Source: Actinomycetota bacterium (GTDB lineage: Bacteria > Actinomycetota > CALGFH01). From it: DNA of 35,093 nucleotides. This document shows, one piece after another, positions 1 to 35,093 of the stretch. The notes beneath the pieces are model-generated. The model was not told the DNA's origin, did no database searches, and worked only from the letters and a program-made list of their open reading frames with translations. The position numbers and the translations under genes are program-made. Every line of letters starts with the position of its first letter. Within the stretch, counting starts at the first letter, position 1. The stretch covers positions 1 through 35,093 of the forward strand of contig DASZON010000036.1 of NCBI GenBank assembly GCA_035550755.1. The letters run 5' to 3'.

Positions 1-141
1 CCGCGCCGCAGCCAGGCCCTGGCCATGGAGCAGCTGACCGCCGCCGTCGACGGGGTCGTCGCAGTGGAGAGCGAGCTCCAGTGGCAGGACGAGGAGATGG
101 TGACTCAGGCCTCACCGGCCGAGCCGGCGCCGCTGGGCTGA
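1..141 (+). CDS. partial 3' end of a BON-domain protein (probable CBS-pair+BON paralog)
   Basis: Frame 1 is open from the window edge to TGA 139-141. The translation ...RRSQALAMEQLTAAVDGVVAVESELQWQDEEM... lines up with the C-terminal BON segment of in-window paralogs (e.g. RRSLLPYVVRAVQRVEGVVRVEDRLTY in 7831..8523). It is absent from the ORF track because it has no start codon in the window. Confidence 0.5.
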   Translation, partial: PRRSQALAMEQLTAAVDGVVAVESELQWQDEEMVTQASPAEPAPLG

Positions 142-151
142 GCTGCGGGCC

Positions 152-1645
152 ATGGGGCTGACCATCGAGCGAGAGCGGTTCGCGCCGGTCGACTACGTTC
201 GGTTCGAGGAGCGGCTGGAGGAGTGCCTGGTCGCCCTGCGCCGCCTGCTGGACCGGCCGGGCTTCGGTACCGGCCCGACCACGATCGGTGCCGAGTTGGA
301 ACTGTGCCTGGTCGACGACCAGGGCCGCGCCCTGCCACGGAACCAGGAGGTCCGCGCCGAGACCGCCGACCCCCGGGTGGTCCTGGAGGTCGACCGGTTC
401 AACCTCGAGTTGAACCTGACCCCGGCGCCGCTGGCCGGGCGGCCGTTTGCGGCCATGGCGAGCGAGCTGGAGCAGGCTCTTGGGATCGTGCGCCGGGCGG
501 CCGCCTGGCACGGCGGCCGCCCGGTCATGGTCGGCATCCTGCCCACGCTCCGGCCCGAGGACCTGGAGCTGGCGGCCCTGTCGGACGCGCCCCGGTACCG
601 GGCCCTCAACAACGGCCTGCGTCGGCTGCGCCAGCAGCCGTTCCGGATCCGCATCAACGGAGCCGACCCGCTGGAACTGGCAACCGACGACATCGGTCTC
701 GAGGGCGCCAACACCTCCTTCCAGGTCCACCTGCGCGTCGACCCGGACCACTTCGCCGACCACTTCAACGCCGCCCAGCTGGCCATTGGCCCGGTGCTGG
801 CGGTAGCCGGCAACTCCCCCACCTTCCTCGGCCATCGACTGTGGGAGGAGACCCGGGTGGCCCTGTTCAAGCAGGCGATCGACGACCGCGGCACCGGCGG
901 CCGGGCCAGCCGGCGAGTCGCCCGGGTGGCCTTCGGGACCGGCTGGACGATCACCGGCGCGCTGGAGCTGCTGGAGGAGAGCGTCCGACTGCACGAGCCG
1001 GTCCTGCCGGTGGTCGGCGACCAGCACCCCCTGCAACGCCTGGACCAGGACGGCGTGCCCGCCCTCGAGGAGCTGCGGCTGCACCAGGGGACGGTGTGGC
1101 GCTGGAACCGGGCCATCTACGACCCGGCAGGTGGCGGGCACCTGCGGATCGAGATGCGGGCCCTGCCCGCCGGACCGACGGTGGTCGACATGCTGGCCAA
1201 CGCAGCCTTCCTCCTCGGCTTGACCCTGGCCCTGGCCGTCGACGCCGGCCGTTGGGTCCCGCGGGTGGCGTTCCAGCAGGCCCATCACAACTTCTACCGG
1301 GCCGCCCAGCTCGGCCTGGAGGCCGAGCTGGCCTGGCCGCTGGAATCGGAAGGCCGAACGCGGGCGGTGCCGGCGGCCGAGCTCGTGCCGAGGCTCCTGC
1401 CCGCCGCCCGCCAAGGGCTGGAGCGTGCCGGGGTCGCGGCCGGGGATATCGACCAGCTGCTCACCGTCATCGAGGCCAGGGCGGCCACCGGTCAGACTGG
1501 TGCCGCCTGGCAGCGCAAGGCCCTGGCGGTGCTGGAGTCCCAGCATGGCCGCGACCGCGGGCTGACGGCCATGCTGGAGCAGTACCTGGAGCACCAGCAG
1601 ACCGGCGAGCCAGTCCACACCTGGCCGCTGCCGAGCGGTCGATGA
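152..1645 (+). CDS. glutamate--cysteine ligase family 2 (GCS2) / carboxylate-amine ligase-like protein
   Basis: 497-aa ORF with strong third-position GC bias. The N-terminal TIGAELELCLVD segment and overall layout are typical of GCS2/YbdK-type ligases. It starts 10 nt after the preceding stop, so it is operonic. Confidence 0.75.
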   Translation: MGLTIERERFAPVDYVRFEERLEECLVALRRLLDRPGFGTGPTTIGAELELCLVDDQGRALPRNQEVRAETADPRVVLEVDRFNLELNLTPAPLAGRPFAAMASELEQALGIVRRAAAWHGGRPVMVGILPTLRPEDLELAALSDAPRYRALNNGLRRLRQQPFRIRINGADPLELATDDIGLEGANTSFQVHLRVDPDHFADHFNAAQLAIGPVLAVAGNSPTFLGHRLWEETRVALFKQAIDDRGTGGRASRRVARVAFGTGWTITGALELLEESVRLHEPVLPVVGDQHPLQRLDQDGVPALEELRLHQGTVWRWNRAIYDPAGGGHLRIEMRALPAGPTVVDMLANAAFLLGLTLALAVDAGRWVPRVAFQQAHHNFYRAAQLGLEAELAWPLESEGRTRAVPAAELVPRLLPAARQGLERAGVAAGDIDQLLTVIEARAATGQTGAAWQRKALAVLESQHGRDRGLTAMLEQYLEHQQTGEPVHTWPLPSGR

Positions 1646-1663
1646 CCTGGGTGGAGGAGCGAC

Positions 1664-3064
1664 ATGACGGAACAGCTTGGCGCAGCGGATCGGCCGCTCC
1701 GAATCGCCGTTGTCGGCGCTGGCCCCGCCGGGCTCTATACCGCCGACAGCCTGCTCCGGCGGCGCGACATCGTCCTCACCATCGATGTCTTCAACCGCTT
1801 CCCCACCCCGTTCGGCCTGATACGCGACGGTGTTGCGCCCGATCATCAGTCCATCAAGGCGGTCGCCCGGATCTTCGACAGGGTCCTGGCCGATCCCCGG
1901 GTCCGGTTCTTCGGGAACGTCACCTACGGAGTTGACCTGCACCGTCGGGAGCTGAGACAGCGCTACCATCAGATCGTCTATGCCGTCGGCGCCCAGGCCG
2001 ACCGGCGCATGAGCATCCCCGGCGAAGACCTGCCCAACAGCCTGCCGGCTCGCTCGTTCGTCGGCTGGTACAACGGCCATCCCGACTACCGCGACCTGCC
2101 CATCGACCTTTCCTGCGAGCGGGCGGTGGTCATCGGCAACGGCAACGTGGCGATGGACGTGACACGGATCCTCGCCATGTCCCCGGACGCGCTGGCCGGA
2201 ACCGACATCGCCGACCACGCCCTGGAGAAGCTGCGCCACAGTAGGATCCGCGAGGTCGTGGTGCTGGGACGACGCGGCCCGGTGCAGGCGTCGTTCACCA
2301 CCCCCGAGATCAGGGAGCTGGGGAAGCTCGAAGGGGTGGACGTGCTCATCGACCCTCAGAACCTCCAGCTCGACCCGGCCAGTGGCAGCGAGCTGGAAGA
2401 GGATCGCACCGCCAAGGCCAACCTGAAGATCCTGCACGACTACGCCGCGCGCACCGACCATGCGGCCCCTCGCCGCATCGTCCTTCGCTTCCTCGCCTCG
2501 CCGGTGGAGATCATCGGCGCTGACGGCCGGATCACGGCCCTGAAGATCGAGCAGAACGAGCTGGTCGTGGACCCCAACGGGGCCCTGCGGTCCCGAGGGA
2601 TCGGCCAGTTCGAGATCATCCCGACCGGCCTGGTCCTGCGCTCGATCGGCTATCGCACCGTGCCGATCGAAGGTGTGCCCTTCGATCCGGCGACCTCGAC
2701 GATCAACAACGTCGCCGGGCAGGTCGTCCATCCCAGTACCGGCGAGGTGGTCCATGGCGAATATGTCGTGGGATGGGCCAAGCGCGGCCCGACGGGGCTG
2801 ATCGGCAACAACAAGCCCGACGCCGCCGCCACCGCCGATGCCATGCTGGCCGACCTGCCCGCCCTGCAGCGACTCGGCGGCAACCACCGTGACCCGTCGC
2901 AGATCGAGGCCCTCCTCCGGGAGCGAGGCACCGACTATGTGACCTATGAGGATTGGCGGATCCTCGATCAGTACGAGCGTTCCGCCGGCCGGGCCGGGGG
3001 CCGTCCGCGGGTCAAGGTCACATCGGTTCCCGAGATGATGGCGATCATCCGCGCCGGGCGCTGA
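1664..3064 (+). CDS. fprA: NADPH:ferredoxin (adrenodoxin-type) reductase, FprA family
   Basis: GGAGGAG SD lies just upstream of ATG 1664. Motifs IAVVGAGPAGLY, GVAPDH, VGWYNGHPDY, VVIGNGNVAMDV, GRRGPVQASFTTPEIRELG and YVVGWAKRGPTGLIGNNK are colinear with mycobacterial FprA as I recall it. Confidence 0.9.
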   Translation: MTEQLGAADRPLRIAVVGAGPAGLYTADSLLRRRDIVLTIDVFNRFPTPFGLIRDGVAPDHQSIKAVARIFDRVLADPRVRFFGNVTYGVDLHRRELRQRYHQIVYAVGAQADRRMSIPGEDLPNSLPARSFVGWYNGHPDYRDLPIDLSCERAVVIGNGNVAMDVTRILAMSPDALAGTDIADHALEKLRHSRIREVVVLGRRGPVQASFTTPEIRELGKLEGVDVLIDPQNLQLDPASGSELEEDRTAKANLKILHDYAARTDHAAPRRIVLRFLASPVEIIGADGRITALKIEQNELVVDPNGALRSRGIGQFEIIPTGLVLRSIGYRTVPIEGVPFDPATSTINNVAGQVVHPSTGEVVHGEYVVGWAKRGPTGLIGNNKPDAAATADAMLADLPALQRLGGNHRDPSQIEALLRERGTDYVTYEDWRILDQYERSAGRAGGRPRVKVTSVPEMMAIIRAGR

Positions 3065-3100
3065 CGCGAACCCGACCGGCAGTTCGACGCCGTGGCCGCG

Positions 3101-3493
3101 CTACGCCTCCTGCCGGTGCACCCGCTCGGGGAGGAAGACCGACATGACGTCCCGCATCGAGAGCACGCCGGCTGCCGCCCCCTGCTCCAGCACCACCAGG
3201 TGGCGGATGCGGCGGTCGTGCATCTCAGCCGCCGCGACGCCCACGTCCCAGTTGGGTGAGGCGGTCACCACCGGGGCGGTCATGTGATCGGCAACTCGAG
3301 CCTGGGCGACATCACCGAGCCGGGCGGCGGCGTGCATGACATCACGCTCGGTGAGGATGCCGGCGACCTGGCCGCCCTGCCTCACCACCACCGAGCCGAT
3401 GCCGTGCTCCTGCATGAGCTGGGCGGCGTGTTGCAGCGACTGATCGGGGTCGACCGTGACCACCGGGCTCCTCATGAGATTTCGGACCTGCAT
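3101..3493 (-). CDS. CBS-pair domain protein (stand-alone, about 130 aa)
   Basis: Two CBS repeats are visible (VRNLMRSPVVTV...GIGSVVV...GILTERDV and HMTAPVVTA...IRHLVVLE...GVLSMRDV). An AGGAGGAG SD sits in the 18-nt gap after the upstream SDR gene. Confidence 0.85.
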   Translation of the reverse strand: MQVRNLMRSPVVTVDPDQSLQHAAQLMQEHGIGSVVVRQGGQVAGILTERDVMHAAARLGDVAQARVADHMTAPVVTASPNWDVGVAAAEMHDRRIRHLVVLEQGAAAGVLSMRDVMSVFLPERVHRQEA

Positions 3494-3511
3494 GGCTGCT
3501 CCTCCTGATCG

Positions 3512-4246
3512 TCACATGTACAGTCCGCCGTTGATGTCGATGATCTCGCCGGTGATGTAGCCCGAGTCGGGGTCGGCCAGGAACTCGACCACCCGCGCAA
3601 CCTCGTCCGGCTCGCCGAGGCGACCCGCCGGAATGGTGCCGATAATCCGGTTGAGGATGTCCTCGGGGATGGCGGCGACCATCTCGGTGGCGATGAACCC
3701 CGGCGCGACCGAGTTGACGGTGATGCCCTTGCGGGCCGTCTCCAGGGCCAGGCTGTTGGTCAACCCGAACAACCCCGACTTGGCCGCCGCGTAGTTGGCC
3801 TGGCCGATGTTGCCCTTCTCCCCGATCACCGAGCTGATGTTGATGATCCGCCCGTACCCGCGGTCCAGCATGTGTTGCAGCACCGCCCGCGAAAGATAGA
3901 ACGCCCCCGACAGATTGATGCCGATGACCCGGTCCCAGTCCTCCACCGACATCTTCCTGACGGTGCGGTCGATGGTGATGCCGGCGTTGTTGACCAGGAT
4001 GTCGAGCTGGCCGTGCTCCTCCAGTACCTCGGCGATGACGCGTTGGCAGTCGGCCGCCACCCCGATGTTGCCCTGGTGAACGGTCACGCCCTCGTGGGCG
4101 GCCGCGAACGCCTTGGCGGCATCGGCCCCGCGGGAGTACCCAACGGCGACCTTGACCCCACGGTCGGCCAGGCGGCTGCTGATCGCCAGCCCGATCCCTC
4201 TGGCCCCGCCGGTGACGAGCGCAACCTGACCTTCCATGCTGGCCAT
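3512..4246 (-). CDS. short-chain dehydrogenase, acetoacetyl-CoA reductase / 3-oxoacyl-ACP reductase-like
   Basis: Classical SDR motifs are present: TGGARGIG, NNAG and YAAAK. The start is trimmed to ATG 4246 (MASMEGQVALVTGG), which follows GGAAGGAGG. The longer track ORF to 4318 has no SD. Confidence 0.85.
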   Translation of the reverse strand: MASMEGQVALVTGGARGIGLAISSRLADRGVKVAVGYSRGADAAKAFAAAHEGVTVHQGNIGVAADCQRVIAEVLEEHGQLDILVNNAGITIDRTVRKMSVEDWDRVIGINLSGAFYLSRAVLQHMLDRGYGRIINISSVIGEKGNIGQANYAAAKSGLFGLTNSLALETARKGITVNSVAPGFIATEMVAAIPEDILNRIIGTIPAGRLGEPDEVARVVEFLADPDSGYITGEIIDINGGLYM

Positions 4247-4321
4247 CGTGGCCTCCTTCCTTGCCCGGCGTGCAGGTGCACCGGCTTGGTCCAGCATCGG
4301 CCAAGGCCGTGGGTCCACCTA

Positions 4322-4358
4322 TGGCCGAAGGTCCCGTTCCGGGCGGGTCGTGCGACCC
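4322..4358. promoter_or_regulatory. box pair: 4345-4358 GGGTCGTGCGACCC and 4322-4335 (minus sense GGGACCTTCGGCCA)
   Basis: Two GGGnC-N4-GnCCC-type boxes lie 23 bp apart in the 113-nt gap between the Pat-type gene and the SDR gene. The proximal box ends 89 nt upstream of ATG 4246. The distal box sits inside the hairpin GCGGGTCGTGCGACCCGC (4343-4360), which abuts the Pat stop codon. Confidence 0.45.
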
Positions 4359-4359
4359 G

Positions 4360-7068
4360 CTACCGGCGCCGGGCAGCCAGCGGGAGTGGCAGGGTGGCGG
4401 CCTCGACCCGGACCCGGGCGTCGACCACGACCACACCGTCGGGCAGTACCTTGACCGGGTTGCAGTCCACCTCGGCGATGGCCGGGTGGGCCTCGACCAG
4501 GGCGCTGACCCGCAGCAGGAGGTCCTCGAGGGCGGCCACGTCGGCCCTGGGGGCGCCGCGGTAGCCGTCCAGCAGCGGGTAGGTGGCCAGTGAGCGGACC
4601 ATCTCGGCGGCGTCCAGGTCGGTCAGCGGGGTGATGCGGACGGCCACGTCCTTGAGGAGCTCGACCGCCGTGCCACCCGCCCCGCAGGCGATCACCGGAC
4701 CGAACGAGGCGTCATGGACGACCCCGACAAGCACCTCCACCCCCTGGCCGACCATACGCTGGACGAGGAACCCGTCCACCGTGTAGCCCTCGGCGGCGAC
4801 CGCCGCGGACATCTCGGCGGCCGCGGTCTGGACCGCCTCGGCGCTGGCCAGGCCGAGACGGACGGCACCGGCCTCGGTCTTGTGGACCAGTCGGGGCGCG
4901 ACCGCTTTGAGGGCCACTGGCCCGCCGAGCTCGTTCGCGGCCGCGGCGGCCTCCTCGGGCGAGCCGGCCAGGCGCCACTCGGCGGTGGGTATGCCGTAGC
5001 AGCCGAGCAGCCTGGCAACCTCCTCCGGCGATAACCAGCGGGGGCCCGTCCCGTCGGCCAGGGCCGCGGCCAGCAGGGCGGCGGCCTCGTCGCGGCGGGC
5101 GTCGGGCAACTCGGGCACCTGGCCCTCCGGACGCTGTCGCCATGCCCCGTATTCCACGGCACGCACCAGTGCGTGGGCGGCGTCCTCGGGAAACCGGTAG
5201 CGGGGAAGCCGGGGGCCGTCGCCATCCTCAAGCGGCGGGTCGGCCGAGGACATGACCACGTTCAGCACCGGGACCGACCTGGCCCTCGCGGTCGCATCGT
5301 GGACCGCCTGGACGACCGCGTCCGTGTCGGCGGGCAGGGGCGGGATGAAGATCGCGATGACAGCGTCGACCTCTCCGGAGGCGGCCACCAGCTCGACGGT
5401 CCGGCGGTAGTGCTCGGGCGGGGCCGAGGCCAGCATGTCGACCGGGTTGGCCACCGCCGCCTCCGGAGGCAGTTCCTCGGCCAAGCTCGCCTGGAGCCGC
5501 GGGGAGAGCTCGACGACCTCTAAGCCGCCGGCCTCGCAGGCATCCGCGCACATGATCCCCGGCCCGCCGGCATTGGTCACGATTCCCACCCGCCGTCCCG
5601 CCGGGATGGGCTGGTTGGCGAGCAGCGAGGCCACGTCGAACAGCTCGGCCAGGCTGTCGGTCCGGATCACCCCGGCCTGGTCGAAGAGCGCGTCCACGGT
5701 CACATCCGAAGCGGCCAGGAGCGCCCCGGTGTGGGAGGAGGTGGCCCTGGCGCCAGCGGCCGAGCGACCGCTCTTGACCGCGAGCACCGGCTTGGTCCTG
5801 GCCACGCGCCGGGCGATCCGGGCGAATTTGCGTGGGTTGCCGAACGACTCCAGGTACAGCAGCACGAGGTTGGTCCGTTCGTCCTGCTCCCAGAACGACA
5901 GCAGGTCGTTGCTGGAGATGTCGGCCTTGTTGCCGACCGACACGAACGACGACAGTCCCAGCCCGAGCGCGTTGGCGTAGTCGATGATGGCCAGGCCGAG
6001 GGCACCTGACTGGGACAGGAACCCAACCCGCCCGGGAAGCGGCACGATCGGGCCGAAGGTGGCGTCCAGGCGCACCTCGGCATCGGTGTTCACGATCCCC
6101 AGGCAGTTGGGCCCGATGAGGCGCATCCCGGCGGCCCGGCAGACGGCCAGCAGCTCTCGCTGGCGCTGGGCGCCCTCCGGCCCGGTCTCGGCGAAACCGG
6201 CCGAGATCACCACGATCGCCCGCACCCCCTTGGCCGCGCAGTCTCCCGCCGCCTCGACCACAGACGGGGCCGGCAGGGCCAGCACGGCCAGGTCGACCGG
6301 GCCGGGTACGTCCAGCACCGACTTGTAGGCCACGACCGACTGGACGACCGAGGCCTTGGGATTCACTGGGTACACCGGGCCGTTGAAGCCGGCCGCCAGC
6401 AGGTTGTGGAACAGCTCGCCGGAGACGGTGCCGCGCCGCCGCGAAGCGCCGATGACCGCCACCGCGCGGGGCTCGAAGAAGGCGCGCATGGCGGCGGTGG
6501 CTGCCAACTGCTCGCGCCGCTCGAACCGCTCCAGCGCCTCCGGCGACATGGAGGTTGGGAACTCGATCAGGAGATATCCCGAGAGGCTGTGGGTCCTGAC
6601 CGGGAAGCCACAGTCGCGGAAGACCTTGACCATCTGGTGGTTCTCGGCCAGCACCTCGGCATCCAGTACCTGGATGCCGAGCTGGTTGGCTGCCTCGGCG
6701 AGCTGGCCGAGCAGGATCGTCCCCAGCCCCTTGCCCTGCAACGCATCGACGATCTCCAAGGCCACCTCGGCCCGGTCCGGGTGGTCGGGCTGGCGCTCGA
6801 AGCCGGCATGGCCGACCACCCGACCGTCGGCCCCGCTCGTGGCGACCAACCCGTACCGGCGCTCGTAGTCGACCTCGGTAGCCCATTGGACGGCCTTGGT
6901 CAGGTCCGGATAGCCGGAGAAGAACCGGAGCCAACGGCTGCGGTCGGACAGCCCCTTGAGCAGCCGCTCGACCTCGGGCGCGTCGGCGGGCCTGGCCGGC
7001 CGCACGTGGACCGTCGAGCCGTCCCGCAGGACGACGTCGGCTTCCCGATGAAGGGGATAGCTGGTCAT
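4360..7068 (-). CDS. bifunctional GNAT acetyltransferase / NDP-forming acyl-CoA synthetase-like protein (PatA-type protein acetyltransferase)
   Basis: About 900 aa. An N-terminal GNAT domain (RWLRFF..., QGKGLGTILL) is followed by CoA-binding/succinyl-CoA-synthetase-like and ATP-grasp regions (VAVIGASRRRGTVSG, LIGPNCLGI, VGFLSQSGALG). The preferred start is ATG 7068, 8 nt after GAGGAG. GTG 7077 would overlap the upstream stop. Confidence 0.85.
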   Translation of the reverse strand: MTSYPLHREADVVLRDGSTVHVRPARPADAPEVERLLKGLSDRSRWLRFFSGYPDLTKAVQWATEVDYERRYGLVATSGADGRVVGHAGFERQPDHPDRAEVALEIVDALQGKGLGTILLGQLAEAANQLGIQVLDAEVLAENHQMVKVFRDCGFPVRTHSLSGYLLIEFPTSMSPEALERFERREQLAATAAMRAFFEPRAVAVIGASRRRGTVSGELFHNLLAAGFNGPVYPVNPKASVVQSVVAYKSVLDVPGPVDLAVLALPAPSVVEAAGDCAAKGVRAIVVISAGFAETGPEGAQRQRELLAVCRAAGMRLIGPNCLGIVNTDAEVRLDATFGPIVPLPGRVGFLSQSGALGLAIIDYANALGLGLSSFVSVGNKADISSNDLLSFWEQDERTNLVLLYLESFGNPRKFARIARRVARTKPVLAVKSGRSAAGARATSSHTGALLAASDVTVDALFDQAGVIRTDSLAELFDVASLLANQPIPAGRRVGIVTNAGGPGIMCADACEAGGLEVVELSPRLQASLAEELPPEAAVANPVDMLASAPPEHYRRTVELVAASGEVDAVIAIFIPPLPADTDAVVQAVHDATARARSVPVLNVVMSSADPPLEDGDGPRLPRYRFPEDAAHALVRAVEYGAWRQRPEGQVPELPDARRDEAAALLAAALADGTGPRWLSPEEVARLLGCYGIPTAEWRLAGSPEEAAAAANELGGPVALKAVAPRLVHKTEAGAVRLGLASAEAVQTAAAEMSAAVAAEGYTVDGFLVQRMVGQGVEVLVGVVHDASFGPVIACGAGGTAVELLKDVAVRITPLTDLDAAEMVRSLATYPLLDGYRGAPRADVAALEDLLLRVSALVEAHPAIAEVDCNPVKVLPDGVVVVDARVRVEAATLPLPLAARRR

Positions 7069-7073
7069 GGCGG

Positions 7074-7685
7074 TCACTCCTCGTCCAACCGGACCTCGAG
7101 GACGCCGGGCACGCCGCGAGCCAGCAGCATGGCCAGCTGGCGATCGACCGGGTCAAGGAGGCCGGTAAGGTCCACGACCCCGTCGCGGACGGTCACCCGG
7201 TAGGGGCTTGGTGAGCCCAGCTCGGCCGCCAGCAGCGCCTCCAGGTCATGGGCGATCTCCCCGTCGCTGCGGGCCAGCACCTCCAGCAGGTCCCGCCGGG
7301 CCACGATGCCGACGACCCGGCGGCCCCGGAGGACCGGGATCGACTTGATCCGGCGCTCCAGCATGAGCCGGCCAGCGTCGGCGACGTCGGCCTCCTCGGG
7401 CAGGGCGATGACATTCAGGGTCATGGCCTGGGACGCGATCCGGGGTGCCGATTGAGACGCCTCGGGGACTGGGGCGAGATGGGCCCGCGGGTCGGGGGCC
7501 AGCTCAAGTGGGACCAGATCGGCCTCGGAGAGGATCCCGACCAACTCGCCGGCGTCCACCACCGGCACGGCGCTGATGGCCCGCGTGACCAGGACCTTGG
7601 CGACCTCCTTGAGCGGCATGCCCGGTGGCACCGTCACCACCGGGCTGGACATGACCTCCCTGACCCGCACGTCGCCTCCTTGCAT
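7074..7685 (-). CDS. CBS-pair + BON-like domain protein
   Basis: Two CBS repeats (VREVMSSPVVTV...AVPVVD...GILSEADL and AMTLNVIAL...IKSIPVL...GIVARRDLL) are followed by a BON-like tail (VTVRDGVVDLTGLL...VPGVLEVRL). ATG 7685 has no SD. GTG 7670 follows an internal AAGGAGG and is the more likely start. Confidence 0.8.
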   Translation of the reverse strand: MQGGDVRVREVMSSPVVTVPPGMPLKEVAKVLVTRAISAVPVVDAGELVGILSEADLVPLELAPDPRAHLAPVPEASQSAPRIASQAMTLNVIALPEEADVADAGRLMLERRIKSIPVLRGRRVVGIVARRDLLEVLARSDGEIAHDLEALLAAELGSPSPYRVTVRDGVVDLTGLLDPVDRQLAMLLARGVPGVLEVRLDEE

Positions 7686-7726
7686 TGGTTACCGGCAGTG
7701 TGGCCCCCGGGGTCCGGGTGGTTCTA

Positions 7727-7763
7727 GGGCCAGGTGGCCCGGCCGCCGCGGGACGTTCGCCAC
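7727..7763. promoter_or_regulatory. box pair: 7727-7740 GGGCCAGGTGGCCC and 7750-7763 GGGACGTTCGCCAC
   Basis: Two boxes lie 23 bp apart in the divergent intergenic region between 7685/7670(-) and 7831(+). The proximal box starts 81 nt upstream of ATG 7831. The other box ends 70 nt from GTG 7670. Confidence 0.45.
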
Positions 7764-7830
7764 TACAGCGCGCGTAGGTCCAGCGGTTGCATTGCATTGG
7801 GGGACTGAACCCGAACCCGAGGAGGATGTG

Positions 7831-8523
7831 ATGCACAGCCTGGTGAAGGATCTGATGACGACCCCGGTGGTGACGGTGCAGCCCACCACCCCGTTCAAGG
7901 AGATCGTGACCCGCTTGGCCAAGCACGGGGTCAGTGCGGTTCCGGTCGTGGACGACAGTCGCCTCGTCCTGGGTGTCGTCTCCGAAGCCGATCTGCTCCT
8001 CAAGGAGGAGTTCCCCCAGCCCGAGCAGGACATCCCGCTGTGGTGGACCAGGCGGGCCCGGCTGGACCGGGCCAAGGCCGCCGCCGCGGTGGCCAGCGAC
8101 CTCATGACCGTGGCCGTGGTGGCCGTCTCGCCCGACGCGACGGTGGCCGAGGCGGCCCGGCGGATGCACACCGCCAAGGTCAAGCGCCTGCCCGTGGTCG
8201 ACCGCCGCGGCCGGCTGGTCGGGATCGTCAGCCGCAGCGACCTGCTGAAGGTGTTCGACCGCTCCGACGAGGACATCCGCCGCGAGATCATCGAGGACGT
8301 GATCGTCGGCGAGTTCATGATGGCCCCGAGCCGGTTCTTCCTCCACGTCAATGACGGGGTGGTGGTGCTCCAGGGCCGAGTGGAGCGGCGAAGCCTCCTG
8401 CCCTACGTGGTCCGGGCCGTCCAGAGAGTCGAAGGCGTGGTCCGGGTCGAGGACCGGCTGACCTACGACCTCGACGACTGGGACGGCGACCGGGTGATGA
8501 CCTACCCCTGGGTCCGTGTCTGA
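7831..8523 (+). CDS. CBS-pair + BON domain protein
   Basis: The start is trimmed to ATG 7831, preceded by GGAGGA. The sequence MHSLVKDLMTTPVVTV...GVSAVPVVD...GVVSEADLL, then DLMTVAVVAV...VKRLPVVD...GIVSRSDLL, then BON (VNDGVVVLQGRVERRSLLPYVVRAVQRVEGVVRVEDRL) shows the architecture. Confidence 0.85.
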   Translation: MHSLVKDLMTTPVVTVQPTTPFKEIVTRLAKHGVSAVPVVDDSRLVLGVVSEADLLLKEEFPQPEQDIPLWWTRRARLDRAKAAAAVASDLMTVAVVAVSPDATVAEAARRMHTAKVKRLPVVDRRGRLVGIVSRSDLLKVFDRSDEDIRREIIEDVIVGEFMMAPSRFFLHVNDGVVVLQGRVERRSLLPYVVRAVQRVEGVVRVEDRLTYDLDDWDGDRVMTYPWVRV

Positions 8524-8573
8524 ACGTCCCGGCGGCCTCAGTACGGGACATCGGCCTGGCGGAACCTGCCCGG

Positions 8574-9746
8574 TCAGGTGGAGCGGTCCTGGCGGGCCGG
8601 CTCACGGAAGACCGACTCGACTTCGAGCAGCACCCTGGTGGCGCGTTCGGCGAAGCGGCCTGGGCGGAAGGGGGCCAGCAGGCCGTCAGGCACCTGGGTG
8701 GCGATCTCGGCCGCGATCAGGCGCCCCAGAGCCGGGGCCACGGTGACCCCGCTGTGGCTGACGGCCAGGTACAGCGAATCCAGCCAGGGCAGCGGCCCGA
8801 CGATCGGCAGCCCGTCTGACGGCATCGCCCGCCAGGCCAGCCACCACCTGTCCAGCCCAGCCCCGCCCAGGGCCGGGAGGAACCGGGCCGCCTGGGCCAC
8901 CAGGGCCCGGGCATGGTCCAGCCCCGGATTGGTGGCCATCGTCTCCTGGGTGCGCTCGCCGACCAGGACCGACCCGTCGGCGCGCTGGCGCAGGTGCACG
9001 GCCGGCCCCGGCCCTCCGGGCAGGTAGACCACCCGGTCGGTCAGCGGGGACAGCGGCCGGGTCTGGGCCAGCATGCCCGGGCTGGCCACCATCGGGACCT
9101 CCAGCCCGACCGCGGCGGCGACCTGGACGGCTTCGGCGCCGGCGGCCAGCACACAGGTCCGGGGCCGCAGCACCTCGGTGCCCGCCTCCACCCGGACGCC
9201 GTCGTCGTCCAGGCGCACCCGGGCCCGGCCGGTCACCAGGCGGGCACCGGCCTCCTCCAGCACCGTCCGGCAGGCACCCAGCACCAGCGCCGGCTCCACC
9301 TGCCCGTCGTTGGGGGCGAAGCAGGCGGCCGAGACCTGACCGAGGTGAGCGCCGGGCAGCAGCCGCGACAGTTCATCGGAGTCGATCAGGCGGATCGGAT
9401 AGCCAGCGCCGCGAGTGTCGGCCACCTGGCGGGCCAGGTGCCGCCCCTCCTCGGGCTCGCTGGTCCAGCGGACCTCACCGGCCCGGCGCAGCCCGACGTC
9501 GCCGCCGATGCGGCGGGCGAACCGCGGCCAGGCCGACATGCCCGAGCAGGCCAGCTGGAACCAGGCCGCCGGGTCCTTGCCGAAGGCCGAGATCGACGCG
9601 AACGAACCGGTCGACGTGCCCTGCCCCGGCCGCTGGGGGTCGATGACGATCGGCCGCACCCCCCGGTCGACCAGGTGGATCGCGATCGAGGACCCGAGGA
9701 TCCCGGCGCCGATCACCACAACTCCCCCATCAGCAGTGTGTCTCAC
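8574..9746 (-). CDS. FAD-dependent oxidoreductase (DAO / glycine-D-amino-acid oxidase family)
   Basis: The start is trimmed to GTG 9746, after AAAGGAG. An N-terminal dinucleotide fold VVVIGAGILGSS is present. The length (390 aa) and C-terminal HSGVTVAPALG are typical of DAO-family flavoproteins. Confidence 0.8.
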   Translation of the reverse strand: MRHTADGGVVVIGAGILGSSIAIHLVDRGVRPIVIDPQRPGQGTSTGSFASISAFGKDPAAWFQLACSGMSAWPRFARRIGGDVGLRRAGEVRWTSEPEEGRHLARQVADTRGAGYPIRLIDSDELSRLLPGAHLGQVSAACFAPNDGQVEPALVLGACRTVLEEAGARLVTGRARVRLDDDGVRVEAGTEVLRPRTCVLAAGAEAVQVAAAVGLEVPMVASPGMLAQTRPLSPLTDRVVYLPGGPGPAVHLRQRADGSVLVGERTQETMATNPGLDHARALVAQAARFLPALGGAGLDRWWLAWRAMPSDGLPIVGPLPWLDSLYLAVSHSGVTVAPALGRLIAAEIATQVPDGLLAPFRPGRFAERATRVLLEVESVFREPARQDRST

Positions 9747-9824
9747 AGGCGCTCCTTTGTCTGTCCGGCCGCGGGCGGGTGCGCCCACCGGGATCAGTCT
9801 GGGTGGCCGTCGGCGCCTTCGCAC

Positions 9825-9862
9825 GGGGCGACCGGCCCCCGCAGGACCTGGCCGTTCGGCCC
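9825..9862. promoter_or_regulatory. box pair: 9825-9838 GGGGCGACCGGCCC and 9849-9862 TGGCCGTTCGGCCC
   Basis: Two boxes lie 24 bp apart in the divergent region between 9746(-) and 9939(+). The proximal box starts 90 nt upstream of ATG 9939. The minus-sense string TAGGGCCGAACGG is shared with the 14580 box. Confidence 0.45.
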
Positions 9863-9938
9863 TACCGGAGGCCCGGCTTGACGGCGATCCTGAGGGTGCC
9901 CGGCCGGCGGCCGGGACGACGGGAGCGAGGAGGTTCCC

Positions 9939-10661
9939 ATGGAACGCCGCGTACGACGCGTACGAGATGTCATGACCTCCGAGGTTGTCACCATCGGCGA
10001 GCAGACAGGCTTCAAGGAGATCGCCGCCGTGATGGCCGAGCATCGGATCAGTGCCCTACCGGTGCTGGACCCCGAGGGCCGGGTGACCGGGATCGTGTCC
10101 GAGGCCGATCTGCTGCTAAAGGAGGAGCTCCCCGAGGGCCGAGCGCGGAGGCGACTGTTCCAGGGTCGCCGCCACCGTGTGCAGCGGGCCAAGGCGGCCG
10201 GCGCCACCGCGGCCGAGCTGATGACCGCTCCCGCGGTCACCGTCGGCCCCGACGCCAGCGTCACCGAGGCAGCCAGGCTGCTTCACCGGCACGGGATCAA
10301 GCGCCTGCCGGTGGTCGACCCAGCCGGCCCGCTGCTCGGCATCGTCAGTCGCGCCGACCTGCTCAAGGTCTTCCTCCGCGCCGACCCCGAGATCGCCCAG
10401 GAGATCCGCCAGGAGGTGCTCCGGCGGGCCATGTGGGTGGACCCGGACCTCGTCACCGTCCAGGTGCGCGACGGCGTGGTCACCCTGACCGGGCAACTGG
10501 AGCGGCGCAGCCTGATCCCGATCGTCGTCAGCCTCGTCCGTGGCCTGGACGGTGTGGTGGACGTGGTCGACCGGCTCACCTTCGAGCTCGACGACAGCCC
10601 GATCATGGTCCCTTCCGACCTGCTGATCAGTCGTGCTCCCGGGGTGCGCCGCTGGATCTAG
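9939..10661 (+). CDS. CBS-pair + BON domain protein
   Basis: A GAGGAGG SD is upstream. The sequence VRDVMTSEVVTI...ISALPVLD...GIVSEADLL, then ELMTAPAVTV...IKRLPVVD...GIVSRADLL, then BON (VRDGVVTLTGQLERRSLIPIVVSLVRGLDGVVDVVDRL) shows the architecture. Confidence 0.85.
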   Translation: MERRVRRVRDVMTSEVVTIGEQTGFKEIAAVMAEHRISALPVLDPEGRVTGIVSEADLLLKEELPEGRARRRLFQGRRHRVQRAKAAGATAAELMTAPAVTVGPDASVTEAARLLHRHGIKRLPVVDPAGPLLGIVSRADLLKVFLRADPEIAQEIRQEVLRRAMWVDPDLVTVQVRDGVVTLTGQLERRSLIPIVVSLVRGLDGVVDVVDRLTFELDDSPIMVPSDLLISRAPGVRRWI

Positions 10662-10690
10662 CCGCTCCAGCGACGCGAACAGATCGCGAG

Positions 10691-11131
10691 GTGATCACCG
10701 TGCCCCAGGCAGTCCATTGTCATGATGCGCCGAACCGCTTGCAGACGGTGCCAGCGTTTCCGGGCAAGTACCTCAGCCTCACCAGCTTCCGGCGCGACGG
10801 CACCGGGGTGGCCACTCCCGTCTGGTTCGTCGAGGTCGGCGGGCGGCTGCTGGTCGAGACCGACGCCGGCTCCTACAAGGTGCGCCGCATCCGCCGCGAC
10901 CCACGGGTGACCATCGCCACCTGCACCGCCACCGGCCGCCGCCGCGGCATCCCCGTGCCGGCGTGGGCCGAGTTGCTGCCCGACGCCGAGGTGGCCCGCG
11001 TGGAGCGGCTGATGGCCCGCAAGTACCGGGTCGACCTGCTGTTCATCAAGCCATTCCGTGCCCTGCAGCGTGTCCTGCGCCGGAATCGGCCTCGCGGGAC
11101 TCCTGTCATCCTGGAGCTCACGCCGTCGTGA
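10691..11131 (+). CDS. pyridoxamine 5'-phosphate oxidase (PPOX)-family, probable F420/FMN-binding split-barrel protein
   Basis: This is the C-terminal part of a long artefactual ORF. KYLSLTSFRRDGTGVATPVWFV...LLVETDAGSYKVRRIRRDPRVTIA matches the PPOX-class pattern. The start is uncertain, either GTG 10691 or GTG 10700. Confidence 0.65.
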   Translation: MITVPQAVHCHDAPNRLQTVPAFPGKYLSLTSFRRDGTGVATPVWFVEVGGRLLVETDAGSYKVRRIRRDPRVTIATCTATGRRRGIPVPAWAELLPDAEVARVERLMARKYRVDLLFIKPFRALQRVLRRNRPRGTPVILELTPS

Positions 11132-11235
11132 CCGTCGACGCAGGTTCGTGTTGAGGGTGAGGACGGCGGCCGAGCCGCGGCGCCGCCGCCTGGGCGTGGC
11201 CGGCCGCCAGCTGCTGCGGTGGATCTTCGGCGCAG

Positions 11236-11628
11236 CTAGCCGGGGCTGCCGGCCAGGCGGATGGCGGTGCCGAGCAGGTCCCGGATCGACACCATGCCGA
11301 TCACCTGGCTGTCGTCCTCGGACAGGACGGGCAGGTGACGGCATTCGAACTCGAACATGGTCGAGGCCACCTCGTGGATGTCGGTGTCGAGGTGGACGGC
11401 GGCGGGCGCGGCCGTCATGTAGTCGGCGGCGGTGACGTCCCTGGGGTCGGTCCCGTCGGCGATCGCCCGGATGAGATCCCGCTCGGTCAGGATGCCCACG
11501 AACCGGCCGCCGACGGTGACGACCACAGAGCCAACCTGCTCGTTCTGCATCCGCTCGGCGGCATCGGCCAGGCACTCATCGCCTTCGACGCGAACCACCC
11601 AGGGACGGAAGATCGACCTGACGTTCAT
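11236..11628 (-). CDS. CBS-pair domain protein (stand-alone)
   Basis: A GAGGTGAGG SD precedes ATG 11628. Two CBS repeats are present (VGSVVVT...GILTERDLI and YMTAAPAAV...CRHLPVL...GMVSIRDLL). The start lies inside the 3' end of the P-type ATPase gene. Confidence 0.8.
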   Translation of the reverse strand: MNVRSIFRPWVVRVEGDECLADAAERMQNEQVGSVVVTVGGRFVGILTERDLIRAIADGTDPRDVTAADYMTAAPAAVHLDTDIHEVASTMFEFECRHLPVLSEDDSQVIGMVSIRDLLGTAIRLAGSPG

Positions 11629-14545
11629 CTCGCCTCACCTCATCTGGAACAGCGTCCGTCTCTGCCAACGCTAGCCGGCGGCGGTCCGGCGCCTCAGGGT
11701 CTTCTGGCCTGTCGCCTCGGTGCCGGTCGGCCCGGTGCCGGCGGATGACCGCCTTGCGGGCCTCCTCGGCCGCGAACAGCAGCACCGGGGCGGCCAGCGT
11801 CGGTAGCCACTGCGCCAGGGTCAGCGGCTGGTGCCCGAGCAGTGCTTGGATCGGCCCCAGGTAGACGAACCCCAGCAGGGCCAGACCCTCGATGGCCACG
11901 GCCCCCACCAGCAGGCGGTTGGTCGCCAGTCCGATGGTGCGCAGCGACAGCCGGGAGCTGCGGCACTCGAAAGCGTTGGCCATCTGGGCCAGCACGATGG
12001 CGGCGAACACCATGGTCGAAAGGGTGGCCAGCGCTGGGCCGCCGGCCGGTAGGGGCGTCCCCGGACGCCAGCCGAAGAACAGCGCGGCCCCGACCGGCAG
12101 CATGGCCAGCGAGGCGACCGCCTCCACCGGACCGAGGAACCCGAAGGCGCGGGCGAGCACGGCGCGGTCCAGCGACCGGGCCGACCGCGCCCGCGGTTGT
12201 CGCTCCATCACCCCTGGCTCGGGGGGCTCGGCCCCCAGGGCCAGCGCCGGCAGCAGGTCGGTGCCGATGTCCAGGGCGAGGATCTGCAGCACCGACAGCG
12301 CCAGGGGAACACGGCCGGCGGTCAGGGCCCACAGCACGAACGGGGCCAGCTCGGCGACGTTGTCGGTGAGGTGGTAGGTGAGGAACCGCTTGATGTTGTC
12401 GAAGGCGGCCCGCCCCTCCTCCACCGCCTCGACGATGTGGGCGAAGTTGTCGTCCAGCAGGACGATGTCGGCGGCCGAGCGGGCCACGTCGGTGCCGACC
12501 ACGCCCATGGCCACCCCGATGTCGGCCCGGCGCAGGGCCGGGGCGTCGTTGACGCCGTCACCGGTCATGGCCACCACCTCGCCGCGGGCCTGCAGCGCCT
12601 TGGCGATGCGGAGCTTCTGCTCGGGGGCGATACGGGCCAGCACCGACACGCCGCTGCCGAGCAGGTTGGCGAGCGCGTCGTCGTCGGCTGGGAGGTCGGC
12701 GCCGAGCACCACCCGGCCGTTGCGCAGCCCCGCCTTGGCGGCAACGGCGGCCGCCGTGGCCGGGTGGTCGCCGGTGACCATGACCACCCGGATCCCGGCC
12801 CGCCGGCAGCGGGCGATCGCCTCGGGGACCTCAGGGCGGACCGGGTCGGCCATCCCGATCAGCCCGAGCAGCTCCAGGTCCTGCTCGGCAGCCGCCGCCG
12901 TCGGCGGCACCTGGCCGTCGAGCTCACGCCGGGCCAGGGCCAGCACCCGCAGCCCATCGGCGGCGAGGGCCTCCACGTCGGCCAGGACGGCCGCCTCCCG
13001 GCCCGGGTCGAGCGGGACCCGGTGGGCGCCGACCCGGACGGACGTGCACGCCTCCAGGACAGCTTCCGGCGACCCCTTGGTGAACAGCTCCAGCCCGCCC
13101 GTGGCGAGTCGATGGGCCGTGCTCATCCGCCGTCGGGCCGACTCGAAGGGGTACTCTCGCGCCCGTGGCGCCGCCCGCTCGGTCGGCTGCCTGGTCAGGC
13201 CGCCCTTGGCCGCCAGGGTCAGCAGTGCGCCCTCGGTCGGGTCGCCGACACAGCGCCAGCGGCCGTCGTGCCTCTCCAGGTGGGCGTCGTTGCAGAGTAC
13301 GGCCGCCCGGAGCAGGTCCTGCAACTCGGACTGCTCCCTGGGCGTCAGCGGCCGGTTCCCTGCCAACAGCGCCCCAGACGGGTCATAGCCGATCCCTGTG
13401 GCGCGGTACTGCGTTCCGGCCACCGCGACCGCCCGGGCGGTCATCTGGTTGGCGGTTAGGGTGCCGGTCTTGTCCGAGCAGATCACCGTTGTGGAGCCGA
13501 GCGTCTCCACCGCCTCCAGGTGCCGGACCAGCGCCCCACGCCGGGCCATGCGGGTCGCGCTCATGGCCAGCGACAGGGTCAGCGTCGGGAGCAGCCCCTC
13601 GGGGACGAGGGCGACGATCACCCCCACGGCGAACAGGAAGCCGGCCCGCGGCGGGGTCCCAAGGGCGAGGGACACGCCGAAGAAGACCATGCCGGTGGCG
13701 ACGGCGAACCCGCCGATCGTCCCCACCGACCGGTTGAGGTCCAGCCGCAGGGGGGTGGGGCGGCGGGCGACCTCGCCGGTCAGCCGGGAGATGGCTCCCA
13801 GCCGGGTCCTGGCTCCGGTGGCCACGACCACCACCCAGCCGCTGCCGGAGGCGACGTAGGTGCCGGCGAAGACCAGGTTGGATGCCTCAGCCGGGTCCGA
13901 GGGTGCGACCGCCAGGGCGCCCACACTGCGGGGTACCGGTTCGGACTCGCCGGTCAGGGCCGCGTTGTCGACTTTCAGGTCATCGGATTGCAGTATCCGG
14001 CCGTCGACCGACACCCGGTCGCCCTCGGTGAGCAGGAGGATGTCGCCCGGGACCAGGTCGGCTGCGGGGACCCGCCGTTTGCGGCCGTCGCGAAGGGCCG
14101 TCGCCTCCTCGGGGAGCAGCGCCGCCAGCGCCCGGGTGGCCCGCTCGGCCCGGTACTCCTGCACGAAGCTGAAGGCGCCGTTGATGATCACCACGGCGAT
14201 GATCGCCCAGCCGAGCTGGGGCATCTGGCCGATGAAGGCCAGCACCGCCGCGACCCAGAGCAGCAGCGCGAAGAAATGGAGCAGCTGGGCGGCGAACTGG
14301 CGTGGGAGGCTCGGTCCCCGGGCCTGCGGGAGCTGGTTGGGTCCGGCCTGGGCCAGCCGCGCGGCCGCCTCCGGGTACGACAGGCCGCCGGCGTCCACGC
14401 TCAGCTCTCCCAGCACGGCCTCGGCTGGAAGCGTGGCCAGCCGTGGCAGCGATACGTCACCCCGGATCGTGGCCGGGACGAGCGGTCCGGCGGCCCGCCA
14501 TCCCCGGTGTCCATTGCGGCGGCTGGTGGTCGTGGCGGTCTTCAT
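11576..14545 (-). CDS. cation-translocating P-type ATPase (P2 type, CtpF/Ca-ATPase-like)
   Basis: The hallmark motifs CSDKTGTLT, MVTGDHPATA, TGDGVNDAPAL and PEGL are all present, with about 10 TM segments. ATG 14545 (MKTATTT) is preferred over GTG 14575. Confidence 0.9.
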   Translation of the reverse strand: MKTATTTSRRNGHRGWRAAGPLVPATIRGDVSLPRLATLPAEAVLGELSVDAGGLSYPEAAARLAQAGPNQLPQARGPSLPRQFAAQLLHFFALLLWVAAVLAFIGQMPQLGWAIIAVVIINGAFSFVQEYRAERATRALAALLPEEATALRDGRKRRVPAADLVPGDILLLTEGDRVSVDGRILQSDDLKVDNAALTGESEPVPRSVGALAVAPSDPAEASNLVFAGTYVASGSGWVVVVATGARTRLGAISRLTGEVARRPTPLRLDLNRSVGTIGGFAVATGMVFFGVSLALGTPPRAGFLFAVGVIVALVPEGLLPTLTLSLAMSATRMARRGALVRHLEAVETLGSTTVICSDKTGTLTANQMTARAVAVAGTQYRATGIGYDPSGALLAGNRPLTPREQSELQDLLRAAVLCNDAHLERHDGRWRCVGDPTEGALLTLAAKGGLTRQPTERAAPRAREYPFESARRRMSTAHRLATGGLELFTKGSPEAVLEACTSVRVGAHRVPLDPGREAAVLADVEALAADGLRVLALARRELDGQVPPTAAAAEQDLELLGLIGMADPVRPEVPEAIARCRRAGIRVVMVTGDHPATAAAVAAKAGLRNGRVVLGADLPADDDALANLLGSGVSVLARIAPEQKLRIAKALQARGEVVAMTGDGVNDAPALRRADIGVAMGVVGTDVARSAADIVLLDDNFAHIVEAVEEGRAAFDNIKRFLTYHLTDNVAELAPFVLWALTAGRVPLALSVLQILALDIGTDLLPALALGAEPPEPGVMERQPRARSARSLDRAVLARAFGFLGPVEAVASLAMLPVGAALFFGWRPGTPLPAGGPALATLSTMVFAAIVLAQMANAFECRSSRLSLRTIGLATNRLLVGAVAIEGLALLGFVYLGPIQALLGHQPLTLAQWLPTLAAPVLLFAAEEARKAVIRRHRADRHRGDRPEDPEAPDRRRLALAETDAVPDEVRRDERQVDLPSLGGSRRRR

Positions 14546-14580
14546 GGCACCACCCTGGCCCGGGGAATGCACCACCGGCA

Positions 14581-14617
14581 GGGCCGAACGTCCCGTGGAG
14601 AAGGGTCAAGCGGACCC
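14581..14617. promoter_or_regulatory. box pair: 14581-14594 GGGCCGAACGTCCC and 14603-14617 GGGTCAAGCGGACCC
   Basis: The pair lies in the 126-nt divergent region between the P-type ATPase (ATG 14545) and the TusA-like/V-ATPase operon (ATG 14672). The boxes are 22-23 bp apart. The second box is part of the 17-nt palindrome AGGGTC-AAGCG-GACCCT. Confidence 0.45.
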
Positions 14618-14671
14618 TGCCCGGGCGCTGGGCCCGGCTGCCACGCTGGGTGGGCGCAACAGGAGCAGCCG

Positions 14672-14980
14672 ATGCCCGCGACCATTGCCATGGCCCTTGA
14701 CCTGCGGGGCGTGACCGTCACCCTGACGGTGGCCCGCGCCGCCGTGGCCATGGCCGGACTGGGCGCTAGAGAGCCGATCGAGGTGCGGACCAGCGACCCC
14801 GACTCGGTCCGGGACCTGACGGTCTGGGCCAGAGCGACCGGCAACCGGCTGGTCGAGCAGTCCCAAGGTGCCGGCTGGCACCGGTTCGTCCTTCAGACGC
14901 GAGGACCGAGGCCATGGAGGCGGCCGACGCCGAGCGAGGCCACTCGGAGACCAGGAGCTGGCGATGGCATGGCCGGGTGA
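14672..14980 (+). CDS. TusA/SirA-like fold protein lacking the catalytic cysteine
   Basis: An AGGAG SD lies 6 nt upstream of ATG 14672. LDLRGVTVTLTVARAAV...GAREPIEVRTSDPDSVRDLTVWARATGNRLVE follows the TusA pattern LDxxGLxCPxP...GExLxVxxxDPxxxxDIxxW. The Cys-Pro-x-Pro position is replaced by V-T-L-T. The gene overlaps the next gene by 17 nt. Confidence 0.5.
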   Translation: MPATIAMALDLRGVTVTLTVARAAVAMAGLGAREPIEVRTSDPDSVRDLTVWARATGNRLVEQSQGAGWHRFVLQTRGPRPWRRPTPSEATRRPGAGDGMAG

Positions 14981-15422
14981 TCTCCTGAACCGGTTCCGGC
15001 CCGCCGGCACGCCCGGAGCGGCGGCGCGGGCTGGGGTCCCGGTGGATCGGGCAGCCGAGGCGGCCGCTGAGCTCGAACCCGTCCTCGCGCTGCTCGCGGA
15101 GGCCGAGTCGGCCTGCGCGGCGGTGCGGGAGCGGGCGCGGCAGGATGCCAAGGACATCGGCGAGCGGGCCCGGGCGCGGGCGGACGGCCTGCTCGCCGAG
15201 GCCCGCGCCCAGGCGGACAGCGAACGTGCCGCCGCCGCCGCCCGGGCCCGCGCCCGCGGCCAGGCCGAGTCGGTCCGCCTGACCGGCCAGGCCGAACGGC
15301 GGGCGACCGCCCGCCATGAGCTGGCCGAGCAGCGGATGCCCTGGTACGTCAGCCGGGTGGTGGCCATGGTCCGTACCGCCGGCGAGGCAGCGGGAACGAC
15401 CGGCCGGGGAGATCCCCGATGA
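14964..15422 (+). CDS. A/V-type ATPase peripheral-stalk-like coiled-coil subunit (G/H-like)
   Basis: An AGGAG SD precedes ATG 14964. The 152-aa protein is Ala/Arg/Glu-rich and predicted coiled-coil (AEAESACAAVRERARQDAKDIGERARARADGLLAEARAQADSERAAAAA). The assignment rests on its position at the head of the V-ATPase operon and the ATGA overlap with subunit C. Confidence 0.55.
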   Translation: MAWPGDLLNRFRPAGTPGAAARAGVPVDRAAEAAAELEPVLALLAEAESACAAVRERARQDAKDIGERARARADGLLAEARAQADSERAAAAARARARGQAESVRLTGQAERRATARHELAEQRMPWYVSRVVAMVRTAGEAAGTTGRGDPR

Positions 15423-16376
15423 TCGCCCCCCGGACGCCACCGCTGCCTGGTCCGGGTCGTGGCGGCGGCCATGGGACGTCCTGGGTGGCCGGGACCGTGC
15501 GGGCCAGGTCGCTGGCCCGGCGGCGGCTGGGCGCCGGGGCGGCAGGGAGGCTGGCTGGCTCCGCCTCGCTGCAAGAGGCCACCACCGCCCTGGCGGCCAC
15601 CCCGTACCGCCACGGGGTGCGGGCCGGGCAGGACCTCGCCGGAGCCCAGCGCGGGGTCACCGTGACCCTGCTGTGGCACCTGCGGGTCCTGGCCGGCTGG
15701 CTGCCGCGCGACGGCGGGAGGATGCTGCGGCTGCTCGCCGGCTGGTTCGAGATCGCCAACGTCGACGACCTGCTGCAGCAGATGGCCGGCCTGCAGGTGG
15801 AGGGGCCGCTGCCGCTCGGGACCCTCGCCACCGCCTGGCCACGATGCGCGCGCGCCCGCTCCCCCGCCGAGCTGCGGGCCACGCTGGCGACCTCGCCCTG
15901 GGGCGACCCCGGGGGCGACACCGCCCGGGAGGTGCAGCTCGGCATGCGACTGTCCTGGTCCGCGCGGCTTTCCCGGCTGCAGCGGGTCGCGCCGTGGGCG
16001 GCAGGGGCGGCCGCGCTGCTGGTGGCGCGCGAACGGTTCCTGGCCGGCCGGGGACTCCCCGCCACACTGCACGGCCAGGTGACCCGGCTGCTGGGACGGG
16101 ACGCGCTGGCTGCCACCTCCCTTGCCGAGCTGCAGCGGCGCCTCCCCGAGCCCGCCGGGTGGGCCCTGGCCGGGGTCGAGGACCCCGTGGACCTGTGGCG
16201 GGCCGAGGGGGGCTGGTGGTCCCGGGTGGAACGGGACGGATTCGAGCTCCTGGGCGCCGGGAGCTTCGGCGCGGCGCCCGTGCTCGGCGCCGCGGCCGTC
16301 CTGGGCGCCGACGCCCAGCGGGTCCGGGCAGCCCTGGAGCTGGCCGCCCGCGGCGGACGGCCGTTGGAGGTGTTCG

Positions 16377-16390
<14 letters not shown>
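15419..16390 (+). CDS. ntpC: A/V-type ATPase subunit C (V0 d-like)
   Basis: The 323-aa size fits. The pattern ...LEATTALAATPY...LLWHLRVLAGW...LAGWFEIANVDDLL resembles the helical subunit C/d family. Placement between the stalk subunit and subunit I supports the call. Confidence 0.7.
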
Positions 16391-18473
<2,083 letters not shown>

Positions 18474-18477
<4 letters not shown>

Positions 18478-19007
18478 CCCCCCACACCATCCTCTCCCCC
18501 GGCGCCGGCGGCGCGCTCGAACCGGTCCGGGCCTGGCTGCTGGCGGCCGCCCACGCCGAGGCCGAGCGCCTGCGCGCGGAGGCTGCCGCCGACGCCGAGC
18601 GCGTGGTCGCGGGCGCCCGCGCGGAGGCCGACGCGATCCTGGCCGATGCCAGGGCCCAGGGGACCGCGGAGGGTTCGGCGCTGGCCGTGGCCGAGCAGGC
18701 CCGCAGCCGGCGCCAGGCCCGCCGGCTGGTCCTCCAGGCCGAGCGGGAAGCCTATGAGGAGCTGCGGGCCCGCAGCCGCGCGGCGGTCCGCGCCCTGCGC
18801 CAGGACCCGGGCTATCCGGCGCTGCGGGAGCGACTGGACCGGCTTGCCCTTGCCGCCGCCGGGCCGGGCGCCAGCGTCAGCGAGGACCCAGACGGTGGCG
18901 TGGTCGCCGAGGCGCCGGGCATTCGGGTCGACTGCACCCTGGACGGCCTTGCCGAGCGGGCGATCGCAGCCCTCGGCGGGGAGGTGGCGCAGCTGTGGGC
19001 CCCCTGA
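18474..19007 (+). CDS. ntpE: A/V-type ATPase subunit E (peripheral stalk)
   Basis: A 177-aa protein with an N-terminal Ala/Glu/Arg coiled coil, then a globular C-terminus (GGVVAEAPGIRVDCTLDGLAE). Its position immediately before subunit A supports the call. Confidence 0.7.
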
Positions 19008-20713
19008 CCGGCCGCGTGCTGCGGGTGAACGGCCCGCTCGTCGAGGTCGGCGGGCTCGCCGGGATCGCCATGCTCGACCTGGTGGAGCTGGGCCCCGAGC
19101 GGCTGCCCGGCGAGGTCATGGCCATCCGGGGCGACGTCGCCACCGTCCAGGCCTACGAGTACACCGGCGGCCTCGGAGCGGGCGCGGCGGCTCGGGCCCG
19201 CGGCGAGCCGCTGTCCGCGCCGCTCGGCCCGCACCTGCTCGGCGGGGTGTTCGACGGACTGCTCCGCCCGCTCGCCGGCGCCGGGAGGTGGCTGACGCCC
19301 GCCGGCCGTCGGGCCGGCCAGGATGACGGCCGCCGCTGGCGGTTCACGCCGGCCGTTGCCGGGGGCGCCGCCGTGACCGCCGGAACCCCGCTCGGCGCGG
19401 TCACCGCCGGGTCGGTCCCCTACCACGTGCTCGTGCCGCACGGGCTGCACGGCCGGGTGGAGGCGATCCGCCCGGCCGGGAGCTACCCGGCGGACGTGCC
19501 GGTGGCGACGGTGGCCGGCCACCAGGTGACCATGTCCACACGCTGGCCCGTGCGGCGCCCAAGGCCCTACCGTGAGCGCCTGGACGCGGCCATGCCCCTG
19601 GTCACCGGCCAGCGGGTCCTGGACGCGCTGCTGCCGGTGTCCCTTGGTGGTACCGCGGCCGTACCCGGCGGCTTCGGCACCGGCAAGACGGTCCTGCTCC
19701 AGCAGATCGCCAAATGGTGCGAGGCCGACGTGATCGTGTACGTGGGCTGCGGCGAGCGGGGCAACGAGCTGGCCGACGTGGTCGCCGAGCTGGCCGAGCT
19801 GCCCGATCCCCGCACCGGCGGGCGCCTGGCCGAGCGGACCGTGGTCGTGGCCAACACCTCCAACATGCCGATGATGGCCCGCGAGGCCAGCGTGTACAGC
19901 GGGGTCACCGTCGCCGAGCATTTCCGCGACATGGGTTACGACGCCGTGGTGATCGCCGACTCGACCTCGCGCTGGGCCGAGGCGCTGCGCGAGCTCGCCT
20001 CCCGCAGCGGTGCCCTGCCCGCCGAGGAGGGCTATCCCGCCGACCTCGCCTCGGCCCTGGCCGCCTTCTACGAGCGCGCCGGGCGGGTCGTGACCGCCGG
20101 GGGCCGGACGGGCTCGGTGACCGTCATCGGCGCCGTCTCCCCGCCCGGCGGCGACCTTACCGAGCCGGTCACCACGCACACCCAGCGCTTCGCGCGCAGC
20201 CTGTGGACGCTTGACCGGGGGCTGGCCTACGCGCGCCACTACCCCGCGGTGTCGTGGGCGGACTCCTTCTCCCGCGACACCGAGGCCGTGGGAGCCTGGC
20301 ACGCCGGCCACGGCGACCCCGGCTGGGCGCAGCGGCGGGCCAGGATCAGCGGCCTGCTCGCCGAGGCCGACCGGCTCGGGGCGCTGGTCGAGCTGGTGGG
20401 GGCGGCCGCGCTGCCCGCCCGGGAACGGGTCGTGCTGCTCGGGGGCCGCCTGCTGCGCGAGGCGGTCCTCCAGCAGAGCGCGCTCAGCCCCATTGACGCG
20501 TTCTCCCCTGCCGAGCGGACGGCCGCGCTCACCGGCGCGGTCCTGGACGTGGTCGACGACTGCCAGGTCCTGGCCGACCGCGGCGTGCCGGCCGCGGTCA
20601 TCGAGGAGCAGGACTTCTCGCCCCTGCTGCGCGCCCGCGAGGAGGCCGACGGCGCCGCCGAGGTCGCTGCCCGCCGCGACACCATGCTCACCCGTCTGGG
20701 GGCGCTGCCATGA
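18995..20713 (+). CDS. ntpA: A/V-type ATPase catalytic subunit A
   Basis: Walker A PGGFGTGKTVLLQQ, GCGERGNE, TSNMPMMAREAS, SRWAEALRE and the V/A-specific insertion before the P-loop are all present. The start is GTG 18995. Confidence 0.95.
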   Translation: MGPLTGRVLRVNGPLVEVGGLAGIAMLDLVELGPERLPGEVMAIRGDVATVQAYEYTGGLGAGAAARARGEPLSAPLGPHLLGGVFDGLLRPLAGAGRWLTPAGRRAGQDDGRRWRFTPAVAGGAAVTAGTPLGAVTAGSVPYHVLVPHGLHGRVEAIRPAGSYPADVPVATVAGHQVTMSTRWPVRRPRPYRERLDAAMPLVTGQRVLDALLPVSLGGTAAVPGGFGTGKTVLLQQIAKWCEADVIVYVGCGERGNELADVVAELAELPDPRTGGRLAERTVVVANTSNMPMMAREASVYSGVTVAEHFRDMGYDAVVIADSTSRWAEALRELASRSGALPAEEGYPADLASALAAFYERAGRVVTAGGRTGSVTVIGAVSPPGGDLTEPVTTHTQRFARSLWTLDRGLAYARHYPAVSWADSFSRDTEAVGAWHAGHGDPGWAQRRARISGLLAEADRLGALVELVGAAALPARERVVLLGGRLLREAVLQQSALSPIDAFSPAERTAALTGAVLDVVDDCQVLADRGVPAAVIEEQDFSPLLRAREEADGAAEVAARRDTMLTRLGALP

Positions 20714-22164
20714 CCGCCATGGGAAGCCCGAGACCGGCGGTGTCCGTTCCGGTCAACTGGGCCGAGGTCGAGCACACCGACGTGGAGGAGCTCCGCGGTC
20801 CCCTGGTGGTCGTCCGCGGGGCGGAGGGGGTCGGCTGGGACGAGCTGGCCAGCGTCCGGCTCGCCTCCGGCGAGACGCGGCACGGCCTGGTACTGGAGGT
20901 CGACCGGGACCTGGCGGTGGTCCAGGTGCTCGAGGGCACCGATGGGATGGACCCGGCGGGGACCCGGGTGGCGTTCTCGGGCCACCCCCTTCGCGTCCCT
21001 GTCGGGCCCGGCTGGCTGGGCCGGGTCTGCAACGGCCGCGGCCAGCCGATCGACGGCGGGCCGCCCGTGTTCGGCCCGGCGGAGGCGCCCGTCGACGGCG
21101 CCCCGCTCAACCCCACCCTGCGCGAGCCGCCGGCCGAGCCGGTGCTCACCGGCGTTTCGGCCTTCGACGCCCTGACGACCCTGGTCCGCGGCCAGAAGCT
21201 GCCGATCTTCTCCACCGCCGGCCTGCCCCACCTGACCCTGGCCACCCAGGTGGCCGCCCAGGCGTCGGCCGGCGGGGAGCCGTTCAGTGTGGTGGTCGCG
21301 GCGATGGGGCTCACCCACGCCGACGCCGCCGCCGTCCGCGACGCCCTGGAGGAGCGGTCGGCCGCCGGTGAGCTGGCGCTCCTGCTCAACCTGGCCGACG
21401 ACCCGGTGATCGAGCGGATCCTGACCCCCCGCATCGCCCTCACCGTCGCCGAGCATCTGGCCTTCACCCACGGCCGCCATGTCCTGGTGGTCATGGCCGA
21501 CATGGCCAGTTACTGCGAGGCGGTCCGTGAGGTCTCGATCGCGCGCGGCGAGATCCCCGCCCGGCGGGCCTACCCCGGCTACCTGTACTCCGACCTGGCC
21601 TCACTGTACGAGCGCTGTGGACGCATCCGCGGGGTCGCCGGCTCGGTCACCGTGCTGCCCGTCCTGACCATGCCGGCCGGCGACATCACGCACCCGGTGC
21701 CCGACCTGACCGGGTACATCACCGAAGGCCAGGTGGTGCTGTCGGGCGAGGTCCACGCCCGCGGGATCTACCCGCCCGTCGACGCGCTGTCGTCACTCTC
21801 GCGCCTGATGCGCAAGGGTGCCGGCCCCGGCCGCACCCGCCGGGAGCACCTGGACCTGGCCGCCCAGCTGCTGGCCGCCCTCGCCCGGGCGCGGCAGGCC
21901 CGCGAGCTGGCCGAGCTGGTCGGCGCCGGCGCGCTCAGCGCCACCGACCGCGGCTACCTGGAGCTGGAGCGGAAGTTCGAGCGCCTGCTGGTCAGCCAGC
22001 GGCCCGACCAGCGCCGCAGCCTGGACGAGACCTTCGAGCGAGCCTGGCGGGTGCTGTCGGCGCTGCCGCGGCGCGAGCTCACCATGATGTCCGCCGCGGA
22101 CCTCGACGCCCACCACCTCCACCAGGTCGGGGACGAGGGCGTCGAAGCGGAGGACCGGCGATGA
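20710..22164 (+). CDS. ntpB: A/V-type ATPase subunit B
   Basis: Motifs RGQKLPIFS, VVAAMG, DMASYCEAVREVS, RRAYPGYLYSDLASLYER and PAGDITHPVPDLTGYITEGQ are typical of non-catalytic subunit B. It has an ATGA overlap with A. Confidence 0.95.
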   Translation: MTAMGSPRPAVSVPVNWAEVEHTDVEELRGPLVVVRGAEGVGWDELASVRLASGETRHGLVLEVDRDLAVVQVLEGTDGMDPAGTRVAFSGHPLRVPVGPGWLGRVCNGRGQPIDGGPPVFGPAEAPVDGAPLNPTLREPPAEPVLTGVSAFDALTTLVRGQKLPIFSTAGLPHLTLATQVAAQASAGGEPFSVVVAAMGLTHADAAAVRDALEERSAAGELALLLNLADDPVIERILTPRIALTVAEHLAFTHGRHVLVVMADMASYCEAVREVSIARGEIPARRAYPGYLYSDLASLYERCGRIRGVAGSVTVLPVLTMPAGDITHPVPDLTGYITEGQVVLSGEVHARGIYPPVDALSSLSRLMRKGAGPGRTRREHLDLAAQLLAALARARQARELAELVGAGALSATDRGYLELERKFERLLVSQRPDQRRSLDETFERAWRVLSALPRRELTMMSAADLDAHHLHQVGDEGVEAEDRR

Positions 22165-22796
22165 GCGCCGGGCGGCCGCGGGTTCCGCCCGGGCGGGCGG
22201 GCAGGCTGTGGCTGCGCGGCCGCCTGGCGACCGCCGAGCGCGGCCTGGACCTGCTCGACCGCAAGCTGCGGATCCTGCGCCGCGAGCAGGAGCGGCTGGA
22301 CCTGCTGGCAGGCCGCACCGGCGAGGAGCTCGAGCGCACCTGCCGCGACGCCGAGACCTGGCTGCTGCGCGCCGGACTGCTGGGCGGCCAGCGCGACCTG
22401 CGGCTGGCCGGCGGCGGACCGCTGGCCGAGGTGCGCATCGCCTGGCGGGACACCATGGGCGTTCACTATCCAGCTGAGGCCAGACTCGACCTGCCCGAGC
22501 CGGTGCCTCCGCCGCCGGCCTGCACGGCCGCGCTCGCCCCGGCGGCGGCCGCCCACCGGGCCGCGCTGGCCGCCGCCGTGGGCCACGCCGCCGCAACCGC
22601 GGCCGTACGCCGGGTCGCCGGGGAGGTCGCCGCCACCCGGCAGCGGCTGCGCGGCATCGAGGACCGCTGGATCCCCCGCCTGCGCGCCGCCCTCGCCGAG
22701 CTGGAGCTGTCCTTGGACGAGCTGGAGCAGTCCGACAACGCTCGGCTGCGGCGGGCGGTGCCAGGCGCGGCGACGGCGAGGGGGCGGCGGCCATGA
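22161..22796 (+). CDS. ntpD: A/V-type ATPase central-stalk subunit D
   Basis: The 211-aa protein has the subunit D opening LRGRLATAERGLDLLDRKLRILRRE and a C-terminal helix RRVAGEVAATRQRLRGIEDRWIPRL. There are ATGA overlaps on both sides. Confidence 0.85.
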   Translation: MSAGRPRVPPGRAGRLWLRGRLATAERGLDLLDRKLRILRREQERLDLLAGRTGEELERTCRDAETWLLRAGLLGGQRDLRLAGGGPLAEVRIAWRDTMGVHYPAEARLDLPEPVPPPPACTAALAPAAAAHRAALAAAVGHAAATAAVRRVAGEVAATRQRLRGIEDRWIPRLRAALAELELSLDELEQSDNARLRRAVPGAATARGRRP

Positions 22797-23230
22797 TCAC
22801 CCGGATCCTGCTGGCCGTCGACGACTCCGAGGGCGCGCTGGCCGCCGCCCGCGTCGCCATCGACCTCGCCGCCCGCCTCGGCGCCCGGCTCCGGGTCGTC
22901 AACGTCGTCCAGGACGGCCGGCTCGGCCAGACCCTGGCGGCGGCCTCGGGACATCCCGACCTGGGGGCCCGCCGTGCCCACGCCGGGTCGGCCGTGCTCT
23001 GCCATGTCGCCGAGCTGGCCCGCCGCTCCGGCGTCAAGGCCGAGACCTGCCAGCTCGAGGGGTCCCCGGCCCGGCGCATCCTCGACCAGGCCCGGTCCTG
23101 GCCCTCCGACCTCACGGTCATCGCCAGGTCCCAGCAACGCCGCCGTGCCGGCGACCCGTATGTCGGCGGCCAGACCGCCCACGTGCTGGAGCTCACCGAG
23201 CAGCCGGTGCTCGTCGTCCCCCATACCTAA
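22793..23230 (+). CDS. universal stress protein (UspA family)
   Basis: ILLAVDDSEGALAAARVAIDLA...LRVVNVV opens the protein, and the C-terminal GGQTAHVLELTEQPVLVVP is the canonical USP ending. The start overlaps the subunit D stop (ATGA). Confidence 0.8.
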   Translation: MITRILLAVDDSEGALAAARVAIDLAARLGARLRVVNVVQDGRLGQTLAAASGHPDLGARRAHAGSAVLCHVAELARRSGVKAETCQLEGSPARRILDQARSWPSDLTVIARSQQRRRAGDPYVGGQTAHVLELTEQPVLVVPHT

Positions 23231-23284
23231 ACCGGCCGCCGGCATCGGCTCGAGCAGTCGGGCCGAGACCAGCGAGGTCAGTGG

Positions 23285-23956
23285 TCAGATGACCAGCCGT
23301 GCGCTGGACACGTCGTCGATGTCGTAGCCGAGCCGGTTCACGACCCGGACCACGCCGTCGACGGCCGCGACGGCACGCACCACCGTGGGGACGAGGCTGC
23401 GTCGTTCACAGCGGCCCTGCAGGGTCACCACACCGTCCCGGACATCGACGTCGAACCGGTCAGGCGCCATGACCAGGTCGCTGAAGATGACGTTTTCGAC
23501 GATCTCCCGGCGCAGCTCCTCATCGGGCGGCAGGAACGACGTGAGCAGGTCCGCCCGACTGACGATGCCGACCAGCCGGCCGACCACGTCCACCACCGGC
23601 AGCCGCTTGACCCCGGCACGGTGCATGCGCCGGGCCGCCTCGGTCACGGTGGCCAGCGGTTCGACCGTGATCGCCGGCCGGGTCATCAGCTCGGCCGCCA
23701 CCGTGGGTTCCGCCCTGGCCCGATCCCGCCGCCGAAGCCGCGCCGACAGCAGCCGGCCCGGCCCGTCGCCCGGCTGCTCCGGCTTGGGCAGCAGGTCGGC
23801 CTCGGAGACGACCCCGAGGACGCGCCCTCGGCCGTCGACCACCGGCAGGGCGCTCACCCGCCGGCTGGCCAGCAGCTTGACCAGCTCCTTGTAGGAGCTG
23901 TCCTCGTGGGCGCAGGCCACGTCCCTGGTCATCACGTCATGGACCCGGTGGTGCAC
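23285..23956 (-). CDS. CBS-pair + BON domain protein
   Basis: The start is trimmed to GTG 23956, 6 nt after AAAGGAG. The sequence VHDVMTRDVACA...VSALPVVD...GVVSEADLL, then ELMTRPAITV...VKRLPVVD...GIVSRADLL, then BON (VRDGVVTLQGRCERRSLVPTVVRAVAAVDGVVRVVNRL) shows the architecture. Confidence 0.85.
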   Translation of the reverse strand: MHHRVHDVMTRDVACAHEDSSYKELVKLLASRRVSALPVVDGRGRVLGVVSEADLLPKPEQPGDGPGRLLSARLRRRDRARAEPTVAAELMTRPAITVEPLATVTEAARRMHRAGVKRLPVVDVVGRLVGIVSRADLLTSFLPPDEELRREIVENVIFSDLVMAPDRFDVDVRDGVVTLQGRCERRSLVPTVVRAVAAVDGVVRVVNRLGYDIDDVSSARLVI

Positions 23957-24129
23957 TACACTCTCCTTTCGCCCCCGGTGGTCACCGGAACGCGCCGGCG
24001 GGCCGACCGATGCAGCCGGTCCGGCAGCCCCAGCCCGGTGGTCCGGCGGTGATCCATGCGCAGGTGCGAGAGCAACTCGCTCGGCGTCGGGAAGCGCAGC
24101 TGGCACTTGGGGCACTGCACGATGGTCAT
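23956..24129 (-). CDS. small (57 aa) C2H2 zinc-finger protein
   Basis: An AGGAGG SD lies 8 nt before ATG 24129. MTIVQCPKCQLRFPTPSELLSHLRMDH fits C-X2-C-X3-F-X5-L-X2-H-X4-H exactly. The C-terminal tail is Arg-rich. Its stop TAG overlaps the GTG of the next gene (TAGTG). Confidence 0.6.
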   Translation of the reverse strand: MTIVQCPKCQLRFPTPSELLSHLRMDHRRTTGLGLPDRLHRSARRRVPVTTGGERRV

Positions 24130-24195
24130 GATGCTCACCTCCTGGAGGGCGCAGGTCCCCGTCTTCACTGTGACGAATGGATCGCTGCACCGACA

Positions 24196-24209
24196 GGGCC
24201 GACAGGCCC
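24196..24209. promoter_or_regulatory. single box GGGCCGACAGGCCC
   Basis: The arms are perfectly palindromic. The box ends 80 nt upstream of ATG 24129 (zinc-finger/CBS-BON unit). It shares the extended string AGGGCCGA with the boxes at 14580, 9863(-) and 34842(-). A weaker GGACCGTCCGACCC lies at 24230-24243. Confidence 0.4.
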
Positions 24210-24279
24210 GCAGTCGGTAGGCATATGGCGGACCGTCCGACCCGGCACCTGCCGATGCGGGGGCTGCCGCCCGAGCTGG

Positions 24280-24597
24280 CTACCCGGCTGTCGAGCGTTG
24301 GTACCTGAACGCCCAGGGCTCGGCGCCCCGGCCTGCCTCCACCCATCCATCGCCCTCGATCTCGCGACGGAGATCCCCAAGGCTCTTGGTCATCCCGGGC
24401 GCCCACGCCTCTTGCGGAGGCAGCGTGCCCAGCGTTCTCGGCGCGGGGAACGTGGCGCCCTCGTACCGGCGGTGGCCGTCGACGCGGCCGACGAATCGCA
24501 GGTACGCGTCGCCCGACTGCGACGCCAGGGTGGCGAGCGCGCCCGCCCACCACGACGCTCCGGCAAGGTCTTCCAATTCGATCTGGAGAGTCGCCAT
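24280..24597 (-). CDS. hypothetical protein (105 aa), no family recognised
   Basis: A GAGGAGG SD lies 5 nt before ATG 24597. The composition is balanced and non-repetitive (MATLQIELEDLAGASWWAGALATLASQSGDAYLRFVGRVDGHRRYEG...), unlike the Arg/Pro-rich shadow ORFs nearby. Confidence 0.5.
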   Translation of the reverse strand: MATLQIELEDLAGASWWAGALATLASQSGDAYLRFVGRVDGHRRYEGATFPAPRTLGTLPPQEAWAPGMTKSLGDLRREIEGDGWVEAGRGAEPWAFRYQRSTAG

Positions 24598-25248
24598 CAC
24601 CGCCTCCTCAGGAACGGCTCGGTCGGTGTGCTCCCGCTCGAGGCTGAGCTCGTACCACCTGCGATCGGATGCCTTCCCTTCGCTGGTTGTGCGTCCGATG
24701 CTCCACCACCGTCGCCGGGAGCAGTAGGGCTGTTGGACCCGGTCTTCCAGGGTCGTGAGCCGAGGGTCCTACCGGAGCGGGCCGTCGTCCTCTGGGACCG
24801 TGGCAGTCCAGGTCGCAGCGTCGGGCTGGGAGGCGGGTGCATTGCACCTTGCGCGTGGCCCAGAAGGGCACGACATGAACCGGCGCCAACAACGACGGAT
24901 CGGGCTGATCCTGTTCGGAATCCTGGCGGCGGGCGCGCTGGTCGGAGGCGGCTCGTGGCTGGGCCAGCGCAGCGACCGGCAACCGCCGGCCTCCGGACCG
25001 GGAGGCTCGGTGGTACGCCGCACCCATCGAAGGGCCGTCCGGTGCACTGGTCGTCACGGCTCTGGCCTGGGCCGTCGCCTGGCCGTGGTTGTCGCACCGC
25101 CAACGGCACATGCAAGCCGCTGGCCGGTCGTTGCCCGGTCAGAAGACACCACGCCTCCAGGTACGGCGACGCTGGACCTTCCGGCCGCGCCTGCTGGGAG
25201 GAGTGGGCGTCCACCAGGTGCCGGCCAGGTCGATGACCAGGTGCACCC

Positions 25249-25614
25249 TCAACGTCCGACCAGGAAGGCCACCACGTTCTGCGCCACCACCACGACCGCG
25301 GCCACCCCGCCGATCCAGGCAGGCACGATGGCCTCCCTGCGGCCGGCACGATGTGCCCGGCGGCCGTAGTGAACCGCAGCCACGCCGGGAGCGACGAGGA
25401 TCAGCAGTGCCGGGATGGCGGCGAGCAGCACCGGCCCGACCGGGACTGGTTCTTGGCTGCCGCTCTGGTACCCGAGCGCGCTCATGAGTCCTTCGCCCAC
25501 CGCCATGGCCACGACCAGCGCCACCGGCAGCAACGCGACCGCCACCCAGGCCCGGCGCAGATCACGGTCCGCGTGCTTGGACGGACCGATGACCGATGCG
25601 GGTTCGGCAGGCAC
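25249..25614 (-). CDS. small integral membrane protein (about 121 aa, 3 predicted TM helices)
   Basis: GAAGGAGGAG precedes the GTG at 25614. The hydrophobic segments are WVAVALLPVALVVAMAV, VLLAAIPALLILVAPGVAAV and IGGVAAVVVVAQNVVAFLV. Confidence 0.5.
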   Translation of the reverse strand: MPAEPASVIGPSKHADRDLRRAWVAVALLPVALVVAMAVGEGLMSALGYQSGSQEPVPVGPVLLAAIPALLILVAPGVAAVHYGRRAHRAGRREAIVPAWIGGVAAVVVVAQNVVAFLVGR

Positions 25615-25681
25615 GGGCACCTCCTCCTTCGCTCTCGCTTCACGAAAAGCCGACGCTAACTGGCTGTCCCCCCCCCGAGAC

Positions 25682-25909
25682 TCAGGTGGCGCTGAACAGG
25701 TCGTGGGTCGCGACGCCGCCGGGGCCGACCACCACGACCGTCGCGTTGCCGAGCGCATCGAAACGGCGGTGTGCCAGGTGAGCCCAGGCCGTTGCCTGCT
25801 GTCTCGGTGCCGGTCGGGGTGTAGACCAGCCGGTGGTCGCCGGTGATCCGCTGGCCACCAGGATGCCAACCAGGATGAGCGTGCTGCTGGGTCCGAGATG
25901 GCGGTCCAT
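25682..25909 (-). CDS. small hypothetical protein (75 aa) with N-terminal hydrophobic segment
   Basis: An AAGGAGG SD lies 6 nt before ATG 25909. The sequence is MDRHLGPSSTLILVGILVASGS...FDALGNATVVVVGPGGVATHDLFSAT. GC3 is fairly high at both ends and weaker in the middle. Confidence 0.4.
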   Translation of the reverse strand: MDRHLGPSSTLILVGILVASGSPATTGWSTPRPAPRQQATAWAHLAHRRFDALGNATVVVVGPGGVATHDLFSAT

Positions 25910-25922
25910 CTCAGGCCTCCTT

Positions 25923-25936
25923 GGGACCGCAGACCC
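25923..25936. promoter_or_regulatory. single box GGGACCGCAGACCC (perfect GGGnC-N4-GnCCC match)
   Basis: The box lies immediately upstream of, and touches, the SD of the 25909 gene. This differs from the -70 to -90 placement of the other boxes and may be a chance match. Confidence 0.25.
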
Positions 25937-26088
25937 TGCCGGGGCTTGCCGCCAGGGCGCGAGAGGCATCGCCGGAGCCGTCCTGACAAGCGATCTTCGT
26001 CCTACTCCCCCAGCCTACGACCAGCCCCGGCAGGACCCCAGAGGCGAACGACCCACCACCACCGGGACAGGAGGGAGCCGGCCGGCGG

Positions 26089-26583
26089 TCACTGGGCAGG
26101 GTCGGGCAGGCGCTGGGCCCGCCACCGCTCCAGCAGCCGGGGGATCTCCTGCAACAGGTACTCGAAGAACGCCCGGGTCTCCTCCAGCCGAGCGCCCGCC
26201 GCGGTGTCCGGCCCCACGGACTTGACCCCCTCGGCCAGGTCCTGCAGCCAGCGCGCGACCATCTCGTCGCGGCGTGTGATCGCCTCATACCAGGTGTTGC
26301 TGGAGACCCGGTAGTGGTCCACCCGCTCCCCGGGCTCGCGCTCGCGGGAGAGGAGCTGCAGCTGGGTGAGGTAGCGCACGGCGCCGGAAACCGCCGCCGG
26401 GCTGACCCCGAGCTGGGCGGCCAGCTCGGCCGCGGTGCGCCGGCCGTCCTCGGCGACCAGCACGGTGGCGAACACCCGCGCGGGCATGCGGGGCATCCCC
26501 GCCTCGGTCAGGTTCAGGGCGAACCGTTCGATGAAGCGGCGGACCGCCTCCTCGTCGCGCACAGGCGCCAGTCCCTCGGCCAT
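26089..26583 (-). CDS. MarR/GbsR-family winged-helix transcriptional regulator
   Basis: The start is trimmed to ATG 26583. FIERFALNLTEAGMPRMPARVFATVLVAEDGRRTAAELAAQLGVSPAAVSGAVRYLTQLQLLSRE is the GbsR/MarR wHTH pattern. The gene is divergent from an ABC-2 exporter. Confidence 0.8.
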   Translation of the reverse strand: MAEGLAPVRDEEAVRRFIERFALNLTEAGMPRMPARVFATVLVAEDGRRTAAELAAQLGVSPAAVSGAVRYLTQLQLLSREREPGERVDHYRVSSNTWYEAITRRDEMVARWLQDLAEGVKSVGPDTAAGARLEETRAFFEYLLQEIPRLLERWRAQRLPDPAQ

Positions 26584-26608
26584 CGCCCCCCCTTCGCGGC
26601 TTCTCCAC

Positions 26609-26644
26609 TTTACAAGGATGTGAAGCGAGTTTAGCTTGTGAAGC
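26609..26644. promoter_or_regulatory. candidate operator in the MarR/ABC divergent region
   Basis: This is a relatively AT-rich 64-nt spacer. TGTGAAGC is directly repeated at 26619-26626 and 26637-26644. A near-inverted repeat is formed by TTTACAAG (26609-26616) and CTTGTGAA (26635-26642). Confidence 0.3.
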
Positions 26645-26647
26645 ACC

Positions 26648-27558
<911 letters not shown>

Positions 27559-27562
<4 letters not shown>

Positions 27563-29169
27563 GCAGCCGGTCCTCCCGGGCCGAGACGACCTCGGGAACC
27601 GGTGTCATGCTGCGCTTCCTGCTGCGGCTGGACCGGTTCCGGCTGCCGTGGTGGCTGCTCGGCGCCGGCCTGCTGGTCGGCTACCAGTCCGCGGGCAGCC
27701 AAAGCATCTACGACACCCCCCAGGACCTCGCCAAGTTGCGGCAGACGATGGGCGGCAACGCCGCGGTGGTGGCAATGAGCGGCCCCAGCCAGCTGCTGGC
27801 CACCATCGGCGGGGAGATCGTGTTCGAGATCCTCTCCTACGTGGCGATCGTCGTCGCGCTCATGAACATGTTCCTGATCTGCCGGCACACCCGCACCGAC
27901 GAGGAGACCGGCCGGGCCGAGCTCGTCCGCTCGGCCCAGGTGGGCCGCCGCGCCCCCCTGGCTGCCGCCCTGTGCCTGGCCGGCCTGGCCAACCTGGCGG
28001 TGGCGGTGGTGGTGTTCGCCGCGGCCGCGGGGACCGGACTGCCGGCTGGCGGGTCGGTGCTGCTCGGCCTGGCGGTTGCCGGGGTCGGGCTCACCTTCGC
28101 CGCGGTGACCGCGGCCGCCGCGCAGGCGTTCGAGAACCACCGTGCCGTCTACGGGGCCGTGGCCGCCGTTCTCGGCGCCTCCTGGGTGCTACGGGCGGCC
28201 GGGGACGCCGGCAACGGGACCCTGTCGTGGCTGTCCCCGATCGGGTGGAGTCAGCAGACCCTGCCCTATGCCGGCGACCGCTGGTGGCCGCTGCTGCTCC
28301 ACCTCGCCGCCACGGCGCTGCTGGTCGCGGTCGCGGTCGCCCTGCTGGACCGGCGCGACTTCGCCGCCGGGCTGCGTCCGCCCCGGCCGGGACGCGCCAG
28401 CGCGTCGCGGGCGTTGGGCTCCTCGCTGGGCCTTGCCTGGCGCCTGCAGCGCGGACCGGTCATCGGCTGGGCGATCGGCCTGTTCCTGCTGGGGGCGGCC
28501 TACGGCTCGTTCGCCGACTCCTTCGACGACTTCGTCGCCGACTACCCGGAGGTCGCCCAGTACCTGGGCGGCACGGCCAATGTCGTCAACGCGGGCCTGG
28601 CCCTGACCACGCTGATGTGCGTCCTGCTGGCGGCGGCGTTCGGGGTCACCAGCGCCATGCGGGCGCGCACCGAGGAGACCTCGGGGCGGGCCGAGCCGGT
28701 GCTGGCCACCCGGACCAGCCGCTGGGCCTGGCTCACCAGTCACCTCACCGTGGCCCTGGTCGGCAGCGCGGTCATGCTGGTGGCGGCCGGCTTCGGCCAA
28801 GGGCTTGCCTACGGCATGAGCATCTCCGACGCCGGCCAGATCCCACGGCTGATCGGGGTCGCGCTGGTCTATCTGCCCGCGGTGTGGGTGGTGATCGGGC
28901 TCGCCGCGGTGGGGTTCGGCTGGCTGCCGCGCATCGCCGCCGCGCTGGCCTGGACGGCCGTCGGCTATTGCGCGGTGGTGGCGCTGTTCGGGGACTCCTT
29001 CGACCTGCCCGCCTGGTTCCAGCAGGCCTCCCCGTTCACCCATACCCCCGAGTCGCCCTTGGAGGGCGTCACGGCGGCGCCGCTGCTCGCCATCGGGGCG
29101 ATCGTCGTGCTGCTCGTTGTCGGCGGCCTCGCCGGATTCCGCCGCCGCGACCTCGCCAGCAGTGCCTGA
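27559..29169 (+). CDS. ABC-2 type exporter permease (about 12 TM)
   Basis: The start is trimmed to ATG 27559, which overlaps the ATPase stop (ATGA). The 536-aa protein is highly hydrophobic with a duplicated 6-TM layout. Confidence 0.8.
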
Positions 29170-29190
29170 TCGCCTGCTGGCGCGGCCGGG

Positions 29191-29706
29191 TCACCCGAGG
29201 CGAGCTGCGCCGGCACGATCCCGCGGCGATGCTGGGCAGGCGTGGTCCGCGCGGGCATGCCGGGCCAGGGCAGCGACCAGGTCACCGGTGGCGATGGTCC
29301 CCACCGGATGGCCGTGACCGTCCACCACTGGCAGCACGTCCAGGTGCTGTTCGTCCATCAGCCGCGCCGCCTCGACCAGCGGCTGGTCGGCCGCCACCAC
29401 GAGCGGGCTGGCGCGCATCAGCTGCCACACCCGCAGGCTGGCGAGCAGCCGCTGATGACGCAGGGATGGCCCGGGGAGCTGGGGCAGCGGCCGGCCGGGC
29501 AGGGACCGGGCGAGCACGTCCCCCAGCGTGACCACGCCGACCATCCGTCCACGGTGCAGCACCGCCGCCCCGGCCACGCCCCGGGCCAGCTGGCGGGCGG
29601 CCACATCGGCGGGTGTGTCGGCGTCCAACACCAGCACCGGGGTGGTCATGGCGTCGCCGACCGTGCCCAGCAGGTGGTCCGAATCAGGATGGTGGTCGGT
29701 GAGCAT
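29191..29706 (-). CDS. CBS-pair domain protein (stand-alone)
   Basis: The start is trimmed to ATG 29706, after GAAGGAGG. Two CBS repeats are present (VGDAMTTPVLVL...GAAVLH...GVVTLGDVL and VWQLMRASPLVV...LDVLPVVD...GTIATGDLV). Confidence 0.8.
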   Translation of the reverse strand: MLTDHHPDSDHLLGTVGDAMTTPVLVLDADTPADVAARQLARGVAGAAVLHRGRMVGVVTLGDVLARSLPGRPLPQLPGPSLRHQRLLASLRVWQLMRASPLVVAADQPLVEAARLMDEQHLDVLPVVDGHGHPVGTIATGDLVAALARHARADHACPASPRDRAGAARLG

Positions 29707-29785
29707 GACGATCAACCTCCTTCGTCCCGACCAGCCTCCCAGCTTCCCGGCCCCGGCGCCGCCGCCGATCGGCACCCTTTCTCCA

Positions 29786-29799
29786 GGACCTTCGTTCCC
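29786..29799. promoter_or_regulatory. single weaker box (minus sense GGGAACGAAGGTCC)
   Basis: The box ends 93 nt upstream of ATG 29706. The partner position 23 bp away (29809-29822, GGGCGAGCAGGGTC) is only a half match. Confidence 0.25.
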
Positions 29800-30073
29800 T
29801 CGGCAGGTGGGCGAGCAGGGTCGAGCCAGAATCACCCCAGGTTGGTCCAGGTCATCCCGACGCGGATCCCCGCAGATCAGGCTGATCCTGGCCGCTGCGA
29901 CCGCATCGGTCGCGGCGGTGGCATCGGTGGCCGGCTCCAGCGGCTGGGGTCGGAAGGGTGGCCGCCCGCGGTCACGCGCCCGGTTGTCGGCCGGCCGACA
30001 TGAGCGAGCACCAGCAGCCGCACCCCAGCCGCCTCGGCGACATGCACCACGCTGGCCACCGCCTCCGGCCGGA

Positions 30074-30110
30074 GGGACCTTCGGGTATGGGATTCCGGGA
30101 CGCTTGCCTC
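30074..30110. promoter_or_regulatory. box pair: 30074-30087 GGGACCTTCGGGTA and 30097-30110 GGGACGCTTGCCTC
   Basis: The boxes are 23 bp apart. The proximal box starts 89 nt upstream of the Hsp20 ATG 30186. The left half-sites are perfect and the right half-sites are degenerate. Confidence 0.4.
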
Positions 30111-30185
30111 TCGGCACGGTCCAGCGCTCGGACTGCCGTGGCAGGTGGAGCCAGGCCAACCAGCCAGGGGAGGAGGTGACGAACC

Positions 30186-30628
30186 ATGGCGCTGGTCCGT
30201 CGACACCCGTTGACGGTCGCCGAGTGTGACCCTTGGGCGGCTGGATCCGGGACTGGCCGGAGCTGTTCCGGTCGTTCCGGTCGCTGCTGGCTGAGGACCA
30301 GCTCGGGGTCGAGGAGTTCCTCCACGGCGACACGCTCATCATCCGCGCCGAGCTGCCCGGGATCGACCCGGACACCGACGTCGAGCTGACCATCGGCGAT
30401 GGCATGCTCCACCTCCACGCCGAGCGGCGCCAGGAGCAGCAGCTCGAGGACAAGGACCTGGTTCGCTGTGAGCTGCGCTAGGGTGCGTTCACGCGCACCC
30501 TGCCGCTGCCGGTCGGGGCGACCGAGGAGGACATCGACGCCTCCTCCAAGGCGGGGATCCTGGAGGTCCGCGTCCCGGTCGACACCAAGAAGGCGGCCGC
30601 GACCAAGCTCTCGGTCCGCACCACCTGA
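30186..30628 (+). pseudogene. Hsp20/alpha-crystallin small heat-shock gene, disrupted (frameshift + in-frame TAG)
   Basis: A strong GGAGGAGG SD precedes ATG 30186, which gives MALVRRHPLTV... The alpha-crystallin domain (DWPELFRSF...LIIRAELPGIDPDTDVELTIGDGMLHLHAERR) is in another frame. TAG 30479-30481 sits where the family has Tyr (ELR*GAFTRTLPLPVGATEEDIDASSKAGILEVRVPV). The reading frame continues to TGA 30626-30628. Confidence 0.7.
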
Positions 30629-30647
30629 CGGGCGCACGCCTGTTCCG

Positions 30648-30681
30648 GCCCCGGCCCCGGCCACGCTGCCGGGGCCGGGGC
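30648..30681 (+). terminator. GC-rich hairpin downstream of Hsp20
   Basis: There is a perfect 13-bp stem, GCCCCGGCCCCGG (30648-30660) paired with CCGGGGCCGGGGC (30669-30681), and an 8-nt loop. It begins 20 nt after the stop. No U-tract follows, which is common in high-GC actinobacteria. Confidence 0.5.
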
Positions 30682-30687
30682 GTGCGG

Positions 30688-30724
30688 CGGCCGTGCGGCC
30701 CAGACAAGCCGAGGCGTTCGCCTC
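30688..30724. promoter_or_regulatory. box pair: 30688-30701 CGGCCGTGCGGCCC and 30711-30724 GAGGCGTTCGCCTC
   Basis: The boxes are 23 bp apart. The proximal box starts 90 nt upstream of ATG 30801. The proximal box shares the CGTTCGCC core with 7750-7763. Confidence 0.4.
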
Positions 30725-30800
30725 TCGGCGGTGGCTGGCGAACCGGGGAGGATGAGGATCCGAACGCCATCCCCTAGGCGCCGCCGGAGGAGTGAGTGGC

Positions 30801-32180
30801 ATGGGGTTCCGAGATCGCGCCGACGCGGGCCGCCAGCTGGCCTGGCGACTCCAGCAGTACCGGACAGAGGTGCCGGTGGTGGTGGGCCTGCCCCGTGGCG
30901 GGGTGCCGGTCGCGGCCGAGGTGGCCCGTGCGCTGGGGGCGCCGCTGGATGTCGTGGTCGTCCGTAAGCTGGGCTGCCCCTGGCAGCCCGAGCTGGCCCT
31001 GGGCGCCGTCGGCGAGGACGGCGCCCTGGTCCTCAACCCCGCCCTGATCGCCGGCATCGGCCTGGCCCCCCAGGACCTCGCCGGCGTCGTCTGGGCCGAA
31101 CGCGGCGAGCTGGCCCGGCGCCTGGCCCACTACCGCGGGAACCGGCCGGCGGTGCCGGTCGCGGGCCGCACCGTCATCGTGGTCGACGACGGGCTGGCGA
31201 CCGGCGCCACCGCCCGCGCCGCGATCGGGGTCCTCCGCCAGCGGGGGGCTCGGCGCATCGTGCTGGCGGTACCGGTGGCGCCCCCCGAGACGGTCGAGGC
31301 GCTGGGTGCCGTCGCCGACGAGGTGGTCGCCCTGGACACCCCGAGGGCGTTCCTGGCCATCGGCCAGCGCTATGACGACTTCACCCAGACCAGCGACCAG
31401 GAGGTCACCCGGCTGCTGGGGGCCCGGGAGCCGGCACCGGCCCTGGCCAGCACCGGAACCCAAGATGCTCCCGCCCGCGAGTGCGGCATCGACCTCGGCC
31501 GGGTGCGGCTGGCCGGCGAGCTGGTCACCCCGCGCTCCCCGATCGGGATCGTGGTGTTCGCCCACGGCAGCGGCAGCAGCCGCCACAGCCCCCGCAACCG
31601 CCAGGTCGCCCACGTCCTCAACCACAGCCGGCTGGCCACCCTGCTGGTGGACCTGCTCACCCCGGCCGAGGCGAGGGACCGCGGCAACGTCTTCGACATC
31701 GAGCTGCTCGCCCGGCGGCTGGTCGGCACGACCCGCTGGCTCCAGGCCCAGCCCGAGGCCGGCGGCCTCCCGGTCGGGTTCTTTGGGGCCAGCACCGGCG
31801 CCGCGGCCGCCCTGTGGGCCACCGCCGACCTCGGCGACCAGATCCGGGCGGTGGTGTCCCGCGGCGGCCGTCCCGACCTGGCCGCCCCCAGGCTTGGCGA
31901 GGTGCGAGCCCCGACCCTGCTGGTCGTGGGGGGCCGCGACCCCCAGGTGCTGGAGCTCAACCGCCAGGCCCAGGCCCAGCTGCGCGGTCCGACCACCCTC
32001 CAGGTCATCGCCGGGGCCGGCCACCTGTTCGAGGAACCCGGCGCCCTGGACCGGGTGGCCGCCCTGGCCGCCGCCTGGTTCCGCCACCACCTCCCCCACC
32101 CCAGCCCCGCCCGGCCCGAACAGGCACTCCGGCATCCATCCGAGCCGAGCAGCCGGCCCCTCGCCATGCTCCAAGGGTGA
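30801..32180 (+). CDS. phosphoribosyltransferase domain fused to dienelactone-hydrolase-like alpha/beta hydrolase
   Basis: A GGAGGAG SD precedes ATG 30801. The N-terminal PRTase has FRDRADAGRQLA, VVGLPRGGVPVA and the PRPP loop VIVVDDGLATGAT. The C-terminal hydrolase has VVFAHGSGSSRHSPRN, the nucleophile elbow GASTGAAAAL and GAGHLFEEPG. Confidence 0.85.
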   Translation: MGFRDRADAGRQLAWRLQQYRTEVPVVVGLPRGGVPVAAEVARALGAPLDVVVVRKLGCPWQPELALGAVGEDGALVLNPALIAGIGLAPQDLAGVVWAERGELARRLAHYRGNRPAVPVAGRTVIVVDDGLATGATARAAIGVLRQRGARRIVLAVPVAPPETVEALGAVADEVVALDTPRAFLAIGQRYDDFTQTSDQEVTRLLGAREPAPALASTGTQDAPARECGIDLGRVRLAGELVTPRSPIGIVVFAHGSGSSRHSPRNRQVAHVLNHSRLATLLVDLLTPAEARDRGNVFDIELLARRLVGTTRWLQAQPEAGGLPVGFFGASTGAAAALWATADLGDQIRAVVSRGGRPDLAAPRLGEVRAPTLLVVGGRDPQVLELNRQAQAQLRGPTTLQVIAGAGHLFEEPGALDRVAALAAAWFRHHLPHPSPARPEQALRHPSEPSSRPLAMLQG

Positions 32181-32272
32181 TCGCCGGAGCCGACCAGCTG
32201 TTGCCTGTCGTCTCTGACCGGGTCAGCTTCCGGCTGGGGAAGTCCAAGGACCGGCCGGCTGGTCTGGTTGGT

Positions 32273-33412
32273 TCAGTAGCGGAGGATGGCTGCCGGTCGG
32301 GCCTCGTGCGCCGGGAGGGGGTAGGCGCTGCCGCCGTGGCGGAGGGTCTCGACCGCGGCCAGATCCAGCAGGTCGACAGCTCCCGGGCGGACGCGCCGAT
32401 GGAGCTGGGCCGCGCCGGTCGCCGGGTCCACACTGCCCCAACGCTCGGTGCCCATGGGGACCAGCAGCGACTCGACCCGGCCGCCGAGGGCCGCCGCCAC
32501 GATCCGGCGCAGGTCGCTGGTGGCCCGGCCGCGCCGCTCCAGGGCCCGGCAGCGCCCAGCGACCGCCCGCTGGTCGCTTCGGAACCGGTCAGCGACCAAG
32601 GCCCAGGCCCGCCGGTGCAGCTCGCGGGCGCCGAGGTGGTCGGGGTTGCCCGACAGGCCCCCCTCCAGGATCTCGGGATAGGCGCTGGCGGCCCGGTACA
32701 GCGGCCGCAGGTAGTCCACCCCGGCCAGCACCAACGGCGCCCGCCGGTCGCTGACCGCATGCTGGAGCCCATGGTCGACCTCGCGGAACAAGCGCAGGAC
32801 GCGGTCCTTGGCGTCGTCGGTCCCCACCCCGTGGCCATGGAAGACCACCGCCGGCCGACCCCCGGGCCGCGCCGGGCCACTCTGGTGCAGCTGGAGCTGC
32901 TCGGCGCGGTCCTCCAGGCGCATCGTCTCGTCCAGGCCGGCCAGGACCTCGGGCAGCTCAAGCTCGCGGAGGCCGTCCCGGTCGCCGGCGAACAGCCGCA
33001 CCCGGTGCTGGCTGAGGGCGAGCAGGTAGAACCGGCCGTCGCCACCCAGCAGGGGCAGCAGCGGCTTGACATGAAAGCGGTCGCCGACCACCACCAGCTG
33101 GCGTGGTCGGTAGGGCAGCCGTAGCCGCCGGGCGCCGCCGCCGGCCAGGAACAACGCCAGGCCACCAGCGGCCGCGTCCCGCCAGAAGGCCGCGTCGGCG
33201 GTCAGCTCCAGGCCGGGGGCGAGCAGGTCCCTGGCCTGGGAATGGCGCACGCCGCCAGCCAGCCGGTGCTCGGCCTCGCGGAGCAGGTTCCGCAGCCGGA
33301 TCGGGTCCTGCTCGGTGTCGCCCGGTGGATGGGTTGGCAGGAAGATCGACACACGCCGGCCGCCACGCTCATCGGCGAGTGCGACCAGCCCCTGGGTGGT
33401 GAGCAGCCGCAT
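32273..33412 (-). CDS. eRF1/Pelota-like (bacterial archaeo-eukaryotic release-factor-like) family protein
   Basis: The start is trimmed to ATG 33412, 7 nt after AAGGGAGG. The 379-aa protein opens with VSIFLPTHPPGDTEQDPIRLRNLLREAE, which I recognise as typical of this family (the family of M. tuberculosis Rv2629). The assignment is from memory only. Confidence 0.55.
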   Translation of the reverse strand: MRLLTTQGLVALADERGGRRVSIFLPTHPPGDTEQDPIRLRNLLREAEHRLAGGVRHSQARDLLAPGLELTADAAFWRDAAAGGLALFLAGGGARRLRLPYRPRQLVVVGDRFHVKPLLPLLGGDGRFYLLALSQHRVRLFAGDRDGLRELELPEVLAGLDETMRLEDRAEQLQLHQSGPARPGGRPAVVFHGHGVGTDDAKDRVLRLFREVDHGLQHAVSDRRAPLVLAGVDYLRPLYRAASAYPEILEGGLSGNPDHLGARELHRRAWALVADRFRSDQRAVAGRCRALERRGRATSDLRRIVAAALGGRVESLLVPMGTERWGSVDPATGAAQLHRRVRPGAVDLLDLAAVETLRHGGSAYPLPAHEARPAAILRY

Positions 33413-33431
33413 CGAAAGTACCTCCCTTGTC

Positions 33432-33452
33432 GCACCCGAGGAGCGCGGGTGC
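33432..33452 (-). other. intercistronic hairpin between the dehydrogenase and eRF1-like genes
   Basis: GCACCCG (33432-33438) and CGGGTGC (33446-33452) form a perfect 7-bp stem with a 7-nt loop. The hairpin lies in the 55-nt gap, just 5' of the eRF1-like SD on the minus-strand transcript. Confidence 0.35.
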
Positions 33453-33467
33453 ACCGGCACGCCTGGT

Positions 33468-34577
33468 TCAGGCGCGGCGGCGGTAGCTGGTGGCCTCGGT
33501 GACCCGGGCCCGGGCCAGGTCCTCAGCCGCCTCCCGGGGCGTGACCCCTCGCTCTGCCGCGTCGGCCAGCACCTGGGCGGTGTTGGCCGCGACCTTGTCC
33601 TGGACCAGGGCCAGCGCCTGGGCCTGGGTCCCGCCCCGGTACTCGACACTGGCGCAGATCACCCCGCCGGCGTTGGCGATGATGTCGGGCACCACCAGCA
33701 CCCCACGCTTGTGCAACAACAACTCGGCCTCGGCGGTGGCCGGGATGTTGGCCCCCTCCAGCACCACCGCGGCCCGCACCCGCTCGGCGGTGGCGGCATC
33801 CAGCACATCGGGCCGGGCGGCCGGGACCAGCAGGTCGCAGTCCACCCCCAGCAGGTCGTCGCGGGGCATCGGCGAGCCACCCTCGAATGCCCCCACCGAG
33901 CCGCCCTCGGCCTTCCAGGCGCCCAGCGCGGCCACCTCCAGGCCCTCGGGGTTGGCCACCGCCCCAGCCGAGTCCGAGGCCGCCACCAGCACCGCCCCCC
34001 GCTCGGCCAGGAACCGGGCGGCGTTGGCGCCCACCGCCCCGAACCCCTGCACCGCCACCCGGGCACCCTCCAGGCGGAGATAACCGGCCTCCTGGACCAC
34101 GTCGGCGCAGGCGGCCAGGCCCAGGCCGGTCGCACCGACCTCGTCCAGGGGGATCCCGCCCAGCACCGCCGGCAGGCCGACCGCCCGGCCGATCTCGTCA
34201 TGGATCCAGCCCATACAGGCCTCGTCGGTGCCCATGTCCGGACCCGGGACGTACTCGGCCAGACCGGCGATCGCCCGCGCGAACGACCGCACCAGCCGCT
34301 GCTTGGCAGCCCGGCCCATCCCCGGGTCGGCGCAAATGCCGGCCTTGCCGCCCCCATAGGGCAGCCCAGCGGCGGCATTCTTCAACGTCATCGCCCGAGC
34401 CAGCCGCATGACCTCCTCAACGGTGACGTCAGCGGCCATCCGGACCCCCCCGATGGCCAGCCCGGCAGCCAGATTGTCGACCACCACCACCGCCCGCAAC
34501 CCAACAGCGGGATCCCCGACCAGCACAACCTTCACCGGACCCAGGTCGCCCCACAACTCACCCCATCGACCCTCCAT
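33468..34577 (-). CDS. Glu/Leu/Phe/Val dehydrogenase family protein (short, about 369 aa)
   Basis: A GAGGAGG SD is present, with ATG 34577 (or GTG 34580) as start. The catalytic-Lys region LPYGGGKAG and the NAD(P) fold VAVQGFGAVGANAARFL are present. The length fits the short Leu/Val/Glu dehydrogenase group. Confidence 0.85.
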   Translation of the reverse strand: MEGRWGELWGDLGPVKVVLVGDPAVGLRAVVVVDNLAAGLAIGGVRMAADVTVEEVMRLARAMTLKNAAAGLPYGGGKAGICADPGMGRAAKQRLVRSFARAIAGLAEYVPGPDMGTDEACMGWIHDEIGRAVGLPAVLGGIPLDEVGATGLGLAACADVVQEAGYLRLEGARVAVQGFGAVGANAARFLAERGAVLVAASDSAGAVANPEGLEVAALGAWKAEGGSVGAFEGGSPMPRDDLLGVDCDLLVPAARPDVLDAATAERVRAAVVLEGANIPATAEAELLLHKRGVLVVPDIIANAGGVICASVEYRGGTQAQALALVQDKVAANTAQVLADAAERGVTPREAAEDLARARVTEATSYRRRA

Positions 34578-34680
34578 CACCGGAACCTCCTCTCAGGCCC
34601 GGCACCGACGTCACCATGGCCCACCGGGCCACCGGACCTCGGTGCATCCTCAACCTAGCCCGTGACCGGCCTCCGGGGCA

Positions 34681-34694
34681 GAGGCGAAGGTCCC
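34681..34694. promoter_or_regulatory. single box GAGGCGAAGGTCCC (minus sense GGGACCTTCGCCTC)
   Basis: The box lies about 104-117 nt upstream of the dehydrogenase start. It shares the 10-mer GGGACCTTCG with the boxes at 30074 and 4335(-). Confidence 0.3.
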
Positions 34695-34804
34695 GCTCCC
34701 GCCGTGCCGACTCACGGCCCGCGGATGGGCCCACGCCCTTCACCGCTCGTGAGCCTGCTCGACGGTGAGCGGTGGGAGCGGCCCTCGCGCCACCCGGGAA
34801 CCGA

Positions 34805-34841
34805 GGGCTGACCGGCACGGGTCGGGTGTGACCATCGGCCC
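34805..34841. promoter_or_regulatory. box pair: 34805-34818 GGGCTGACCGGCAC and 34828-34841 GTGACCATCGGCCC
   Basis: The boxes are 23 bp apart. The proximal box starts 73 nt upstream of ATG 34901. The distal box resembles 9825-9838 (GGGGCGACCGGCCC). The proximal box shares minus-sense TAGGGCCGA with 9863 and 14580. Confidence 0.45.
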
Positions 34842-34900
34842 TACGGCGCGGGCTCGGGAGGCGATCTGATAGGCGTGGAGATGGATCGAAGGAGGATCCG

Positions 34901-35093
34901 ATGCGCAGCCTGGTGAGGGACCTGATGACGACCCCGGTGGTGACCGTCGAGTCCACCACGCCGTTCAAGGAGATCGTGGCCCGGCTCACCCAGCACAAGG
35001 TGAGCGCGGTGCCGGTGGTGGACGACGCCGGGCTGGTGCTCGGTGTCATCTCCGAGGCCGACCTGCTCCTCAAAGAGGAGCACCCCGACCCCG
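34901..35093 (+). CDS. CBS-pair (+BON expected) protein, 5' partial, close paralog of 7831..8523
   Basis: A GAAGGAGGA SD precedes ATG 34901. MRSLVRDLMTTPVVTVESTTPFKEIVARLTQHKVSAVPVVDDAGLVLGVISEADLLLKEEHPDP runs off the window end. It is absent from the ORF track because no stop codon lies in the window. Confidence 0.8.
   Translation, partial: MRSLVRDLMTTPVVTVESTTPFKEIVARLTQHKVSAVPVVDDAGLVLGVISEADLLLKEEHPDP

Follow-up and report, generated by a model that had tools for sequence, protein, structure and literature searches.

An uncultured actinomycete with nine CBS-domain genes in a probable dormancy/hypoxia-type stress island

The window analysed here, an entire 35,093-bp metagenome contig from an uncultured actinomycete, raises the question of why CBS-domain genes should accumulate in one place, each beside a different enzyme or pump. 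The initial annotation counted nine such genes, six of them coding for a CBS pair followed by a BON domain, and proposed a family of energy-charge sensors, each assigned to a separate effector. The count itself is confirmed: searching the six-frame translation of the window with a profile HMM derived from the paralogs recovers exactly nine CBS-coding segments and no more, where typical genome-wide density would, by our own estimate, predict roughly 0.1 per 35 kb. The gene order is found again in assemblies made independently from several samples, one contig among them being 30.7 kb long, and the arrangement is therefore real; gene calls on the identical contigs shift some start codons by 18–33 bp relative to those initially assigned.

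The CBS genes and their neighbours

Four complete proteins combine a CBS pair with a BON domain, both above Pfam gathering scores: CBS-BON_1 (203 aa; 7074–7685, minus strand), CBS-BON_2 (230 aa; 7831–8523, plus), CBS-BON_3 (229 aa; 9972–10661, or from 9939 with the initial start, plus) and CBS-BON_4 (215 aa; 23285–23932, or to 23956, minus). The C-terminal regions, whose nature had been set beforehand as the test of the claim, do score as BON. At the left edge, the 3′ end of CBS-BON_0 (1–141, plus) yields no Pfam match on its own and matches the paralog HMM at E=2e-11, and metagenome contigs with an identical locus carry the whole gene as a 231-aa CBS+BON protein (L001:1968–2663). The right-edge gene (34901–35093, plus) contributes its N-terminal 64 aa, with the C-terminus past the contig end; this part, whose only domain match is CBS1 (E=7.5e-16), is ~75% identical by eye to CBS-BON_2 and runs into the start of the long CBS1–CBS2 linker typical of the BON type. 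Scans of metagenome DNA found no continuation into a BON domain, and the claim of six such genes holds for the other five, the right-edge gene being, from the part in view, probably the sixth. Three stand-alone CBS pairs, also as initially annotated, complete the set: CBS_a (124 aa; 3101–3475, or to 3493), CBS_b (130 aa; 11236–11628) and, from the domain scan and gene calls, CBS_c, which bears an N-terminal extension (174 aa; 29191–29715, or to 29706), all on the minus strand. The paralogs, at 31–57% identity, are old.

All of the partners named initially are present as domain or homology matches, some of them weak. CBS-BON_0 opens an operon, with gaps of 10 and 18 bp, that continues into a GCS2-like gene (glutamate-cysteine-ligase family 2; 152–1645, plus; a weak 27.4 bits against a cutoff of 21 and far below NCBIfam cutoffs) and an FprA-type NADPH-ferredoxin (adrenodoxin) reductase (1664–3064, plus; full-length match to M. 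tuberculosis FprA, 1lqt, E=5.9e-128). CBS_a lies downstream of, and in one unit with, a short-chain dehydrogenase/reductase (SDR; 3512–4246, minus), and CBS-BON_1 forms an operon with a type II Pat acetyltransferase (4360–7068, minus), whose gene it precedes by 5 bp. The apparently monocistronic CBS-BON_2 is followed by a DAO-family FAD-dependent oxidoreductase (8574–9719, minus), and CBS-BON_3 shares an operon with an F420-dependent PPOX-class oxidoreductase of the Rv2061 class (10691–11131, plus; 118.9 bits, cutoff 84.9). CBS_b overlaps the 3′ end of a type II (Ca/Na,K-like) P-type cation ATPase gene (11576–14545, minus) and so is co-transcribed with it, and CBS-BON_4 sits directly downstream of a 57-aa C2H2-type zinc-finger gene (23956–24129, minus; 26.3 bits, cutoff 25.2). 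Adjacency to the named partners stands, and two or three of the nine look monocistronic.

Further genes complete the locus. A TusA-like gene and a V/A-type ATPase operon (subunits I, c, F, A, B, D and unassigned ones; 14672–23230, plus) end in a universal stress protein (USP) gene (22793–23230); this segment has 77–79% GC, against 70–73% in its flanks. An Hsp20/alpha-crystallin gene (30233–30628, plus) is broken by an in-frame TAG at 30479–30481 and matches at 53 bits only when that codon is read as Tyr. It is followed by a phosphoribosyltransferase + alpha/beta-hydrolase fusion (30801–32180, plus) and a baeRF-family protein (32273–33412, minus; NF052287, 113.8 bits, below the cutoff of 330), a Balon/Rv2629-like candidate ribosome hibernation factor; Rv2629/Balon is induced by hypoxia and located near Hrp1 (PMC10901736).

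OsdR-type boxes across the island

With its USP, Hsp20, CBS pairs, P-type ATPase, PRTase-hydrolase fusion, baeRF/Balon-like protein and F420-PPOX, the island matches in gene content the DevR/DosR dormancy regulon, known as OsdR in Streptomyces, whose targets include the PNPOx SCO0214 and several USPs (PMC5069765). SCO0169, a CBS-domain protein annotated as ‘putative cystathionine beta-synthase’ (PMC11344345), is reduced to 0.13x in the S. coelicolor osdR mutant (pfp 0.0000; published Table S4). We scanned the window with a position weight matrix (PWM) made a priori and solely from 25 published S. coelicolor OsdR sites. The top three and seven of the ten best matches are intergenic, as are nine of the 16 matches of at least 7 bits, in a window where intergenic DNA makes up 9.9% of the sequence (P=5e-6). 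The motif CGAASGTCCC occurs five times, always between genes, against 0.19 expected, and the box as a whole is identical to the OsdR consensus as published, AGGGCCGATCGGCCCT. A box of at least 7 bits is found at −43 to −116 in six of the seven in-window CBS promoter regions, compared with 11% of random 310-bp windows. Total match count is only modestly above the Markov null in this 72% GC sequence, and the box signal rests on placement and conservation rather than on that count. It is the GC-rich Streptomyces version that fits; the window shows no enrichment of the canonical M. tuberculosis core, GGGACnnnnGTCCC (2 near-matches against 5.8 expected).

The predicted boxes lie upstream of most of the units described above. 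CBS-BON_0 has one at about −77 (L001:1883; 10.7 bits), and the SDR–CBS_a unit is preceded by ATGGCCGAAGGTCCCG (4321–4336; centre at −83; 8.3 bits). The divergent CBS-BON_1/CBS-BON_2 promoter holds the tandem boxes AGGGCCAGGTGGCCCG and CGGGACGTTCGCCACT, 23 bp apart (7726–7764), both blocks of which are conserved in loci L009 and L010, while those between the DAO gene and CBS-BON_3, CGGGGCGACCGGCCCC (8.8 bits) and CTGGCCGTTCGGCCCT (13.2 bits), 24 bp apart (9824–9863), form the longest invariant blocks of a three-way promoter alignment. The window's best box, AGGGCCGAACGTCCCG (14580–14595; 17.2 bits), occupies the divergent promoter of the P-ATPase–CBS_b unit and the TusA/V-ATPase operon and, like the box at 4321, is near-identical to listed OsdR sites such as AGGGCCGAAAGTCCCG and AGGGACCTTCGGCCCC. 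AGGGCCGACAGGCCCG (24195–24210; 13.6 bits) is centred at −74 of the zinc-finger–CBS-BON_4 unit, and tandem boxes AGGGCTGACCGGCACG (9.9 bits) and TGTGACCATCGGCCCT (10.4 bits), 23 bp apart (34804–34842), stand at −89 and −66 of the right-edge gene. In the orthologous promoters of L009 and L010 the boxes form the conserved blocks, arranged as tandem pairs 23–24 bp apart. The PWM scan gave no good box upstream of Hsp20, which has a half-box, CGAAGGTCCC (30074–30083), nor upstream of the PRT-hydrolase, baeRF or CBS_c, the last being the sole CBS promoter region lacking a box of at least 7 bits; the MarR/ABC promoter, like that of baeRF, has no such box.

We consider it likely that the window is a dormancy/hypoxia-type stress island in which most transcription units are governed by DevR/DosR (OsdR)-type boxes and the CBS(-BON) genes are multi-copy members of the regulon, an extension of a known stress regulon rather than a new kind of system. 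Regulon membership would account for the nine CBS genes lying among the P-type ATPase, Hsp20, Balon-like factor, F420-PPOX, USP, Pat and redox enzymes. Oxygen limitation or NO/CO would be sensed by a DevS-like haem/GAF kinase whose gene lies in another part of the genome, and a phosphorylated DevR/OsdR-like regulator would bind the often tandem boxes and switch on all units together. Energy status may in turn be reported by the CBS pairs through binding of adenine nucleotides or a related ligand, with the cytoplasmic BON domain as a putative oligomerisation, docking or membrane-contact module, and the CBS(-BON) proteins would fill the role of USPs and Hrp1 in mycobacterial and Streptomyces regulons.

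The CBS-BON family in other actinomycetes

CBS-BON proteins form a very large actinomycete family, usually multi-copy in 80 reference loci. The window's CBS density is at the top of the range among these loci, yet not unique: 52 of the 80 carry at least two CBS-BON genes in about 20 kb, some up to six, and 15 kb of L010, a close relative, contain seven CBS genes. OsdR-type boxes usually stand upstream of the CBS-BON genes, which tend to have USPs, DevS/DevR-like pairs, nitroreductases and Hsp20 beside them. Of 150 CBS-BON genes, 25% have a box of at least 12 bits upstream, compared with 3.4% among random windows, an enrichment that includes many non-independent orthologous Streptomyces loci and a null of mostly coding windows. 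Within 10 kb, 22 of the 80 loci encode a DevR-like regulator and 20 a DevS-like kinase; the CBS-BON_3 ortholog of L011 lies divergently to a gene for a GAF-GAF-HisKA_3-HATPase kinase. The commonest nearest neighbours in the 78 other loci are Usp (21), cNMP-binding proteins (10), GAF kinases (8) and GerE response regulators (8), followed by nitroreductases (7), PNPOx-like proteins (6) and HSP20 (4).

Regulon members, dormancy factors or dedicated sensors

The palindrome could instead be the site of another regulator, such as a Crp/Fnr-like SCO0168, or a compositional promoter feature of a high-GC lineage, and the island a different stress regulon. The window holds no DevS/DevR gene, Crp-like cNMP-binding regulators are frequent beside CBS-BON genes (10/141), and the modest total match count and unenriched mycobacterial core point the same way. 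We nevertheless find this reading very unlikely: the box agrees position by position with the EMSA-validated OsdR consensus, those at 14580 and 4321 are near-identical to listed sites, DevS/DevR-like genes adjoin CBS-BON genes in a quarter of loci, and SCO0169 expression depends on osdR. Quite unlikely, too, is a protective or structural role in dormancy for the CBS(-BON) proteins in place of enzyme regulation, for instance by association with ribosomes or membranes in energy-depleted cells, alongside the Balon-like factor and Hsp20. The island does encode a Balon-like protein, stoichiometric stress proteins such as USPs typically occur in many copies, the initial annotation linked BON domains to membranes or phospholipids, and phospholipid binding is reported for DolP; a signal peptide or transmembrane segment was, however, found in none of the CBS(-BON) proteins. 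CBS modules are also part of the archaeal ribosome hibernation factors HibA and Dri (PMC13324472), the CBS proteins SriA/SriB occupy the M. acetivorans 70S ribosome (9znf/9zni), and CBS_a matches 9zni_6 at E=6.6e-20. The archaeal factors, however, contain four CBS domains and/or an HPF domain, features absent from the window proteins, and the similarity is that of the generic CBS fold.

That each of the nine is a dedicated energy-charge sensor physically regulating its own neighbour (GCS2/FprA, Pat, SDR, DAO, PPOX, P-ATPase, zinc finger, Hsp20) is, in our assessment, unlikely, although parts of the initial proposal are supported. Energy sensing as such is in keeping with the G-h-h-[S/T]-x-x-D ribose-binding signature, kept in 14 of the 16 complete CBS domains, and with the structural neighbours AcuB, Hrp1 and CBSX2; an AF2 model of CBS-BON_3 shows a confident helix-strand-strand-helix-strand domain in the BON region, its pTM of 0.52 leaving the domain arrangement unreliable. 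Five or six of the nine stand in operon-like arrangement with another gene (gaps −53 to 36 bp), and old, divergent paralogs are compatible with specialisation. Against one effector per paralog, the PNPOx, GCS2/FprA, DAO, SDR and zinc-finger pairings do not extend beyond the two closest MAGs, in which synteny covers the entire region; CBS-BON_2 and CBS_c appear to be monocistronic; Nonomuraea L016 has a tandem array of five CBS-BON genes in 6 kb with no enzymes interleaved; and nearest neighbours elsewhere are mainly other regulon members and regulators rather than one constant partner per paralog. A common DevR/OsdR-type regulon island, with its shared operator boxes, explains the clustering and layout, so that separate effectors are not needed, and for paralogs other than CBS-BON_1 common regulation would best explain adjacency to enzymes.

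The Pat pairing differs: of 17 loci with a Pat gene, 10, spread over several genera, have it on the same strand as a CBS-BON gene and under 150 bp away. It resembles Bacillus AcuB, a CBS+ACT protein in which a CBS pair is joined to a small C-terminal domain; AcuB is encoded with a protein acetyltransferase and experimentally shown to be an energy-charge/Ap4A sensor (PMC13121692, PMC13039410). The organisation initially described as uncharacterised is so in its CBS+BON form, the general principle having already been shown by AcuB. By analogy, dedicated AcuB-like control of protein acetylation is plausible for CBS-BON_1, which belongs to a deep subfamily also found in Nonomuraea.

CBS-domain genes of the window and their neighbours

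Genes were called from codon-position GC across the window (70-79% GC) and cross-checked against gene calls on metagenome contigs carrying identical proteins. The longest contig with the exact CBS-BON_3 protein measures 35,093 bp, so that the window makes up a whole metagenome contig. Several samples, assembled independently, repeat the gene order (in one case on a 30.7-kb contig), and the arrangement is therefore not an assembly artefact. The initial annotation had claimed nine CBS genes, part of them with BON domains at their C-termini, and translation in all six frames indeed yields nine CBS-coding segments, no more and no fewer, when scanned with a hidden Markov model built from the paralogs, while a Pfam scan places BON above its gathering score in the four complete proteins of this type. 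These carry two CBS domains (PF00571) and one BON domain (PF04972), all above gathering scores, and are encoded at 7074-7685 (-), 7831-8523 (+), 9972-10661 (+) and 23285-23932 (-), referred to here as CBS-BON_1 to CBS-BON_4; the tandem CBS stretches score 98-113 bits in all four, and the BON domains 29.6-45.8 bits against a cutoff of 27. Three further CBS pairs lack BON and lie at 3101-3475 (-; CBS_a), 11236-11628 (-; CBS_b) and 29191-29715 (-; CBS_c). At the left edge, the 46-residue tail encoded at 1-141 (CBS-BON_0) has no Pfam match when scanned alone and matches the paralog-built model with E=2e-11, and the complete gene in extended contigs encodes a 231-residue protein annotated with two CBS domains and BON.

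The right-edge gene (34901->35093, +) encodes a single CBS domain before the contig ends, together with the start of the long linker typical of the BON-type paralogs, and closely resembles CBS-BON_2. Its C-terminus was sought on metagenome contigs reached via the ABC ATPase, which end before the edge, and by exact and codon-degenerate metagenome scans, which gave no match. A protein search with the 64-residue fragment retrieved only single-CBS proteins of 70-112 residues, as a family of truncated single-CBS proteins would; we rejected this candidate on the genomic contexts of the matches, which are CBS-BON genes frameshift-split into overlapping reading frames (L089-L091, L092 and L093, loci of relatives), and the short matches are therefore no argument against a BON domain at the right edge. 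At these loci the CBS-BON genes are split in two, for example into 106 and then 146 residues, and the contig name of L093 ('tig...') suggests a long-read assembly; the splits are probably frameshift errors that inflate the apparent count of short single-CBS proteins in the databases.

Domain scans and similarity searches bear out all of the neighbours named in the initial annotation, with a weak match for the GCS2-like protein and an interruption in the Hsp20 gene: FprA (E=6e-128 to M. tuberculosis FprA), a type II Pat with an N-terminal GNAT domain (4360-7068, -), an SDR, a DAO-type oxidoreductase, an F420-dependent PPOX protein, a type II P-type ATPase, a 57-residue C2H2 zinc finger (23956-24129, -; zf-C2H2 26.3 bits, cutoff 25.2) and Hsp20 (30233-30628, +; in-frame TAG). 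To these we add a TusA-like gene and a V/A-type ATPase operon with a terminal USP gene, a PRTase/alpha-beta-hydrolase fusion, a baeRF/Balon-like protein, a Glu/Leu/Phe/Val dehydrogenase, and an unrelated MarR/ABC-transporter unit. No Pfam match was obtained for the reading frames in 24.2-26.0 kb, for 15419-16390 or for the presumed ABC permease.

Several of these genes have features of their own. The TAG in the Hsp20 gene (30479-30481) stands where a tyrosine is expected (..CELR*GAFTRTLPLP..), and the protein scores 53 bits for HSP20 with the codon read as Tyr; because an identical 82-residue truncated call is present in independent metagenome assemblies, the TAG looks like a real nonsense mutation or a pseudogene rather than a sequencing error. 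The baeRF protein (32273-33412, -) scores 113.8 bits on the Balon model (AOC03_06830), below its cutoff of 330, and its gene adjoins the PRTase/alpha-beta-hydrolase fusion. The zinc finger, eukaryote-like in type, is encoded directly upstream of CBS-BON_4; tblastn, which proved too insensitive here, detected no homologue of it close to CBS-BON genes at the 80 other loci. Finally, about 2 kb of weakly coding sequence (24170-26090) holds two small hypothetical reading frames (105 and 121 residues according to the metagenome gene calls) with no Pfam match and could represent decayed genes or non-coding sequence.

Gene content and predicted operators of the island

Judged by its domains, the gene set resembles a dormancy regulon of the DevR/DosR type, and the closest known systems are M. 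tuberculosis DevR/DosR and S. coelicolor OsdK/OsdR (SCO0203/0204, in the island SCO0167-SCO0219). Like the window, these systems bring genes for small stress proteins together with genes for redox or energy enzymes in one chromosomal island, and many of the units have palindromic boxes of 16-20 bp about 40-150 bp upstream. The families in common, recognised from domain scans and the literature, are USP, Hsp20, a CBS protein (Hrp1, SCO0169), PNPOx-like and Balon/Rv2629-like proteins, a P-type ATPase and the PRTase fusion; the correspondence presumably includes CtpF and Rv0571c/Rv2030c. Neither a DevS/DosT-like kinase gene nor a DevR regulator gene is present in the 35-kb contig, and the multi-copy family is CBS(-BON) rather than USP, with nine CBS genes against one USP. 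The V/A-type ATPase operon, the type II Pat and FprA are not among the predicted OsdR targets compared here, and we know of none of the three in the M. tuberculosis regulon. Furthermore, the organism of the window is uncultured, and its regulon is predicted from sequence.

Indirect experimental support comes from SCO0169 of S. coelicolor: at 36 h the osdR mutant expresses it at 0.13x, one of the largest changes recorded in that experiment (Table S4). The protein is listed as a 'putative cystathionine beta-synthase' (PMC11344345), a label denoting a CBS-domain protein, with the CBS part alone established here, and its gene adjoins the Crp-like SCO0168, which has OsdR boxes.

To define a possible operator, we searched the window for the canonical M. 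tuberculosis DevR core GGGACnnnnGTCCC, which was rejected as it gave 2 matches with at most one mismatch against 5.8 expected. Inspection of the promoter regions reveals instead a recurrent ..GSC-GAAS-GTCCC element, whose 10-mer CGAASGTCCC occurs five times in the window, always between genes, compared with 0.19 expected occurrences, and whose extended form AGGGCCGAASGTCCCG matches the 16-nt S. coelicolor OsdR consensus AGGGCCGATCGGCCCT. OsdR is the DevR orthologue and binds DevR targets (PMC5069765), and a GC-rich OsdR-type form, rather than the strict mycobacterial core, fits as the predicted operator here. A position weight matrix was derived from 25 published S. coelicolor sites alone, to avoid circularity. 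Its three best matches, at 14580 (17.2 bits), 24195 (13.5-13.6 bits) and 9848 (13.1-13.2 bits), are all intergenic, as are seven of the top ten and nine of the 16 that reach 7 bits, in a sequence of which only 9.9% is intergenic (binomial P=5e-6). Of the seven promoter regions that drive a CBS gene inside the window, six hold a box of at least 7 bits with its centre 43-116 bp ahead of the start codon; among random 310-bp windows only 11% attain this score. For the left-edge gene, the extended contig shows a box of 10.7 bits at about -77. In promoter alignments with orthologues from the two closest metagenome-assembled genomes (MAGs), the conserved blocks are the boxes, which are paired in tandem 23-24 bp apart, a spacing also present at 34804/34827. 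The CBS_c, Hsp20 and PRTase-fusion promoters have weak or half sites only, and the matrix scan finds no box upstream of the MarR/ABC unit or baeRF. As both the motif and the DNA are rich in GC, the signal of the putative operator lies in placement and conservation rather than in raw counts.

Some boxes fall beside further features of the window. The block formed by the TusA-like gene (43 bits), the complete V/A-type ATPase operon and USP (14672-23230, +) lies within the island and diverges from the P-type ATPase across the best box (14580, 17.2 bits); it is richer in GC (77-79%) than its flanks (70-73%), a hint that it may have originated separately, and a V/A-ATPase under a dormancy-type promoter would, to our knowledge, be unusual for actinomycetes. 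The zinc-finger gene lies behind a 13.6-bit box, and a single 8-bit box (25031) is found inside the weakly coding stretch.

Distribution and history of the CBS-BON family

When genomes, one for each species, were scanned with the alignment of the paralogs as the query, at least 517 relatives were detected; among the matches listed, uncultured Actinomycetes MAGs come nearest (76-79% identity), ahead of Streptosporangiales, Streptomyces and Micromonosporales. At the protein level, at least 6,051 clusters match at E<=1e-10, all of them named 'CBS domain-containing (membrane) protein'; for the CBS+BON combination we found no NCBIfam model, no solved structure and, in a literature search, no paper. 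The closest reference contig, L009 (CALOFL010000015.1), is syntenic at 79% identity and labelled 'Candidatus Krumholzibacteriia'. This label or the binning is probably wrong, because the gene content and all other relatives are actinobacterial and the window encodes an F420-dependent PPOX protein, which is typical of actinomycetes.

Clustering of CBS-BON genes is common. Of the best 80 among the at least 517 loci, 52 contain several of them (two or more, in some cases up to six) in a stretch of about 20 kb, and the locus of the other closest MAG (L010) holds seven CBS genes in 15 kb. The expansion in the window is thus a large example of a common arrangement. In the same 80 loci, which are not independent of one another, a box of at least 12 bits lies upstream of 25% of 150 CBS-BON genes compared with 3.4% of random windows. 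With proteins of L011, a locus from the next-nearest MAG lineage, as queries, a DevR-like regulator was detected within 10 kb in 22 of the 80 loci, often immediately downstream of a CBS-BON gene, and a DevS-like kinase in 20. In L011 itself, a GAF-GAF-HisKA_3-HATPase kinase divergently adjoins the CBS-BON_3 orthologue, near which a NarL-type regulator, Pat and an AMP-forming acetyl-CoA synthetase are also encoded. The families most often found among the nearest non-CBS neighbours (n=141) are Usp (21), cNMP-binding regulators (10), GAF/HisKA_3 kinases (8), GerE response regulators (8), nitroreductases (7), PNPOx-like proteins (6) and HSP20 (4), with USP counted by Pfam, as tblastn with the USP and zinc-finger proteins was too insensitive. 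Taken together with gene content and boxes, this evidence makes membership of a DevR/OsdR-type dormancy island, with CBS(-BON) as its multi-copy family, the probable main organising principle of the window.

The complete CBS-BON proteins of the window are only 31-57% identical to one another, and paralogs 0, 1, 2 and 3 have 1:1 orthologues in the closest MAGs at 73-81% identity (that of paralog 4 would fall beyond the flanks covered for these loci); recent duplication in situ was rejected on these grounds. In a neighbour-joining tree, computed without support values, paralogs 0, 2, 3 and 4 form one clade whose sole outside members are a few uncultured MAG sequences, which indicates a probable old expansion specific to the lineage, and CBS-BON_1 belongs to a deep, separate subfamily common to Nonomuraea. 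Neither recent tandem duplication nor piecemeal acquisition is seen in the identities and the tree.

No new type of system is revealed by these data. Provisional placement of the uncharacterised CBS+BON family in the DevR/OsdR regulon is nonetheless a useful lead of moderate novelty: proteins annotated only as 'CBS domain-containing protein' in at least 6,051 clusters would gain a physiological context, the actinomycete dormancy response. With it would come a regulator and an operator that can be put to the test, and Streptomyces SCO0169 and its relatives would serve as the cultured model.

Protein architecture and the pairing with Pat

The G-h-h-[S/T]-x-x-D signature, which contacts the ribose of adenosine ligands in characterised Bateman modules, is kept in 14 of the 16 complete CBS domains. 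The CBS-BON proteins start directly with CBS1 and no signal peptide was found in them, which places the BON domain in the cytoplasm. An AlphaFold2 model of CBS-BON_3 resolves a C-terminal helix-strand-strand-helix-strand domain with pLDDT 88-93 and a low-confidence CBS1-CBS2 linker; because the model is moderate overall (pLDDT 73, pTM 0.52), we draw from it no reading of domain packing or oligomers. Its nearest structures in Foldseek include 4esy, AcuB, Hrp1/Rv2626c, CBSX2 and archaeal ribosome-bound CBS proteins.

The best match in both sequence and structure is 4esy (E=9.5e-25, 36% identity, the long helical CBS1-CBS2 linker included), a structural-genomics entry for the CBS domain of a 'CBS domain containing membrane protein' from Sphaerobacter thermophilus, whose crystal contains the CBS part alone and is thus uninformative on BON. 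Hrp1/Rv2626c (hypoxic response protein 1) is a stand-alone CBS pair of the DosR regulon and, likewise, a small cytoplasmic Bateman module from a dormancy island, onto which the CBS pair of CBS-BON_3 can be laid with a TM-score of ~0.72 (normalised to the target), a generic fold similarity. It differs in having neither BON nor the long linker, its sequence match to CBS-BON_3 is weak (E=5.6e-8), and it is not among the CBS_a matches at E<=1e-8. To tuberculosis biology, the family offers a comparative handle on Hrp1. CBS modules binding AMP/ATP are also deployed in dormancy by the archaeal proteins HibA, Dri and SriA/SriB (Methanosarcina), and CBS_a matches 9zni_6 with E=6.6e-20; these hibernation factors have four CBS and/or an HPF/RaiA domain and no BON, whereas by Pfam the CBS proteins of the window, unlike HibA/Dri, have two CBS domains only and no HPF domain.

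The initial annotation had read the array as one CBS energy sensor assigned to each neighbouring effector. This reading is right in part: the CBS pairs stand as putative adenylate sensors, and at least one plausible dedicated module is found; the organisation as a dormancy island, however, had been missed. That module is formed by CBS-BON_1, which sits 5 bp upstream of the type II Pat. Pat-containing loci have a CBS-BON gene on the same strand within 150 bp in 10 of 17 cases, spanning Streptomyces, Streptosporangium, Nonomuraea and the lineage of the window, which provides good circumstantial evidence for a putative dedicated sensor-effector pair, whereas for the other paralogs, conservation of the partner is confined to loci with synteny throughout the region.

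AcuB of Bacillus/Geobacillus (acuABC operon) provides the most instructive parallel to this pair. It consists of a Bateman domain and a small C-terminal ACT domain and is encoded with the acetyltransferase AcuA. As an energy sensor it binds AMP/ADP/ATP/Ap4A, and its inhibition of the deacetylase AcuC follows the energy state (PMC13121692, PMC13039410). The CBS-BON proteins are of similar size and likewise combine a CBS pair with a small alpha/beta domain, and AcuB entries take most of the top Foldseek ranks for CBS-BON_3. The gene beside acuB encodes the lysine acetyltransferase of a system that controls acetyl-CoA synthetase, and CBS-BON_1 forms an operon with Pat. However, the AcuB alignments with CBS-BON_3 cover about 180 columns at a TM-score of about 0.4-0.47 and only 19-24% identity, the C-terminal domain scores as BON and not as ACT, and the partner is a type II Pat rather than AcuA. 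AcuB furthermore acts on AcuC, and the window contains no deacetylase gene; eight of its nine CBS genes are not beside any acetylation enzyme, and an AMP-forming Acs, the target of control in the AcuB system, is found near the Pat/CBS-BON pair in L011 only. By analogy with the 2026 AcuB work, the recurrent pair suggests that a second, independently evolved coupling of energy charge to protein acetylation may exist. A far broader reading, which we consider rather unlikely, would make CBS-pair+BON proteins a very large actinobacterial family of DevR/OsdR-controlled sensors of adenylates (or of Ap4A or c-di-AMP), with BON in place of AcuB's ACT as a partner- or membrane-docking module and, in the lineage of the window, a diversification into paralogs that each gate a different dormancy effector, namely Pat-dependent protein acetylation, F420-PPOX, GCS2/FprA redox chemistry and the P-type ATPase.

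Beside its DevS/DevR-like genes and CBS-BON/Pat pair, L011 also encodes a large multicopper oxidase/cupredoxin protein and a PAS-PAS histidine kinase (5894-8203 and 14413-15957).

What the first reader, a model, noticed from the sequence alone, without database searches (positions are those of the whole stretch)
3101..35093. Gene content parallels the mycobacterial DosR dormancy regulon, concentrated in one 35-kb island
Several genes downstream of the boxes are counterparts of well-known M. tuberculosis DosR-regulon members.
- Stand-alone CBS-pair proteins (3101, 11236, 29191) correspond to hrp1/Rv2626c.
- The alpha-crystallin Hsp20 corresponds to hspX/Rv2031c. Its N-terminus MALVRRHP resembles the hspX ...VQRHP... 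opening as I recall it.
- The P2-type cation ATPase corresponds to ctpF/Rv1997.
- The phosphoribosyltransferase-hydrolase fusion corresponds to Rv0571c.
- The eRF1-like protein corresponds to Rv2629.
- The USP corresponds to the multiple USPs of that regulon.
What seems new here is the tight clustering. Also new are the members added to the set: an A/V-type ATPase operon, an expanded CBS-BON family, a PatA-type acetyltransferase, a C2H2 mini-protein and a Glu/Leu/Phe/Val dehydrogenase.
Basis: partly seen in the sequence, partly recalled or inferred. Interest (0 to 1): 0.7.

Follow-up and report, generated by a model that had tools for sequence, protein, structure and literature searches.

The report
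DosR/OsdR-type dormancy island with V-ATPase
This stretch from an uncultured soil actinomycete is a cluster of stress and dormancy genes that carry binding sites of the kind used by the tuberculosis dormancy regulator DosR; such clusters are already known, but an extra ion-pumping ATPase operon tied to them in many relatives looks undescribed.

Summary
The gene list is essentially right by Pfam. Three corrections apply.
- The HspX-like gene is broken: an in-frame TAG sits in every population copy, and 'MALVRRHP' is out of frame at a rearrangement breakpoint.
- The eRF1-like protein is a full-length Balon-family member (profile E 1e-33). It shows no detectable match to Rv2629.
- The CBS pairs are only generic relatives of Hrp1 (25-35% identity).

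The DosR reading is supported mainly by DNA. The motif CGAASGTCCC occurs 5 times against 0.19 expected, always intergenic. The full sites (AGGGCCGAACGTCCCG) match the published OsdR consensus of Streptomyces coelicolor and the boxes upstream of dosR orthologs in soil contigs. Sites lie 43-140 bp upstream of about 12 transcription units.

No DosR or DosS gene lies in the window or the recovered flanks. One relative has DosS- and DosR-like genes beside the same V-ATPase/CBS-BON module.

Tight clustering is not new: SCO0167-SCO0219 is the precedent.

The better lead is the A/V-ATPase operon.
- In 80 actinomycete loci the gene after subunit D is a USP in 24 of 77.
- OsdR-type boxes precede the operon in 15 of 40 loci, against 7% of background windows (p = 6.5e-8).

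Caveat: 30207-34590 is a 4.4-kb repeat with alternative flanks, so contiguity is secure only for about 30 kb.

The parts
1..141 (+). 3' end of a 231-aa CBS-BON gene that heads the operon with the next two genes
   Evidence: Full gene seen in L012-L014.
152..3064 (+). GCS2-like carboxylate-amine ligase (152-1645) and pyridine-nucleotide-disulphide oxidoreductase (1664-3064)
   Evidence: Pfam. A GCS2 homolog 62-64% identical lies next to DosR orthologs in 3 soil contigs.
3101..4246 (-). SDR (3512-4246) followed by a stand-alone CBS pair (3101-3475), one operon
   Evidence: Pfam. Box centred 83 bp upstream of the SDR start.
4321..4336 (.). OsdR/DosR-type box ATGGCCGAAGGTCCCG
4360..7685 (-). CBS-BON (7074-7685) followed by a GNAT + ADP-forming acyl-CoA synthetase fusion (4360-7068, Pat-like, GNAT at the N-terminus)
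   Evidence: Pfam. NCBIfam acetate--CoA ligase alpha domain 497 bits and Pat GNAT 85 bits. An SHTGAL motif is present at residue ~446.
7722..7763 (.). Two boxes in the divergent CBS-BON / CBS-BON promoter region
7831..8523 (+). CBS-BON paralog
   Evidence: Pfam. Paralogs are 33-57% identical to each other.
8574..9719 (-). FAD-dependent oxidoreductase (DAO family)
   Evidence: Pfam.
9824..9863 (.). Two boxes (CGGGGCGACCGGCCCC, CTGGCCGTTCGGCCCT) between the DAO gene and CBS-BON
9972..11131 (+). CBS-BON (9972-10661) and a PNPOx-like flavoprotein (10691-11131)
   Evidence: Pfam. A PNPOx gene, SCO0214, is a predicted OsdR target.
11236..11628 (-). Stand-alone CBS pair
   Evidence: Pfam. Rv2626c E 1.4e-9, but not the best PDB hit.
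11719..11734 (.). Box GGTGCCGGTCGGCCCG, 99 bp upstream of the CBS gene and inside the 3' end of the ATPase gene
11576..14545 (-). P2-type cation-transporting ATPase (989 aa)
   Evidence: Pfam Cation_ATPase_N/E1-E2/Cation_ATPase_C. NCBIfam gives the best scores to IIC/IIA subfamilies, all below cut-off.
14580..14595 (.). Strongest box AGGGCCGAACGTCCCG, shared by the P-type ATPase and the TusA/V-ATPase operon
   Evidence: PWM 17.4..
14672..23230 (+). TusA-like gene, the A/V-type ATPase operon (152 aa, 301 aa C/d-like, I, K/c, F, 177 aa E-like, A, B, D), then a USP (22793-23230)
   Evidence: Pfam. Operon conserved in 80 actinomycete loci. USP follows subunit D in 24 of 77 loci.
23285..24129 (-). 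C2H2 zinc-finger mini-protein (23956-24129) followed by CBS-BON (23285-23932)
   Evidence: Pfam.
24195..24210 (.). Box AGGGCCGACAGGCCCG, 74 bp upstream of the zinc-finger gene
   Evidence: PWM 13.4..
26089..29169 (.). MarR regulator and ABC-2 exporter (ATPase plus permease); no box found, probably an unrelated insert
   Evidence: Pfam. No motif hit in 26583-26648.
29191..29715 (-). CBS pair with an N-terminal extension (174 aa)
   Evidence: Pfam. PDB search.
29783..30087 (.). Two boxes (29783-29798 and 30072-30087) in the divergent CBS / hspX promoter region
30186..30209 (+). Start (strong RBS, MALVRRHP) of a former hspX-like gene, cut off at breakpoint 30207 and out of frame with what follows
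   Evidence: Intact relatives start M..RRE.R..PELFDWL.
30207..34590 (.). 4.4-kb cassette found with alternative left and right flanks (assembly repeat or duplication)
30233..30629 (+). HspX-like alpha-crystallin gene interrupted by TAG at 30479-30481
30801..32180 (+). Phosphoribosyltransferase + alpha/beta-hydrolase fusion (459 aa)
   Evidence: Pfam. At least 8000 homologs at E<=1e-20 (the scoring cap); among the 120 listed, many carry DLH or Hydrolase_4 domains.
32273..34577 (-). Glu/Leu/Phe/Val dehydrogenase (33468-34577) followed by a Balon-family baeRF protein (32273-33412), one operon
   Evidence: Pfam. Balon 8rd8_B profile E 1.1e-33. No GGQ or NIKS motif.
34680..34842 (.). Three boxes between the dehydrogenase gene and the divergent CBS-BON gene
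34901..35093 (+). 5' part of a 230-aa CBS-BON gene
   Evidence: Pfam. Full gene in L184.

Best explanation
The window is a chromosomal stress/dormancy island of an uncultured high-GC actinomycete. Its nearest genomes are Streptosporangiaceae and Actinoallomurus, at only 70-74% identity for V-ATPase subunit A.

Most of its transcription units are proposed to be driven by a DosR/DevR-OsdR-type response regulator. This NarL/LuxR-family regulator would be paired with a GAF-GAF histidine kinase and would bind 16-bp palindromes of the form aGGGmC-GAAs-GkCCCt, centred 43-140 bp upstream of the start codons.

On loss of oxygen or redox stress the regulator would switch on these groups of genes:
- adenine-nucleotide-sensing CBS and CBS-BON proteins;
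- a USP;
- a Balon-type ribosome hibernation factor, co-transcribed with an amino-acid dehydrogenase;
- a P2-type cation pump;
- a GNAT/ADP-forming acyl-CoA synthetase, giving protein acetylation and possibly substrate-level ATP formation;
- an auxiliary A/V-type ATPase, which I infer hydrolyses ATP to keep up the ion-motive force when respiration stops.

Shown here: the gene families, the boxes with their placement and enrichment, and the recurrence of the modules next to V-ATPase operons and next to dosR orthologs in other actinomycetes.

Inferred: who binds the boxes in this organism, induction by hypoxia, and the direction in which the ATPase works.
For: Boxes in the window:
- CGAASGTCCC occurs 5 times exactly against 0.19 expected; 0 of 100 shuffles reach 5.
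- All 5 copies lie in the 10.2% of the window that is intergenic (P about 1e-5).
- The full sites match the published OsdR consensus AGGGCCGATCGGCCCT and listed sites such as AGGGACCTTCGGCCCC.
- A PWM built only from the published S. coelicolor sites scores 17.4 at 14580 and 13.4 at 24195.
- In the 74 soil contigs with enough upstream sequence, 26 dosR orthologs have a box scoring >=9 on the S. coelicolor-derived matrix, mostly centred between -90 and -170. Examples are CGGGACCTTCGTCCCT and GGGGCCGAAGGTCCCG.

Gene families and their linkage:
- Pfam assignments.
- The reconstructed Hsp20 is 44% identical to verified HspX.
- In L056 a GAF-GAF-HisKA_3 kinase and a regulator 61% identical to verified DosR lie next to V-ATPase A-B-D and a CBS-BON gene.
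- Around the 80 dosR-ortholog loci, CBS-BON occurs in 6, the Pat-like fusion in 5, HspX-like Hsp20 in 4 and GCS2 in 3.

V-ATPase operons in relatives:
- A USP lies directly downstream in 24 of 77 loci. CBS proteins (7), P-type ATPases and Rv2632c-like proteins also occur there.
- An OsdR-PWM hit lies in -300..-20 in 15 of 40 loci, against 201 of 2829 background windows (odds ratio 7.8, p = 6.5e-8).
Against: - No DosR or DosS gene lies in the window or in the flanks that could be recovered. The organism's genome is not available, so the regulator is inferred.
- The strict M. tuberculosis core GGGACNNNNGTCCC is not enriched: 2 hits with <=1 mismatch against 5.8 expected.
- The S. coelicolor PWM gives only modest overall enrichment: 6 hits >=10 against 2.1 expected.
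- Several hallmark DosR-regulon families are absent from the window: Acg-type nitroreductases, nitrate reductase/NarK2, Tgs1 and tandem USPs.
- The MarR/ABC block and 24.2-26.1 kb carry no box.
- 25 of 40 related V-ATPase operons have no box above threshold.
- There are no expression data.
Confidence: 0.65

Rival explanations
1. The palindromes belong to a different regulator, either another NarL/LuxR-family protein or an unrelated dimeric factor. The island would then answer another signal, such as acid, osmotic or energy stress, and its resemblance to the DosR regulon would reflect a generic set of stress families.
For: No regulator is present in the window. The families involved (USP, CBS, Hsp20, P-type ATPase) are common stress genes. 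The Balon paper finds Balon genes in many kinds of stress operon. V-type ATPases have been linked to acid tolerance in archaea, according to papers surfaced.
Against: The half-sites, the spacing and even the centre (CTTC/GAAG) equal those of the boxes in front of dosR orthologs themselves and of EMSA-supported OsdR sites. DosS/DosR-like genes lie inside the equivalent island in L056.
Confidence: 0.15
2. The genes are true orthologs of the named M. tuberculosis genes (hrp1, hspX, ctpF, Rv0571c, Rv2629), inherited as one ancestral regulon.
For: The reconstructed Hsp20 is closer to HspX (E 2e-26, 44% identity) than to any small heat-shock protein in the PDB. Architectures and lengths fit for the PRTase fusion and the P2-ATPase.
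Against: The CBS pairs are only 25-35% identical to Hrp1 and score better against archaeal proteins. The baeRF protein does not find Rv2629 or Msmeg1130, either alone or as a profile, while it finds Balon at 1e-33. The hspX-like gene is inactivated.
Confidence: 0.1
3. The apparent 35-kb island is partly an assembly product. Two or more separate loci that share a 4.4-kb repeat were joined, so the concentration of genes is overstated.
For: The segment 30207-34590 has two left and two right contexts in three combinations. Contigs L002-L004 end 98-126 nt inside it.
Against: Independent contigs of 30.3-30.7 kb cover 1-30207. Both alternative contexts are of the same kind (CBS-BON genes, M50-CBS peptidase, boxes), so the clustering survives whichever join is real.
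Confidence: 0.3

Closest known systems
OsdR/OsdK (SCO0204/SCO0203) core regulon cluster SCO0167-SCO0219 of Streptomyces coelicolor (PMC5069765)
   Same: A 16-bp palindrome of the AGGGCCGATCGGCCCT type lies upstream of many neighbouring operons. The cluster is rich in USPs and includes a PNPOx gene. The genes are concentrated in one chromosomal region.
   Different: No regulator/kinase pair or nitrate reductase lies in the window. The window is dominated by CBS and CBS-BON genes, an A/V-ATPase operon, a Balon-type protein and a Pat-like fusion. The words CBS and ATPase do not occur in that paper's main text. The centre of the box is usually GAAs rather than GATC/GGTC.
DosR/DevR dormancy regulon of Mycobacterium tuberculosis
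   Same: A box with GGGAC/GTCCC half-sites at the same spacing. Family overlap: HspX-like sHSP, USP, P2-type ATPase (CtpF), PRTase (Rv0571c), CBS pair (Hrp1), an aeRF1-like hibernation factor (Rv2629), and an M50-CBS peptidase in the alternative flank (Rv2625c-like by my recollection of that gene's architecture, not compared here).
   Different: The relation is at family level, not orthology, for the CBS pairs and the baeRF protein. The hspX-like gene is broken. There are no nitroreductases, NarK2/NarX, Tgs1 or tandem USPs. M. tuberculosis has no A/V-type ATPase (my own knowledge).
Balon ribosome hibernation factor (Psychrobacter urativorans, PDB 8RD8; PMC10901736)
   Same: Full-length homology (profile E 1.1e-33). 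GGQ and NIKS motifs absent. Located in a stress operon near an Hsp20 gene, as that paper describes for Balon genes.
   Different: Below the NCBIfam equivalog cut-off (114 against 330 bits). Co-transcribed with a Glu/Leu/Phe/Val dehydrogenase. Ribosome binding not shown.
Bacterial A/V-type ATPases (Thermus thermophilus, Enterococcus hirae)
   Same: Subunits I, K(c), F, A, B and D are recognised by Pfam, with weak matches for C/d and E. The operon is compact.
   Different: It presumably supplements an F-type ATP synthase, which I assume the organism has but which was not seen here. It is linked to a USP and preceded by a DosR-type box. In this organism it is headed by a TusA-like gene.
Streptomyces lividans PatA-type protein acetyltransferase (my own knowledge, not checked here)
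   Same: GNAT domain at the N-terminus, followed by an NDP-forming acyl-CoA-synthetase-like body.
   Different: An SHTGAL motif is present that, from memory, matches the phosphohistidine loop of ADP-forming acyl-CoA synthetases. It may therefore be an active synthetase as well as, or instead of, a regulator.

Membership tests
DosR/DevR-OsdR regulon island | Palindromic Dev/OsdR boxes upstream of the member operons | tested here: met
   5 exact core matches against 0.19 expected, all intergenic. Sites lie -43 to -140 from about 12 start codons. They match the published OsdR sites and the boxes in front of dosR orthologs.
DosR/DevR-OsdR regulon island | A DosR-type response regulator and a GAF-GAF sensor kinase in the genome | not testable with these tools
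   Absent from the window and the recovered flanks. The genome of the organism is not available. Both genes are present next to the same module in relative L056.
DosR/DevR-OsdR regulon island | Induction by hypoxia, NO or redox stress, dependent on the regulator | not testable with these tools
   No expression data.
DosR/DevR-OsdR regulon island | Gene families shared with the experimentally defined regulons | tested here: met
   HspX-like, USP, CBS pair, P2-ATPase, PRTase, aeRF1-like and PNPOx families are present. Nitroreductase, nitrate reductase and Tgs1 are absent.
HspX/Acr alpha-crystallin | Alpha-crystallin domain related to HspX | tested here: met
   44% identity over 95 aa, E 2e-26, to sequence-verified HspX.
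HspX/Acr alpha-crystallin | Intact reading frame | tested here: not met
   TAG at 30479-30481 replaces the Tyr of RYG in every copy. The MALVRRHP start is out of frame.
Hrp1 (Rv2626c) | Stand-alone CBS pair specifically related to Hrp1 | tested here: inconclusive
   The architecture is met. Identity is 25-35%, with E 1e-9 to 3e-5, and archaeal CBS proteins score higher.
Rv2629 subfamily of Balon homologues | Detectable sequence relation to Rv2629 or Msmeg1130 (PDB 8V9J-L) | tested here: not met
   No hit at E<=10 with the protein or with a 39-sequence profile. This assumes those entries are in the 2026 PDB copy.
Balon family | Full-length homology to Balon, with GGQ and NIKS absent | tested here: met
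   8rd8_B at E 1.1e-33 over positions 6-384. NCBIfam hibernation-factor model 114 bits, below cut-off. Motifs absent.
CtpF (Rv1997) | P2-type ATPase architecture; orthology to CtpF | tested here: inconclusive
   The architecture is met and PEGL is present. The best NCBIfam scores go to IIC/IIA subfamilies, below cut-off.
Rv0571c | Phosphoribosyltransferase fused to an alpha/beta hydrolase; orthology | tested here: inconclusive
   PRTase 64 bits. Hydrolase_4 only 21 bits in this protein, but DLH or Hydrolase_4 domains appear in many homologs. Rv0571c is named a phosphoribosyl transferase in PMC7753917. No direct alignment was made.
A/V-type ATPase | Subunits A, B, D, I, c and F in one operon | tested here: met
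   Pfam. Subunits C/d and E match only weakly, E 0.018 and 0.008.
Pat-type acetyltransferase (GNAT + NDP-forming acyl-CoA synthetase) | Both domains in one polypeptide | tested here: met
   Pfam. NCBIfam. Activity was not tested.

The most novel reading that the evidence does not exclude
In many environmental actinomycetes the DosR/OsdR system would control a conserved bioenergetic module: an auxiliary A/V-type ATPase with its own USP, often flanked by CBS-BON proteins. This module would keep the membrane energised with fermentatively made ATP during anoxic dormancy. That would offer a concrete, testable answer to how obligately aerobic actinomycetes survive without respiration.
Probability: 0.3. 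Interest if true: 0.65.

Novelty: new variant of a known kind. Interest (0 to 1): 0.45.

Why it matters
DosR-type dormancy control has been studied almost only in mycobacteria and in one Streptomyces species. This island suggests what the regulon looks like in uncultured soil actinomycetes. The same boxes are present, but the cargo differs:
- energy-sensing CBS and CBS-BON proteins;
- a Balon-type ribosome hibernation factor;
- a Pat-like acetyltransferase/synthetase;
- a second, A/V-type ATPase.

The ATPase-USP module recurs with the box in several genera that can be cultured. A straightforward experiment, hypoxia RNA-seq plus deletion of osdR or of the ATPase, could therefore test whether ATP-driven ion pumping is part of actinomycete dormancy.

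The island itself is a further example of a known arrangement, so the gain is incremental unless the ATPase link is confirmed.

Tried and rejected
- The strict M. tuberculosis core GGGACNNNNGTCCC gave 2 hits with <=1 mismatch against 5.8 expected. It is not the right description of the site here.
- The loose pattern GGGMCSWWSGKCCC with 2 mismatches is only weakly enriched, 35 against 22.5.
- PDB searches meant to link the USP and the baeRF protein to M. tuberculosis proteins found no Mtb USP at 1e-5 and no Rv2629.
- The large-database searches with the PRTase fusion and the baeRF protein listed only metagenomic relatives among the best 120. They gave no direct comparison with H37Rv.
- The NCBIfam scan gave no equivalog-level name for any island protein.
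- Literature searches for V-type ATPase with DosR, OsdR, Streptomyces or hypoxia, and for CBS with BON and USP, found nothing relevant. This limits the novelty claim to the held library.
- The metagenome scan with a DosR ortholog did not return contigs from the samples that hold this organism.
- I considered a mobile element: there is no tRNA, no Rfam family, and no integrase or transposase domain.
- I first read the Hsp20 defect as a simple frameshift. Comparison with L007 showed it is a breakpoint at 30207, with a DUF1918 stop codon just upstream of the real Hsp20 start.


Full report
**Source and gene map**

The window is high-GC DNA: 68-79% G+C in 2-kb windows, highest over 14-24 kb. I called genes by third-position GC. 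The coordinates were then corrected to the gene lengths that JGI called on identical contigs.

The sequence is a metagenome contig. The same proteins occur on contigs from more than twenty JGI samples. No species-level relative exists among the GTDB representatives. V-ATPase subunit A is at most 74% identical, to Streptosporangiaceae MAGs, Actinoallomurus and Microtetraspora.

**The observation**

- three stand-alone CBS pairs;
- four complete CBS-BON genes, plus one cut at each end of the window;
- a 989-aa P2-type ATPase;
- a phosphoribosyltransferase with a weak hydrolase tail;
- a baeRF (eRF1-like) protein;
- a single-domain USP;
- a nine-gene A/V-ATPase operon headed by a TusA-like gene;
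- a GNAT plus ADP-forming acyl-CoA-synthetase fusion;
- a 57-aa C2H2 protein;
- a Glu/Leu/Phe/Val dehydrogenase.

**The Hsp20 gene**

This is the main error of observation.
- The alpha-crystallin frame runs 30233-30629 and contains TAG at 30479-30481. Small heat-shock proteins have the Tyr of RYG at exactly that position.
- 'MALVRRHP' starts at 30186 in a different frame.
- With the TAG read as Tyr, the protein is 44% identical over 95 residues to HspX. I had recalled the HspX sequence and verified it by exact look-up. The family assignment is therefore right, but the gene is dead or truncated.
- The TAG is present in all population copies examined.

**A repeated 4.4-kb cassette**

Comparison of contigs shows that position 30207 is a breakpoint. 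In L007, L010, L181 and L185 the sequence to the left is M50-CBS peptidase, a 295-aa gene and a DUF1918 gene. The DUF1918 stop codon (TGA at 30227-30229) lies just before the TTG start of hsp20.

The window keeps only the last seven codons of DUF1918. These are joined to the promoter, ribosome-binding site and first eight codons of what was probably another hspX-like gene. Intact relatives begin M..RRE.R..PELFDWL.

A second breakpoint lies at 34590. To its right there is either the window's boxed intergenic region with a divergent CBS-BON gene (also in L184), or a CBS-BON gene 18 nt upstream of the dehydrogenase, followed by an acyl-CoA synthetase and a 2-oxoacid dehydrogenase complex.

Three of the four flank combinations are seen. 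Contigs L002-L004 stop 98-126 nt inside the segment. The segment is therefore a repeat in the assembly graph, and only 1-30207 is securely contiguous.

**The boxes**

The finding refers to 'the boxes'.
- The strict M. tuberculosis core is not enriched.
- CGAASGTCCC occurs five times exactly against 0.19 expected. All five copies lie in intergenic DNA, which makes up 10.2% of the window.
- Extended, the sites read aGGGCCGAAsGTCCCg. This matches the 16-bp OsdR consensus AGGGCCGATCGGCCCT and listed sites such as AGGGACCTTCGGCCCC in S. coelicolor (PMC5069765).
- A matrix built only from those published sites gives 17.4 bits at 14580 and 13.4 at 24195.
- Thirteen sites lie 43-140 bp upstream of about twelve transcription units. 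These include both arms of four divergent promoter regions.
- As an independent control, I fetched 80 soil contigs around orthologs of a DosR-like regulator. 74 had enough upstream sequence. In 26 of those the best site in the 250 bp upstream scores >=9, mostly centred between -90 and -170. Examples are CGGGACCTTCGTCCCT, AGGGACCTTGGTCCTT and GGGGCCGAAGGTCCCG, the same variant as in the window.

**The regulator**

Neither the window nor the flanks I could reach encode a DosR-like regulator.

In the related MAG contig L056, V-ATPase A-B-D is followed by these genes:
- a CBS-BON gene;
- a GAF-GAF-HisKA_3-HATPase kinase, the DosS/OsdK architecture;
- a USP;
- a regulator 61% identical to DosR, whose sequence I verified against PDB 3C3W.

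**Correspondence with the Rv genes**

- The CBS pairs are 25-35% identical to verified Hrp1, and archaeal CBS proteins score higher.
- The baeRF protein finds Psychrobacter Balon (8RD8) at 7e-10 alone and 1.1e-33 as a profile, over its full length. It lacks GGQ and NIKS, as described for Balon.
- It does not find the Rv2629 or Msmeg1130 chains deposited as 8V9J-L, even at E<=10. It is therefore a Balon-family protein of a different branch from Rv2629.
- The P-type ATPase and the PRTase fusion fit CtpF and Rv0571c by architecture only.

**Is the clustering new?**

No. PMC5069765 states that the predicted OsdR core regulon revolves around SCO0167-SCO0219. It reports predicted sites controlling 20 of the 22 genes between SCO0198 and SCO0219.

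**Are the added members real?**

I tested this comparatively.

Among 80 actinomycete loci that hold the V-ATPase operon, the operon structure is conserved. The loci come from Streptosporangium, Actinoallomurus, Nonomuraea, Streptomyces, Nocardioides, Marmoricola, some Mycobacterium MAGs and others.
- The gene directly after subunit D is a USP in 24 of 77 loci and a CBS protein in 7 (6 with a BON domain). P-type ATPases and Rv2632c-like proteins also occur there.
- Upstream neighbours are more mixed.
- An OsdR-matrix hit >=7 lies within -300..-20 of the first operon gene in 15 of 40 loci, against 201 of 2829 background windows (odds ratio 7.8, p = 6.5e-8).

In the reciprocal test, the 80 dosR-centred contigs hold CBS-BON genes in 6, the Pat-like fusion in 5, HspX-like genes in 4 and a GCS2 homolog in 3, but no V-ATPase. 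Only 28 of those contigs are 9 kb or longer.

I found no paper in the held library that links V-type ATPases, or CBS-BON proteins, with DosR or OsdR.

**Mechanism**

Shown: the families, the boxes, and the recurrence of the modules.

Inferred:
- A DosR/OsdR ortholog activates these promoters when oxygen or redox state falls.
- The CBS and CBS-BON proteins sense adenine nucleotides.
- The Balon-like protein parks ribosomes.
- The dehydrogenase, the neighbouring 2-oxoacid dehydrogenase genes and the GNAT/synthetase fusion could yield ATP by substrate-level phosphorylation. The fusion contains an SHTGAL motif that, from memory, matches the phosphohistidine loop of ADP-forming acyl-CoA synthetases.
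- The A/V-ATPase spends that ATP to hold the ion gradient.

The direction of the ATPase is a guess. A low-gradient ATP synthase role is the alternative.

**Verdict**

It is overstated in its one-to-one parallels, wrong on the novelty of clustering, and it missed the broken hspX and the assembly repeat. The recurring boxed A/V-ATPase-USP module is the part worth following.

Noticed in passing
window 30207-34590; L007, L010, L011, L177-L185: The 4.4-kb cassette (hsp20*-PRTase-Balon-like-dehydrogenase) is found at 99.8-100% identity with two left and two right flanks, in three combinations. Contigs break about 100-126 nt inside it. It is either a recent duplication in one genome or a mixture of strains.
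   Followed up: partly
window 30479-30481: The nonsense codon in the HspX-like gene is fixed in every copy and context. It therefore predates the duplication. An 82-aa truncated product is still called as a gene by JGI.
   Followed up: yes
window 14000-24000: The V-ATPase operon region has 76-79% G+C and an AT skew down to -0.33, against 70-73% G+C elsewhere in the window. This could mean separate acquisition or just Ala/Arg-rich subunits.
   Followed up: no
window 14672-14980: A TusA-like sulfur-carrier gene heads the V-ATPase operon here. No homolog was found near the operon in any of the 80 related loci.
   Followed up: partly
window 3101-3475 and 29191-29715: The best or near-best PDB matches of these CBS pairs are chains named only 'CBS domain-containing protein' or 'signal-transduction protein with CBS domains' (9zni, 9znf, 9e6q). 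Their numeric chain labels suggest very large assemblies. What those complexes are was not checked.
   Followed up: no
window 4360-7068: The Pat-like fusion contains an SHTGAL motif at residue ~446 that, from memory, resembles the phosphohistidine loop of ADP-forming acyl-CoA synthetases. It may be catalytically active rather than only a regulatory scaffold.
   Followed up: partly
left end of window; L012-L014: Upstream of the left CBS-BON gene the contigs diverge: an amino-acid permease in L012/L013 and PhoU in L014. Several contigs of about 30.3-30.7 kb appear to begin near window position 1, inferred from their lengths and end points. This would be another variation or repeat boundary.
   Followed up: no
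window 24200-26089: This stretch is poorly coding, with 105-aa and 121-aa ORFs that match no family. Some samples have an extra 75-aa gene here (L003, L005). No box is present.
   Followed up: no
P0182 (ENA, 632 aa): One database protein joins the baeRF domains to a Glu/Leu/Phe/Val dehydrogenase domain. This suggests that the dehydrogenase-Balon adjacency is conserved, or fused, in a relative.
   Followed up: no
L133, L134, L150: A GCS2-like ligase 62-64% identical to the window's first full gene lies next to DosR orthologs in three soil contigs. This extends the regulon candidates leftwards beyond the finding's start at 3101.
   Followed up: partly
L061, L075, L089: Environmental Mycobacterium MAGs also carry this A/V-ATPase operon (66-67% identity for subunit A).
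   Followed up: no

Follow-up and report, generated by a model that had tools for sequence, protein, structure and literature searches.

About a dozen stress-gene promoters in the window, as we call the whole 35,093-nucleotide stretch of DNA analysed here, carry GC-rich palindromic boxes over their -35 regions, in most cases as pairs. The boxes share one motif, are enriched in intergenic DNA, keep a regular spacing between partners and a fixed distance to a -10-like hexamer, are conserved in orthologous promoters and stand before regulon-like genes. We consider it very probable (about 0.88) that they are operators of a DevR/DosR-OsdR-type (NarL/LuxR-family) response regulator in an uncultured actinomycete. 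They would thus represent a new example of a known actinobacterial hypoxia/dormancy system, in which the 23-bp phasing (21 bp at M. tuberculosis tgs1-Rv3131) and an A/V-type ATPase operon within the regulon are mildly new.

Results

Boxes and their genes

All 17 strings quoted in an earlier note on this DNA were recovered where it had placed them, strand included, and so were the longer strings shared between boxes. One of these, AGGGCCGA, has four additional intragenic copies (8372, 10135, 4541 minus strand and 20051 minus strand) that the note did not list. Scores in bits refer to an external PWM built solely from 26 published S. coelicolor OsdR sites (threshold of at least 8 bits), unless the window-derived matrix is named.

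4322-4335, minus strand: GGGACCTTCGGCCA, promoter-proximal box of the SDR gene 3512-4246 (minus strand), 8.8 bits
4293-4298: GATGCT, -10-like hexamer of the SDR promoter, predicted TSS at about 4286
4345-4358: GGGTCGTGCGACCC, distal SDR box, a perfect palindrome with perfect core, 23 bp from 4322
7727-7740 and 7750-7763: GGGCCAGGTGGCCC and GGGACGTTCGCCAC, pair between divergent CBS-BON genes 7074-7670 (minus strand) and 7828-8523 (plus strand), each box proximal for one of the two
9825-9838 and 9849-9862: GGGGCGACCGGCCC and TGGCCGTTCGGCCC, pair (8.3 and 13.1 bits) between a DAO oxidoreductase gene, 8574-9719 (minus strand), and a CBS-BON gene, 9939-10661 (plus strand)
9886-9891 and 9796-9801: GATCCT and CAGACT, -10-like hexamers of the same region
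14581-14594 and 14603-14617: GGGCCGAACGTCCC (best site, 17.3 bits) and GGGTCAAGCGGACCC (5-nt spacer variant), pair between a ctpF-like P-type ATPase gene, 11576-14545 (minus strand), and a TusA-like ORF with the A/V-ATPase operon, 14672-23230 (plus strand)
24196-24209: GGGCCGACAGGCCC, 13.2 bits, upstream of a small C2H2 zinc-finger gene and a CBS-BON gene (23285-24129, minus strand)
24167-24172: CACAGT, -10-like hexamer for the 24196 box
24727-24740: GGGCTGTTGGACCC, weak and uncertain box in a poorly coding region, 6.3 bits
25923-25936: GGGACCGCAGACCC, perfect-core match of doubtful function that abuts an RBS, possibly chance
26041-26054: GAGGCGAACGACCC, further candidate box
29786-29799, minus strand: GGGAACGAAGGTCC, distal box of the CBS gene 29191-29706 (minus strand)
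29762-29775, minus strand: GTGCCGATCGGCGG, newly recognised proximal box of the same gene, 24 bp from the distal box
29733-29738: GAGGCT, -10-like hexamer of the same gene
30074-30087 and 30097-30110, plus strand: GGGACCTTCGGGTA and GGGACGCTTGCCTC, pair upstream of a disrupted HspX-like Hsp20 gene, 30186-30628
30688-30701 and 30711-30724, plus strand: CGGCCGTGCGGCCC and GAGGCGTTCGCCTC, pair, weak by PWM, upstream of an Rv0571c-like phosphoribosyltransferase/hydrolase gene, 30801-32180
30748-30753: GAGGAT, -10-like hexamer for the 30688/30711 pair
34681-34694, minus strand: GGGACCTTCGCCTC, proximal box, 13.8 bits on the window-derived matrix
34805-34818 and 34828-34841, plus strand: GGGCTGACCGGCAC and GTGACCATCGGCCC, pair (9.6 and 11.0 bits) upstream of a CBS-BON gene starting at 34901, 73 nt from the start of the proximal box

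The genes behind the boxes belong to classic DosR-regulon families, namely Hsp20/HspX, Rv2626c-like CBS, USP, ctpF-like P-type ATPase, Rv0571c-like phosphoribosyltransferase and PNPOx.

Motif and enrichment

The six perfect GGGNC-N4-GNCCC matches reported earlier all lie in the ~4 kb of intergenic DNA, with none in ~31 kb of coding DNA. Picked by eye in DNA of 70-78% GC, the boxes might be random hits to a GC-rich pattern of low complexity; taking the window as a whole, the perfect core is indeed not enriched, its count of 6 falling below the 9.6 expected from shuffling. Against chance, dinucleotide shuffles of the intergenic DNA averaged 1.0 match and reached six in 2 of 2000 trials, and the coding DNA contains none where codon-permuted genes contain 6.0 (P = 0.004). 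Sequences matching 7 of 8 core positions have a density of 6.1 per kb in intergenic DNA and 2.5 per kb in CDS. The two densities are equal for 6 of 8 positions (24.5 and 23.6 per kb, no intergenic enrichment), which fits chance, and a '6 of 8' second box by itself is therefore no evidence.

A PWM scan with shuffled controls, which the earlier note had proposed, placed intergenic DNA above both coding and shuffled sequence. The OsdR matrix gave 7 intergenic and 3 coding matches in the window at 8 bits or more, an intergenic density 17 times that of CDS; intergenic shuffles averaged 0.89 matches, and 0 of 1000 reached 7. Unsupervised discovery points the same way, since de novo palindromic EM on the intergenic DNA of the window returned CGGGCCGATCGGCCCG from about 18 sites. 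This is almost letter for letter the published 16-nt OsdR consensus AGGGCCGATCGGCCCT, obtained by running MEME on the regions upstream of osdR; EMSA experiments in S. coelicolor verified predicted sites (PMC5069765). The best-conserved positions are the third G (0.94) and the C (0.91) of GGGnC; they correspond to G5 and C7, essential for DevR binding (Chauhan et al. 2011, PMC3177182), which counts for a DevR-type motif. The likeness to the DosR/DevR core that had been noticed before is borne out as well: the dyad, its 5-bp GGGnC/GnCCC arms and its 4-bp spacer are those of TTSGGGACTWWAGTCCCSAA, the M. tuberculosis DosR consensus (Park 2003, quoted in PMC2275270). With spacing, -10 phasing and ortholog conservation in agreement, chance is refuted for the core set and is highly improbable as a general account; it remains the most probable origin of particular weak boxes such as 24750 and possibly 25923.

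The similarity of some second boxes is at chance level. On the S. coelicolor matrix, the boxes at 30097 (-4.3 bits), 30711 (-5.1 bits) and 4345 (-2.3 bits) do not rise above background, yet 4345 reaches 11.2 bits on the window-derived one; GCCTC-type arms, common among the window boxes, are poorly scored by the former. Because its proximal box is weak, the case for the 30074/30097 pair is one of position and context. The boxes at 25923 and 26041 score 2.0 and 1.6 bits, and no clear gene was found in their region (25614-26088). No confidently called gene lies downstream of the 24727 box, and the partner formerly assigned to it 23 bp away, at 24750, was rejected as not credible (-13.9 bits).

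Pairing and spacing

The spacings between paired box starts claimed earlier were measured as 23, 23, 24, 22, 23, 23 and 23 bp. Distances between intergenic boxes of the window peak at 23 bp (9 pairs, background about 3), a peak that is not seen in its CDS, and two pairings at 23-24 bp occur among the seven strongest sites (P = 4e-4, random placement). In other contigs, the secondary sites near 83 independent primary sites are most frequent at a distance of 22-23 bp (15, about 2.6 expected). Pairing at 22-24 bp is thus real, and unrelated contigs show it as well as the window. The site at 29786, previously taken as single, has its partner at 29762-29775. No convincing partner was found for 34681, nor at 22-24 bp for 24196, where a weak site lies 34 bp off at 24230.

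Pairs at 22-23 bp outside the window are seen, for example, in Nocardia (L003), in Actinoallomurus (L173) and in contigs L124/L126.

Promoter geometry

For the seven pairs, the proximal box starts 69-90 nt from the start codon, a range that holds if the starts preceded by an RBS, 9939 and 30186, are used; the upper limit agrees with the earlier 68-90 nt and the lower one shifts by a nucleotide. Counted downstream from the promoter-proximal box, a -10-like nAnnnT hexamer occupies exactly nt 24-29. Of 14 window promoters, 7 combine A at +25 with T at +29, numbered from the 14-mer, and 10 have the T (other offsets, 0-3), and an independent site set has the same sharp peak (22, about 4 expected). 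By this offset, the predicted TSS is about 36 nt from the 14-mer (~34 nt from an 18-bp box), with the centre of the box near -43. With CAGGGT at 14552-14557 as the hexamer, the predicted TSS coincides with the ATG at 14545, so the ctpF-like ATPase mRNA is predicted to be leaderless. TAGGTT (34652-34657) stands at the canonical offset from the 34681 box, which is predicted to serve a Glu/Leu/Phe/Val dehydrogenase gene, 33468-34556 (minus strand). A box near -43 with a weak -10 and no recognisable -35 is an activator layout.

Boxes are present in 5 of 6 divergent intergenic regions of the window and in 0 of 6 convergent ones. They also occur in several of the long tandem regions ahead of gene starts (4247-4359, 24130-24279 and 30629-30800, and, as weak or doubtful sites, 24570-26088). 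As GC-rich inverted repeats with a 4-nt loop, the boxes could in principle form RNA or DNA hairpins, that is, intrinsic terminators, REP-like elements or 5'-UTR structures. Their absence from convergent regions speaks against this, as does the predicted TSS downstream of them, which means that they would not be transcribed. Moreover, no T-runs after the boxes and no Rfam match were found, the arms are mostly imperfect in complementarity, and at the variable paired positions of 118 sites covariation does not exceed what independent half-site preferences give (0.66 vs 0.56, 0.81 vs 0.82 and 0.66 vs 0.63). Position and lack of covariation refute the hairpin reading, to which we give almost no credence.

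Conservation in other contigs

Conservation in orthologous promoters, another check suggested in the earlier note, was found for the PRTase, Hsp20, CBS, zinc-finger and V-ATPase genes, whose boxes are kept at the same position. The promoter of a PRTase orthologue (L094, 75% identical protein) retains both boxes and the 23-bp spacing (CGGCTATGAGGCCC and AAGCCGTTCGCCTC), and more than 12 other PRTase orthologues have stronger boxes at -65 to -147. Contig L171 carries GGGACCTTCGACCC at the place of the 24196 box, and the same two boxes with an AAGGCT hexamer before its orthologue of the CBS gene 29191-29706. The Hsp20 promoter of L172 has GGGCCGTTCGCCTC plus TAGCGT. The orthologous V-ATPase operon promoters likewise carry boxes; the nearest named relatives of the window V-ATPase are in Streptosporangiales (71-74%).

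Candidate regulator

No response regulator or GAF/haem kinase gene was found in the window, a metagenome contig, or in the few kb of flank available from sister contigs, and the identity of the binding protein is for this reason one that we infer. Related contig L002 encodes a Response_reg+GerE protein 54% identical to DosR, in the form of that sequence used as tblastn query, and the upstream region of this gene has a box pair 22 bp apart. A different dimeric factor might instead occupy the DosR-like dyad, either a non-orthologous NarL/LuxR paralogue or an orphan regulator, and might repress or answer another signal. The lack of a regulator gene in the window, spacing of 22-24 rather than 21 bp and the several GCCTC-armed boxes that score low on the S. 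coelicolor matrix would fit such a factor, and S. coelicolor OsdK is reported by Urem et al. to communicate with an orphan regulator too. We nevertheless regard it as unlikely, because motif, critical bases, tandem architecture, -43 position and gene content all fit DevR/OsdR, and the activator layout argues against a repressor.

Discussion

If the boxes are DevR/OsdR-type operators, each dyad of 14-16 bp would be occupied by a phosphorylated regulator dimer, with a monomer on either GGGnC arm. From the better box, a second dimer would be recruited cooperatively to the neighbouring, often degenerate box 22-24 bp off, about two helical turns, which would bring both dimers onto nearly the same DNA face. 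Centred near -43, the promoter-proximal box overlaps the -35 region, where the regulator would contact RNA polymerase and probably activate rather than repress transcription; sigma-A region 4, alpha-CTD and alpha-NTD are all contacted in a cryo-EM DosR transcription-activation complex (PMC13486717). In divergent regions a single pair may serve both directions, each box being proximal to one gene. The window would then be a dormancy/hypoxia island of more than 35 kb with about 13 such promoters, plausibly induced by hypoxia, NO or redox.

E. coli NarL/NarP, of the same response-regulator family, also place GerE/LuxR-type HTH dimers on inverted repeats, with multiple phased activation sites. Their recognition sequence is TACYYMT in a 7-2-7 arrangement; sequence and promoter positions differ from ours, and the resemblance is one of family only.

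With M. tuberculosis DevR/DosR the boxes share the GGGAC-N4-GTCCC dyad geometry, the key third G and C of each arm, and at least two tandem boxes per promoter, a strong 'primary' and a degenerate 'secondary'. Tandem phased sites, invoked in the earlier note as a DevR hallmark, are so reported for DevR promoters (PMC3177182). The proximal box is near -43 here and near -42.5 in M. tuberculosis, 33-34 nt from the TSS (PMC3177182). Divergent promoters share one two-box pair at tgs1-Rv3131 (PMC3177182) as at 7727/7750, although centre-to-centre distances are 21 bp there and 22-24 bp in the window. Common to both regulons are hspX, Rv2626c (CBS), USPs, ctpF and Rv0571c; Rv0571c, ctpF, Rv2626c and Rv2623 have two-box Class I DevR promoters (PMC3177182). 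The window differs in preferring GGGCC/GGGAC arms and a G+C-rich centre (CGATCG-like) over ACTWWAGT, in having no conserved TT/AA flanks, in adding an A/V-type ATPase operon, an ADP-forming acetyl-CoA synthetase/GNAT and many CBS-BON paralogues, and in that regulator and kinases are not seen in it.

The S. coelicolor OsdR/OsdK system (SCO0204/0203; SCO0167-SCO0219) belongs to an organism of another genus, the window organism not being Streptomyces. Tandem 23-bp pairs and a fixed -10 distance are not described for it in PMC5069765, GCCTC-type arms are common in the window, and nitrate reductase genes are absent from the window. The consensus is nonetheless virtually identical (AGGGCCGATCGGCCCT and CGGGCCGATCGGCCCG, respectively; Urem et al. 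2016, PMC5069765). In both systems, USP, PNPOx and oxidoreductase genes have their sites about 50-150 nt upstream, the PNPOx gene SCO0214 being a predicted OsdR target (PMC5069765), and the sites are grouped in one chromosomal island.

Identity and intergenic enrichment of the box motif

Sequence comparisons support reading the recurrent boxes of the window (14-bp palindromes GGGnC-N4-GnCCC, mostly paired and named here by their start coordinates) as predicted operators of a presumed DevR/DosR-OsdR-type response regulator. The strings, strands, spacings and shared substrings quoted for them in the earlier note were all correct on checking. Each box is built from 5-bp arms (GGGnC/GnCCC) set 4 bp apart inside a palindrome of 16-20 bp, and six perfect cores occur in the window. 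Palindrome-constrained expectation maximization (EM), performed de novo on intergenic DNA only and seeded from every 16-mer, gave CGGGCCGATCGGCCCG from its top-ranked seed, with ~18 sites in the intergenic DNA of the window. Judged by sequence, this motif and the published consensus for OsdR, AGGGCCGATCGGCCCT, are effectively the same (consensi compared: OsdR, PMC5069765; DosR, PMC2275270). In the window-derived matrix, conservation is highest at the third G and the C of each arm (0.94 and 0.91). In M. tuberculosis, G5 and C7 are required if DevR is to bind (PMC3177182), and G3/G11 were the critical bases in EMSA mutants of OsdR sites (PMC5069765). The proposed identity with the DosR/DevR box is therefore borne out both by the EM motif and by the agreement of its conserved columns with the bases essential to DevR.

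Perfect GGGNC-N4-GNCCC matches are not over-represented in the entire window (6 observed, 9.6 expected). All six are intergenic, where shuffled sequence yields 1.0 and only 2 of 2000 shuffles reach six, and none occurs in the 31 kb of coding DNA, for which codon permutation predicts 6.0 (P = 0.004). The earlier caution about chance matches thus holds in that there is no whole-window excess, and it is answered by the intergenic concentration. When 7 of the 8 core positions are required the intergenic excess is 2.5-fold; at 6 of 8 it is gone, so second boxes matching at 6/8 positions are not evidence by themselves.

A position weight matrix (PWM) for OsdR was built from only the 26 S. coelicolor sites in Table 1 of Urem et al. 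2016, which are PREDetector predictions with a subset bound in EMSA (PMC5069765). At ≥8 bits it matched 7 intergenic and 3 CDS sites, a 17-fold difference in density; intergenic shuffles gave a mean of 0.89, and 0 of 1000 reached 7. The boxes are accordingly denser in intergenic DNA than in either coding or shuffled sequence, the comparison that the earlier note had called for. This strict PWM was too stringent for secondary sites, which were scored using a softened window-derived matrix that is partly circular for the window and not for independent loci.

Gene content of the window

The window has a G+C content of 68-78% over 35 kb and holds ~36 genes and ~4 kb of intergenic DNA by GC3-based gene calling. 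Pfam searches identified about 8-9 CBS or CBS+BON proteins.

Principal features of the window
3101-3493, CBS or CBS+BON paralogue
7074-7670, CBS or CBS+BON paralogue
7828-8523, CBS or CBS+BON paralogue
9939-10661, CBS or CBS+BON paralogue
11236-11628, CBS or CBS+BON paralogue
14672-23230, plus strand, complete A/V-type ATPase operon behind a DosR-type box; TusA-like ORF first, universal stress protein (USP) gene last
23285-23956, CBS or CBS+BON paralogue
23956-24129, minus strand, small C2H2 zinc-finger protein of 57-70 aa (MT..QCPKC..); counterpart in the related contig L171 at 14505-14780
26089-29169, MarR regulator and two-gene ABC transporter module, inside the island
29191-29706, CBS or CBS+BON paralogue
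34901 onward, CBS or CBS+BON paralogue

The remaining Pfam content comprises a USP, a ctpF-like P-type cation ATPase, an ADP-forming acetyl-CoA synthetase fused to GNAT, a PNPOx-family protein, an SDR, a DAO-type oxidoreductase, a Glu/Leu/Phe/Val dehydrogenase (ELFV), an Rv0571c-like phosphoribosyltransferase/hydrolase (PRTase), a baeRF protein, the zinc-finger protein and an HspX-like Hsp20. Genes downstream of boxes fall in the dormancy/hypoxia set (hspX, the CBS gene hrp1, USP, ctpF, Rv0571c-like and PNPOx). The MarR and ABC-transporter genes are unrelated to the rest, and their module looks like an unrelated insertion. Closest named relatives of the V-ATPase A subunit are from Streptosporangiaceae MAGs, Actinoallomurus and Planobispora (71-74% identity).

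Such an expansion of CBS and CBS+BON paralogues within 35 kb is unusual; most lie behind their own DosR-type promoter or inside an operon driven by one. A CBS protein of the window matches many CBS proteins, the Rv2626c structures 1Y5H/1XKF (7e-9) being among them, and for a 130-aa CBS protein the top PDB matches, ranking above Rv2626c, are digit-labelled chains (4-7) of 9zni/9znf. The zinc-finger gene, which precedes a CBS-BON gene and is translationally coupled to it, recurs as a conserved part of the box-controlled set. The Hsp20/alpha-crystallin gene (30186-30628, plus strand) appears disrupted, with an in-frame TAG (30479-30481) at a conserved Tyr position within the HSP20 domain, and an RBS-backed ATG (30186) that is out of frame with the body, which starts at 30233. 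A 48-aa ORF at 30478-30624 on the minus strand was discarded as just the antisense strand of this gene. Finally, 24570-26088 is 1.5 kb of poor coding potential with only small, doubtful ORFs and the odd or weak boxes 24727, 25923 and 26041, and may represent decayed genes and promoters.

Placement and pairing of the boxes

Of the six divergent intergenic regions, five contain boxes, the sole exception being that of the MarR|ABC module (26581-26647). Boxes are also present in several long tandem regions preceding a gene; the six convergent regions contain none. This last result bears on whether the palindromes could instead be intrinsic terminators or REP-like hairpins, as inverted repeats might suggest. 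No T-runs follow the boxes, their arms do not covary more than independent half-site preferences would give, and no Rfam family matches in the window. Together with the absence from convergent regions, these observations lead us to reject the hairpin and terminator readings.

The boxes, as predicted operators, are regularly phased. Eight pairs in the window are spaced 22-24 bp apart, and the distance histogram of relaxed intergenic sites has its maximum at 23 bp (9 pairs over a background of ~3), a peak that coding DNA lacks. The seven strongest sites alone include two pairings at 23-24 bp (P = 4e-4). An independent set was assembled from 80 metagenome loci, obtained via the PRTase homologue, and four actinomycete loci. 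Around its 83 non-redundant strong sites, secondary sites peak at 22-23 bp (15 versus ~2.6 expected), so that the tandem phasing first proposed for the window recurs elsewhere.

Clear independent box pairs
7879/7902, locus L003, Nocardia genome
6218/6241, locus L173, Actinoallomurus soli, upstream of the V-ATPase operon
4817/4795, related contig L002, upstream of a DosR-like regulator gene

Some individual assignments required revision. Box 29786, described previously as single, is the distal member of a pair (the one farther from the gene start) whose proximal box lies at 29762-29775, both being kept in L171. For promoters 24196 and 34681, no clear partner box is seen. The weak box 24750 is to be dropped, as probably is 25923 and possibly 24727.

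Promoter geometry

Every proximal box was oriented toward its own gene before offsets were counted. An A at +25 plus a T at +29 past the 14-mer was found in 7 of 14 window promoters, and the T alone in 10 of 14, against 0-3 of 14 for all other A/T offsets. The corresponding nAnnnT hexamer at +24 to +29 gives the same sharp peak in the 83 independent sites (22 versus ~4). The actinobacterial -10 hexamer is TANNNT. If the A and T are read as A2 and T6 of a -10, the predicted transcription start site (TSS) falls ~36 nt past the 14-mer and the box centre at about -43. In M. tuberculosis, Chauhan et al. measured 33-34 nt between the 18-bp Dev box and the TSS, with the centre at -42.5 (PMC3177182), a position at which the proximal box overlaps the -35 region.

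For the ctpF-like ATPase, the ATG at 14545 coincides with the TSS predicted from box 14581 and its CAGGGT hexamer, which implies a leaderless mRNA, as a prediction from sequence. Predicted 5' UTRs are 19-41 nt for most other genes, 70 nt for the DAO gene (8574-9719, minus strand) and 89 nt for the ELFV gene (33468-34556, minus strand).

One intragenic PWM match, at 17746-17761 (AGGGCCGGCCGTTCCG, 10 bits), is kept in three relatives and was set aside. No -10 stands at the proper distance from it, and the conserved C-terminal peptide GRPFRPW of V-ATPase subunit I is encoded there, so that coding conservation, not an operator, is the probable explanation.

Conservation in other contigs

Homologues of the PRTase (50-75% identity) from many metagenomes have strong boxes at -65 to -147, for example AGGGACCATCGGCCCT in L092 (18 bits). 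The closest homologue, L094, keeps both weak boxes of the window, their 23-bp spacing and the downstream -10 region GA(A/G)GATGAGGAT. This conservation argues that boxes scored negative by the S. coelicolor matrix, notably those with GCCTC arms, are still under selection. L171-L173 share the neighbourhood of the window (V-ATPase operon, USP, P-type ATPase, CBS, Hsp20, ACS-GNAT and baeRF genes), and in equivalent places they have boxes as well as -10-like hexamers. Conservation of the boxes and their 23-bp phasing, which the earlier note had made a test of its proposal, is thus seen in the L094 promoter, with boxes at equivalent sites in L171-L173. The A/V-type ATPase operon was found in A. soli and two metagenome contigs, all three with USP, CBS and DosR-type boxes; its neighbours include a P-type ATPase (L172, L173) and Hsp20 (L172). 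In the A. soli locus L173 (GCA_024055715.1), further boxes lie at 14157 and 4414. An Embleya 'plasmid' locus (L170) has a PRTase homologue but neither boxes nor regulon neighbours.

By exact protein matches, the window belongs to a series of JGI metagenomes (samples 3300049568-3300049741 and 3300054114). Sister contigs L081-L088 are 99.7-99.99% identical to the window and, being near-identical, provide no footprinting information. Two of them, L085 and L088, indicate a population mosaic, as their 99.8-99.9% identity to the window is confined to the interval 30207-34595. Beyond it their genes differ (DUF1918, an M50 peptidase, and CBS-BON fused into the ELFV operon), and L085 has DosR-type boxes at 4033, 11757 and 12963/12986.

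The presumed regulator and its proposed action

A DevR/DosR-OsdR regulon would be expected to come with a NarL-family response regulator, usually autoregulated, and one or more GAF/haem sensor kinases elsewhere in the genome; the regulator would bind when phosphorylated, and hypoxia, NO or CO would induce its targets. No response-regulator or kinase gene was found in the window (a metagenome contig of ≤35 kb) or the recovered flanks, to which the sister contigs contribute 2.6-6 kb without a regulator. A tblastn search of all fetched loci, using a DosR query, matched only L002, which encodes a DosR-like regulator (Response_reg+GerE, 54% identity) with a box pair upstream. A P-type ATPase search of genome contigs returned, among the matches listed, mostly distant non-actinobacterial pumps; L002, L003, L014 and L019 were useful.

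The response regulator would act as a class-II-like activator, with primary and secondary boxes occupied cooperatively. Cooperative occupancy of this kind is documented in M. tuberculosis (PMC3177182), and a cryo-EM complex of DosR with RNA polymerase supports the activation mechanism (PMC13486717).

Discussion

The boxes are best read as a new and well-formed example, from an uncultured actinomycete, of a regulatory system already known; they are not a new kind of element, and no new class of mechanism follows from the finding. The DevR/OsdR dormancy switch would reach uncultured soil actinomycetes, well outside mycobacteria and Streptomyces, with a conserved promoter grammar of tandem primary and secondary boxes and a proximal box predicted at -43. 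This grammar is precise enough for TSS prediction from sequence alone, as for the ctpF-like ATPase, predicted to be leaderless. For regulon prediction, presumably functional boxes with GCCTC arms score too low on the S. coelicolor matrix, and ortholog conservation rescues them. The regulon map suggests hypoxia-survival functions for the A/V-type ATPase, the ADP-forming acetyl-CoA synthetase and the large CBS-BON family.

A bolder reading, which we hold tentatively and rate somewhat below even odds, is that in this lineage, probably Streptosporangiales-related, a DevR/OsdR-type regulon was rebuilt around the A/V-type ATPase operon (with TusA-like and USP genes), a leaderless ctpF-like pump, an ADP-forming acetyl-CoA synthetase, and at least nine CBS/CBS-BON paralogues, under promoters whose box phasing is fixed at 23 rather than 21 bp. 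If so, dormancy bioenergetics would use an ATP-driven ion pump not known from mycobacterial or Streptomyces regulons, and the dimer-dimer geometry of the regulator would differ slightly. The term V-type ATPase was absent from the ten best matches of a search of the DosR/hypoxia literature on Actinobacteria, a weak negative.

In M. tuberculosis, the Rv0571c, ctpF, Rv2626c (CBS) and USP families have two-box 'Class I' DevR promoters (PMC3177182), and all four families (Rv0571c-like, ctpF, Rv2626c-like CBS and USP) are also present in the window. In S. coelicolor, the predicted targets of OsdR include PNPOx (PMC5069765), and the window likewise has a PNPOx-family gene. The window differs from these systems in that its box centres are G+C-rich and GCCTC arm variants are common, and its spacing of 22-24 bp exceeds by ~2 bp the 21 bp measured for the M. 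tuberculosis tgs1-Rv3131 boxes. Its putative regulon, unlike theirs, takes in the operon for an A/V-type ATPase as well as a large CBS-BON family.

Follow-up and report, generated by a model that had tools for sequence, protein, structure and literature searches.

What is a V/A-type rotary ATPase operon doing on a contig from a Streptosporangiaceae MAG, behind a pair of palindromic boxes that it shares with a divergent P-type ATPase gene, and under which conditions would the enzyme be made? A first-pass annotation of the whole stretch of DNA analysed here (35,093 nucleotides, hereafter the window) had described a complete operon with intact catalytic signatures, which it took to be part of a stress-deployed set of ion pumps. 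Our analysis shows that the operon, presumably the second rotary ATPase of this soil actinobacterium, is real, complete and previously annotated. As a full explanation of the locus, we consider it somewhat probable that the operon encodes an accessory proton-pumping V/A-ATPase belonging to a DosR-like stress regulon.

Operon structure and gene calls

Eleven plus-strand genes occupy positions 14672–23230, comprising a TusA-like gene, nine V/A-ATPase subunit genes in the order H/G-like, C, I, K, F, E, A, B and D, and a universal stress protein (USP) gene. The start/stop overlaps that chain them are all as previously listed (17 nt at 14964; 4 nt at 15419; 14 nt at 16377; 16 nt at 17801; 4 nt at 18247 and at 18474; 13 nt at 18995; 4 nt each at 20710, 22161 and 22793), and the sole non-coding DNA upstream of the operon is a 126-nt gap at 14546–14671. 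With exact overlaps, no internal gaps and a single upstream non-coding stretch, the earlier claim of one translationally coupled unit is upheld, as is that of completeness, since all subunits are present. The operon genes on this contig had already been annotated by NCBI and JGI, and our calls are identical to NCBI and/or JGI proteins. The annotators disagree on two starts, namely that of the second gene, g2 (placed later by NCBI, giving 126 aa), and that of the third, g3 (placed by JGI at GTG 15485); the longer g2 start is backed by an N-terminus (MAWP..RFR) that is conserved among relatives.

The first gene (14672–14980, plus strand) encodes a TusA-fold protein of 102 aa with a GC3 of 0.82. 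Its earlier identification as TusA-like is confirmed by Pfam (TusA, 3.9e-11), with the correction that the sequence contains no cysteine. This gene is specific to the lineage of the present operon: a search of the DNA preceding g2 gave no TusA homologue at 59 related loci, and none in relatives with a subunit A 87–92% identical.

Catalytic head and stalks

Catalytic subunit A (18995–20713, plus strand; GTG start, 572 aa) is recognized by Pfam (9.8e-70) and NCBIfam (643 bits vs. a cutoff of 470), contains the A-specific barrel-sandwich insert, and has its nearest solved relatives in the A subunits of T. thermophilus and Pyrococcus. Subunit B (20710–22164, plus strand; Pfam 1.4e-68, NCBIfam 592 bits vs. 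349) is the only other operon subunit to pass its NCBIfam cutoff. The signatures reported earlier were all found, i.e. Walker A (GGFGTGKT at 225) and GERGNE (at 253) in subunit A, the stator arginine in subunit I, and the glutamate in subunit K.

The remaining soluble subunits, all on the plus strand, are less uniform. Subunit D of the central stalk (22161–22796) scores well in Pfam (3.5e-21, 76.4 bits vs. a cutoff of 25.7), and subunit F (18247–18477, 76 aa) also passes (5.3e-06, 27.1 bits vs. 23.5). Subunit E (18474–19007, 177 aa) is divergent, with Pfam (0.0079) and NCBIfam (9.8e-07) matches both below cutoff, and related loci have it at the same place in the gene order. The g2 product (14964–15422, 152 aa) is probably an H/G-like peripheral-stalk subunit: it matches NCBIfam subunit H below cutoff (6.9e-04), is named subunit H by JGI, and is the conserved first operon gene among relatives. 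The g3 product (15419–16390) has no sequence match in Pfam, NCBIfam or PDB, and is subunit C (d) by its predicted fold, the top 17 Foldseek matches of the AlphaFold model (pLDDT 90.8) all being V/A-ATPase C/d subunits, with TM up to 0.68. The USP gene (22793–23230; Pfam Usp 8.6e-21) is joined to the subunit D gene by an ATGA start/stop overlap, and of 74 related loci, 25 have a USP gene immediately after subunit D.

The alternate F1Fo operon (N-ATPase) resembles the studied operon in concept, as an additional rotary ATPase operon of lateral distribution maintained next to the housekeeping F1Fo, but it is another machine, and the NCBIfam alt_F1F0 models fall far below cutoff on the studied operon (e.g. 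beta subunit 94.7 vs. 752). The T. thermophilus V/A-ATPase (A3B3DF-d-c12-a-E2G2), in contrast, has the same nine subunit types, provides the best solved match to subunit A (518 bits), shares the fold of subunit C, and agrees with the present enzyme in the two stator arginines and the glutamate of the ring. It differs in that the small subunits studied here are very divergent, and in that the present enzyme is probably accessory and not the sole ATP synthase.

Membrane sector and ion specificity

Two features of the membrane sector are specific to the lineage, namely a short subunit I and an extra N-terminal two-helix module in subunit K, the latter also absent from the T. thermophilus enzyme. 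Subunit I (16377–17816, plus strand; Pfam 1.2e-20) is a short form of 479 aa, compared with 652 aa in T. thermophilus and 672 aa in the full-length NtpI of E. hirae, with a complete membrane domain and a single-lobe N-terminal domain. Its R385 and R443 align to R735 and R799 of yeast Vph1. Across the lineage, subunit I has ~470 aa, with ~165 residues of the cytoplasmic arm absent, and the present protein aligns to canonical I subunits only from residue ~113 on, starting at canonical residue 275–285. In T. thermophilus, the coiled-coil arm and distal lobe hold the second EG stalk (PMC7367684); judging from the alignment, both parts appear to be missing here.

Subunit K (17801–18250, plus strand; 149 aa, Pfam 5.3e-16) consists of an N-terminal two-helix module, an Ala/Pro linker and one c-type hairpin with Glu132, which aligns to the proteolipid glutamate, giving one carboxylate per four predicted helices. 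Cross and Muller are said to have described, in 2004, four helices per carboxylate in E. hirae and eukaryotic pump-type proteolipids, and we counted this likeness toward pumping. The E. hirae Ntp enzyme is an accessory V-type ATPase that pumps ions at the expense of ATP in a host equipped with F1Fo as well, and its K subunit likewise has four helices and one carboxylate; its gene order and regulation differ from those of the present operon. Moreover, the two hairpins of NtpK are true duplicates of one another, and the protein binds Na+, whereas in the present K no homology was detected between the N-terminal helix pair and its own hairpin, and the Na+ ligands are absent, there being neither a helix-1 Gln/Glu nor a Ser/Thr after the glutamate (AVSYTG ... 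LAEGIAIYG). Because these ligands are missing, we read subunit K, and with it the complex, as probably H+-specific, and the ProAD rule scores a site lacking any Na+ ligand as H+ (PMC11738941).

The intergenic box pair

The box pair that had been noticed in 14546–14671 is real, matches the OsdR/DevR consensus and tandem layout, and recurs across the clade. Box 1 (AGGGCCGAACGTCCCG, 14580–14595), the better-conserved or primary site, fits the experimentally validated OsdR consensus AGGGCCGATCGGCCCT (PMC5069765) at 13 of 16 positions, with a perfect core GGGnCnnnnGnCCC. Box 2 (AGGGTCAAGCGGACCCT, 14602–14618), centred 22–23 nt away, is the degenerate or secondary site, and has perfectly inverted 6-nt arms around a spacer that is one nt longer. 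A primary site in tandem with a degenerate secondary one is a hallmark of DevR promoters; in M. tuberculosis, every DevR promoter has at least two tandem boxes with the proximal one at -42.5, and DevR activates divergently at tgs1-Rv3131 (PMC3177182). DevR and OsdR regulons share with the studied locus the palindromic GGGnC-N4-GnCCC box beside a degenerate one, box positions 50–120 nt before the start codon, and divergent intergenic use (PMC3177182, PMC5069765, PMC6879984).

The same pair geometry was seen at four sites in the window, i.e. at the operon, between two divergent CBS-BON genes (7727–7765), between an FAD oxidoreductase gene (minus strand) and a CBS-BON gene (plus strand) (9824–9863), and before a CBS gene that lies at the right window edge (34804–34842). 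By a strict test, three pairs in the window pass vs. 0.07 expected from shuffles (~40-fold), all of them intergenic and upstream of start codons; the loose GGGnCnnnnGnCCC pattern is not over-represented over the whole window (6 observed vs. 9.6 expected). Among related loci, 19 of 60 show a perfect core in the 300 nt preceding g2 (at -71 to -121 relative to g2), 13-fold over background (P about 6e-17), often with a weaker second site 21–23 nt away; the other two-thirds are without such a core in that interval, many of them having one-mismatch sites. Two loci with different upstream neighbours (L081 and L082) retain the box pair upstream of g2.

A sigma-70 consensus scan for a promoter of the ATPase operon found nothing. 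A putative -10 hexamer of the form nANNNT (CACGCT, 14642–14647, plus strand) lies 23 nt after box 2, a distance shared by other box pairs and by L081 and L082. Mirror-symmetric to it, a candidate -10 for the divergent P-type ATPase gene (CAGGGT, 14552–14557, minus strand), 23 nt from box 1, would set the transcription start at ATG 14545, resulting in a leaderless mRNA. No DevR/OsdR gene is present within the window, and of 85 loci, just 2 place a NarL-type regulator gene beside the operon. We take the box pair as a putative DevR(DosR)/OsdR-type site.

Neighbouring genes

The divergent gene (11576–14545, minus strand) encodes a P2-type cation ATPase of 989 aa, recognized by its Pfam domains, and is followed by a CBS-pair protein gene (11236–11628, minus strand; Pfam CBS 4.4e-22). 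Both genes are as the first-pass annotation had them; the calcium type is not, in that the best PDB match is the Na,K-ATPase alpha subunit (497 bits), followed by the Listeria Ca-ATPase (436 bits), and the ion-site motifs look more Na,K/H,K-ATPase-like than Ca-pump-like. The suggestion that these pumps are deployed as a set holds for this contig but not as a rule, since the P-type ATPase adjoins the operon in 9 of 80 loci and the TusA-like gene nowhere else. With its many CBS and CBS-BON genes plus the USP, the neighbourhood is typical of a DosR-like island. USPs, CBS-pair proteins and a P2-type ATPase are target types shared with DevR/OsdR regulons, ctpF being a DosR-regulated P2-type ATPase with a two-box promoter (PMC3177182, PMC6879984). 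In the literature searched, a rotary ATPase was not found as a described member of a DevR or OsdR regulon.

Distribution and ancestry

The order g2-C-I-K-F-E-A-B-D is kept in all 80 of the 80 best genome matches, all of them Actinomycetota, and the earlier description of such operons as sporadic in bacteria understates how common this one is within that phylum. The subunit A tree broadly follows taxonomy, with Streptomyces, Mycobacterium, Streptosporangiaceae and a Micrococcales/Propionibacteriales set forming separate groups, and copies are also carried on Streptomyces megaplasmids. GC content is 76–79% in the operon vs. 70–73% in the flanks; GC3 equals that of the flanks, the surplus residing at the first and second codon positions of genes for Ala/Gly/Arg-rich proteins. 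The coherent tree and host-like GC3 speak against an odd import: the operon is a taxonomically coherent, widespread actinobacterial lineage. Compared with two relatives, dN/dS is 0.18–0.60, which indicates purifying selection on each of the nine subunits.

Proposed function and alternative explanations

Gene content, motifs and conservation are direct observations, as are the match and recurrence of the boxes; regulation and pumping direction we infer as follows. The operon, a member of what would be an old accessory lineage across actinobacteria, would be transcribed from one promoter in 14546–14671 and would yield a complete functional rotary ATPase with an A3B3 head, a D-F-C rotor, an E plus H/G-like stalk, an I stator and a K ring. 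A DevR(DosR)/OsdR-type regulator of the NarL family, encoded elsewhere in the genome, would bind both tandem boxes, the conserved box recruiting it to the degenerate neighbour, and the bound pair would activate transcription in both directions, rightward for the ATPase-USP operon and leftward for the CBS genes and the P2-type cation pump. Limited oxygen, redox limitation or a non-growing state is the likely trigger, and in that situation the enzyme would run as an ATP-driven proton pump, sustaining both pH homeostasis and the proton-motive force at times when respiration is unable to do so. Counted against this explanation are the missing DevR/OsdR gene in the window and the rarity of a neighbouring NarL-type regulator, the related loci that have no perfect core in the interval given above, the degeneracy and odd spacer of box 2, the 22–23 nt between centres vs. 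21 nt in M. tuberculosis, and the ATP synthesis known from the T. thermophilus and E. hirae enzymes.

It is possible, though rather unlikely, that the same complex, under the same stress control, serves as a synthase tuned to low proton-motive force, with an ion/ATP ratio other than that of the housekeeping F1Fo, by which ATP would be made during hypoxia. To our knowledge, V/A enzymes coexisting with F1Fo act as pumps in the characterized cases, and the extra helices of K, if they are in the ring, would lower the ion/ATP ratio and disfavour synthesis when the proton-motive force is low. In favour of synthesis, the coupling residues are all intact, the nearest solved relative of subunit A belongs to the T. 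thermophilus V/A-ATPase, a synthase with a c12 ring (PMC7367684), and even the pump-type E. hirae enzyme is able to synthesise ATP (PMC12018189). We think it improbable that the accessory ATPase is constitutive or answers another signal (acid, salt), with GC-rich palindromes that are incidental or serve another regulator. The loose core is not enriched, no regulator gene is adjacent, and genus names and MAG labels point to acidic soil or peat as the source of many carriers; however, the motif equals a validated OsdR/DevR site, the strict pairs exceed expectation and are all intergenic, enrichment at a fixed distance upstream of g2 extends across genera, and L081 and L082 have kept the boxes next to different neighbours.

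A sodium-pumping V-type ATPase like E. hirae Ntp, serving salt or alkaline stress with the P-type pump, is more doubtful still. The four helices of K, the Na,K-ATPase-like site motifs of the adjoining pump and the 'H+/Na+' of some JGI labels would fit it, but these labels are generic KEGG names, and the K site lacks the ligands that sodium would need under the ProAD rule. Least credible to us is the view that the operon arrived recently on a foreign island, or survives as a decaying relic without a working enzyme; the GC-rich operon, the NCBIfam cutoffs passed by A and B only, and the megaplasmid copies might suggest as much, but GC3 matches the flanks, the tree tracks taxonomy, dN/dS is below 1 for every gene, and the key residues are all kept.

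Subunit composition of the operon

The ATPase operon (plus strand, 14672-23230) consists of eleven open reading frames joined by start/stop overlaps of 17, 4, 14, 16, 4, 4, 13, 4, 4 and 4 nt, which reproduces exactly the overlaps listed in the first-pass annotation. The gene calls match existing NCBI or JGI protein calls, and the window proteins are identical to entries in both. Annotators differ in the start of the second gene (g2), for which NCBI uses a later start yielding 126 aa, while the longer form is backed by an N-terminus conserved among relatives; JGI starts the third gene (g3) at GTG 15485. Scans of 14300-23500 for sigma-70 promoters and intrinsic terminators returned no site, as expected in a high-GC actinomycete (window base composition 70–79% GC), and an Rfam scan of the whole window gave no match. 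In a comparison with two relatives (L081 and L082), dN/dS was 0.18–0.60 for every operon gene.

Pfam gathering scores were exceeded by the TusA-like first gene (g1), by subunits I, K, F, A, B and D, and by the terminal USP. Among the V/A subunits, only A and the non-catalytic B passed the curated NCBIfam cutoffs (643 bits vs. 470, and 591.9 bits vs. 349, respectively), indicating that the small subunits are very divergent. Subunit A matches Pfam ATP-synt_ab (9.8e-70) as well as the A-specific insert ATP-synt_ab_Xtn (1.1e-14), and carries GGFGTGKT (Walker A) at 225, GERGNE at 253 and a SPPGGD segment. The central stalk subunits D (76.4 bits, cutoff 25.7) and F (27.1 bits, cutoff 23.5) were recognized by Pfam and scored under the NCBIfam equivalog cutoffs. 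The membrane domain of subunit I scored 73.5 bits (cutoff 30.7), with R385 and R443 aligned to yeast Vph1 R735 and R799 and invariant across 30 homologues, and subunit K scored 59.1 bits against ATP-synt_C (cutoff 24), with Glu132 aligned to the proteolipid Glu. No sequence-family match to g3 was found in Pfam, NCBIfam or PDB sequences using a 30-sequence profile; for its AlphaFold model (pLDDT 90.8), the 17 best PDB hits were without exception subunit C of V/A-ATPases or subunit d of V-ATPases (TM up to 0.68), and on this predicted fold alone g3 is assigned as the rotor socket subunit C (d). Subunit E (Pfam, 16.1 bits, below the cutoff of 24.2) and g2, which weakly resembles archaeal subunit H (NCBIfam, 19.8 bits, below the cutoff of 107), are a candidate peripheral stalk pair whose assignment is supported by position and by conservation in all loci. 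Taken together, the Pfam matches, the fold of g3 and the weak matches of E and g2 suggest that all nine V/A subunits are present. The catalytic signatures that had been reported as intact, i.e. Walker A and GERGNE in subunit A, the Arg of subunit I and the Glu of subunit K, held up on alignment, and judged from these residues the complex looks functional.

An apparently shortened subunit I and an enlarged subunit K

Subunit I is 479 aa long, the median across loci is 470 aa, and all close homologues fall between 420 and 530 aa. Searched against 1.84 billion representatives, this short form gave full-length matches down to ~46% identity; the next tier comprised canonical I subunits of 618–674 aa, which align only from residue 275–285 onward to query positions 113–117. 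Profile alignments to E. hirae NtpI (275–652) and T. thermophilus I (184–646) concur. The N-terminal 175-residue profile weakly matches the Meiothermus I N-terminal domain 3RRK, placing the first beta-alpha-beta unit on 13–67 and the GWxP segment near 290; ~130 residues of the profile span 3RRK 13–67 and 196–308. The structural model contains one alpha/beta lobe (residues 12–143) and is of moderate confidence (pLDDT 75.6, pTM 0.46), which lowers whole-chain TM-scores; these were left unused. In T. thermophilus the arm is made of two lobes and a joining coiled coil, with one EG stalk per lobe (PMC7367684), whereas the present subunit I appears to lack this two-lobed, two-stalk-binding cytoplasmic arm. 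The coiled coil and distal lobe thus appear to have been deleted in the present lineage, and an enzyme with such a shortened subunit I may have a single, F-type-like peripheral stalk.

Subunit K is also unusual, with 149 aa (median 143 aa). Clade-wide, an N-terminal helix is joined through an Arg-rich loop to a second helix with an Ala/Pro linker, and one canonical hairpin follows. A GC3 of 0.94 marks the N-terminal module as coding, and its predicted topology would agree with the positive-inside rule; no relationship to the hairpin was detectable (hhalign probability 0.04), and an origin as a degenerate duplicated hairpin was rejected. Helix 1 (AVSYTG) and helix 2 (LAEGIAIYG) of the hairpin are without Gln/Glu and without Ser/Thr beside the Glu; a complete Na+-binding motif of the E. 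hirae type, judged against the familiar set of Na+ ligands, was sought in subunit K and not found. The missing Na+ ligands lead to a tentative assignment of H+ as the coupling ion. A rule for assigning Na+ or H+ from site ligands is provided by ProAD (PMC11738941).

Distribution and ancestry

When one genome was scanned for each species, relatives of subunit A turned up in 510 genomes, of which the best 80 are all from Actinomycetota (65–74% identity), including Streptosporangiaceae, Actinoallomurus, Microtetraspora, Nonomuraea, Streptomyces, Nocardioides, Blastococcus and Mycobacterium MAGs. Every one of these 80 has the gene order g2-C-I-K-F-E-A-B-D. In a neighbour-joining tree of subunit A built without outgroups, nine Streptomyces sequences group together, as do those of Mycobacterium, the cultured Streptosporangiaceae form a group with Actinoallomurus, and a Micrococcales/Propionibacteriales set is separate. 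GC3 of the operon genes (0.86–0.95; g1, 0.82) matches that of the flanks (0.90–0.94), the surplus GC residing in the first and second codon positions of genes for Ala/Gly/Arg-rich proteins. Taxonomy of the best 80 genomes, fixed gene order, tree and GC3 together point to an old actinobacterial lineage; recent horizontal transfer is ruled out by GC3 and the tree, and the phylogenetic placement that the first-pass annotation had proposed as a test of horizontal origin gave, for subunit A, taxon-wise actinobacterial groups.

Several placements deserve mention in their own right. Operon copies H1-H4 are found on very large Streptomyces/Embleya replicons recorded as plasmids (0.9–3.1 Mb), and that of Streptomyces sp. 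NBC_01340 lies 0.57 Mb from the chromosome end, all being arm or accessory locations. A MAG protein labelled Gemmatimonadota/Gemmataceae (P0059) falls inside the actinobacterial subunit A clade, and two more with this label (P0383 and P0389) share 90% identity clusters with the contig's K and F subunits; these labels probably reflect mis-binned contigs, not cross-phylum transfer. On the small Pseudonocardia broussonetiae plasmid NZ_CP053565.1 (locus L084, 7567-14176), V-type F, A and B genes are immediately followed by a HAD-IC P-type ATPase with no D, I or K annotated nearby, so that the V1-like set comprises the head only and adjoins a P-type pump.

DevR/OsdR-like boxes upstream of the operon

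The 126-nt intergenic region shared by the operon and the divergent P-type ATPase (14546-14671) contains box 1 (14580-14595, AGGGCCGAACGTCCCG), which agrees with the OsdR consensus AGGGCCGATCGGCCCT at 13 of 16 positions, and box 2 (14602-14618, AGGGTCAAGCGGACCCT), offset by 22–23 nt and with five mismatches to the 16-nt consensus. Work in S. coelicolor established this consensus, with EMSA validation, and the M. tuberculosis DevR site agrees with it (PMC5069765). By itself, the loose pattern GGGnCnnnnGnCCC was not enriched in the window; enrichment was confined to the consensus-weighted pair test, in which three strict-threshold pairs were found vs. 0.07 expected, and on these counts the shared box pair noted in the first-pass annotation is real. 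Pairs of the same geometry at 7727, 9824 and 34804 are all intergenic and upstream of CBS or CBS-BON genes.

Conservation of the boxes extends beyond the contig. Relatives with a subunit A 87–88% identical have a different upstream neighbour (CBS gene in one, Kelch-repeat gene in the second), and despite this change CGGGTCGAAGGTCCCG and a degenerate second box are kept ~98 nt before g2. In 19/60 loci, the 300 nt preceding g2 contain a perfect GGGnCnnnnGnCCC core, 13-fold over the remainder of the loci (P ~6e-17), at positions clustering from -71 to -121 and often with a weaker partner 21–23 nt away; box pairs in Streptomyces loci are 21 nt apart. Every M. tuberculosis DevR promoter has at least two tandem boxes, with a conserved site recruiting the regulator to its degenerate neighbour (PMC3177182), and the one conserved and one degenerate box found here match this architecture, whereas the helical-phase spacing is 21 nt there and 22–23 nt here. 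In M. tuberculosis the proximal box is at -42.5, divergent gene pairs are activated, and ctpF, encoding a P2-type ATPase, has a two-box DevR-driven promoter (PMC3177182, PMC6879984). In each direction, a hexamer of the form nANNNT occurs at a distance of 23 nt from the proximal box, and the two could be promoter elements of both divergent units. By analogy with the M. tuberculosis geometry, rightward transcription would start at ~14652-14653, leaving a ~20-nt leader with AGGAG, and leftward transcription would start directly at the initiation codon of the P-type ATPase (ATG, 14545), whose mRNA would then be leaderless. The window contains no response regulator gene, and a DevR probe found full-length NarL-type regulators near the operon in only 2/85 loci.

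Genes surrounding the operon

The P-type ATPase (11576-14545, minus strand), whose ATG is 34 nt from the box pair, contains Cation_ATPase_N, E1-E2, Hydrolase and Cation_ATPase_C domains, i.e. a P2-type architecture, and shares with the CtpF-like P2A Ca2+-ATPase both its domains and a DosR-type two-box promoter. In the PDB it scores highest against Na,K-ATPase alpha chains (497 bits), followed by a bacterial Ca-ATPase (436 bits), and its TM4 (VPEGLLPT) and TM6 (LDIGTDLLP) motifs presumably resemble those of P2C pumps. The protein, earlier designated a Ca/cation-type pump, may move monovalent cations rather than Ca2+.

Three of the neighbouring gene types (CBS-pair, USP and P2-ATPase) have counterparts in the M. 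tuberculosis DosR regulon, which includes USPs as well as ctpF (PMC3177182). CBS or CBS-BON genes number at least nine in the window (the CBS-pair/CBS-BON genes lie at 3101-11634, 23285-24553, 29191-30453 and 34832-35092), together with USP, GNAT-acyl-CoA-synthetase-like, FAD oxidoreductase, glutamate dehydrogenase and baeRF genes. The CBS-pair counterpart in the M. tuberculosis regulon is Hrp1/Rv2626c. Given the many CBS genes and the three further intergenic box pairs, the contig as a whole resembles a stress island of the DosR/OsdR type. Across loci, CBS-type genes are near the operon in 18/80, a P-type ATPase in 9/80, and a USP directly follows D in 25/74; in S. fungicidicus the arrangement is CBS / operon / USP / CBS / P-type. 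The USP of the contig (g11, 22793-23230) has a degenerate nucleotide-binding segment (ARSQQRRRAGDPYVGGQT) compared with the UspFG-type G-x2-G-x9-G-S/T, and may be unable to bind ATP.

The operon opens with g1 (14672-14980) here only. The protein matches the TusA fold (Pfam) yet contains no cysteine, the CPxP position that bears the catalytic Cys of TusA sulfurtransferases reading VTVTLT, and thus cannot be a sulfur carrier. A phmmer search of every ORF lying up to 1.5 kb ahead of g2 found no homologue in 59 loci. TusA as a regular operon part is ruled out, g1 being absent from all related loci, including relatives with a subunit A 87–92% identical.

Proposed function and competing explanations

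We favour a reading in which the operon would encode an accessory pump that is driven by ATP, translocates H+ and is switched on by a DevR/OsdR-type regulator. Two arguments, rather than tests, favour pumping over synthesis: the four helices per carboxylate in subunit K, and the comparison with V-type enzymes present alongside F1Fo. The main rival is an ATP synthase tuned for low proton-motive force. Three further explanations fit less well. A constitutive enzyme would make the palindromes incidental; a Na+ pump is at odds with a subunit K that does not carry the complete Na+-binding motif; and a foreign or decaying island is countered by the flank-like GC3, the taxon-wise tree and the low dN/dS. 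In its broadest form, the accessory pump reading would be that Actinomycetota own a V/A-ATPase variant with a subunit I that has lost coiled coil and distal lobe, maybe one stalk, a subunit K bearing an unrelated two-helix module, and membership of a DevR/OsdR dormancy regulon, whose ATP-driven H+ pumping energises membranes in hypoxic, non-growing cells, which the hydrolysis-latent actinobacterial F1Fo cannot do; in this full form we consider it possible but rather unlikely.

The type of machine is known. PGAP already names the operon genes in cultured strains (e.g. on S. fungicidicus plasmid p1), A/V-type genes were noted in an actinomycete by a 2025 species description (PMC12451618), and bacteria with both enzyme types are common, ProAD listing 890 bacterial genera with one F-type and one A-type enzyme (PMC11738941); the findings are for these reasons interesting and not startling. 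A literature search on V-type ATPase/ATP synthase combined with Streptomyces, DosR, hypoxia and USP returned nothing on regulation of the present operon, and the phylum-wide Dev/Osd-box link, the one-lobe subunit I and the extended subunit K are not described in the literature searched. Dormancy physiology has yet to explain how obligately aerobic actinomycetes and environmental mycobacteria energise their membranes when starved of oxygen. A second rotary ATPase under DevR/OsdR control would, if true, be a concrete and testable candidate; several carriers are available in culture, from Streptomyces, Actinoallomurus, Streptosporangium and Nonomuraea. The one-lobe stator arm and extended ring subunit also offer a natural experiment on the number of peripheral stalks in V/A enzymes.

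Other genes of the contig

The ATPase island has a bacterial archaeo-eukaryotic release-factor-like (baeRF) gene nearby in the window (32273-33658, minus strand) as well as in the related locus L081 (21342-21722). In a large protein encoded at 4360-7152 (minus strand), a GNAT domain at the N-terminus precedes CoA-binding, succinyl-CoA-ligase-like and ATP-grasp domains, as in actinomycete protein acetyltransferases of the PatA type or in ADP-forming acyl-CoA synthetases, and the palindrome GGGTCGTGCGACCC is found at 4345, just past the stop codon of this gene.

Follow-up and report, generated by a model that had tools for sequence, protein, structure and literature searches.

We found that a 57-codon open reading frame (ORF) from an uncultured soil actinobacterium is, judging by its conservation in relatives, a genuine conserved protein-coding gene, and that its product is predicted to combine a single classical Cys2His2 (C2H2) zinc finger with a basic tail. 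The ORF lies in the window (the whole 35,093-nt stretch of DNA analysed here), and its translation (24129..23956, minus strand) reads MTIVQCPKCQLRFPTPSELLSHLRMDHRRTTGLGLPDRLHRSARRRVPVTTGGERRV. Together with the next gene, which encodes a CBS pair and a BON domain (CBS-BON), it forms what comparison of homologous loci identifies as a conserved two-gene unit. The C2H2 domain itself is already known; what we did not find described is a free-standing family built on a single classical finger, the basic subfamily of it that carries an RRxxGLxLPDRL motif, or the place of that subfamily before a Cys-bearing CBS-BON gene and behind a box of the OsdR/DevR type. The features are collected in Table 1.

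Table 1. Features of the two-gene unit and its upstream region in the window, followed by the upstream situation of related CBS-BON genes elsewhere
Feature	Position	Strand	Description
Second conserved palindrome CGGAC-G-GTCCG	24229..24239	.	GGAC(G/A)GT(C/T)C in window, L004, L015, L142
Palindromic box GGGCC-TGTC-GGCCC	24196..24209	.	-80..-67 from ATG; OsdR/DevR-type
Possible -10 hexamer CACAGT	24167..24172	-	Putative; CACAGT, CAGAGT or CAGACT in 5/6 aligned upstream regions
Shine-Dalgarno AGGAGG	24138..24143	-	8 nt 5' of ATG 24129
Zinc-finger mini-protein gene	23956..24129	-	57 codons; ATG 24129, TAG 23958-23956
Finger core QCPKC-x3-F-x5-L-x2-H-x4-H	24049..24117	-	Residues 5-27; PF00096 match and AlphaFold2 model
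Tail	23959..24048	-	Residues 28-57; conserved RRTTGLGLPDRL, then variable Arg-rich stretch
CBS-pair and BON gene	23285..23956	-	223 aa from GTG 23956; Pfam CBS 107 bits, BON 37.7 bits
P0155			85% identity to window CBS-BON; 57-aa finger gene, same 1-nt overlap
P0161			73% identity to window CBS-BON; 53-aa finger gene ~230 nt upstream
P0170			71% identity to window CBS-BON; 53-aa finger gene ~220 nt upstream
P0184			71% identity to window CBS-BON; upstream remnant, homology from codon 12-13, Cys knuckle lost
P0262			66% identity to window CBS-BON; finger gene absent upstream

Several observations indicate that the ORF encodes a protein under constraint. The exact 57-aa protein is present on 47 public contigs, and its close relatives form 16 protein clusters of 56-57 aa with 73-100% identity. 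The Shine-Dalgarno sequence named in the original prediction is present, and all six upstream regions that were aligned have an identical GGAGGTG block ahead of the ATG. Codon positions of the ORF have GC1/GC2/GC3 values of 0.66/0.55/0.91, with GC3 similar to that of the neighbours; the antisense frame also has a high GC3, so composition alone is no proof of coding and conservation is decisive. Values of pN/pS against close relatives were 0.49-0.62 overall and 0.26-0.52 for codons 1-38, and 0.66-0.81 for the same codons against the more distant L019; these values are no more than moderately low, and the gene is very short. A six-frame search of the 4-Mb, 71%-complete assembly returned this ORF as the sole match to the Pfam zf-C2H2 family PF00096 (26.6 bits), which argues that the finger is not a chance pattern, and no second finger gene was found in that assembly.

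In its match to PF00096 the finger protein scores 26.3 bits (E 9e-6), above the gathering cut-off of 25.2. Its ligands C6, C9, H22 and H27 and core residues F13 and L19 are arranged as C6-x2-C9-x3-F13-x5-L19-x2-H22-x4-H27, within the family's C-x2-4-C-x12-H-x3-5-H spacing with Phe and Leu in the core. An AlphaFold2 model built on a 16-sequence alignment of the protein places two strands (residues 4-5 and 12-13) ahead of a helix that spans 16-31, pLDDT being 80-89 across residues 1-30, and the prediction for residues 1-31 is a single classical beta-beta-alpha C2H2 finger. The top matches of this model in a Foldseek search of the PDB were all classical C2H2 fingers (0.8-1.5 Å rmsd over 24-26 residues), at E-values that are not significant, as expected for such a small domain. 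Sequence profiles led to CTCF (E 1.7e-6), ZNF524 (E 4e-6), ZFY and a consensus finger in the PDB. The original prediction of a stand-alone classical finger with a basic tail is supported. By our own mapping, the base-contact positions of the helix (-1, +2, +3 and +6) are occupied by T, S, E and S; none is basic, and the Glu is invariant.

The finger shares the C-x2-C-x12-H-x4-H pattern, the Phe and Leu core and the predicted beta-beta-alpha fold with eukaryotic C2H2 fingers of the Krueppel/TFIIIA type such as those of CTCF and ZNF524. It differs from them in being a lone finger, with neither a tandem array nor a TGEKP linker, that begins at residue 4 of a 57-aa protein, in residues specific to the mini-finger family described below (Q5, P7, L11 and E18), and in its actinobacterial host. 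In reviews, Ros/MucR is presented as the zinc finger of bacteria, and the beta-beta-alpha C2H2 fold as essentially eukaryotic (PMC9779718). The Ros/MucR proteins of alpha-proteobacteria likewise have a single-copy bacterial Cys2His2 zinc site flanked by basic residues, but in Ros the Cys-His spacer spans 9 residues, there is a third His (H-x3-H-H), and the globular domain of 58 residues is folded as beta-beta-beta-alpha-alpha (PMC9779718). We rejected a Ros/MucR identity for the window finger: the spacer from second Cys to first His has the classical value of 12 residues rather than 9, the third His is absent, only ~30 residues are predicted to be ordered against a domain of ~58, and a Pfam scan of the protein at E up to 1 returned no Ros/MucR family. 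On these grounds the finger is of the classical type. A C-x2-C-x9-H arrangement at L149 was also rejected as a natural instance of Ros-like spacing, since its DNA is homologous only from codon 12-13 onwards and represents a 5'-truncated remnant.

Counting the 16 close clusters and 10 others, we recovered ~26 related clusters of 53-71 aa with 51-100% identity. Across 22 sequences reaching down to 51% identity, Q5, C6, P7, K8, C9, L11, F13, R24, D26, H27 and R29 are invariant, and at least 90% of the sequences retain M1, E18, H22, L23, R28, G32, L33, P36, D37, R38 and L39. The original prediction depended on conservation of the ORF in relatives and of its Cys and His residues, and both were found, the first His (H22) being kept in 21 of the 22 sequences. 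A metagenome search returned only L019 and L020, and a genome search with the subfamily alignment gave 97 pattern matches, none of which was confirmed.

The window protein also belongs to a wider set of mini-fingers. A profile search over 1.8 billion representative proteins gave 130 matches, among them eukaryotic multi-finger proteins and many small high-GC proteins with a single finger at the extreme N-terminus. The latter follow the motif M-x2-4-Q-C-P-x-C-x-L-R-F-x4-E-x3-H-x4-H in proteins of 35-130 aa, a description that the window protein fits, and profile searches retrieve it together with this QCPxCxLRF family. When translated into a degenerate DNA pattern (Q-C-P-x-C-x-L-x-F-x4-E-x3-H-x4-H), the motif matched at least 120 genome contigs encoding proteins of 35-93 aa. 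The 80 matches listed were all Actinomycetota assemblies, apart from one labelled just 'bacterium', and included Acidimicrobiia, Jatrophihabitans, Pseudonocardiales, Mycobacteriales, Frankiales and Nitriliruptoria. Among 301 sampled Actinomycetota genomes the family was present in 34 (~11%), including 20/21 genomes of one family and 5/13 of the window's own, and was not found in several large families. The view that classical fingers are rare in bacteria has to be qualified accordingly, the window protein standing for one branch of a family with this occurrence in the phylum. PF00096 was matched at E<0.01 by 36/46 members; Pfam has no dedicated model, so that the family is seen through generic C2H2 models alone, NCBIfam has no family for the window protein or for two wider-family members, and literature searches found no paper on the family. 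On the sequences sampled so far, the mini-finger family is seen in Actinomycetota only, and a classical-spacing single finger with this distribution bears on how and where the C2H2 fold arose. Members of 35-60 aa are about the smallest natural C2H2 proteins and could serve in work on metal binding and folding.

The wider family is acidic, with a median net charge of -4 and 66 of 77 members negative, whereas the window subfamily is charged +7 to +12; by these comparisons the subfamily is a basic branch within a family that is mostly acidic. Neither the RRxxGLxLPDRL motif nor CBS-BON neighbours occur in the wider family, whose neighbourhoods are unrelated, with no recurrent partner near 69 of its genes. 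Searches for phage or plasmid relatives of the finger protein gave none that were meaningful. Some wider-family representatives carry C-terminal membrane helices, and at P0024 the finger gene reads in frame into an OsmC-like domain.

Behind the finger, the tail begins with the subfamily-specific motif RRTxGLxLPDRL (residues 28-39), which is kept in at least 90% of relatives in the form RRxxGLxLPDRL. Beyond the motif, alignments of relatives indicate that the tail keeps its charge and not its sequence; AlphaFold2 gives pLDDT below 50 for residues 36-54, so the basic tail is predicted to be disordered, and the net charge is +8. The AAGGAG Shine-Dalgarno sequence of the CBS-BON gene is contained in the final codons of the tail (GERRV), so part of the conservation of GERRV may be at the nucleotide level. 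The tail matched nothing in the PDB, where the subfamily profile aligns through the finger alone. A Tat-signal reading of the RRTTGL segment was considered and dropped, since the segment is not followed by a hydrophobic region.

The public gene call P0152 starts the neighbouring CBS-BON gene 8 codons later, at an ATG; we retained the GTG start because the residues that it adds, HHRVHDVMT, can be aligned to N-termini that are conserved in paralogues and orthologues. With finger genes as the starting point, the next gene on the same strand encoded CBS and/or BON in 7/8 informative contexts (the window, P0005 loci L015-L018, the P0003 contig, L142, the P0016 contig, the P0149 contig and L004, at a contig end), all of these linked loci coming from related soil actinobacteria, so that the contexts are not independent. 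The exception (L019/L020) has the finger gene between Usp genes and no adjacent CBS-BON gene, and the P0002 contig ends within an uncharacterised ORF downstream of the finger gene. Sampling independently from the CBS-BON side, at 71-85% identity to the window protein, an intact finger gene lies upstream in 3/4 cases and a truncated remnant in the fourth. The original prediction had suggested testing whether the gene pair is conserved, and both samplings show it conserved well beyond the window.

Genes upstream of the finger gene vary among the seven contexts, and the gap between finger and CBS-BON genes ranges from a 1-nt overlap to ~270 nt. In the window the two genes meet in TAGTG (23958-23954), where the finger-gene stop shares its G with the GTG start; this overlap with its embedded Shine-Dalgarno sequence recurs in L004, L142 and L150, and the coupling noted in the original prediction is seen here without being universal. 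As far as these loci can tell, the finger gene and one CBS-BON orthogroup are a conserved two-gene unit, and the pair has been kept while flanking genes and distance changed. The linked CBS-BON proteins have in common Cys15-x-His17 (VACAHED) and Cys183 (GRCERRSL), which are missing from the three other aligned CBS-BON paralogues of the window, where VVTV.. and GRVERRSL stand instead; P0262 lacks Cys15 and keeps Cys183. Members of the L015 lineage (at least 24 contigs) retain an intact finger gene next to a CBS-BON gene that an in-frame internal deletion has reduced to 94 aa. Given an intact finger where CBS-BON is truncated or absent, or where the finger is fused to an OsmC-like domain, the finger may not strictly need CBS-BON. 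To our knowledge CBS-BON proteins have no established function, and a conserved partner gene offers a concrete handle on them.

Upstream of the ATG, the perfect-arm box that the original prediction placed 80 nt away was recovered (24209..24196, minus sense, GGGCCTGTCGGCCC). Of the 16 positions in CGGGCCTGTCGGCCCT, 13 agree with the consensus AGGGCCGATCGGCCCT of the OsdR study (PMC5069765), which gives OsdR sites as typically lying -80 to -100 from start codons. The form GGGnC-N4-GnCCC is present at about -80 in five relatives (L004, L015, L142, L150 and L151), and the divergent L019 and L143 have a one-mismatch box at the aligned position. Exact copies of the box are not enriched in raw count, with 6 observed in the window against 9.6 expected, so the sole informative feature is their exclusively intergenic placement: all six fall within the 13% of the window left non-coding by a frame-based map. 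About 25 nt downstream of the box there is a conserved CA(C/G)A(G/C)T, and taking CACAGT as a putative -10 element would put the box centre near -42 from the transcription start; the proximal DevR site overlaps the -35 element (PMC3029386). A sigma-70 and terminator consensus scan around the two-gene unit found nothing.

The GGGCC-N4-GGCCC box at ~80 nt and the stress-gene neighbours resemble the OsdR regulon of Streptomyces coelicolor and the DevR/DosR regulon of Mycobacterium tuberculosis. Around the two-gene unit we detected Usp genes, a V/A-ATPase operon and additional CBS genes; in relatives the neighbourhood contains a hemerythrin-P-type ATPase and a cupin. This neighbourhood fits a hypoxia/dormancy regulon of the OsdR/DevR type, and we infer that the two genes are co-expressed under hypoxia or redox stress; the window branch would then add an unannotated small-protein component to such a gene set. 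No clear DevR/OsdR orthologue was found in the 71%-complete assembly, where the best NarL-family matches to an approximate DevR query were 38-40% identical. According to the OsdR study, the S. coelicolor regulon includes a small zinc-finger protein, SCO6164, which is of the DksA/TraR C4 type, and the passages of that study concerned with 'zinc' and related terms name no C2H2 protein (PMC5069765).

We tentatively favour a function in which the finger protein is a zinc-dependent direct partner of its CBS-BON protein, while giving this reading somewhat less than an even chance. The two-gene unit would be switched on along with the surrounding hypoxia/redox-stress island, the conserved GLxLPDRL segment would dock onto the CBS-BON protein, and the Arg-rich tail might contact a polyanion, which could be nucleic acid or a membrane lipid that BON binds; loss of zinc from the finger, or oxidation of its thiols, would be a plausible way of tuning the complex. 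Partnership is favoured because the tail motif keeps particular residues (G, L, P and D) in the manner of docking motifs, and because the motif co-occurs with CBS-BON linkage while the parent family has neither. Linkage is equally expected of a dedicated regulator, however, and so cannot by itself separate a partner from a regulator. Such a regulator, a small nucleic-acid-binding protein with CBS-BON as its target or co-regulated neighbour and not its physical partner, is the nearest competing reading, possible though in our view doubtful; it would control its own operon or bind rRNA or ribosomes during dormancy. In GAGA factor and SUPERMAN, one finger and a basic region bind DNA, an architecture that the window protein resembles, and the strong positive charge of the subfamily against the acidic median of the wider family, along with a disordered Arg-rich tail that conserves charge rather than sequence, points the same way. 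Its position as first gene beside a conserved neighbour would suit an autoregulator, the gene persists where CBS-BON is truncated or absent, and the archaeal ribosome-bound C2H2 mini-proteins 6skg_Bo and 9qf4_Bk are matched, if weakly (E 0.3-0.4, Foldseek rank 41). Set against this are the T, S, E, S helix positions with their invariant Glu and no basic residue, the acidity of the parent family, a tail that matches nothing in the PDB and whose conserved G, L, P and D look more like a docking motif, and the fact that no repeated candidate operator was identified besides the OsdR-type box.

The finger protein might instead act freely, as a zinc buffer or a thiol-switch peptide that responds to zinc or redox state and is merely co-regulated with the stress island. 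The wider family is free-standing in unrelated neighbourhoods, the subfamily adjoins varied stress genes (CBS-BON, Usp, OsmC-like), and zinc-thiolate sites are known redox switches, with RsrA as an example cited in the OsdR study (PMC5069765). We nevertheless judge a free role improbable, since one Zn per 57 residues makes a poor store, and neither the RRxxGLxLPDRL motif nor linkage to one CBS-BON orthogroup would be explained. The TAGTG overlap and embedded Shine-Dalgarno sequence shared by the window, L004, L142 and L150 would suit an upstream frame that is translationally coupled to CBS-BON and encodes a peptide without function of its own, but fold-defining residues are conserved down to 51% identity, homologues stand free elsewhere, and a gap of 20-270 nt in several relatives means that coupling is not conserved, all of which makes this account very unlikely, and we disfavour it. 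The animal fingers among the best sequence and structure matches (CTCF, ZNF524 and ZFY) might suggest recent import of a eukaryotic finger or contamination of the assembly; with a GC3 of 0.91 like that of the neighbours, the exact protein on 47 contigs, a family spread over several Actinomycetota classes (34/301 sampled genomes) and phage or plasmid relatives absent, we likewise disfavour this origin and consider it extremely improbable. A bolder reading seems to us rather unlikely as a whole: that this is the first described bacterial family of free-standing classical C2H2 mini-proteins, old in Actinomycetota, whose basic branch would either have been recruited into a dormancy regulon's Cys-bearing CBS-BON energy sensor, as its zinc/thiol-switch subunit, or be a dormancy-induced factor that binds ribosomes or RNA in the way of the ribosome-bound C2H2 proteins of archaea.

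Other small zinc-finger proteins come from archaea and their viruses. The archaeal and archaeal-virus C2H2 proteins 2lvh (ORF59a), 2wbt (B-129), 6skg_Bo and 9qf4_Bk are also stand-alone proteins of ~50-130 aa with classical fingers, some of them rRNA-bound; they match the window protein weakly and through the finger only (E 0.035-0.4), belong to different lineages, and do not share its tail or gene context. The zinc-finger micro-proteins of Haloferax volcanii are described, in excerpts of one study, as products of separate genes shorter than 70 aa, mostly of unknown function and of the C(P)XCG type (PMC11241148). By that description they are Cys4 and zinc-ribbon-like, and are set apart from the Cys2His2 beta-beta-alpha finger of the window.

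The CBS-BON orthogroup linked to the finger gene, which comprises the gene in the window and its orthologues P0153–P0186, is marked by Cys15-x-His17 in CBS1, Cys183 in the BON domain, and a His-rich N-terminus (VHHRVHD). Alignment showed that the window's other CBS-BON paralogues lack all of these features. These residues could form a redox or metal site.

Altered versions of the gene pair occur among the loci of relatives. One lineage, represented by locus L015 and also found at L016–L018, has an in-frame internal deletion in the CBS-BON gene that follows the finger gene, leaving 94 aa in which CBS1 is fused directly to the final BON residues. Several samples contributed contigs of this lineage, at least 24 in all, and its finger gene is intact. 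The next gene after CBS-BON in this lineage encodes the hemerythrin–P-type ATPase, whose gene call is split into two pieces. At locus L149, the finger gene upstream of a 71%-identical CBS-BON gene has lost its 5' part: the remnant is homologous to intact finger genes from codon 12–13 on, with unrelated sequence in place of the Cys knuckle, and the C-x2-C-x9-H-x4-H found in the residual ORF is a chance reading.

Coordinates of the features in the window and of the altered loci
Feature	Sequence	Position	Strand	Location
Finger-linked CBS-BON gene	window	23285-23956	(-)	
Second palindrome, CGGAC-G-GTCCG	window	24229-24239		about 100-110 nt upstream of finger gene
106-aa ORF	window	24280-24600	(-)	directly upstream of finger gene
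CBS-BON gene with internal deletion	L015	6198-6482		after finger gene
Finger-gene remnant	L149	about 2660-2850		upstream of CBS-BON gene

Searches of Pfam and NCBIfam with the 106-aa ORF returned no match in either, and its 3' end is conserved at the DNA level in L004 and L142. The OsdR-type box lies between this ORF and the finger gene. The second palindrome is distinct from that box and is retained in the window, L004, L015, and L142.

The window's finger subfamily was absent from other genomes of its genus (L007 in G010 and L010 in G003), which carry a different finger protein of 111–114 aa (MPVKCPSCNLMFGTRNELDWHIREEH...); at L010, its gene adjoins one for a multi-pass membrane protein. In three Acidimicrobiales loci (L027, L051, and L096), 4–5 nt separate the stop codon of a wider-family subtype (MADVSQCPFCELRFQAKWEL...) from the start of the next gene, whose product by eye resembles a YbaK/EbsC-type tRNA-editing protein. 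In the 207-aa protein P0024, the reading frame of a subfamily finger (MTTVQCPKCELRF...DHRRTRGLGIPDPL) runs on without a stop into a domain that, by eye, resembles OsmC/Ohr. Loss of the stop codon or a genuine fusion protein would account for this arrangement. Seven wider-family proteins (P0050, P0098, P0106, P0122, P0125, P0132, and P0133) have an N-terminal finger that a Pro-rich linker connects to a C-terminal part with one or two hydrophobic helices, and they would be membrane-anchored single fingers.
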